Assembly: GCA_963785235.1 (NCBI GenBank)
Contig: CAWAUM010000008.1
Coordinates: 1-33,155 of the forward strand
Direction: 5' to 3'
Source of the DNA: an uncultured delta proteobacterium
GTDB lineage: Bacteria; Desulfobacterota; Desulfomonilia; UBA1062
DNA length: 33,155 bases
The first letter of the stretch is position 1. Each line of letters opens with the position of its first letter. Below the pieces are notes generated by a model, which was not told the DNA's origin, did no database searches, and worked only from the letters and a program-made list of their open reading frames with translations. Both the position numbers and the translations under genes were made by a program. Below are positions 1-33,155 of the stretch, in pieces.

Positions 1-42
1 TCATCAACGCACTCCATTTGCCGGTTTTTTCATAGGAGATCT

Positions 43-1395
43 CTAGCGATTTCCTGTTGAGGTGTAAACCCCTGCAAATGGTTGTGGATTCATCAGCCCC
101 TTGAAATATCGCTTGCGGGTAGACAGATTGACCCCGGTGTACAGCTGGCAACCCAGCAGGGTTCGTTTCCATGGGCTCATGCCGAAGAAACGTTTTGTCA
201 TTGCGCCGAAAGAATAGGCTTGTCTGTTCAAGCGATTGAACCCGTTAGTGAGTTCTTCAGCCGTCATGCCTTTGGGTTGAAAAAGGAGTGTATCCGGAGG
301 ATATCCACGGAGCCACCAATCATGTACGAACAGCCTGCCCTCGCTTAAGAGCCGATTGTATAAACGTGTTCCCGGATAAGGGGTGAGAATCCTCAGCTGG
401 ACGACATCCAGACAACCTTTCAAGATAAATTCAAGGGTCTGCTCGAACACATCCTTGTTTTCGTAATCAAAACCAAAAACAAAGGAACCCAGTATACCGA
501 ATCCTTCGTTATGGAACCGATGCATGGCCTCATAGAAATCGATGCTCAGGTTTTTTATTTTTTTCACCTCATTCTGGGTGTTTTTCTGTACCGATTCGAA
601 TCCGATCAAAAGACCCAGGCACCCCGCACGTTTCATCAATCCCAGCAGTTCCAGATCTTCAGCTAAGGAGACCGTGCCTTGCGCCAGCCACCTGCGCCCA
701 AGGGGTATCATTTCAGTAAAAAGCTTTGTGGCAGCATTGCGGTTCAGCCCAAGGGCATCATCGACGAAGAAGAGGTAAGGGGTATCAATAGCCTCTATCT
801 CGGCAATCACCTCTTGAACCGGCCTGACTCGATATTGCTGCCCCAATATCTGGCCAATGCAGCAGAATTCGCAGTCGTACGGACACCCCCTGGATGTCTC
901 AACACCGATGGGGATAGGAATATACCCTTTACCGCTGGTTCCGGGGACGAGATCTCGCCGTGGGTTCGGCAGGTTTTTAAGATCGCTCATTTTACCGGCC
1001 TGATAAAGCCTTTGCATCTGCCCCGAAGCGGCATCCGATACAAGTCGTGGCCAGACACCCTCCGCTTCACCTACGACTACCGCGTCTGCATGCTCCAATG
1101 CTTCGTCAGGCAATACTGAGGGGTGTATTCCTCCCATCACCACCAGCACCTTCTTCCGGCGATAGGTGTCAGCGATATCATAGGCCCTCAGCACAAGCTC
1201 TGTCATGACGGTGATACCCACCAGATCCACATCCTGATCCGTGTCATCGGGGGCAAAGGTTTCATCGACAATGGTAACCGTGTGGCCGGGCGGTGTAAGC
1301 GCTGCCAGAAGAGGAAGGTTTACCCTTAGGAACTTGAAAGGGCTGGATAGACTATCTTCACTTTGATCACTCGGTGCGATAAGTTTTATCTTCAT
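43..1395 (-). CDS. Cobalamin (B12)-binding radical SAM protein (class B methyltransferase-like)
   Basis: CxxxCxxC motif (TSRGCPYDCEFC). N-terminal B12-binding domain (VVMGGIHPS...DAVVVGEAE). Typical FVDD, IGFES, FVFGFD and TPYPGT motifs. Start moved from the ORF track's 1497 to ATG 1395 (MKIKLIAP), which has AGGAG upstream and avoids overlap with the permease. Confidence 0.9.
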   Translation of the reverse strand: MKIKLIAPSDQSEDSLSSPFKFLRVNLPLLAALTPPGHTVTIVDETFAPDDTDQDVDLVGITVMTELVLRAYDIADTYRRKKVLVVMGGIHPSVLPDEALEHADAVVVGEAEGVWPRLVSDAASGQMQRLYQAGKMSDLKNLPNPRRDLVPGTSGKGYIPIPIGVETSRGCPYDCEFCCIGQILGQQYRVRPVQEVIAEIEAIDTPYLFFVDDALGLNRNAATKLFTEMIPLGRRWLAQGTVSLAEDLELLGLMKRAGCLGLLIGFESVQKNTQNEVKKIKNLSIDFYEAMHRFHNEGFGILGSFVFGFDYENKDVFEQTLEFILKGCLDVVQLRILTPYPGTRLYNRLLSEGRLFVHDWWLRGYPPDTLLFQPKGMTAEELTNGFNRLNRQAYSFGAMTKRFFGMSPWKRTLLGCQLYTGVNLSTRKRYFKGLMNPQPFAGVYTSTGNR

Positions 1396-1481
1396 AATTC
1401 TGATGTGCTCCTGTGGCCGGCAGGCCTCGAAACGCCCCAGCCCATATCCGGTGGTGTAGGTTTCATCTTCATTTCGTACTA

Positions 1482-2594
1482 TCAGTCCTCTTCCCATTTC
1501 GTGGCTATTATGCCAAGGATGAAGACAATGGCCGCGAAAACCCCGATGACCGCGGAGTGACGCAGCGCGGCCATGTTGTCTTCAAATACCATGGATGCCC
1601 TGAGCCCTTCGTTCACGTAATACAACGGCAGTGTCTTGGCGAACTTCTGCAGGAACCCGGGCATCAGCTCGATGGGGAAGAAGCTTCCCGAGAGGAACAT
1701 TATGGGGAAACTGATGGCATTTGCCGCAGCGGCTGCGCTCTGCGCCTCCTTGACGAAGCGGGTGAGTATCATCCCGATTCCGACGAACGCGAAGACGTCA
1801 AGTAAAATGAATGTAGGGAGCCAGGCGTCTAAGTGCAACTTGACATTAAACACGGCATAGCTCACCAGCAGCATCGCTATCGTTGATATGACCGCGAGTA
1901 TGAACTGGTAGAGGATGTCCGAGAGTATCCATTCGGTACGGGTGATGGGTGTCGTGGACAGTTTCCTGATGATGCCCTTCTGCCTGAGCTCCGTGTTCAG
2001 GTTCACCGTGCCGAACAGGCTCAGGGTCATCACCGCCATGGCGATTATGCCGGGGATGAAGAACTCAATAAACCGGTATTTCTTGGTGAGTATCGATTTC
2101 TGGACCGACCTGATGACCGGGGACTTCCCGGACATCTGCTGGTTTATACCGGCGAACACCAGGTTCAGGATCTCCATCTTCGTGGATACCGAAGAAGAAC
2201 TGGGGTCGTATATATAGGTGATGGTGACGGATGCGTCTGCGACGCCGAGCACCATCCTGTGCATGAGGGATTTTTCAAATCCTTTGGGAATGACGAGGAC
2301 GAGGTTCACCCCCTTGTCCCTGACGTACTGGGAGGCGTTGATGGCCGGGTCGACCTTGGTTATCTTAAACTTTCCGTTGCTCATGAGGGTCTTGATGGCC
2401 TGTGCGGATGAATCCGTCTGGTCGAGGTCCTGCACGCAAAGGTGGAAGGCCACGTTGTCCTGGCTCATGAAGATCGTGCCGAACACGAGTATCAGGATTA
2501 TCGGGAACGCAAGCGTGAAGAACATGGTGGTCTTCTCGCGGTAGACGCTCATGAGTTTCACAATGAGATTTGCGCCGATGACGCGCGGTTTCAT
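1482..2594 (-). CDS. ABC-2 type exporter permease
   Basis: N-terminal TM (FFTLAFPIILILVFG), large extracytoplasmic loop, five further TMs. ELRQKGIIRKLSTTP and FLSGSFFP...P motifs. TAATG-coupled to the ATPase gene. Confidence 0.9.
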   Translation of the reverse strand: MKPRVIGANLIVKLMSVYREKTTMFFTLAFPIILILVFGTIFMSQDNVAFHLCVQDLDQTDSSAQAIKTLMSNGKFKITKVDPAINASQYVRDKGVNLVLVIPKGFEKSLMHRMVLGVADASVTITYIYDPSSSSVSTKMEILNLVFAGINQQMSGKSPVIRSVQKSILTKKYRFIEFFIPGIIAMAVMTLSLFGTVNLNTELRQKGIIRKLSTTPITRTEWILSDILYQFILAVISTIAMLLVSYAVFNVKLHLDAWLPTFILLDVFAFVGIGMILTRFVKEAQSAAAAANAISFPIMFLSGSFFPIELMPGFLQKFAKTLPLYYVNEGLRASMVFEDNMAALRHSAVIGVFAAIVFILGIIATKWEED

Positions 2595-3544
2595 TACGCC
2601 TCCTTCTCACCGAGGTGACTGTCTTGGAGCGCCTCGCCGGTGAGCTTCAGGAAGACCTCTTCGAGGTTGGGTTTCCGAACGTCCAGGCCGAGGTACAGCG
2701 CCCCGGCATCCTTGATGGCGCTCAGTAACTTTTGTACATCGTCCGTGTGCTCCACCCTGACCTTGATGTCTTTGTGGTTGTCAAGAACAGCATCGAAGCC
2801 CATATTGCGGACGATTTCAAAGACCTTTTCATCCACGGACTGTAACGTGATGACCAGGTAATTTGTGTTGCTTTCGATGAGTTCTTCGGGAGAGCCCCTG
2901 GCGATGATCTTCCCCTTGGAAATGATTGCGACCGTGTCTGCAAGAAGCTCCGCCTCCTCCATATAGTGCGTGGTCAGAAACACCGTCTTGCCCTTCTTCT
3001 TCAGGCCCAGCAGGACTTCCCACACCTCGCGCCTTGCCCTGGGGTCGAGCCCTGTCGTAGGCTCGTCGAGGAACACCACCTCGGGGTCGTTCACGAGCGC
3101 AATCGCGATTCCAAGGCGCTGTTTCAAACCCCCGGAGAGGTTCATGTACTGATCTTTGGTCTTGTCCTTGAGGTTCACAAGCTCTATCAGGCCGTCGATA
3201 TCGGTGTTCATGCAGCAGAAAAGCCTGGAGTAGTACTGCAGGGTCTCTCTTACCGTTATCCTGTCGAACGAGCTGAACCCCTGCGGAAGAACACCGATGC
3301 GGGATACGATGTCGTGCTTCTTCTTTGTGACGTTCATTCCAAGAAGGGTCACCTTTCCGGAAGTGGGCCTGCGGATTGTGTCGATGATCTCGACGCTCGT
3401 GGTCTTGCCGGCACCGTTCGGGCCTAATAGGGCGAACACCTCGCCTTTCCTGACGGTGAACGATATGTCATTGACCGCCAGTAAATCCCCGTAGCGCTTC
3501 TTCAGGTTCTCGACAACGATAGCGTATTCAGTTTCTTTGGTCAT
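2594..3544 (-). CDS. ABC transporter ATP-binding protein (DrrA-like)
   Basis: Walker A GPNGAGKT, signature LSGGLKQR, Walker B VVFLDEPT, H-loop TTH, C-terminal PNLEEVFL. Real start ATG 3544 (MTKETEYA) after GGAG; the longer ORF overlaps the GNAT gene. Confidence 0.93.
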   Translation of the reverse strand: MTKETEYAIVVENLKKRYGDLLAVNDISFTVRKGEVFALLGPNGAGKTTSVEIIDTIRRPTSGKVTLLGMNVTKKKHDIVSRIGVLPQGFSSFDRITVRETLQYYSRLFCCMNTDIDGLIELVNLKDKTKDQYMNLSGGLKQRLGIAIALVNDPEVVFLDEPTTGLDPRARREVWEVLLGLKKKGKTVFLTTHYMEEAELLADTVAIISKGKIIARGSPEELIESNTNYLVITLQSVDEKVFEIVRNMGFDAVLDNHKDIKVRVEHTDDVQKLLSAIKDAGALYLGLDVRKPNLEEVFLKLTGEALQDSHLGEKEA

Positions 3545-4682
3545 GAATCTCCATTTCGCCTCTATGGGAGTCAGCAGGCCAGAACCCGAGGTGGCCGAGA
3601 ACCTTGTTGGCCACCGCCGACTGCGCGACAAGAAGACGGTCAAGCACTCTCTGGCGATGCTTGAATAAAATAAAGCTCGGGATAAAGGCTGCACCAAGGT
3701 GGGCTTTGGTCTTCTCCGTGCCCTGGCCCGCGTAATAGAAAGGGATTTTTTGCTCAACGCAGGTCCGGACATTTTCAAGCCAGGACAAGACATAAAGGTT
3801 GTATTTGCGGCCGAGTTCGTGATCCATGCAGAAATATTTATCCATCATGGCATTTTGTTTTACGACGAGGAGGTTGAAGGCGGCGAGTTTTTCCTGCACG
3901 AAATAAAGTGTATACTCGGTGTCTGGTATTTTCTCACAGATTTTTTCAAAAAATAAACGGTTGTGCGCCCCAAACGCTATGGGGCCTCTTGCAACTGTTT
4001 CCAGATAAAGCTCGTATATCCTGTCCATAAAAGGAGAAATAGTGCGACTTCGAATTACCCGGACTTCGGGGGCAACCCGCATTTTGCGGCGCAGGTCTTT
4101 TCTCGCGGATTTTGAAAAGCCGGCCAGGAATTCCTCCATGCTGTTGAAATTTACCGGCAAACGGGCGCAGGACTGACATTGCACCCGGTTGAACTGTTTG
4201 GATACGTGCTTGGGCAGTTTAGAGTAATGATTAAAGTTGTAAAGAGTCACGATGTCACTATTAAGTTCGGACGCAAGCGTTTGCAAGGTGTTGAAGGCCA
4301 TTTTGCATGCCGCATCGATGGTGTCCTCATCAATGTGAGGATCAATACCGATTTCACTCCATTCCCCTATCAGCAGCCCCACACCGAGAACACGGGGTTG
4401 AAAAAAAGAGGGGATGAGACGGCCTGCCACTTTCAGCGATTTTTTGATCCAACCCCCTACAAAAGAAGACAGATCAAACCGGGTTTCAAACAACGGCAAT
4501 AAGAGAATAGGGGCATCATCTTTAAACACAACGATGCTCCGCAGGTTATAACCGTCAATACCCGATTCCTGCAGCAGGGAAAGAAGGGGGGCGGTGATTG
4601 AAGGCTCCGGGAAAAGCCGTCCAAGTTCTGACGCAGAAACCCCGTCTAACCGCGGTATGCAATTGCAGGTAAGGTTGTTCAT
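3528..4682 (-). CDS. GNAT-fold acyltransferase, FemAB-like / Acetyltransf_6 family
   Basis: 384 aa. Motifs FNSMEEFLAGFSKSARKDLRRKMR, IYELYLETV, LFFEK and YAGQGTEKTKAHLGA match double-GNAT FemAB-like proteins. Confidence 0.7.
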   Translation of the reverse strand: MNNLTCNCIPRLDGVSASELGRLFPEPSITAPLLSLLQESGIDGYNLRSIVVFKDDAPILLLPLFETRFDLSSFVGGWIKKSLKVAGRLIPSFFQPRVLGVGLLIGEWSEIGIDPHIDEDTIDAACKMAFNTLQTLASELNSDIVTLYNFNHYSKLPKHVSKQFNRVQCQSCARLPVNFNSMEEFLAGFSKSARKDLRRKMRVAPEVRVIRSRTISPFMDRIYELYLETVARGPIAFGAHNRLFFEKICEKIPDTEYTLYFVQEKLAAFNLLVVKQNAMMDKYFCMDHELGRKYNLYVLSWLENVRTCVEQKIPFYYAGQGTEKTKAHLGAAFIPSFILFKHRQRVLDRLLVAQSAVANKVLGHLGFWPADSHRGEMEIHDQRN

Positions 4683-4761
4683 GTCCTATCGTTCTCCGAT
4701 TCAAAAGTGCGGTGGAAGGCCACCTCTTTCTCTTGAGGAAGCCAAAGTATCAGCGGAATAG

Positions 4762-5607
4762 TCACCGCTTCAAAGCCAGGTACCACTTTGTGGCATCGCT
4801 CCCGATTCCTAAAAGGGCAAGGTGGCGCAGATCCGCTTCCAGAACTTCGGGGGTGCTGTACTCCAGTATGCGGTATTGCGGATCTGTCCAAACACGCCGC
4901 GGCCGACACCAGAACCTCGTTTCCTGCGGCAAGGTGAGGCGAATGCGGTGGATCAGGTTGATGCCTGCCAGCGCCGCTGTTTCTGTCACCATATCGGTGC
5001 AGTTGTTGCTCCTCACGCCGAACTGGTCGTACTTCCGCTGCATCACGTATTCATGGATCAATTGATGCCGTCGCCGGGTAATGGGCATTCGCCAGACGAA
5101 CGAGGGGGGGCGATTGGGCTTGCCGATCTGGAATTGGCCATCAGACCTCGTCTGCCACAAATAAGCGATAGGGTTGGGATCCCCATCTTGAATGTTCTGA
5201 AACACGCCCTCATGGTAACGCGGTTTCGCTTCCCCGAAGTCTCCGGTGTGGCCGAATTCCAGACGATCCTGGGGACTTTCCAGGATGAGCCAACTATGCG
5301 CCCACGGACGCTGCCAAATTGAGAAGACAAGCGACGCCGCATTGCTGTAGTCCCAATCGGCAGCTTCGTTCAGGATATAGAGGTAATATCCCTCATCCCC
5401 CACGGGCGTTCTGGTGGCGGGATCCAGGTCGGCATCGGGGGCAAAACGGCACATGATCGAAATGGGTTGGGCACTCCAGCCATCGGGTTGCATCTGAGCG
5501 TGCAGCCTGGGTGTTTGGTGGGCGCATCTGGCTGTAACCCTCGCCAGTAATTTTATCACCACGAGGAGATGAGCGCGATATACTTGCTTGGATGCATTGC
5601 TACTCAT
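4762..5607 (-). CDS. Hypothetical protein, probable circularly permuted papain-like (NlpC/P60 superfamily) acyltransferase or amidase
   Basis: 281-aa ORF overlapping the PPTase stop. His motif WAHSWLILE precedes Cys motif YDQFGVRSNNCTDMV. The function is inferred. Confidence 0.6.
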   Translation of the reverse strand: MSSNASKQVYRAHLLVVIKLLARVTARCAHQTPRLHAQMQPDGWSAQPISIMCRFAPDADLDPATRTPVGDEGYYLYILNEAADWDYSNAASLVFSIWQRPWAHSWLILESPQDRLEFGHTGDFGEAKPRYHEGVFQNIQDGDPNPIAYLWQTRSDGQFQIGKPNRPPSFVWRMPITRRRHQLIHEYVMQRKYDQFGVRSNNCTDMVTETAALAGINLIHRIRLTLPQETRFWCRPRRVWTDPQYRILEYSTPEVLEADLRHLALLGIGSDATKWYLALKR

Positions 5608-6433
5608 TCATTCTTTCCCATTGTATCTTTGCCCCACGACCAATGTCTGGTTGATTGAGATAAGCATAACCGTATTCATTAACGTTGCGATCCAGATGGG
5701 CAATAGAAAACCATCCTTGCCTCTGGGGAAGCGAATATACCCACATGCAACGGCCGGCACCTACGTGCAAATGTTCCAAAACTTTTTCTGATATGCGCAC
5801 CGGAAAGGCATACACCCCTTCTCCGGCTACTGATGGATAAACATGGACCTGCTTTGGTTCTACCATATGAAATGCACACCCAATGGCTTTGACAACCGCT
5901 TCTTTAACGGACCAGAGCAGTGCTGATGCCTGTTCCACATCTCCGAGCGTCAAACTCAGTGCATGTCGAAACTCCTGTTCATGGAAGACCCGGTGAAAGG
6001 GGTATTCTCCTTTGAATTCGTAAGGCCCTGCCATATCGATACCGATCTCAGATCCGTCTCCACACAGGGCGGCCCAGACCTTTCCCCCACCCTCACTGAA
6101 GGAGATGGCCGGTCCCTGATGTTCTCCCAATATAAGATATGGCTTGCCCAACCGGTTACAGACCACCCGAATTGGCAAGTCTTGTCTGTTTGATGTGTGA
6201 TAAAATTTCCAAGGAGGATTTTTCATCGCCATGAGGTGATCCCACAGGATAGTTACCAGGAAGTGCTTATCGACCTCACCGATTGTTCTGCCTTCTTTTG
6301 AAGTTTCACCGGCACAGGGCAATGACCCATAGAGGGCGGAGCCCTTTTCATTCAGGAAACTGAGGGTATGAACGGTTATTCTCCGGCAATCCATTGCCAT
6401 AACCACGTCCATCTTTCCCATGCTGTTGTTCAA
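5600..6433 (-). CDS. 4'-phosphopantetheinyl transferase (Sfp-type)
   Basis: LGKPYL, IGID and WSVKEAVVKAIG (WxxKEAxxK) motifs. TTGA overlap with the PKS stop. Alternative starts at ATG 6421 or 6412. Confidence 0.85.
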   Translation of the reverse strand: MNNSMGKMDVVMAMDCRRITVHTLSFLNEKGSALYGSLPCAGETSKEGRTIGEVDKHFLVTILWDHLMAMKNPPWKFYHTSNRQDLPIRVVCNRLGKPYLILGEHQGPAISFSEGGGKVWAALCGDGSEIGIDMAGPYEFKGEYPFHRVFHEQEFRHALSLTLGDVEQASALLWSVKEAVVKAIGCAFHMVEPKQVHVYPSVAGEGVYAFPVRISEKVLEHLHVGAGRCMWVYSLPQRQGWFSIAHLDRNVNEYGYAYLNQPDIGRGAKIQWERMNE

Positions 6434-9400
6434 GGAGAAACCAAGTGCATCCGCATGCCATGAACCTGCATGATAGTCTTGCCCTGGTCATCAATCCCTC
6501 TGGCATCCCAGGTGAGGCTTTTCTCGTCCTGTTTGCGCATACGGGCCTCCAGTATTATCTGTTCCCCATCCCGGCATTTTCGGAAAAACCTCATTTCTCC
6601 GATCTCCATGGGAATCATGGAACGTCGCTGTGATGGTATCATTGCAATATTAGAGAAATTGGCCAGTTGCAAAAGTGCCTCGAAAAGATAGGGAGAGTAT
6701 TGGTATCGAGTATTCTGCAGATGCTTGAAGTCACTTGTCTCCCGGTAAACCGTCCGGCCTTTCACTACCCCTGAGCAGGCGCCGTCTATGGACTCCATCA
6801 CGCGATACCTGCCTGTAAGGCCACTGAACTCTTTGTACCATTTAAGAATTTTATTATGTCCCATTGGCTTTGTGCGCAGTTCTTCCATCCGGACAGGAAA
6901 ATCAGGGAATCCATTCCCCAGATATTCTTTCCCTCCATCGAGGATCACCTGGCCTATACAATACGGGATAAGTCTACTTGGCAATCCCCCTGAGACGGAG
7001 TGCTCCTGTATCGCAAGAGAGATCTCACATGATACCTCTCCAAGGGACGCATCGGCTCTTCGGCATGAGATTCTGGTAAGCCTTGGAAGCCAGGGGGTGC
7101 AACGGATCGTGTCTATGAATCGAATCCCTCGAACGCCGCGCACCTGCAGGTGCGGATATAAGATCCGTGCCGCTTCCATGAAGGTCTCCACAAGCATGGC
7201 TGCTGAAACCAGTGGATCCTTCATGAATTTGAAAGGCATGTGATCTGCGATCCAGAGATCTTTCTCCAGGGAGAAGGATCGAAAAGCCTCCAGGTATTCA
7301 CGGCGGACATCCAGGCAAGAGAGGCCGTCTATCATGGGAAAGTCCTCGGGGCTGAAGGTTGCGGTGCCTTCATCCAGTTCTCCCTTGACCGAAGGACGGA
7401 TTGCATCATCGAGCAGCGCAGTATTCACCGAAGGCAGTCTCCGCATAAACATCACCCAATCATCGTCTGCCGGTGCAATGGTGATCTCCCGGCAGAATAG
7501 CCCTGCAAGCTCATTTACATGAATATAATCCACACCCTTCCATTTCAGAAATTCCCGGACCTCCGGGTCTTGGGCCATGCCCGCCCCCTCGACAGGAGGA
7601 AGCATTAACGCCTTGAACTCTATGGCGGGGTTTTTTCTGTGGAGGTATCTGAGTAATCCGGACATCATCCGGTTGGCAGAAGCGTAGTTCGCCTGGCCGG
7701 GGTTGCCCTGTATGGCAGCCACTGATGAGAGGCCGATGAAAAACTTCAAGCCGGCCTCCTGTGAAGCGGAAAAAAGATTCCAGGCCCCGAGAAATTTGAC
7801 ATGGGTAACCAGCGAGAAATCATCCTCGGTCATTTCGCTTAAAAGGCCATCCCTGAGAATTCCGGCACCGTGAACAATCCCGTCTATCTTGCCATAACGG
7901 CTTACCACCTTACCTATGGTCGCACGAACCGCCTCGGAGTCGGTTACATCGCAGGTATAATAGGTTGCCTCGATCCCTGAAGAATGTAAATCCATCAGGG
8001 TTTGAGCGATCTCGGATGCCCTCTTGTCGGAAGTGAATGGCTCAGAAGGTGAAGGCCCCGGGGAAGGCTTTGCCGGGAAGGCATCAGTGTCTTGAGGGAC
8101 AGGGGTCCTCCCAAGCAGGACCAGACGAGGCGCGAAGGGCACAAGGCTGCGGGCAAGGTGGGCGCTGATACCGGTTGCACCCCCGGATATGACGACAACA
8201 TCCCCGGGCTTGAGATTCGTATTCGGCAGGTCTTTCAAGAGCACCGGGGCTATGTGTCCCTGCGAGGTCAAGACCTTTCCATCACGATGAATGGTCTCAA
8301 CCACGGTCAATCCTTTGTTCAGAACCGAGGATAAGACAGTGCGGAGATTACTCTGTGGGCCGATTTCCGCTGTGCGGAACTGGACCGATGGGTACTCCTG
8401 CGCTGCGCTTAAGAAGAGTCCGAGCATTGCCTCCGCAAGAAGCCGGCTTGGGGTTTCGGCATCCTGTCTGTTATGTATCAGGACAACAAACTTCTTGGCA
8501 GGGGACCTGAGGAATGTCTTCAGGAGGGAAAAGAGACCCCTGAGAAGCAGCGAGACATCAGTCACAGACCCGCATTGACGAAGCGAGATGATCATCCCTG
8601 AAACGGGAGACATTCCTGATATTGCGTCTGCAGCTTTTGCTGCCCCTTCATTGGTTCGAATATCGTGACCCTCTTCACCAGGACACGGGTTTTTCTGCAT
8701 GAACTCCATGGTATATGTCACGGCATGGTAATCCTGCCGGAAGATCTCTCCTGCATTCCTGCCGATTGCGTCCTCCCTGTCAGGACTAAGGAGGATGATC
8801 GACTCGCCCGGACTCAATTTGATTGGCAGTGAAACACCCGGCTCAACCGGTACCTGGTCGAACACGAGCCGTTTCAGGCTCACCTCATCTTCTGAAGGCT
8901 TCAGGGTTTCATCCCTGGCCGACCCAGGCTCAGTGGCCTTGGCGGCCGGCCGTGTGCTTGACCCATCATGCCTGGAGACTATTTCGGTAACCTTCTTTGC
9001 GAAGTCCCTCACCGTGTGGATATCGAAAAAATCCTTCATTTCTATGGTGATCCCGAAACGGCGTTCCACAGCTTCCATGATTACCGGGAGACGGCTGGAG
9101 CGAATGGACAGGTCTCTCCTGAGATCCATGTCAGGTTCAATCTCATCCCTGTTGAATCCCGTAGCATCCATGATGATTTGAATAAGCCCATCCAAATGAT
9201 CCTGGCTTTCTTCCGGGTTTGATCCTGCAAGTCCGGGTTTTGAGGGTTGTGATGCTGAGGGTTCAGCTTCTATCCGGTGGGCATCGGGGGTCTTTCTGAA
9301 TGCCCTGAGCGAAACAAACCTCGGTTCGCCCTGGACCTTCAGGTGGCCTTGAACAAAGAGTTGTGCAAGGGCGGTCCTGTATGTGAGTCCTTCTGCAGAA

Positions 9401-12400
9401 GCAAGGCAGGTCGGGATACATAACGATTCGGGGAGCGTGTCTGCGATGAGATTGCTCAAGGTGGCACCAGGGCCCAGTTCCACGAAGAGCCTGGCTCCAT
9501 ATTCGTTCGAAAGAGTCCGGACATTATCCATCCAGTGCACCGTTGATTCCAGGTGGGCCATGAGGATTCGCCTTATTTCACCGGGATCTGACGGATACGG
9601 CGCCATGGTCGTGTTCGAGATGACGGGAATCTGAGGAGGATGAAACTCTATGGAGGCGACATACTCCTCGAGCTCATCCCTTATGACCCGCATGATAGGG
9701 GAGTGGAAGGCCATGCTGACCCGAAGGAGGGTGGACCGGTACCCCTTCTCTTTCAGCTTCAGCACAAGATCCTTCACCTCTTCACTGCCACCGCTCAGAA
9801 CAATCTGATTCGGTGCATTGATGTTACCGATGTGGACGGCATCGGGTCCCTGGAGCATCTCTTTCAGAAGGTCCAGGGGGGCGTCGGTGGCAGCCATGAC
9901 ACCCGGGTCCACATTCATTCCGGCGGCCTTGTCCATGCAGATGGCCCTTTTGTTCACAATGCGGAAACCGTCCTCGGGAGAATAGACACCGGCCAGGCAT
10001 AAGGCAGTCAGTTCGCCCAGACTGTGGCCGGCCATGGCAACAGGTGTTATGCCAAGACTCATGAGGTACCTGGACATGGCATGTTCTATGGTGAACATTG
10101 CAGGTTGCTGCCACCGGGTCTTACGGAGGTTCTCCCCAGAATCGTTGAACAGGAGATGAAGGAGGTCAAAATCAGCCACAGCCGCAGCTCGATCCATCCA
10201 ATCCCTGATGACGGGAAAAGAATTATAGAGATCGCGGCCCATGCTTTCGTACTGTGACCCCTGGCCGGGAAATACAAAGGCGAGTGGTAATGCAGGAACA
10301 TCCTCAGGACCCATGAAGATCCTCTTTCGTGCAAGGGATCTCGTGACCTTGGGTGAAACGACTTCTGCATCCAAAAGGGAGGCTGACCCTTCAATGAGTG
10401 TGAGTGCCTCCTCTTGGGATTGAGATACAACAGCGAGGCGCCAGTTGCGGTCTTCCATTTCGCTCCGGAAGAAAGAGACGCCCTGGAGAGCAGGAGGGCC
10501 TTCACGATTTTCTCCGGTAGGACCGGTTCTTCTTCCCGGGGAAACCAAGACCGTATCCGCTTTATCCATTGACTGCTCTACATGTGCAACGTAGTTGGTG
10601 CCTCCGAACCCGAAGGCGTTGACCTGAAGTCTTCTTGGTCGGCCGCCGTTGCATTTCCAATCAGATGGTTCAGGGGCGATGTAAAGGCCTGATCCTTCCA
10701 GCCCCATTTCCGGGTCCGGATGCTCATAATTGAGTGTAGGAGGGAAAACCCCGGCCTGAAGGGCCATGACTCCTCGAATGAGGTTGTTAATGCCCGAGGC
10801 CCCCAGTGTATGGCCGATCTGTGATTTGAATGACGTGAGAACCGTGCGCTTGGATGAATTGAAGAATGTCTTCAGGGCACGTACCTCTTGTACGTCTCCT
10901 TGCCGGGTACTCGTGGCGTGGCATTCCACCAGGTCCACTGCGTCCGGGCCATACGGTAATTCCCGGAAAGAGGAGCGGATGGCGATCTCCTGGGTAGTAT
11001 GGGATGACTCAACCATGCCCAGGTTGTTGTTGCTCGCTCCCATGCCGGTAATAACGGCGTGGACGAGGGCCCCTCGTGCTCGAGCCGCACTTTCCCGCTC
11101 GATGACGATCAATCCACCGCCTTCGCCGAGAACAAGCCCGTCCCTTCCGGCATCGAAGGGCCGGGAGGTCTCATGAGCCGGCCTGTTCTGTCCCGACAGA
11201 CTAAAAAGTGCTCCCAGGGCTGAGAATTCCAGAAAGTGCAGGTGTGTAAGGGTATCCTCGCCTCCTCCTACAATGGCTGCATCGATGATGCCGTTTCTGA
11301 TCATCTGTATGGCGCTGTGAAGCGCGACCAGTGATGTCGAGCACGCCGCAGATACGGAATGGCTGGGCCCCATGAACCCATACCGGTTACAGACGAACCC
11401 GGCTGCTGCGCAGTTGAGCCTGCCCAGAAGTGTTGTGTCGTCCGGGGCCATGCGTCCGGCCCTTATCTCCCGAACGATCGCGATCTCCTGATCCGGCGTG
11501 AGGGTAATAGCCTTCTTTATGGAGGAGATGATGTCATGAATATTGGCACGGATGATGATATTGGTAAGGGACCCTGCCGCTTCACCCGAGTTCTGGGAGA
11601 TGACTACCCCTATTCGTTCGCGTGGTATGTCCGACTCCAGGATGCCCGATGCCCTGATGGCCTTATCCGCCAGCCACAAAGTGATCTTTGTAGCATCGGT
11701 CATGGTCCGAAAGTCCTGGGGTGAAATTCCAAGTTCATTGCGTGAGATGTTTAAATCCAGGAAGGCGCCCACCTTGCAATAGGTTTTGTCCGGCACAAGC
11801 GGTTTGGGATCATAAAAAAGATCGTGATCCCACCGCGACTTCGGAATCAAAGTAATCCCGCTTTTCATTGCCAGGCTTGCATCCCAGACCTCCTCAGGGC
11901 TCTTCCCCAGGGCATTGAGGATACTCATCCCGGTGATGGCGATCCTTTCGTGAATATCACCTCGCATGCTGTGCGCCTTGGATCCATGGCTAATGCGGGA
12001 AGACGGGGTTTCACTTTTGGAAGACTTGTCAGGCAGAGGTTCAGATTTATCCAGGGTAGATCCCTCGAAGGGTTTATACAGCATGAGAGGGCCTTCGGCC
12101 AGCTCGCGGTGAAAAGAGTGCAGATCCTGGATCTTATGGATGAGACCGGCACAGGACCCGCTCATAAACTGCCCGCGTTCCAGGCAGGCCCGCTCATCCA
12201 GGGGTGCTTCATCTGTCCTGTCCATACCTCTGGCCGCAACTAGGAGGCTCCCCGCAGTCATTTCCTCCATTTTTCTGCGGAAGGAGAACTCGTCCTGGCC
12301 GCTCGCTGCAAATTCCCTCTCAATGGACGTAACAGCTTCCAATAGCGGCGTTCTCAAGGATCGCACGCGTATTCCGGTACTCCGGCCGGAAATCGCTGTT

Positions 12401-14142
12401 CCACACGGAGACGATTCCAGGATCAGTCGCTGATAGAGTTCTGATAAGGCTCCCGTTTCAACGATTTCATGGGTGGCAAGATACGCGGTACCCATCTGTA
12501 TGGCATCTGCGCCAAGCATGGCGGCCATGAATGCAGTTTCCCGGTTGAAGATACCCCCTGCAAGGATCACACGGCGGTTTCTGAACAGGGATGGATTGAG
12601 TGCCTTGAGGTTCAACACCATTTGAGCGAGGGTGAGTACGCTATGCTGTCCCACGTGGCCGCCTGCCTCGTACCCTTCGCAGACCACATACCTGACACCA
12701 GCTTCAAAGGCATGCCTCATCAGGGCCTCATCAGGGGCGATATAGATGACCTCGATGCCGCATTCCATCAATTCTCTTATGGGAGAAAGATCGCCTCCAG
12801 CGATCCATACAAAACGGGGTTTGTGTTTTTTTATCCAGGCCAGCTGGGTATCTCTGAAAGGATTTTCTGCCAGAGACACGATATTCACTGCATAAGGCCG
12901 TGCTCCCAGAATTTCCGTCAACCGTCCCAGTTTTTTATAGAGGGTCTCCTCGTCCATCAGGCCAAGGGCGATGGTGGGTAATCCACCGGCATCGGCAACC
13001 CTTACGGCAAACTCGGGGACATCAGTGATGGAAGACATGGCTCCCTGGATAAAGGGGTATTGAATTCCGATTTCTCCAGCTACAGGACTGTCCAAGAAAC
13101 AATCCTTTTTTGCTTGTGCCAGTGCCCATGAGTTTCGGATCTCGGCAATGAAGGCCTTTACGGCCTCTTGTGTTCCGGTGCCGAAACGCATGACAAAGGA
13201 CTGGGCAAAGGCAGCCTCTACACCTAAAGGGATGACCTCATCCGGGTCGTAATTGCTCTCCAGCGGGTGGATTGCTTTAGCGTGCACATAATCAAAAAAA
13301 GATCTGCGGCTTTCTTTTGAGATCTCTTTGGCGCAGATAGAGTCTTCGAGATCCTTGATCTCCTTGAAGGCACGGGAGTTTCCCTTGTTGAAAAGGCGGC
13401 AGGGGACCTGCAGATCCAAGCCGACCAGATCGGTAGAATCCAAACGGAGATTTGCAATCCGTTGTCGCTGGAGATCATCAATGACTGAGAGATCTGTCAA
13501 CCAATGAAGACTCTCGAAGACGATACCCGTTGCACCGGTGGACAAAAATGCTGCTGCTGCCTCAGGGGTTGAAATGCCTCCCCAAATGAAAATTTCAGGG
13601 GCTATGGACGATGAACGCACCATCTCCCCGGCTGCGGAATACAGGGATAGGGTCGATTCTCCACTCACAAACCCCGAGGCCTCACATCCTTTCAGTGCAA
13701 TGTGACTGATTTCCTGTCCGTCCTTCAGAATGACTGAGAGGAATTCCAGGTCACCGATGATCGGAAAGCACCGGTAGGTAACTGATAATTCCTTTAATCT
13801 CTTGAGAACAATAAAAGGATTTCCTGCTGAAAACCAGTGAAGGCATTCTACCCAGATGTTTTGGATCCCTGTACCCTTAAGGTGCTGCTCCAATGATGGA
13901 TCAAGCAGGGAAGGGGTAGATATTTTGATATCTTTAAAGAGGGTGTCAGAGTCATCCTTTTGTAAGAAAGAATGCAGTTCTGCAGCCCCCACCCTGGAAC
14001 AATCGAAGATGGCATTGCTTCCCGTTCGGTGTGCCATCCGGATCACGGATGGGATCGTATCCTTGAGCTGCCAGACGAAAGCGATCATGGGAGCCTTATT
14101 TTTTTCAATCAATATCGCAACACCCTCTTTCCCGCTCGTCAC
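6430..14142 (-). CDS. Iterative type I FAS/PKS (PfaA-like) with N-terminal tandem FabK/nitronate-monooxygenase-like enoyl reductase domains: ER'-ER-KS-AT-ACP-KR-DH
   Basis: ER: IQGAM, EAGGH (His 12655-57), LAGGI, QMGTAYL. KS triad: SAACST (11341), ECHATST (10918), QIGHT (10810). AT: FPGQGSQ, GHSLG (10021), AFHS (malonyl-type). One ACP (~8970-9200). KR: SGGATGI, LRD, GQANYASAN. DH: DHMP and FEALLQ. The start may be TTG 14112, after GAGGGTG. Confidence 0.93.
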   Translation of the reverse strand: MTSGKEGVAILIEKNKAPMIAFVWQLKDTIPSVIRMAHRTGSNAIFDCSRVGAAELHSFLQKDDSDTLFKDIKISTPSLLDPSLEQHLKGTGIQNIWVECLHWFSAGNPFIVLKRLKELSVTYRCFPIIGDLEFLSVILKDGQEISHIALKGCEASGFVSGESTLSLYSAAGEMVRSSSIAPEIFIWGGISTPEAAAAFLSTGATGIVFESLHWLTDLSVIDDLQRQRIANLRLDSTDLVGLDLQVPCRLFNKGNSRAFKEIKDLEDSICAKEISKESRRSFFDYVHAKAIHPLESNYDPDEVIPLGVEAAFAQSFVMRFGTGTQEAVKAFIAEIRNSWALAQAKKDCFLDSPVAGEIGIQYPFIQGAMSSITDVPEFAVRVADAGGLPTIALGLMDEETLYKKLGRLTEILGARPYAVNIVSLAENPFRDTQLAWIKKHKPRFVWIAGGDLSPIRELMECGIEVIYIAPDEALMRHAFEAGVRYVVCEGYEAGGHVGQHSVLTLAQMVLNLKALNPSLFRNRRVILAGGIFNRETAFMAAMLGADAIQMGTAYLATHEIVETGALSELYQRLILESSPCGTAISGRSTGIRVRSLRTPLLEAVTSIEREFAASGQDEFSFRRKMEEMTAGSLLVAARGMDRTDEAPLDERACLERGQFMSGSCAGLIHKIQDLHSFHRELAEGPLMLYKPFEGSTLDKSEPLPDKSSKSETPSSRISHGSKAHSMRGDIHERIAITGMSILNALGKSPEEVWDASLAMKSGITLIPKSRWDHDLFYDPKPLVPDKTYCKVGAFLDLNISRNELGISPQDFRTMTDATKITLWLADKAIRASGILESDIPRERIGVVISQNSGEAAGSLTNIIIRANIHDIISSIKKAITLTPDQEIAIVREIRAGRMAPDDTTLLGRLNCAAAGFVCNRYGFMGPSHSVSAACSTSLVALHSAIQMIRNGIIDAAIVGGGEDTLTHLHFLEFSALGALFSLSGQNRPAHETSRPFDAGRDGLVLGEGGGLIVIERESAARARGALVHAVITGMGASNNNLGMVESSHTTQEIAIRSSFRELPYGPDAVDLVECHATSTRQGDVQEVRALKTFFNSSKRTVLTSFKSQIGHTLGASGINNLIRGVMALQAGVFPPTLNYEHPDPEMGLEGSGLYIAPEPSDWKCNGGRPRRLQVNAFGFGGTNYVAHVEQSMDKADTVLVSPGRRTGPTGENREGPPALQGVSFFRSEMEDRNWRLAVVSQSQEEALTLIEGSASLLDAEVVSPKVTRSLARKRIFMGPEDVPALPLAFVFPGQGSQYESMGRDLYNSFPVIRDWMDRAAAVADFDLLHLLFNDSGENLRKTRWQQPAMFTIEHAMSRYLMSLGITPVAMAGHSLGELTALCLAGVYSPEDGFRIVNKRAICMDKAAGMNVDPGVMAATDAPLDLLKEMLQGPDAVHIGNINAPNQIVLSGGSEEVKDLVLKLKEKGYRSTLLRVSMAFHSPIMRVIRDELEEYVASIEFHPPQIPVISNTTMAPYPSDPGEIRRILMAHLESTVHWMDNVRTLSNEYGARLFVELGPGATLSNLIADTLPESLCIPTCLASAEGLTYRTALAQLFVQGHLKVQGEPRFVSLRAFRKTPDAHRIEAEPSASQPSKPGLAGSNPEESQDHLDGLIQIIMDATGFNRDEIEPDMDLRRDLSIRSSRLPVIMEAVERRFGITIEMKDFFDIHTVRDFAKKVTEIVSRHDGSSTRPAAKATEPGSARDETLKPSEDEVSLKRLVFDQVPVEPGVSLPIKLSPGESIILLSPDREDAIGRNAGEIFRQDYHAVTYTMEFMQKNPCPGEEGHDIRTNEGAAKAADAISGMSPVSGMIISLRQCGSVTDVSLLLRGLFSLLKTFLRSPAKKFVVLIHNRQDAETPSRLLAEAMLGLFLSAAQEYPSVQFRTAEIGPQSNLRTVLSSVLNKGLTVVETIHRDGKVLTSQGHIAPVLLKDLPNTNLKPGDVVVISGGATGISAHLARSLVPFAPRLVLLGRTPVPQDTDAFPAKPSPGPSPSEPFTSDKRASEIAQTLMDLHSSGIEATYYTCDVTDSEAVRATIGKVVSRYGKIDGIVHGAGILRDGLLSEMTEDDFSLVTHVKFLGAWNLFSASQEAGLKFFIGLSSVAAIQGNPGQANYASANRMMSGLLRYLHRKNPAIEFKALMLPPVEGAGMAQDPEVREFLKWKGVDYIHVNELAGLFCREITIAPADDDWVMFMRRLPSVNTALLDDAIRPSVKGELDEGTATFSPEDFPMIDGLSCLDVRREYLEAFRSFSLEKDLWIADHMPFKFMKDPLVSAAMLVETFMEAARILYPHLQVRGVRGIRFIDTIRCTPWLPRLTRISCRRADASLGEVSCEISLAIQEHSVSGGLPSRLIPYCIGQVILDGGKEYLGNGFPDFPVRMEELRTKPMGHNKILKWYKEFSGLTGRYRVMESIDGACSGVVKGRTVYRETSDFKHLQNTRYQYSPYLFEALLQLANFSNIAMIPSQRRSMIPMEIGEMRFFRKCRDGEQIILEARMRKQDEKSLTWDARGIDDQGKTIMQVHGMRMHLVSP

Positions 14143-14167
14143 TGTACGAGCGAAACTAATACTACCT

Positions 14168-14191
14168 GCATATTATTATATAATAATATGC
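14168..14191. promoter_or_regulatory. Perfect 24-bp palindrome, candidate operator
   Basis: GCATATTATTAT|ATAATAATATGC is its own reverse complement. It lies in the divergent PKS/activase intergenic region and covers the -10 box. Confidence 0.55.
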
Positions 14192-14204
14192 CCCCCATTG
14201 TCTA
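14175..14204 (-). promoter_or_regulatory. Putative sigma70 promoter of the PKS operon
   Basis: Minus strand: TAGACA (14204-14199), 18-nt spacer, TATAAT (14180-14175), about 30-60 nt upstream of the PKS start. Confidence 0.55.
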
Positions 14205-14400
14205 GAGAGAGGACCGAAGATATTGAGGAATAGGTGTCTGAGCATGGTCGGTACCTCTACCCCTTGAATTCTCATATCTGATAGCTATATTCATTGAGAT
14301 TGTTAAAGTTATGTTAAAATATACAGCATATAAATGATGCAAATTGGGATTCTTCCGAACTTTCCTGGTGGTTTTAGCAGATTGAAAAGGTTTCTATGCT

Positions 14401-17400
14401 ATGAAGAGAAACACGCTTGGAATAGATGTCGGGTCAGTAGCAGTGAGTATTGTAGAGATCACGCCCGAGTATAAAATCGTTAAAAGCGCATACTGTCTTC
14501 ATCAAGGCAAGATTGCAGAAACCATAGGTGAAGCACTTGTTGGTTTTGCCTTATCACGTATCTCGCAAGTGAGCGCTACTTCTTCGACACCTTATTTCGT
14601 GAAGGCAGACAAAAGGTACGATAACCAGGTGTGCCTCATTTCCGCACTCCGTCATGTTCACAGCAATGCAGGCGTCCTCTTGAATATCGGCGCAGAAAGA
14701 TTCTCCCTGCTTTTGTTCCATGAGAACGGCTCGTACAGGAAATGTAAAACCAATTCCTCGTGCGCAGCAGGGACCGGGAGTTTCCTTGATCAGCAGGCGT
14801 CCCGGCTCAATCTTGAAGGGATCGAGGAACTGGGGGTTATAGCCTCTACGAATACGGGTGTAATCCCCAAGATCGCCTCGCGCTGTGCGGTCTTTGCCAA
14901 GACAGACCTTATCCATGCGCAGCAGGAAGGATACAGCCTTACTGAGATCTGCGACGCTGTGTGCTGCGGACTGGCAAAGAATGTTGTGGACACACTCTTC
15001 ACCGGTGAAGAAGTGAATGAACCCATTGTGGTCTGTGGCGGGGTGTCGAAGAACCCTGCTGTGCTCCGGCATATCCGGGGACTCATAGGCAATGATCTTA
15101 TCGTTGATGAAATGTCGCATCTATACGGTGCGTTCGGTGCTGCTATCCGGCTTGCCGGCGATGGGGCCGGGGGGATGATGGATTTGAAATCCCCCAGGGA
15201 CCTGATCCAGGACAAAAAGCCACAGAGAAAATATGCCTGTGCCCCTTTAGAACTGAAGCTGTCCGATTACCCGGATTTCACGGGTATCAGACATTACCCA
15301 TATGCGGTAAGGACAAGAAAAACCCCTGAAAAAGTCGATGTGGATATATATAAAGAACTGCCAAGAGGCGCTATAGACAGGGTTTATCTTGGCATAGACA
15401 TCGGCTCCACGAGCACCAAAGCCGTGATGGTTGATGAGCAAAAGAATGTCCTGGCCGGGTTTTACACCTGGACTGCCGGCAGGCCGGTAGATTCACTATG
15501 CGCGGTCCTTGAGGCCATGGATGATCATATTTTCCGCGAGGGGGTTACCGTAGAGGTTATTGGTGCAGGGACCACAGGCTCGGGCAGGAAGCTCATCGGC
15601 AAGATCATCAACGCGGACATGGTCATTGACGAGATAACGGCTCATGCGCGCTCTGCCTGCGAGCTTACGCCCGAGGTAGACACCATTATCGAGATCGGCG
15701 GGCAGGATTCCAAGTTCACTACGCTCAGGAACAAGGCAGTCACTTTCTGCGCCATGAACACCATATGCGCCGCCGGCACGGGCAGCTTCATCGAAGAACA
15801 GGGTAAAAAAATGGGCTGCACGCTTGATGAATATCAGACAAGGGCAGAGGGGAGAGGGTCTCCCATGGCATCGAACAGATGCACGGTCTTCATGGAGCGG
15901 GACATGAATTATTACCTGAGCGAGGGATACAGCGCCGATGAGATGCTGGCATCCGCCCTCCACTCTGTGAGCGAAAATTATCTCACAAAGGTGGCAATAG
16001 AGGCAAGCATTGGTGATACCATATGTTTTCAGGGTGCCACGGCTAAGAACAGGGCCCTTGTGGCGGCCTTTGAGCAGAGGCTCGGCAAGCCCATCCACGT
16101 GTCTCGATACTGCCATCTCACCGGAGCCTTGGGTGTTGCGCTCCTGCTCGCCGATGAAGGGATACATTCAGAGAATTTCCGGGGTATCAAGCTCTATACG
16201 AAAGAGATCCCCGTGCATTCCGAGGTCTGTTCGCTGTGCACCAACCACTGCAAGCTGACCGTAGCGGAGCTTGATGGTGAGGAGCTGGCCTATGGTTTCC
16301 TCTGCGGGAGGGACTATCATGTCAAAGGCCATATTGATAACAATACCTCCGGATTCGATCTCATCAGGGCACGCTCAAAGGCATTTTCCTTCCCCAAGAA
16401 GAAGGTTCATGAAGAACGACTCACCATGGGGATACCTGATGCACTCCACCTTGGTGACGACTTGCAATTCTGGCAATATTTCTTTGATGCGCTATCCATA
16501 AAGACGATAACAAGCAAGGGTTACGCTGATGCCATTAAAGAGGGGAAAAAGATCTCAGGGGCCGAGTTTTGCGCACCGCTCACGGCACTGCACGGGCATG
16601 TGGGCTACCTCCTCGACAAGGCCGATTATGTGTTCCTGCCGTTCTACCTGGAGGACAAGCAGAAGACAAAGGACGTAAGGAGGCAGTACTGCTACTACAC
16701 CCAGTATGCACCCTCATTGGTGGCTGATGTTTTTACTCATGACAAGGAAAGGATCCTGATGCCCCTGGTCAAGTATCTCTACAACGGATCCCATGCAAAG
16801 GTGCAGCTCTATCGCATGATGAAGGCCATCAGCGTCAGAAGGATAAGCCTCCGCGATGTTTCAACGGCCTACAATAAGGCCCTTGAATTCAAGGAGCGCT
16901 CGATTGAAGACCTCTCCAACCAATACCGAAGGGAAATTGCAGAGGCCAAGGGCATATCAGTCGTCCTCCTTGGAAGGCCCTATACCGTTCTTTCTCCTGT
17001 CATGAACAACGGGATCATCGATCTTTTCGCATCAAAGGGGATCAAGGTCTTTTCTCATGACATGCTCCCATTAAATGGTCACAAACCCGATGAGAATCTT
17101 AAGGAACTCCTCCACGAGCTTCCCTGGAAGCATGCTGCAAACATCCTGCAGGCAGCAGATCTTTCTGCCCAGACCGATGGGCTCTATCCTGTCCTGGTGA
17201 CCTCCTTTCAGTGCTCGCCGGATTCCTTTGTGGCAGAGTATTTCAAGAAACTCCTCGATTCATATGCGAAGCCGTATCTCATCTTACAGCTCGATGAGCA
17301 TGATTCGAATGTTGGGTACGAAACCAGGATCGAGGCAGCAATCAGGTCATTCAGGAACCACTTCGTGGGGTTCCGGACAAATACACCCCGGGCACCATCA

Positions 17401-18642
17401 AAGAGTATCGTTCCGGTGAAGTCGTTTGCAGACAGGGTCCTGTATTTCCCGAACTGGGACCATTTGAGCTGCAGTCTGGTCGTTGCTTCACTCAAGCGCG
17501 AAGGTATCGATGCACGGCTTACCGAGGGAAACGAGGCGAGCCTTCTGAGCGGCCTTAAATACAACACCGGCCAGTGTATCCCTATAAATATCATGGCCCA
17601 GGAATTCATCGATTCCATGCTGAAGGACGATTTGGACCCCTCGCGGTGCGCCCTGTGGATGTGCAGTGGTACCATCGCATGCAATCTGAAGATGATCCCG
17701 CACCATATCAAAAACATCCTCAACAGCCATGGCAAGGGTATGGAACGTGCGGATGTGTACCTTGGAGAGATCTCCATGATGGATATCTCGTTGCGTGCCA
17801 CGGTGAACACATACCTTGCCTTCATGTTCGGGGGCCTGCTCAGAAGGGTCGGGTGCAAGATACGGCCTTATGAAGACGTGAAAGGGATGACCGATAAGGC
17901 CATGGAAGAGGGTTTACGTATACTCGATGGGGCATTCGAGGGATTACGGTCCAAGGAGGATGCCCTCAAGGAGGTAACATCTCTCTTTGAGAAGATTTCT
18001 CGGAGGGTAGAGAAAAGGCCTCAGGTAGCCATTTTCGGTGATGGCTATGTCAGGGACAATGATTTTGTCAACCAGGGTCTCATCCGTTTCATCGAAGAAC
18101 AGGGCGGCGAGGTCATAACCACCTCTGACATTTCTTTCTTAAAGATGATCGCAAGGCCGTATTTCAGGAAGTGGATTATTGAAGGTGAGTATCTCTTTGC
18201 CATCTTATCGAAGGCATATTGGATCGCCTTGGAGCTTATCGAAAGGAGATACTACCGGTACTTCGAGCTTCTTCTCAACGAGCCCGCCCGTGAATACCGG
18301 GACCCAACTCAGAAGATCCTTTCCGGATACAACCTCTTGCCGGAACATACCGGAGAATCGATGGAAAACATTATAAAAAGCCACTACATCAAGAAGTATC
18401 ACCCCGATGTCTCCCTTTTCATCCATACAAGTCCTGCCTTTTGCTGTCCGGCCCTGGTTACCGATGCCCTGGCAAATAAGATCGAGGAGACGACCGGGGT
18501 TCCTCTGGTGAATATCACCTATGACGGAACGTGCAGTGCAAAAAACAGCGCAGTGATTCCTTATCTCGCATTTTCAAACAAAGATTCGAAGCAGCATGTA
18601 CATGTCATGGACCGGATCGAACAAATTTTAGGGAAATCTTGA
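14401..18642 (+). CDS. Fused double CoA-activase + dehydratase/reductase protein (PlsA/PlsR-fusion or glycerol ester reductase Ger-like)
   Basis: 1413 aa. Two BadF/BadG/BcrA/BcrD ASKHA ATPase domains (GIDVGS..CAAGTGSF..RCAVF and GIDIGSTSTK..EIGGQDSK..CAAGTGSF..RCTVF). CSLCTNHC..CGR linker. DUF2229/HgdD-like C-terminal half (EFCAP, LLGRPY, FQCSPD, DEH..GYETRIEA, QCIP, FCCP). Confidence 0.88.
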   Translation: MKRNTLGIDVGSVAVSIVEITPEYKIVKSAYCLHQGKIAETIGEALVGFALSRISQVSATSSTPYFVKADKRYDNQVCLISALRHVHSNAGVLLNIGAERFSLLLFHENGSYRKCKTNSSCAAGTGSFLDQQASRLNLEGIEELGVIASTNTGVIPKIASRCAVFAKTDLIHAQQEGYSLTEICDAVCCGLAKNVVDTLFTGEEVNEPIVVCGGVSKNPAVLRHIRGLIGNDLIVDEMSHLYGAFGAAIRLAGDGAGGMMDLKSPRDLIQDKKPQRKYACAPLELKLSDYPDFTGIRHYPYAVRTRKTPEKVDVDIYKELPRGAIDRVYLGIDIGSTSTKAVMVDEQKNVLAGFYTWTAGRPVDSLCAVLEAMDDHIFREGVTVEVIGAGTTGSGRKLIGKIINADMVIDEITAHARSACELTPEVDTIIEIGGQDSKFTTLRNKAVTFCAMNTICAAGTGSFIEEQGKKMGCTLDEYQTRAEGRGSPMASNRCTVFMERDMNYYLSEGYSADEMLASALHSVSENYLTKVAIEASIGDTICFQGATAKNRALVAAFEQRLGKPIHVSRYCHLTGALGVALLLADEGIHSENFRGIKLYTKEIPVHSEVCSLCTNHCKLTVAELDGEELAYGFLCGRDYHVKGHIDNNTSGFDLIRARSKAFSFPKKKVHEERLTMGIPDALHLGDDLQFWQYFFDALSIKTITSKGYADAIKEGKKISGAEFCAPLTALHGHVGYLLDKADYVFLPFYLEDKQKTKDVRRQYCYYTQYAPSLVADVFTHDKERILMPLVKYLYNGSHAKVQLYRMMKAISVRRISLRDVSTAYNKALEFKERSIEDLSNQYRREIAEAKGISVVLLGRPYTVLSPVMNNGIIDLFASKGIKVFSHDMLPLNGHKPDENLKELLHELPWKHAANILQAADLSAQTDGLYPVLVTSFQCSPDSFVAEYFKKLLDSYAKPYLILQLDEHDSNVGYETRIEAAIRSFRNHFVGFRTNTPRAPSKSIVPVKSFADRVLYFPNWDHLSCSLVVASLKREGIDARLTEGNEASLLSGLKYNTGQCIPINIMAQEFIDSMLKDDLDPSRCALWMCSGTIACNLKMIPHHIKNILNSHGKGMERADVYLGEISMMDISLRATVNTYLAFMFGGLLRRVGCKIRPYEDVKGMTDKAMEEGLRILDGAFEGLRSKEDALKEVTSLFEKISRRVEKRPQVAIFGDGYVRDNDFVNQGLIRFIEEQGGEVITTSDISFLKMIARPYFRKWIIEGEYLFAILSKAYWIALELIERRYYRYFELLLNEPAREYRDPTQKILSGYNLLPEHTGESMENIIKSHYIKKYHPDVSLFIHTSPAFCCPALVTDALANKIEETTGVPLVNITYDGTCSAKNSAVIPYLAFSNKDSKQHVHVMDRIEQILGKS

Positions 18643-18646
18643 ATGG

Positions 18647-19474
18647 CTATACGCTCCCCTTCTGTACCTTGCAGATACCCCGACGCATAATCAGCTCCAC
18701 GATGAAGGGGAAGTGCCGTTTCATGAAATAGATGAATTTTCCGTCCACACCGGGGATAATGATGAAGGTCTTGCGTTTGATCCCCTCGATAAGCACCCTG
18801 GCAACTTCATCCGGCTGCATGATCTTGGCTGCGGCCGAAAGCGCCCTGGTCACCTCAGGTTTACAGATGTTTTCTGTGGCGTATCCCGGTGTGTCGGTAT
18901 CGGGAGGGCAGAGCACGGAAACCGTGATATCGTAGCGCCGCAGTTCCTGCCTGAGCACCTCCGAGAGGCCGATGATGCCGAATTTCGAGGCACAATAGTC
19001 CGTATAGCCGAAGACCCCCATGAAGCCGCACAGGGAGGATACATTGACGATTGCGCCGCCCCTGGGCTTCATGTGCGGGATGAGGACCGTGGTGGTATTC
19101 CAGCTGCCGTAGAGGTTGGTCTTCATGGTCTCGTCGAACTGCGCGAAGGTGACTTCCTCGAAACAGCGTGGCAGGGCCCGCCCGGCATTATTAATGAGAA
19201 GGTCCGGGATGCCGAAGTTTTGAACAGCCTCGGTCATGACAGTGTTCACTTTTGTATTGTCCGCCACGTCGAGTTGCCGGAAGGCGAAACGCTGCGCCTG
19301 TAAGATGCGGCGGCTCTCGATTTCTTCGATGGCTGCTTCAAGTTTTTCTTTTGTCCGGGCGAAGATGATGACGTTGGCCCCCGAGGCTGCCAGGAGCCTG
19401 GCAGTAGAAAGGCCAATACCGGTAGATCCGCCGGTAATATAGACGTTCTTATCAAGAAAATCCTTCATTTTCAT
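18647..19474 (-). CDS. SDR oxidoreductase, 3-dehydrosphinganine (3-ketodihydrosphingosine) reductase-like
   Basis: TGGSTGIG, NNAG, S..YCASK catalytic motif. GVFGYTDY and CPPDTDTPGYATENICKP match the KDSR-like subfamily. ATGA-coupled to the PLP enzyme gene. Confidence 0.88.
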   Translation of the reverse strand: MKMKDFLDKNVYITGGSTGIGLSTARLLAASGANVIIFARTKEKLEAAIEEIESRRILQAQRFAFRQLDVADNTKVNTVMTEAVQNFGIPDLLINNAGRALPRCFEEVTFAQFDETMKTNLYGSWNTTTVLIPHMKPRGGAIVNVSSLCGFMGVFGYTDYCASKFGIIGLSEVLRQELRRYDITVSVLCPPDTDTPGYATENICKPEVTRALSAAAKIMQPDEVARVLIEGIKRKTFIIIPGVDGKFIYFMKRHFPFIVELIMRRGICKVQKGSV

Positions 19475-20334
19475 TTCCCCATAGACACGTTCATCTTACT
19501 CCCCAAAGACCTGCAGCAATCAAGAAGATAATCGATCTGTTCCCTGGTGTGGGAGGCCATTACGGTAAATCTGATCCTGGACTGGTTTCTTGTTACCGCA
19601 GGCCATCTGACGCATGGCCCGTATATCCCGTAGTCAACCAGGCGCCGGGAGAATTCCACCCCTTTATCGTCTTTGCCGATCAGTATGGGGATGATCTGGG
19701 TCTCGCTGGAAAAGGTATTGAATCCCAGATCGTTAAACCCTTCCTTCAAATGGTTGGTATTCTCCCATAACTTCGTCCTTAAGGTCGGGTCGCTTTCCAT
19801 GAGATCGATTGCGGCAATAATGGTTGCAGCAGTGGCCGGGGGCATGGCTGCCGAGAACATATACGACCGGGAAGCTACCCTGAGATAATGTATCAGGTCA
19901 TGTGATCCTACGACATACCCGCCCACGGCACCGACGGATTTGCTGAAAGTCCCCATTATGATGTCAATGTCCTTCAAGGGCTTCAGGTGGAAATGCTCAA
20001 TAGTACCGTGTCCATGGGCCCCGAGAATGCCTGTGGCATGGGCTTCATCCACCATGGTGACCGCATCATATTTTTTCGCCAGGTATGCTATCTGATCGAG
20101 GGGGGCGATATCACCATCCATGCTGAATACACCGTCGGTTATGATAAGCTTGCGCCTGCGGCGATGGCGGTTCAGTCTTGCTTCCAGAACATTCATATCC
20201 TTGTGAGGATACACCACGGTCCTTGCCCCGCTCAATCTGCACCCGTCAATAATGCTTGCATGATTCAACTCGTAGGAAAAAACCACGAACTCTACAGTTT
20301 GCGATCTTAAGATCAGCAACTTATTATATATCAT
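19471..20334 (-). CDS. PLP-dependent alpha-oxoamine synthase (serine palmitoyltransferase / 8-amino-7-oxononanoate synthase family), N-terminally truncated, possible pseudogene
   Basis: LNHASIIDG, DGVFSMDGD, DEAH, GTFSKSVGAVGG (PLP Lys at 19939-41), SRIRF. Only 287 aa versus roughly 400 for the family. The N-terminal NYLG and GSR motifs are missing. Confidence 0.8.
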   Translation of the reverse strand: MIYNKLLILRSQTVEFVVFSYELNHASIIDGCRLSGARTVVYPHKDMNVLEARLNRHRRRRKLIITDGVFSMDGDIAPLDQIAYLAKKYDAVTMVDEAHATGILGAHGHGTIEHFHLKPLKDIDIIMGTFSKSVGAVGGYVVGSHDLIHYLRVASRSYMFSAAMPPATAATIIAAIDLMESDPTLRTKLWENTNHLKEGFNDLGFNTFSSETQIIPILIGKDDKGVEFSRRLVDYGIYGPCVRWPAVTRNQSRIRFTVMASHTREQIDYLLDCCRSLGSKMNVSMGK

Positions 20335-20352
20335 GGAGATTTATTTTTTTTG

Positions 20353-20901
20353 TCACAACTTGCTTTTGAAAAAGGTCTGTTTTAATTCAGTGATGTCCCG
20401 CGTGTGAATAGCAATTCTGGTAACCTTACCCAATTCATTATAGATTGGAAACCAGCTGCTGTGGATCAATCTTCCTCGATCCTCATCTTCAAAGCGTATT
20501 GGGTGCCCCAAGCTATTGACCTGTTCAAGGTAAATCTTTCTTCTATCCGCTACCTCATTCGGCAGGTAATCGAAAATACAGGTCCCCAACAATTCGTTAA
20601 GGCTTCTGCCCAGATTGTCTGAAGCCACTTTGTTCACATGAATTATTGTTCCTGTCATGTCTATCAAAACCATGAAATCTGTACATGCGTTCAGTAATGC
20701 CTGTGCTGTTGCTTCAGTCTCCTGAAGTAACTTTTCTTTCTTGATGCGTTCTGTGATTTCCCTGGCAACAGTGATTACTTCAACCACTCTGCCATCCCGT
20801 TTTAAGGGACTGCTGCTGAACTCGCCGAACTTCCGTTTTCCATCTTTGGTTATAAACTCATAGATGGAAGAATTGATTGTCTGCCCTGAGAGTAGATGCA
20901 T
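20353..20901 (-). CDS. PAS-domain protein, C-terminal part of a frameshifted multi-PAS gene
   Basis: Starts mid-PAS (YEFITKDG..REITER), followed by one full PAS ending RDITELK. The frame is open back to the C5 run at 20933-20937. Confidence 0.7.
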   Translation of the reverse strand: MHLLSGQTINSSIYEFITKDGKRKFGEFSSSPLKRDGRVVEVITVAREITERIKKEKLLQETEATAQALLNACTDFMVLIDMTGTIIHVNKVASDNLGRSLNELLGTCIFDYLPNEVADRRKIYLEQVNSLGHPIRFEDEDRGRLIHSSWFPIYNELGKVTRIAIHTRDITELKQTFFKSKL

Positions 20902-22787
20902 AGCTTCATCATAAGCATCATACTGATATTCAGGGGGAACACACCAAGTTTATGGGCAGGTTTCCCGAGAAGTTCTTCAGGTTTGTACCCAGTGACTTTC
21001 TCTACGTTCGGAGAGATACTATTAAACCTAAGCTTGTGATCAAAGGTAAACATGACATCATCAGTGAGGGTGAAATGGGTGCGATACCTTTCCATGGTTT
21101 CCATAAGAACCTGTTCTTTTTCGATGCGCTCGGTGACATCCCTGGCCACGGAGATCAAAGTGGTTCTTTGCCCTTTCTTTATGAGCGGGACACCGCTCAC
21201 TTCGCCGAATTTCGTTTTCCCGTCTTGTGTGATGAACCGATAAATCGGATGGCGACTTGCTCCTCCGGAAAGCACATGCTTTGCATTGTCAGCAGCCTTG
21301 CCCATGTCGTCCGGATGGAGTACGTCCAACTCCTGAAAAGATTTGCCGATCAGTTCCTTGGGCTTGTATCCGAGAACCCTTTCCACGTTCGGTGTGACAC
21401 TGAGGACCCTGAACTCTTCGTCATTCGTGAACATGACATCGTTGCTGAGTGAGAAATGGATGCGGAATATCTCTTCATTTACCCGCAGCGCATCCTCAGC
21501 TCGCTTGCGCTCTTCGATTTGTTTTTCCATCTGCTCAATAGCCTTCACAAGCTTGGTCGTACGTTCTTTAACAAGGTCTTCCAGATGATCACGGTGCTTC
21601 TTCAGTTCCTCTTCTGCATGTTTACGCTCAGTGATGTCGCGAGCAGTTATGACGATGCCTTTGATTGTAGGATCTTCAAGAAGATTCTGCCCTATGGCCT
21701 CCAGGTAAACCCAGGTCCCATCAGCCTTGCGAAAACGGAATTCGGTAGGTATACCGGGATTGGTCTTCAGATAAACTTCATTTAGATCGTTTGCAACTCT
21801 TTCGAGATCAGCGGAATGGATGAATTCAAATGGCAACTTGCCAATAAGATAACCAGGTTGGTAACCAAGGATGTATTCCAAGGATGGGGTCTCATAGATC
21901 ATAAACCCATTCCCGTCCAAGATTATGATTATATCCAAAGATTTCTGGATGAGGGAACGGAAGCGTTTCTCACTCTCCTTCAAGGCAGATTCTGCGCGCC
22001 TGCGATCTCTGATATCACGCGATACCCCATGAATCCCAATGATTTTGCCGGTATCATCGCGGATGAAGCTCGCAACAGTTTCCATCCATACAGTCGAACC
22101 ATTCTTGTGATAATATTCCAGTTCCAACTTGGTAGTTCTCTGTGAATCAACACCCTCAATCTGTTCCCGTTTGAGCTCTTCACTCATGACTTCAGCAACA
22201 TGGGCAAGGGATTCGGGAGTCATCATTTCTGTGGGATCTAGTAGCATACACTCTTCGGGTGTGAACCCAGCGATCTTCTCAATAGAAGGGCTGATAAAAA
22301 TGAGTTTTAAATTCAAGTCCATAATGCCGACTATATCGTTCATATTCTCTGTCAGTAAACGGTACTTGGCCTCGTTCTGTTGCAGCCTTTTCTCTGCATA
22401 CTTGCGTGCAGTTATGTCTGTAAATATAGTGACTAAATATTCTTCATATCCTACTGATATTTTAAATATGTTGAGCAACCCATCTCTACATTCTCCGCCC
22501 TCTTGAGTCACTTGTATCTCCAGGTTTTCTACTTTACCTTTCGTTTGTAATTCATTTAATACAAATGATCGTTTATCAGGTGTAATAATCCCGATTCCAA
22601 TAGATGTGCTCGCAGCTATTTCATCTCGGTTGAGACCTGTGAGGTCTAAGAAAGCATCACTGACTTCAATGAAATGACCATCTTTGATGTTTGTGATGCC
22701 CATGGGGATTGAACTCTGTTTGAAGGCTTTTTCAAATATTCCTTCGGTTTTTATAAGCGATTCATCTTCAATATTTATTTTGGTCAT
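20850..22787 (-). CDS. Multi-PAS sensor protein, N-terminal part (frameshifted near 20935)
   Basis: Repeated PAS/PAC units ending TDITARK, RDIRDRR, RDITERK and RDVTER, plus coiled coil HRDHLEDLVKERT. Start ATG 22787 after GGAG (the track's TTG 22811 is an alternative). Confidence 0.8.
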   Translation of the reverse strand: MTKINIEDESLIKTEGIFEKAFKQSSIPMGITNIKDGHFIEVSDAFLDLTGLNRDEIAASTSIGIGIITPDKRSFVLNELQTKGKVENLEIQVTQEGGECRDGLLNIFKISVGYEEYLVTIFTDITARKYAEKRLQQNEAKYRLLTENMNDIVGIMDLNLKLIFISPSIEKIAGFTPEECMLLDPTEMMTPESLAHVAEVMSEELKREQIEGVDSQRTTKLELEYYHKNGSTVWMETVASFIRDDTGKIIGIHGVSRDIRDRRRAESALKESEKRFRSLIQKSLDIIIILDGNGFMIYETPSLEYILGYQPGYLIGKLPFEFIHSADLERVANDLNEVYLKTNPGIPTEFRFRKADGTWVYLEAIGQNLLEDPTIKGIVITARDITERKHAEEELKKHRDHLEDLVKERTTKLVKAIEQMEKQIEERKRAEDALRVNEEIFRIHFSLSNDVMFTNDEEFRVLSVTPNVERVLGYKPKELIGKSFQELDVLHPDDMGKAADNAKHVLSGGASRHPIYRFITQDGKTKFGEVSGVPLIKKGQRTTLISVARDVTERIEKEQVLMETMERYRTHFTLTDDVMFTFDHKLRFNSISPNVEKVTGYKPEELLGKPAHKLGVFPLNISMMLMMKLCIYSQGRQSILPSMSL

Positions 22788-22898
22788 CTTCGCTCCCAGA
22801 TCATTGACCAAGTTAATATATGAATAATATAGTTAAAAATTAAAATGACTAGGCACGTGATCTATGTTTCAGCTTATAATATTATACAGAGCAAGTTG

Positions 22899-23285
22899 TT
22901 ACTCAACTTCAAGCACCCTTGAGATGGCCTCGGACATATCCTTTAAGTTTATAGGCTTCCTGAGAAATAGTTTAACACCCATTTCTTTTGCATTTTCCTC
23001 CGTGATATTTTGACCGTATCCGGAATAGAGAATAACCGGCATGCTAAAACGTATCTTCATAATCTTACTTGCCAGTTTATCGCCTGTCATATGGGGCATT
23101 GTCATATCGGTTATGACCAGATCGAACTGATTGGGATCTGTCCTGAACAAATCAAGAGCATTAATACTGCTGGATAACGCTGTAACCTTATAACCCAACT
23201 GCTCAAGCATTCTTGTTGTAACTTCGAGCACAGCTGTTTCATCATCAACTAGGAGAATTTTGCGAGGTTCTTTTGCTTGTTTCAT
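22899..23285 (-). CDS. Single-domain response regulator (receiver only)
   Basis: ILLVDDE, phospho-Asp in DLVITDMTMP, ILYSG, KP. Confidence 0.9.
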   Translation of the reverse strand: MKQAKEPRKILLVDDETAVLEVTTRMLEQLGYKVTALSSSINALDLFRTDPNQFDLVITDMTMPHMTGDKLASKIMKIRFSMPVILYSGYGQNITEENAKEMGVKLFLRKPINLKDMSEAISRVLEVE

Positions 23286-23375
23286 ATTATATCCAGATCA
23301 ATAGCCTTGTTCTGCTTGGATAATTTAATAAATTAATACATAAATGTATCCCAAAAAACATAAATATCGGTAAAA

Positions 23376-23413
23376 AAAATGACATAGGAAACTAATAAAT
23401 CCTATGCCATTTT
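23376..23413 (-). terminator. Hairpin followed by T-run; probable intrinsic terminator of the PAS-LuxR gene (or a dyad operator)
   Basis: Minus strand: AAAATGGCATAGGA-N10-TCCTATGTCATTTT running into a longer T tract. 13/14 match, and the mismatch is a G-U pair. Confidence 0.45.
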
Positions 23414-23550
23414 AACAACTCTGGCTTTCCGAGTATAAACATATTGTATTGAAGATAGGATTTCCTCCTTATGCGCCTTGAGATATCGCTTGTCGATAAT
23501 GTAAGATTGCCTGGATATTAGTGGTCAATTATAACTAATAAATTAAGTTC

Positions 23551-25275
23551 TTAATCCAGTGTTTGAAGATAAGATCTTAGGTTAACTTTGTTATTCTTCA
23601 AGCCTGTCTTTATCCGGATGTTATATCGATAAGAGTGGACCGTATTCAGAGATATATTCATGATCTCAGCTATGTCTTTCGATCTCTTACCTTCCCTGAT
23701 CATGGAAGCTATCTGTATTTCGCTGGGTGTGAGGCTGAGGAATTGGGAAGACAGCTTCTTGATAAATGGTGAAGTTATCTCTTTCAGGCGTGATTTGATC
23801 ATGGAAAGGCAGTGCTTCTCATCCTCCTTCAAACTTATAGTATCAAGCCTCTCCACATAGGGCATGACCGACACTTTTATATTCGAGATGATATTGTCTT
23901 CCAAATTAATCTTGTCATTTTCACGCTGTTTAAGAAGTATCCTCAAGGCTGCATTCATCTCCTCTAGGTCCTCCCTGCCCCTTTCCAGTTCGAGTTCCCT
24001 GGACCTCAGGGTTTCTTCTGTAGTCTTGCTGATCTCGATTGCATGCTTCAACTCAATATTTGATTTGTTAAGCTCCGCGGTACGATCATTAACAAGTACT
24101 TCTAGGTGATCACGGTATTTCTTCAGTTCTTCCTCTGCTCTCCTTTGATCAGTGATGTCATATAGATGTGATAGTATACAGGGTTTGTTATTGATCTCGA
24201 TGAGCCTCGCTGAAAGGAGAATATCTCGAATAGTCCCTTCCCTGGTCCTGAATTTTAGTTTCCAGGAATCGATAAAACCTTTATCGAAAATTTCTCTTAC
24301 ATACTGGCTTCGTTCCATCGTACTTATAAACCCGAGTTCTGCTCCAGTAAGCCCGATTGTTTCATCATGCGAATAGCCAGTCCAGAACACGCAAGCATTG
24401 TTTACATCGATGGTTTTTCCGCTCTCAGCTTCAGTGATGACCATGGGGGCAGGGCTGTCATAAAAGGCTGCAGCGAATTTTTTTTTGGACATCTCTAAGA
24501 GGTACTCAGTATGCTTGCGTTTTGTCACATCACGGTCTATGCCCCGGTAGCCTATAAATTGACCATCTGCATCAAATAGAGGAAGGGCATTGGATTCCAG
24601 AACCCTGAGTGAACCATCCTTGTGAATGGCTCGGTATTCAAGATTTCTCCAAGGCTTAGGGTTGTGCTTCAGGTCTTCCCAGTTCGCTGGTATTCGTTCC
24701 ACCTCCTCGGATGGAAGAAAGTCTACCGACTTCTTCCCGATTACTTCCTCTGGGGAATAACCAAGAACATCCTTGATCTTAGGACTGGCATATATACAAC
24801 ACATCTGGTTATCTACCTCCCAGATCCAGTCGGTTGAGTTTTCAGTTAGATCACGGAAGCGTGCCTCACTCTCCCTAAGCGCCTCCTCTGCCCGTTTACG
24901 TTCGGTAAGGTCGATTGCAAATCCCTCAATGTAACCATCCTGTGGATAGAGCTGAAGGGACAAAAGATTGTGGACGATCTCACCACCTTTGGTTACAAAA
25001 TCTACCTCATATTTCAAAATATAGCCATCCTTTATGAGCTGTTTTACCATCTCCTCATGGGCTTTTGGATCAGCCCAGTGGGTAGTAAACGGCTTGAAAA
25101 GCAACTCTTCCCTAGTGTACCCAAGTATATTGCAGAGTGCTTGATTGACTTCGAGTAATGCCGACCCGTCAAGGTTTGATCGGTACATCCCGACTGCTTC
25201 ATTTTCAAAGAGATTCATATACTTCTGTTGGCTCTTCTTCAGCTCATCATCGTGTCCTGTATTCTTTGTGGTCAA
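23551..25275 (-). CDS. PAS-domain LuxR-family transcriptional regulator
   Basis: Three PAS/PAC units, a coiled coil, and C-terminal LuxR HTH LTPSEIQIASMIREGKRSKDIAEIMNISLNTVHSYRYNIR. TTG start after GGAGGTG. Confidence 0.9.
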   Translation of the reverse strand: MTTKNTGHDDELKKSQQKYMNLFENEAVGMYRSNLDGSALLEVNQALCNILGYTREELLFKPFTTHWADPKAHEEMVKQLIKDGYILKYEVDFVTKGGEIVHNLLSLQLYPQDGYIEGFAIDLTERKRAEEALRESEARFRDLTENSTDWIWEVDNQMCCIYASPKIKDVLGYSPEEVIGKKSVDFLPSEEVERIPANWEDLKHNPKPWRNLEYRAIHKDGSLRVLESNALPLFDADGQFIGYRGIDRDVTKRKHTEYLLEMSKKKFAAAFYDSPAPMVITEAESGKTIDVNNACVFWTGYSHDETIGLTGAELGFISTMERSQYVREIFDKGFIDSWKLKFRTREGTIRDILLSARLIEINNKPCILSHLYDITDQRRAEEELKKYRDHLEVLVNDRTAELNKSNIELKHAIEISKTTEETLRSRELELERGREDLEEMNAALRILLKQRENDKINLEDNIISNIKVSVMPYVERLDTISLKEDEKHCLSMIKSRLKEITSPFIKKLSSQFLSLTPSEIQIASMIREGKRSKDIAEIMNISLNTVHSYRYNIRIKTGLKNNKVNLRSYLQTLD

Positions 25276-25694
25276 GGTGCACCTCCAGGTTGATCAAGGT
25301 GTTATGTTCAATCTAGTTTCTTGCTTCGTTATCTATCCAGAAGTTAAGAAGAATAGCATGTTTCAATAGATTCCAAAATAACTTATCTGTTTCAAACTCA
25401 GATTATAAAACACTGATTACTGCGATAAATGGGTGCTTTGTAAATGCCCTAAAATTGATGATCTGCTGATGTAACCTATACTAAGATCCGCTTCATTACT
25501 GACCACGCATCATAGCATGAACTCTATGATTGGAATCTCGAGATACTAATCATGAATCCATCGAAGATAATCTCTATTTTTGCCTAAGTGAAGGTTGCTT
25601 CGCAGGTAAATCAAGACTGATCCGGTTACAAAAAACGATCTTCCTGTTTACGAACCTGTACGTCCATATAATTGCGTGAATGAGATAAAAATTA

Positions 25695-25740
25695 TAACTG
25701 ATTGATAAAAGGATAAGATCAACTTTGGTCTGCATATTGC
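25695..25740 (+). promoter_or_regulatory. Putative sigma54 promoter with upstream IHF site
   Basis: TGG-TCTGCATA-TTGC (25726-25740) has exact -24/-12 spacing. The reverse complement of 25695-25707 is TATCAATCAGTTA, matching IHF consensus WATCARNNNNTTR. Confidence 0.5.
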
Positions 25741-25779
25741 GATAGGGAAACTATTGCAATCACAGTATTGGAGGTCACT

Positions 25780-26328
25780 ATGATGAATCTCGTACAGAGC
25801 CCCGCCTTGAAAAGACTCTGGTATAGATTGCGTGCCTATCCTACCAACAGTGGAGACATAACCGCTATCTGGAATACTCTAAAAGACACATGTCATTTTT
25901 CGGGGCAATTGAAGAAGACTTCAGGACAACATCTAGTAGTAAAAGCCCTCCCTCATGGAAACGAAAGGATTCTTGTCATCGATGATGAGCCGGATATTGT
26001 GATGATGGAAGAAGAGATCCTGAATATCCTGGGGTATCATGTGGTCTCCAAAACAGACAGCGTGGAGGCCCTTGGTCTATTTCAGGAAAATCCGGAAAGA
26101 TTTGATCTGGTGATAACCGATATGAGCATGCCATCCATGAATGGGGACATATTGGTCCAGAAACTCCTGGAACTGCGCAGTGATATCCCGATCATTATGT
26201 ACACGGGAAGCTTTAAGATCATTGATGAGGAAAAGATGAAGAGTCTTGGCCTCCGGGAATGCATCATGAAGCCGGCAAGTTTGAAGATCCTGGCCGAGAC
26301 GGTCCGGCGGGTGCTAGATAGTGATTAG
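25780..26328 (+). CDS. Response regulator receiver protein with short N-terminal extension
   Basis: LPHGNERILVIDDE, DLVITDMSMP, MYTG, MKP. ATG 25780 or 25783 follows GGAGGT. Confidence 0.85.
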   Translation: MMNLVQSPALKRLWYRLRAYPTNSGDITAIWNTLKDTCHFSGQLKKTSGQHLVVKALPHGNERILVIDDEPDIVMMEEEILNILGYHVVSKTDSVEALGLFQENPERFDLVITDMSMPSMNGDILVQKLLELRSDIPIIMYTGSFKIIDEEKMKSLGLRECIMKPASLKILAETVRRVLDSD

Positions 26329-26832
26329 TCTCAGTTCTTAATGAAACACAAAAAAGGTGATCTACTTCATGGTGTGGCTTACAGCTTAATTTATGCTTTC
26401 AGTCTGAGTTCAGCAAGGCACATTAGTAGGTTTATGGGGAGAATCTTATCAATCAATCCTAGGTTTTGATGAAAGGCTGGAAATTAGATTTGATAGGGAT
26501 TTTGTTATGTGCATGATATCAATAGAATAATTTGATTAAGGGAAAAAAAGCAAGCTAAGATTGTAGGAGATCTCAACATATCATTCAGACAGACCTTGTG
26601 TCTATATTTTTAAAATAACTAAAGAATTGATGCAGAATCATAGATATTTCCGCTCAATTGCTATTCCCAATAACTGTATATTAACCGATGATATCCTGCC
26701 ATATCTTCACTGTTTCAGGATGCCTGAAAAATGAAGGATTTAAACTGAAACCTATGCTGAACATGGTACCTGCTAAGACTAGCGAGTGTGTCAGCCATAC
26801 AGCTTTTCGTAGCTCATTGCAGAAACGCCGGC

Positions 26833-27315
26833 TCACTTGCCACTCTCGAAGAGTTCCGCAGGCAGCGTAAACTCCCCCTTCGAATTGAAACGCACGCTAT
26901 TGAACGCCGGTCCGGCGAGTCGCCCGGTCATCTCATACTCAAGCTTCCTGCGGTATTCGTCGGTTACCACGTCCATGGCCTGGCGCACGATGTGGAACAC
27001 CGAAATACTCACCGGGACGATAACGATCGTCTCACCGAAGGGCGGTACGCTGCCAACAGCGTCGCTAACGCCAGTTGCGAAGCGTTTGCCTTGCACATCC
27101 AGCTGGACTGACACACCGTTGAAGTCCAGTGGCAAGTCATTGGGATTTTGAATCCGCAGCTTGACCAGCATTCGCAACTCCAATCCCTGACTTTGAAGCG
27201 GTTCAACTCCCGCCATGATTACGTCAATGGGTTCGGAGTACCGAAGGCTGGCGCAGCCACCAAATACAAGCACTCCAAAGGCAAGCAGTACGAACAGCAC
27301 GCTTCTAACTGACAT
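26833..27315 (-). CDS. LEA type 2 / WHy (water stress and hypersensitive response) domain lipoprotein
   Basis: Signal peptide with lipobox VFGGC. LRIQNPND..G....L.VQG..FATG motif. GGAG RBS. Confidence 0.85.
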   Translation of the reverse strand: MSVRSVLFVLLAFGVLVFGGCASLRYSEPIDVIMAGVEPLQSQGLELRMLVKLRIQNPNDLPLDFNGVSVQLDVQGKRFATGVSDAVGSVPPFGETIVIVPVSISVFHIVRQAMDVVTDEYRRKLEYEMTGRLAGPAFNSVRFNSKGEFTLPAELFESGK

Positions 27316-27402
27316 GTTGATCTCCGTCGCAGCTTACGGTTCGGTCACCTGTCGGGTACTGGTGTCTAACGATAAATTCCATGGCTACTCCTGTTACCTT
27401 AA

Positions 27403-27459
27403 ACATAACGTGTAGATCACCGGCGACTGTAAGCCGTCCGGTGGATGCTATTGTTCGGA
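27403..27459 (-). mobile_element. Solitary integron attC recombination site (no integrase in window)
   Basis: Minus strand: TCCGAAC-AATAGC-ATCCACCGGACG-GCTTACAGT-CGCCGGTGAT-CTACAC-GTTATGT. AAC/GTT cores, paired L boxes with two unpaired bases on the left arm, 57 bp long. Confidence 0.7.
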
Positions 27460-27766
27460 ATTCTAACTATATTTCCCTGCCAACATATCTACATTTTACA
27501 AATAGTAAGAGATCTCTGGTTGCCATGAAAATCTCAAGGGATGGATGAGCCATGACATTAAATATAAAGCAATGTACTCATATTTCAAGACCAAAGCCCT
27601 ACACAATCGATCACCTGATATCTGTTTAAGAAGTCAGGCGAAAGGCTTCATGGAGTGTTCGAGTAAGCCCTTTGATGTTACATAAATTGAAGCCGTTTGT
27701 ACAGCAATGTAACCGGAATCAACAAAACCAAAAGGTAACGATCCGATAATACAGACTGATATAAAC

Positions 27767-27781
27767 TGGATCATATATTGC
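27767..27781 (+). promoter_or_regulatory. Putative sigma54 -24/-12 promoter
   Basis: TGG-ATCATATA-TTGC with exact spacing, 40 nt upstream of ATG 27822 (RBS GAGGTG). Confidence 0.45.
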
Positions 27782-27821
27782 GTCAGTATATCTTATCTAT
27801 TGAACTACCTGAGGTGAAATA

Positions 27822-29186
27822 ATGAGATTTTTACGAAACACAGTCATCATTATCTTGGCATTTCTGATCTTTTTCCCCGCTCCAAGTAACACCGCTACTC
27901 TGCGGGTGAGTTGGAACGCAAATACTGAGACTGACCTGGGTGGGTACCTGATCTATTACGGCACTGAACCGGGAAACTACATCGCATGCTACGATACGGG
28001 CAAAGTCACCAGCTACGGAATCACCGGGGTTCAAAGCGGGACCACAATTTACATTGCGATGGCCGCCTATGATACCTCCCAGAATGATTCCGCGTTATCT
28101 GCTGAACAGCATATCACCGTTCCTAACGTCACCACAACGGTGACGGTGCCGAGTGTGGTTGGCAAGACACAGGCTGCTGCCAGCAGTTCTCTGACATCAG
28201 CCGGTCTTAAGGTGGGGACTATCACCCAGGCATACAGCAGTACCGTTGCATCCGGTAACGTGATCAGTCAGAGCCCTGTATCCGGGTCATCGGTGGCATC
28301 GGGTTCAGCTGTGAACCTGACGGTATCCAAAGGTCCCCAACCAGTCATGAGGACGGTACCGAATGTAGTAGGCAAAACGCAGGCTGCTGCCAGCAGTGCT
28401 CTGACATCAGCACTCCTTACAACAGGGACTATCACCCAGGCATACAGCAGTACCGTTGCATCCGGTAACGTGATCAGTCAGAGTCCTGTATCCGGGTCAT
28501 CGGTGGCATCGGGTTCAGCTGTGAACCTGGCGGTATCCAAGGGTCCCCAACCAGTCATGAGGACGGTACCGAATGTAGTGGGCAAGACACAGGCTGCTGC
28601 CAGTAGCGCTCTGACATCAGCACTCCTTACAACAGGGACTATCACCCAGGCATACAGCAGTACCGTTGCATCCGGGAACGTGATCAGTCAGAGCCCTGTA
28701 TCCGGGTCATCGGTGGCATCGGGTTCAGCTGTGAACCTGACGGTATCCAAGGGTCCCCAACCAGTCATGAGGACGGTACCGAATGTAGTGGGCAAAACGC
28801 AGGCTGCTGCCAGCAGTGCTCTGACATCAGCACTCCTTACAACAGGGACTATCACCCAGGCATACAGCAGTACCGTTGCATCCGGGAACGTGATCAGTCA
28901 GAGTCCTGTATCCGGGTCATCGGTGGCATCGGGTTCAGCTGTGAACCTGACGGTATCCAAGGGTCCCCAACCAGTCATGAGGACGGTACCGAATGTGGTT
29001 GGCAAGACATGGGTTGCTGCCTATAGTGCCCTGACATCAGCCGGTCTTAAGATGGGGACCATCACCACGGCATACAGCAGCACCATTGCATCCGGGAACG
29101 TGATCAGGCAGAGCCCTGTATCCGGGACATCGGTGGCATCGGGTTCAGTTGTGAACCTGACGATATCCTGGGGTCCGGGAACGTGA
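27822..29186 (+). CDS. Secreted fibronectin type III + five PASTA domain protein
   Basis: Sec signal peptide. FN3 domain (VSWNAN..GYLIYYG..YIAMAAYD). Five repeats of VPxVVGKT..A...L...L..G......S..VASGNVISQSP..G..V..GSAVNLTVSKG. Confidence 0.9.
   Translation: MRFLRNTVIIILAFLIFFPAPSNTATLRVSWNANTETDLGGYLIYYGTEPGNYIACYDTGKVTSYGITGVQSGTTIYIAMAAYDTSQNDSALSAEQHITVPNVTTTVTVPSVVGKTQAAASSSLTSAGLKVGTITQAYSSTVASGNVISQSPVSGSSVASGSAVNLTVSKGPQPVMRTVPNVVGKTQAAASSALTSALLTTGTITQAYSSTVASGNVISQSPVSGSSVASGSAVNLAVSKGPQPVMRTVPNVVGKTQAAASSALTSALLTTGTITQAYSSTVASGNVISQSPVSGSSVASGSAVNLTVSKGPQPVMRTVPNVVGKTQAAASSALTSALLTTGTITQAYSSTVASGNVISQSPVSGSSVASGSAVNLTVSKGPQPVMRTVPNVVGKTWVAAYSALTSAGLKMGTITTAYSSTIASGNVIRQSPVSGTSVASGSVVNLTISWGPGT
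28142..29177 (+). repeat. Five tandem 210-bp (70-codon) PASTA-encoding repeats
   Basis: Units start at 28142, 28352, 28562, 28772 and 28982. Units 2-4 are nearly identical at DNA level. Confidence 0.95.
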
Positions 29187-29281
29187 TCAGTACGTCACCT
29201 GCTGCAGTAGCATTGGTGGCTTAGGGGACTAATGTTACGTTTTACGTTTCCTCGGGCAATAGGCACAGGTAGCAGGGAGAA

Positions 29282-29329
29282 AGTGGGCGGCGGACCAAAT
29301 CGGCTCCCCGCCCACTGATTATTTTTTTT
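29282..29329 (+). terminator. Probable Rho-independent terminator
   Basis: AGTGGGCGG...CCGCCCACT stem followed by GATTATTTTTTTT, about 100 nt after the PASTA gene. Confidence 0.55.
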
Positions 29330-29647
29330 AATAACCCATACTTTTTCAGAGTAGATTCTTGCGATAGATAGGCGGTTTCTGGATGTCTCCAAACTGATGA
29401 TCTCCAAATAATACCTACGCAAACAGATATTTCAATCTGGAGCGAACCTGGTAGCACGTAACATTGCTAAACACTTGCACTAAACACGTGCCCCCCTTGA
29501 CAACGATTATTTACAGCTTATTAAAGCAAAAACCTCCCGACGTTCATGGTTCATGGTCCGGCACAATAAGCAAATTCAATGCAAGGATTGGTGCTCGAGT
29601 TTAGGGAGAAAATGTAAAATATAACCGGCAACTTGGAGGGATCTATA

Positions 29648-30934
29648 ATGATCGCATCAAAACATGTCAGACTCGTACTTGTGCCCCTTGTATTTTTCCT
29701 AGGTGCTTTCGTAGCTTCATGCGGTGGTGGCGGTAGCGGCAGCAGCAATCCGCCGGGCGCCGAGGCGCCGACTGCCGTCGTGCAGCCTTTGCCGTTGCCG
29801 GGTCCCTATGCGGTTGCGTGCAGCAACGTTGTCCAGGATTTCACTCGAGTGGGTGCCGGCGAGGACGTGACGAGCTATTGGGACGGCATGCCGTCGGACA
29901 ACGGCATGGCGCGTTATGCGACCGATCTGCTGGCGGACCCTGATAATACGCTGATTACCACGGTGACCGCACCGCAGGACTCGAATCTCTATGGTGATTT
30001 TGCCGGACAGGAGGTCAAGTTCGTGGTGCTCGTATTATACCCCACTACGGCCGACAACCCCCGTCCCGACTATCCGCTGCCGACCGGCAGGGTTGTGCCA
30101 CACATGCAGACCGGATCGGATGCGCCGTTATTTGCTGATGCCTTGGCTCGTTATCCGGTAGTTGCGTTTTCGCATGGTTTCAGAGGTAGCCCGCTCACCA
30201 GCGACTACCTTTTGGCTCTGTCCGTTTTCGCGAGTTACGGTTACGTTGTAATCGCCCCGTTTCACGGCGACCTGCGCTTTTCCGACCTCAATATCGACAA
30301 CCTCGGCGACGCCATTGCCGTGGCGTCGCACCTGGACAACTTCACGGCGATGCAGGCACTGCGACCGCTTTCGATATCCGCGGCGCTCGACTCCGTGCTC
30401 GCGCATCCTCAATGGAAAGATCACATCGATGAGACACAGATCGGCGGTTTCGGGGCGAGCATGGGCGGCGAGACAATGCTGTTGTTGGGCGGCGCCGGCC
30501 TGACGACCTCATACTTCAACATCGGGTCGTCGTGGAAGCAGGTCACCCGCGATCCACGGATCAAGGCGGCGGTCGGCTACGTGCCGTATTTCGGGCAGCC
30601 GATCCTGCCTGCATTCGGACGCGACCAGCACGGGCTCGACGGCATCAATCTGCCATTCCTCGGCATCAGCGGGACGGCGGACACGACCGCTCCGATTACT
30701 GAAACGAAGATCGGCATGTCGCGCCTCACCGGGACCCGCGAGCTGGTTGCACTCTCGGGCGTGACACATGGGTTCGACGTTGCCTCGACAAACGACATCT
30801 TCACATGGATTCTTACATTCCTCGACGCGGAGGTACGCGGCAACCCGACAACACAAAAGCAGCTCTCGACAATGGGGAGCGTGGCGGGCGGAGGCGACGA
30901 CAGCGTCGTGATCTTCTACAACGGCCCTCAATGA
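29648..30934 (+). CDS. Alpha/beta hydrolase lipoprotein (PAF-acetylhydrolase/chlorophyllase-like)
   Basis: Lipobox VASC followed by GGGGSG. YPVVAFSHG, nucleophile elbow GASMGG, Asp in GTADTTAP, His in VTHGF. ATG 29648 after GGAGGG. Confidence 0.85.
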   Translation: MIASKHVRLVLVPLVFFLGAFVASCGGGGSGSSNPPGAEAPTAVVQPLPLPGPYAVACSNVVQDFTRVGAGEDVTSYWDGMPSDNGMARYATDLLADPDNTLITTVTAPQDSNLYGDFAGQEVKFVVLVLYPTTADNPRPDYPLPTGRVVPHMQTGSDAPLFADALARYPVVAFSHGFRGSPLTSDYLLALSVFASYGYVVIAPFHGDLRFSDLNIDNLGDAIAVASHLDNFTAMQALRPLSISAALDSVLAHPQWKDHIDETQIGGFGASMGGETMLLLGGAGLTTSYFNIGSSWKQVTRDPRIKAAVGYVPYFGQPILPAFGRDQHGLDGINLPFLGISGTADTTAPITETKIGMSRLTGTRELVALSGVTHGFDVASTNDIFTWILTFLDAEVRGNPTTQKQLSTMGSVAGGGDDSVVIFYNGPQ

Positions 30935-31209
30935 TGTGACGAGGGCGCGACGGCGAATTGATGCCATGTGGTCGAAATTGATGGGTATGTACCCATGATG
31001 GGTATCTACCACTTGCTTCCAAACGTTTCCTTCTTATTATATGTCGATGCTGGGGAATCCATTAAGAAGGATCCATATCATCCTCGAGGTGTTCATAGTA
31101 TTCGGCGGGGGAGGCGGCTACTATTGGTACAGGACACGGTTGGTGTGACTTCTCATATTATTTTGATGCAAAAGCAGAGTCTTATCAAAACGAAAGGAGA
31201 TGAAAGTAT

Positions 31210-31395
31210 ATGAAGAAATTAGTGGTGTTATTTGTAGCTATAACATTTCTTGGGGCTCTTACCTTGACTGGCTGCAATCAATCAACGCCAACACCGGAGC
31301 AGGGAGCGGTTGGAGCACCTGGCCCGGTTGGAGCACCTGGAGAAGCAGGAGCGACCGGACAAACTGGAGCGCCTGCGTCGACACAACAATATTAA
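31210..31395 (+). CDS. Small lipoprotein with collagen-like (Gly-X-Y)8 repeat
   Basis: MKK, hydrophobic stretch, lipobox LTGC, then GAV GAP GPV GAP GEA GAT GQT GAP. RBS AAAGGAG. Confidence 0.75.
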   Translation: MKKLVVLFVAITFLGALTLTGCNQSTPTPEQGAVGAPGPVGAPGEAGATGQTGAPASTQQY

Positions 31396-31498
31396 CGGAC
31401 ACTGGGTATCGGGGCATATCCTCGCCAAGAAGGTATTCCCCAAGTCCATAAAGGAGGGAGTGGATTACAAAATCTTCTACTAAAAATATGGTTTCAAT

Positions 31499-31816
31499 AT
31501 GAATCAGAGAAGAAACAGCCTTAGAAAAATCTACAAATCAAAGGTATCATTACAATTAAATGAAATTATTAAGGGATATGGATATACAAAAGATATCTGT
31601 TTTGGTGGAGTATGTATTAGCTCACCGGAACTTTTTACTTTCCTGAAGCAGGATCAAGCTGATCAAATCCTTAATGTTATGGTAGAGGTTTCTCTTATAT
31701 CTGAATCTTTAACACTTCAAGGCACTATAGTCCGAGTTAATGAGTTCGAAAAAGAATTGGTAATTAGTATATCTCAAATATCAAACCCCACAAGGTGGAT
31801 GTGGCTTTGCAAGTAA
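31499..31816 (+). CDS. PilZ domain protein
   Basis: RxxxR (RRNSLR), DICFGG variant of D/NxSxxG, GTIVRV strand. 105 aa. Confidence 0.75.
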   Translation: MNQRRNSLRKIYKSKVSLQLNEIIKGYGYTKDICFGGVCISSPELFTFLKQDQADQILNVMVEVSLISESLTLQGTIVRVNEFEKELVISISQISNPTRWMWLCK

Positions 31817-32126
31817 ACCTTGGTATCGGTTTTTGCTTTTTGACCCTTTCCCGGTGATATAGCTTTCACCTTACTCTCCTTTTCCTCGCTGCTGGTCAAC
31901 GTGATGATTCCTGTCAGGTGTTATTATTAAGATATAGTAGCTGCCTTTACGACTCGCTCTAACCATGTCTATTAAAAGGATCAATTCTTTCTACACATAA
32001 TGAAATATATATGTACGTTACCGTAACCGATAGTACGATTATTACCTGAATATTAATATTTTATTGTGTAACACGCCTATATTACTCGGTCGGAATACCT
32101 GGATCATGTCTTGTAGGCTATCATGT

Positions 32127-33005
32127 ATGAATATATATAAAATAGTAAGAATCGCAATTCTGCTCATCTTCATTACCCAGTTCACCCAGCTTGCATACGC
32201 ATCCGGAGTCAGAGTCGGCTGGGTTGAAAATCCAGTAAGTGATGTCGCTGGTTACAGGGTCCACTATGGAACTGCATCTCGCAACTATCAGATTCACGTC
32301 GATGCAGGCACTTTCACATCTATAGAAATTGACAGCCTGAGTTCCGGGACAACTTACTACTTTGCGGTTACAGCCTATGATTACTCAGGGAATGAGAGTG
32401 CCTATTCCCAGGAAATCCAGGCAACCATGCCTGCGGCCCCGGCAGTTAACGCGGTTTCAGGTGCCAACTCTGTATCTGGTTCCAGTTCTGTAACAGGTTC
32501 AGGTTCTGGTTCGTTATCTGTTTCCAGTTCTGGTTCAGGTTCAAGTTCTAATACGGTCTCTAGTTCTGGTTCAGGTTCAACAGATGGCTCAGGGAATGTC
32601 ACTGAGGCAGCAACCTACACCCTGAGCACCTCAGTTGTGAATGCGTCTGGGACAATCAGCGCTACCCAGTCTACTGAACCATATGTTCAAGGTGCGATTG
32701 TCAGTCTTACTGCTACACCGGATTCAGGCTTCAAAGTGATGGCCTGGACAGGTACTGACGACGATACCTCCATAAACAACACCAACACCGTAACAATGAA
32801 CGCAGACCGCACCGTATCAGTAGAGTTTGAGCCTGTCTCGAAATCCGAAGAGAATAAGGCTGGTGGCGGTGGCAGCGGTGGGGGCTGCTTCATATCAACC
32901 CCTGTGTCTGAAAGCCCTGTTTCTCAAGGAGTGACCTTCCTGGCATTTGCTGGCATGGTGCTCATGGGTATTTCAGGTTTTTTAAGACGGGATATCAGCA
33001 ACTGA
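32127..33005 (+). CDS. Cell-surface protein: FN3 domain, Ser/Gly linker, InlB-B-like repeat, GGGCFI C-terminal anchor
   Basis: Signal peptide (..LAYA). FN3 (GW..AGYRVHYG..YYFAVTAYD..NES). SSGSGS-rich linker. VSLTATPDSGF...WTG..VTMNADRTVSVEF repeat. GGGGSGGGCFI, TM helix and RR tail. Start ATG 32127 preferred to TTG 32064. Confidence 0.82.
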   Translation: MNIYKIVRIAILLIFITQFTQLAYASGVRVGWVENPVSDVAGYRVHYGTASRNYQIHVDAGTFTSIEIDSLSSGTTYYFAVTAYDYSGNESAYSQEIQATMPAAPAVNAVSGANSVSGSSSVTGSGSGSLSVSSSGSGSSSNTVSSSGSGSTDGSGNVTEAATYTLSTSVVNASGTISATQSTEPYVQGAIVSLTATPDSGFKVMAWTGTDDDTSINNTNTVTMNADRTVSVEFEPVSKSEENKAGGGGSGGGCFISTPVSESPVSQGVTFLAFAGMVLMGISGFLRRDISN

Positions 33006-33155
33006 GATCTCAATTTACTCAAAACAGGCAGATCCTGTTCACAGGTCAAAACCTTCAGTATGGGTAACCCTTGATTATGAAACAATAATTGCACTTTTCC
33101 CAGTCAGTAAGGATGGAAAAAAGCGGTTCACATCCATACTGGATGAATTGATCTG

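Follow-up and report, generated by a model that had tools for sequence, protein, structure and literature searches.

A trimmed but intact copy of a widespread, uncharacterized PKS cassette proposed to supply the acyl chain of an amide lipid

We found that positions 1–14142 of the window (the whole stretch of DNA analyzed, which is an entire 33,155-bp contig) are a trimmed but intact copy of an uncharacterized cassette family that is widespread. The best explanation of the data as a whole, which we hold with modest confidence, is a horizontally spread "PKS amide-lipid cassette" that provides the acyl chain for an amide lipid. Most likely it supplies an acyl chain reserved for an N-acylated, ceramide-like membrane lipid, which would be exported and undergo tailoring outside the cytoplasm. 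The core is an intact seven-gene operon on the (−) strand (43–14142) encoding a synthase, a PPTase, the protein U281, Fem, an ABC-2 pair, and a B12 radical SAM enzyme:

1–4 (−): cut-off next operon gene (ATG at 4–2 plus one base), by analogy a PAP2_3 head-group-type membrane enzyme, ended by the contig edge
43–1395 (−): class B (B12-binding) radical SAM enzyme (rSAM) with DUF4070 (Pfam B12-binding, Radical_SAM, DUF4070; ORF to 1497)
1482–2594 (−): ABC-2 type exporter permease (Pfam ABC2_membrane_3, 2e-35)
2594–3547 (−): ABC exporter ATPase, DrrA/NodI type (Pfam ABC_tran; NCBIfam drrA, 262 bits; ORF open to 3793)
3528–4682 (−): Fem/GNAT-fold transferase (Fem), candidate acyl-/aminoacyl-transferase (Pfam FemAB_like 9e-7, ATE_C 3e-5, Acetyltransf_6 3e-4)
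4762–5607 (−): U281, 281 aa, permuted papain-fold (NlpC/P60-LRAT-PPPDE type) Cys/His enzyme (AF2 fold matches) with an N-terminal hydrophobic leader
5600–6433 (−): dedicated 4′-phosphopantetheinyl transferase (PPTase; Pfam ACPS, 8e-9)
6430–14142 (−): iterative FAS-like type I PKS, 2570 aa (N-terminal region, ER of FabK/NMO type, KS, AT, one ACP, KR, DH; Pfam, NCBIfam)
14175–14204 (−): promoter-like site upstream of the synthase gene (TAGACA-18-TATAAT, 11/12 matches, a consensus match only)

The nine ORFs on which the initial annotation of this DNA was built were all found where it had placed them, and the seven-gene operon is coherent to a degree far exceeding chance. Each of its seven ORFs, the 2570-codon synthase among them, remains open; the seven are 81–93% identical to their counterparts in the congener G003 over nearly the full length, and the catalytic stretches are kept in U281, the rSAM, and the synthase. 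The ATG at 4–2 had been read as a sign of further genes to the left, which is borne out by G003, where a 293-aa PAP2_3/PAP2_C gene starts 38 nt past the rSAM stop, a spacing identical to that in the window. A PAP2 gene (83% identical) is also present on contig C13 of the source genome (G000) at 60562–61431. Neither a YghO-type first gene nor an EptA-like gene is present in the window operon, and its gene order is rearranged relative to the usual cassette.

Further analysis of the operon proteins revealed that the synthase retains the KS Cys/His/His stretches and the AT GHSLGE and MAFHS stretches and is 58–76% identical across phyla, while a Pfam/NCBIfam domain search found no thioesterase in its 2570 aa. 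The enzyme does not fit a Pfa-type PUFA/secondary lipid synthase: it is a single polypeptide with one PP-binding domain, not a multi-subunit assembly with tandem ACPs, and scores 431 bits on the PfaA model (cut-off 1010). The PPTase gene follows the synthase gene in 33 loci. Profile comparison by hhalign did not relate Fem to the YghO family (probability 0.1); the AF2 model of Fem is poor (pLDDT 57), and no solved structural relative of it was found. The start of the ATPase was placed at ~3547 because the orthologue ORFs are 316–317 aa long, and that of the rSAM at 1395 as the likely one, since orthologue homology begins at Met35. The rSAM carries a CxxxCxxC motif at residue 205 and shares with HpnP/HpnR/HpnJ, BchE, and TIGR04072 a B12-binding domain, a radical SAM core, DUF4070, and a lipid operon context. 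It differs from them in score, with 68 to 100 bits on the NCBIfam models against cut-offs of 360 to 650 (HpnJ 100/578, HpnR 68/650, TIGR04072 80/360) and 84 bits for BchE, far under the cut-off. These scores place it outside every curated equivalog, so that the label "methylase" is a guess.

U281 of the window matched no Pfam or NCBIfam model (PF05903, PF25218, LRAT, and NLPC_P60 were all unmatched), and among 78 relatives PF05903 matched seven (best E 0.026) and the TseH model two, all below threshold. Its earlier description as a papain-like protein is borne out by the fold: the AF2 model (pLDDT 94.6) matched TseH (6v98; Z 11.0, rmsd 4.0 over 141 residues), YiiX (2if6; Z 8.1), DeSI-1/PPPDE (2wp7; Z 6.8), MARTX RID (5xn7; Z 6.0), PLAAT4 (7zot; Z 4.5), and CLN5 (6r99; Z 4.4). 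As in permuted papain-fold acyl-transferases and hydrolases, the candidate catalytic His (H104) precedes the Cys (C203); both are invariant across 78 sequences, together with W106, G119, P146, and G157, and H120 is kept in at least 90%. However, U281 differs from these fold relatives in its 9–15% sequence identity, its own N-terminal leader, and its extra strands, and it forms a separate family of ~233 clusters at 50% identity. Relatives numbered 591, the best 120 of which are all at least 74% identical, and only 2 of 14 congeners have U281. Of 67 orthologues, 36, among them those of G003 and the second cassette-bearing congener, G001, carry a lipobox-like motif; in the window copy it is degenerate (reading ..TARC), which makes the export of U281 in the source organism uncertain.

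The cassette was surveyed at 69 loci outside the genus, most of them incomplete in extent, which contained genes for the PKS (56 loci), a YghO-family protein (55), Fem (33 loci, and 28 of the 36 where at least 8 kb is visible on both sides), an alpha-oxoamine synthase (AOS; 20), PAP2 (16), and a CerR-like, epimerase-family reductase (16). All five extended loci read G375a-U281-PKS-PPT-Fem-ABC-ABC-rSAM, with an EptA-like gene before the closing rSAM gene in three of them. The same genes in the same order in five of five loci uphold the single coupled operon of TE-less synthase, PPTase, papain-fold protein, GNAT-fold protein, ABC pair, and B12-rSAM that had been proposed for the window. Specifically, the cassette proteins of these loci are 49–88% identical to those of the window (permease, 77–84%; rSAM, 75–84%, aligned from residue 35). 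The hosts belong to the Thermodesulfobacteriota, Geobacterales, Nitrospirota, Acidobacteriota, Verrucomicrobiota, and Lentisphaerota and further include Methylomirabilota/Rokubacteria, Binatia, and Planctomycetota MAGs; across the Nitrospirota, Acidobacteriota, Verrucomicrobiota, Methylomirabilota, Geobacterales, and other groups, the gene set shows 65–88% identity. An Spt-like AOS (58–87% identical) was found somewhere in all five extended cassette genomes, adjacent to the cassette in two and unlinked in three. That an AOS lies near only 20 of the 69 loci counts against a ceramide reading. AOS, CerR-like, and PAP2 genes adjoin the cassette in varied arrangements in several lineages and also lie beside U281 where the PKS is absent (L068, L070, L071, and L074), and six loci contain FAAL-ACP-AOS fusions.

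The usual first gene of the cassette encodes a YghO/bCerS-family N-acyltransferase. All three G375 types (the source-genome gene at 61543–62667 of C13, outside the window, and both cassette types) align full-length with E. coli BL21 YghO (31–35% identity, E 1e-61 to 1e-78), and YghO (ECD_02850) is in turn homologous to CC_1154, the N-acyltransferase for ceramide in Caulobacter (PMC9386255). On the NCBIfam serine palmitoyltransferase model, the Geobacter-type AOS reaches 565 bits against a cut-off of 640, and it shares 42% identity with E. coli Spt. The epimerase-family gene next to the AOS shows 27% identity to "epi" of E. coli BL21, and the best homologue in the source genome (29% identical) is unlinked, on contig C7. 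In its YghO homologues, Spt-like AOS, and epimerase-family reductases, the cassette resembles the ceramide pathway of Spt/bCerS/CerR with AasR-AcpR, as far as the available text of PMC9386255, PMC11087976, and PMC11324152 describes it, and the FAAL-ACP-AOS fusions are the equivalent of AasR-AcpR-Spt. In contrast to that pathway, the acyl donor would be the ACP of a private megasynthase rather than an AcpR loaded by AasR; the cassette adds U281, Fem, the rSAM, the EptA-like protein, and a dedicated exporter; and the YghO-family/PAP2 pair of this genus, present in 10 of 14 congeners, mostly occurs without any Spt-like gene (a G003-type AOS in only one).

The initial annotation had joined nine genes into one system by including three features to the right of the operon:

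14401–18642 (+): predicted PlsA/Ger-like ester-to-ether lipid enzyme, 1413 aa (BcrAD_BadFG ×2, 6.7e-57; DUF2229, 3e-45; weak HGD-D, 0.008)
18647–19474 (−): classical SDR, 275 aa, intact, partner of the AOS remnant (Pfam adh_short, 2e-51)
19471–20334 (−): AOS remnant, 5′-truncated, 287 aa (AOS profile positions 119–385 only; homology ends at 20286)

In that model, which we consider very improbable, the PKS chain would be offloaded by an acyltransferase or the oxoamine synthase, reduced by the SDR, converted by the PlsA/Ger-like enzyme into an ether or plasmalogen, methylated, and exported. The genes do lie side by side in the window and in G003, and in part also in G001, and the PKS and PlsA-like genes point away from each other, their promoter-like sites lying back to back at a distance of 258 bp. 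Two BcrAD_BadFG activase domains, DUF2229, and a weak HGD-D piece give the 1413-aa protein the architecture of PlsA/PlsR and Ger (available text of PMC13159169); PlsA and Ger are not separated by sequence, and the ester-to-ether role is a prediction. However, the PlsA-like gene lies beside the cassette at none of the 69 loci outside the genus, an absence that the annotation itself had named as telling against its grouping. It is present in 12 of the 14 congeners, five without U281 among them; orthologues at 52–96% identity occur in nine congeners, only two of which have U281, and no PKS, AOS, or SDR gene adjoins the orthologue in four contexts from cassette-free congeners. In five other cassette genomes, the nearest PlsA-like homologue (~32%) is far off or on another contig, and the source genome has a second, more distant PlsA/Ger-like paralogue on contig C3. 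The PlsA/Ger-like gene is a resident neighbor, not a cassette member, and is not co-inherited with the cassette; the proposed ether-lipid link to the PKS operon is thus not supported.

The AOS/SDR pair also speaks against a nine-gene system, as it is differently damaged among relatives and is decaying. The window AOS is a 5′-truncated remnant, since matching starts at position 119 of 385. Relative to the AOS copy on C13, a 681-bp deletion removes about 130–132 codons plus upstream DNA, and the junction is no artifact, since it is bridged by a metagenome contig of independent origin (X4 record 29, 19769–20686). In the C13 copy, ~117 codons are out of frame owing to three 1-nt deletions, so that the source genome has no intact serine-palmitoyltransferase-type AOS; because both of its copies are damaged, a ceramide product is not general to the cassette. 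The SDR has a second copy on C13 (95% identical), is shrunk to a 58-aa fragment in G003, and is interrupted by a 405-nt deletion in an independent metagenome contig, while the whole pair is missing in G001 (98% complete), which has no AOS-family gene at E ≤ 1e-20. A KDSR-like SDR partner was seen in this genus only, with weak generic SDR matches in 2 of the 69 other loci. The intact AOS of G003 reaches 410 bits on the SPT model, where the cut-off is 640, and 429 bits on BioF, where it is 426; in a small tree this AOS groups with Spt and the cluster AOSs (83/80 support). Of the earlier claims, inclusion of the PlsA-like gene and of the AOS/SDR pair was not confirmed, leaving the seven-gene operon; the sphingolipid-type link stands for the cassette family, through its YghO, AOS, CerR-like, and PAP2 genes, and not for the truncated AOS of the window. 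The remnant abuts a PAS gene, and the PAS sensor adjoining the window cassette is frame-shifted.

The closest characterized system is PfSgaABC of Pseudomonas fluorescens MYb115 (type I PKS SgaA, SPT-type SgaB, and KDSR-like SDR SgaC), which yields sphinganines and PG-sphingolipids (PMC12134224, 2025). It sets a precedent for a PKS feeding SPT and for the PKS, AOS, and SDR of the nine-gene model, and to that extent the earlier statement that the combination matches no characterized cluster is outdated. As in PfSgaABC, a TE-less iterative PKS adjoins an oxoamine synthase and a classical SDR (compared by gene content, not by SgaA sequence), and a PKS-bound acyl chain would enter sphingolipid-type chemistry. 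Unlike in PfSgaABC, the AOS is an inconstant partner across the loci and is truncated in the window, where the PKS and SDR are intact and do not adjoin a functional SPT-type AOS; moreover, the YghO/bCerS acyltransferase, U281, Fem, ABC-2 pair, and B12-rSAM are constant here, and none is described for Sga in the available text. The published genus list of 6,101 SgaAB homologues includes anaerobe labels (Desulfovibrio 17, Trichlorobacter 2, Syntrophaceae 1, and Lentisphaeria 1), so that overlap with the cassette is possible.

Two other readings concern the seven-gene operon itself. The product might be a secreted or surface N-acyl amino acid or lipopeptide-like metabolite and not a membrane sphingolipid, which we regard as rather unlikely. 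Here Fem and/or the YghO-type enzyme would acylate a small amine, the DrrAB-like ABC-2 pair would export it, U281 would mature or hydrolyze it outside, and the proximity of Spt-like genes would reflect shared lipid islands only. The exporter is of the drug/nodulation-factor type and would serve equally well for a metabolite that is secreted or for a membrane lipid, the patchy, HGT-like distribution is typical of secondary metabolism, and the cassette's presence in G001 without any AOS, its lack of linkage to the AOS in three of five extended genomes, and the rarity of the G003-type AOS beside the commoner YghO-family/PAP2 pair all favor this reading. Nevertheless, the constant partner is a full-length homologue of a ceramide N-acyltransferase family, AOS, CerR-like, and PAP2 genes recur beside the cassette and beside U281 without the PKS, and every extended genome has an Spt-like AOS. 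It is quite improbable, in turn, that in the source genome a transferred cassette survives only as a decaying relic without function. The missing YghO-type and EptA-like genes, rearranged order, truncated flanking AOS, degenerate U281 lipobox, and frame-shifted PAS sensor point that way; against it stand the seven open reading frames, their near-full-length identity to G003, the retained catalytic stretches, and the resident YghO-family and PAP2 genes of the genome.

For the amide-lipid cassette that we favor, the data show which genes are present, how conserved and how distributed they are, and which folds and families they belong to; from this we infer the chemistry of each step and what the product is. 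The PPTase would prime the one ACP of the synthase. Taken to be iterative, fully reducing, and malonyl-specific, this FAS-like enzyme would build a dedicated saturated acyl chain; with no thioesterase, the chain would stay ACP-bound until released by acyl transfer onto an amine, in the usual cassette by the YghO/bCerS-family N-acyltransferase. The class B rSAM may modify the alkyl chain, most plausibly by C-methylation, and the ABC-2 pair would export the lipid. U281, which has the fold of the PLAAT/LRAT, RID, and CLN5 acyl-transferases, may then tailor the exported lipid at the inner membrane's outer face; PAP2 and, in other genomes, also an EptA-like transferase would add head groups. In the many genomes with Spt-like, CerR-like, and PAP2 neighbors, the product is most likely of the ceramide type and distinguished by a special chain, either the N-acyl chain or the long-chain base. 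The cassette of this genus no longer has a YghO-type gene of its own and is flanked by a resident PlsA/Ger-like gene on one side and a resident PAP2/YghO-family pair on the other, and because the flanking AOS/SDR pair is decaying, the acceptor amine here is probably not a self-made sphingoid base.

Domain matches in Pfam and NCBIfam bore out the nine genes listed in the initial annotation of the window, i.e., contig C8 (33,155 bp), one of 13 contigs in the 3.9-Mb assembly G000. Seven of the genes below, from the synthase to the radical SAM protein, form a minus-strand operon, hereafter the cassette.

Genes of the window and their matches in Pfam and NCBIfam
Within 43-14142, minus strand: synthase (PKS), 2570 aa, with FabK/NMO-type ER, KS, AT, one ACP, KR and DH; no thioesterase
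Within 43-14142, minus strand: PPTase
4762-5607, minus strand: U281, a Cys/His protein of 281 aa without any family match
3528-4682, minus strand: Fem, a Fem/GNAT-fold transferase (FemAB_like/ATE_C/Acetyltransf_6)
Within 43-14142, minus strand: ABC ATPase, DrrA/NodI-type
Within 43-14142, minus strand: ABC-2 permease
Within 43-14142, minus strand: B12-binding radical SAM protein (B12-rSAM) with DUF4070
14401-18642, plus strand, divergent from the synthase: PlsA-like protein, 1413 aa, with two BcrAD_BadFG domains, DUF2229 and a weak HGD-D piece
18647-19474 and 19471-20334, minus strand, convergent with the PlsA-like gene: classical SDR and alpha-oxoamine synthase (AOS) ORF

The synthase keeps the KS Cys/His/His residues and the AT motifs GHSLGE and MAFHS, the latter of the xAFH form, which we take to be malonyl-specific; the B12-rSAM keeps CxxxCxxC. 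Pfa-type secondary lipid clusters, as outlined in the available text of PMC3098273, do not fit a single-gene synthase with a single ACP. An ATG at 4-2, previously read as a sign of more genes to the left, is accounted for by a PAP2_3 gene located after the B12-rSAM in this genus. No Rfam family matched the window at gathering score. At 27822-29186 (+), a 454-aa ORF encodes five PASTA domains, which derive from 210-bp tandem repeats that share 87-92% identity.

U281 has 591 relatives in a collection clustered at 90% (233 clusters match at 50% clustering); the best 120 of these are all at least 74% identical, and none of the 120 carries a Pfam domain. Using a 12-sequence U281 alignment as the query and one genome per species, we retrieved 78 loci from MAGs labelled Thermodesulfobacteriota, Nitrospirota/Thermodesulfovibrionales, Acidobacteriota, Verrucomicrobiota, Lentisphaerota, Methylomirabilota/Rokubacteria, Binatia, Planctomycetota and others, and U281 is 70-85% identical across phyla. 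Among the relatives of the window's genome, U281 was found in 2 out of 14 congeners (G001 and G003, the latter labelled a Desulfomonilia MAG; locus L079); the 46 further genomes from the family and class lack it. This high conservation, yet patchy distribution, points to a transferable trait with a defined lipid product.

ORF clustering across loci and tblastn revealed the usual gene order G375a-U281-PKS-PPT-Fem-ABC, where G375 denotes N-acyltransferase genes of the YghO/bCerS family. In all five loci that were followed further downstream (the extended loci), an ABC-2 permease and a B12-rSAM follow, with an EptA-like sulfatase-fold protein between them in three, and the encoded proteins are 49-88% identical to those of the window. 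Outside the window's genus, 69 loci have a close U281, and genes were counted over these; seven loci with 28-34% relatives were excluded.

Occurrence of genes among the 69 loci; many loci are incomplete, so the counts of Fem and of genes farther downstream are lower bounds
PKS: 56
G375: 55
Fem: at least 33
AOS-family ORF: 20 (the cluster holds 21 loci, but includes a wrongly grouped AMP-ligase ORF in L047)
PAP2: 16
Epimerase-family reductase: 16
PlsA-like: 0

The window's genus carries a rearranged, trimmed form of the cassette: U281 stands after the PPTase, G375a is missing, the EptA-like gene occurs in G003 only, and PAP2_3 follows the B12-rSAM. Elsewhere, two loci hold tandem U281 paralogues (L034 2888-4709, labelled Nitrospiraceae, and L070 8997-10849, an unclassified MAG). 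In several loci (L069 3217-5570, L073 162-2562, L015, L039, L043 and L045), the stretch just upstream of the cassette carries a cardiolipin-synthase-like PLD gene and an unnamed 311-aa gene, joined in some of them by an AsmA-family gene; all three are possible further partners in lipid trafficking.

The G375 genes offer a link between the cassette and the bacterial ceramide enzymes. All three types (a, b and the genus's own GNAT375) can be aligned end to end with YghO of E. coli BL21(DE3) (31-35% identity, E 1e-61 to 1e-78), and a Protein Atlas search with the YghO-type protein matched only generic "acyl-CoA N-acyltransferase" clusters. According to the text available from PMC9386255, YghO (ECD_02850) is a homologue of the Caulobacter N-acyltransferase CC_1154, which is required for dihydroceramide. 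In BL21, the neighbours of yghO are a fatty acyl-AMP ligase, an epimerase-family gene, an ACP and spt. Upstream of the cassette, Geobacterales-type loci carry an epimerase-family reductase, an AOS (565 bits on the NCBIfam serine palmitoyltransferase model, cut-off 640; 42% to E. coli Spt), a second YghO-type gene and a PAP2_3/PAP2_C protein that weakly matches phosphoinositol dihydroceramide synthase. FAAL-ACP-AOS fusions of 900-1160 aa, the counterpart of AasR-AcpR-Spt, occur in six loci, and four PKS-less loci (L068, L070, L071 and L074) combine AOS, YghO-type gene, reductase and U281. A Spt-like AOS (58-87% identity) is encoded in all five extended genomes, adjacent to the cassette in two and elsewhere in three. 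These associations tie the cassette, albeit loosely, to the bacterial ceramide enzyme set, described as Spt, bCerS and CerR in the portions available of PMC11087976, PMC11324152 and PMC11334938. In BL21, paralogues annotated lptG and lptF directly follow spt (L108 8921-11067), which fits the title of a 2026 preprint on LPS-transport homologues moving sphingolipids. Genome G062 has two Spt-like AOS matches with identical scores (C1:1250939-1252189 and C2:2928021-2929271), which could reflect a duplication or redundant contigs.

The PlsA-like protein shares the domain architecture that the accessible part of PMC13159169 describes for PlsA/Ger. The initial annotation had placed this ether-lipid gene in one system with the PKS, a claim that finds no support outside the genus, where the two are adjacent in none of the 69 loci, including none of the 36 that extend 8 kb or more on each side. 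The best PlsA-like homologue of the five extended genomes is ~32% identical and lies at a distance of 1.1 Mb or 73 kb, or else on a different contig; in G064 and G065 it is present as fragments only. Within the genus, PlsA-like orthologues (52-96% identity) occur in 9 out of 14 congeners, or 12 with distant paralogues counted, and U281 is confined to G001 and G003, although its absence from G011 (PlsA-like copy 96% identical; 530 contigs, 88% complete) is weak evidence. In the cassette-free congeners G002, G004, G009 and G012, the contexts of 15-20 kb read around the PlsA-like orthologue contain no PKS, AOS or SDR. The PlsA-like gene is thus a neighbour and not a member of the cassette. A second PlsA/Ger-like paralogue lies on contig C3 of G000 (28017-32076; 25-42% identical in pieces, with open frames of 662 and 826 aa) and may be frame-shifted or truly split, like PlsA/PlsR.

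The gene called "SPT-like" does belong to the AOS family, but it is not intact: the window's ORF (287 aa) is a remnant whose profile match begins only at position 119 of 385, and the stop codon of a PAS-domain ORF lies directly upstream. Contig C13 of the same assembly carries a second copy of the SDR and the 3′ part of the AOS (97% identical), relative to which the window lacks 681 bp, i.e., the first ~132 AOS codons and the region upstream. An assembly chimera at 20286 is rejected as a cause, since a 917-nt metagenome contig from another study (X4, record 29) spans 19769-20686 with 17 differences and one gap and bridges the junction; among the sequencing runs, none contained more than 43% of the sampled words, and interpretation is confined to the covered parts of the stretch. 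The C13 AOS is full length and broken by three single-base deletions, which may be genuine or may stem from polishing of a repeated region. G003 keeps an intact AOS (448-aa ORF), but its SDR has shrunk to a 58-aa fragment; G001 lacks both, and there a CorA gene follows the PlsA-like gene; and one X4 contig jumps 405 nt within the SDR. The lesions differ among the genomes examined, so the AOS/SDR pair beside the PlsA-like gene has been damaged differently in each. The intact G003 orthologue scores narrowly above the BioF cut-off, which would fit a role in biotin synthesis. We provisionally set this reading aside because the best BioB match in G000 stays below cut-off (92.6 bits vs. 225) and because the neighbours are SDR, PAP2 and YghO-type genes.

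The right part of the window (18639-32010) is collinear, in inverted orientation, with C13 60559-54689 (88-97% identity, several indels). The C13 row reads AOS (interrupted), SDR (95% identical to that of the window), PAP2 and a convergent YghO-type gene (C13 54689-62667; L089 4689-12667), and G003 holds on a single contig the AOS, the SDR fragment, the PlsA-like gene (opposite strand), the cassette, PAP2 and the convergent YghO-type gene. Since the SDR joins PAP2 directly on C13, the G003 layout indicates that the cassette and the PlsA-like gene occupy that SDR/PAP2 junction. C8 and C13 could be two loci of one genome (a segmental duplication) or strain variants binned together. The window's PAS-domain sensor (20353-22811, minus strand) lies in two overlapping ORFs of 182 and 653 aa; contigs of three of the four public runs compared have one more G following position 20932, which makes the split a single-nucleotide deletion peculiar to this assembly or strain. 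Over the PAS/response regulator/LuxR block (20300-27000), GC falls from ~0.51 to 0.39-0.45, and ~5.8 kb of the block (20475-26255) is missing from the collinear C13 copy, which suggests an insertion.

The genus has a resident YghO/PAP2 pair. YghO-type genes occur in 10 out of 14 congeners and in all 16 sister-family genomes, and the pair is convergent and adjacent in four of five other congener or family contexts (G002, G004, G006 and G007; not G024). The G003-type AOS is present in G000 and G003 only, and no AOS-family gene was found at E ≤ 1e-20 in the cassette-bearing G001 (98% complete) or in G006 (99% complete). The pair and the cassette therefore occur without a sphingoid-base synthase, which argues that the amine acceptor in this genus is another amine or is taken up from outside.

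U281 represents a new Cys/His enzyme family without a curated model. Across 78 relatives, H104, W106, G119, P146, G157 and C203 are invariant and H120 is at least 90% conserved. The AF2 model is confident (pLDDT 94.6); Foldseek returned no PDB hit at E ≤ 0.001, and an exhaustive aligner returned matches that were all permuted papain-fold proteins, i.e., TseH (Z 11.0), YiiX (8.1), a B. cereus cysteine peptidase (7.0) and DeSI-1 (6.8), followed by MARTX RID (6.0), Aichivirus 2A (5.2), PLAAT4 (4.5) and CLN5 (4.4). Several of these proteins move acyl chains via a Cys thioester. The N-terminus of U281 is a hydrophobic leader, and in 36 out of 67 orthologues a lipobox-like motif lies ahead of the conserved domain, both congeners included (LLAGVAAGC or LLTGVAAGC). 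From these sequence features, the family is likely exported; export of the window's copy, which reads LLARVTARC, is uncertain. An exported enzyme could not unload a cytoplasmic ACP, so that role would fall to the YghO-type enzyme or Fem. The AF2 model of Fem, built from 21 orthologues, is poor (pLDDT 57.4), a Fem profile search of PDB sequences returned chance rows only (E 0.77), and hhalign gave a probability of 0.1 against the YghO family.

Taken together, the PKS-lipid cassette is conserved and transferable and has ties to ceramide-type enzymes; the window carries it in reduced form, next to a decaying AOS/SDR pair and an ether-lipid gene that is unrelated to it. The initial annotation is partly confirmed in what it observed and partly supported in its reading: the seven-gene operon and its lipid-type character stand, the ether-lipid gene and the AOS/SDR pair are not supported as parts of the same system, and the SPT-like gene is a remnant. 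The nearest described system is PfSgaABC: per the available text of PMC12134224, a pseudomonad produces sphingolipids with an iterative PKS, an SPT-type AOS and a KDSR-like SDR. The survey in that text counts 6,101 homologous pairs, mostly from Proteobacteria, Burkholderia among them, and a few bear the labels of anaerobes. The literature searched, whose coverage excludes most subscription journals, yielded no account of the larger cassette. As a tentative proposal, possible rather than probable, the product may be a new class of bacterial amide lipid: a PKS-derived acyl chain, modified by the B12-rSAM (e.g., methyl-branched or very long), would be N-linked by the YghO-type enzyme to a sphingoid base or other amine, exported by the ABC-2 pair, and re-acylated or trimmed by U281 outside the cytoplasm. 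In the AOS-less genus of the window, the amine would be one other than a sphingoid base. If this is true, U281 would found a new family of envelope lipid transacylases.

What is known of bacterial sphingolipid and other amide-lipid synthesis in anaerobes comes mainly from gene surveys. Beyond the ceramide genes already described, the cassette brings a megasynthase of its own, a tailoring enzyme of the radical SAM type, an exporter and the new Cys/His family of U281. In the window, the ether-lipid and sphingolipid-starter genes should not be annotated in one pathway with the PKS. As of the available text of PMC11087976, no flippase or exporter for bacterial sphingolipids had been identified, and the cassette could provide a candidate. 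Since it is common in anaerobes of many phyla from peat, wetland, groundwater and sediment, it could be a source of unassigned environmental lipids, and knowing its product could account for such lipids in anoxic soils and sediments.
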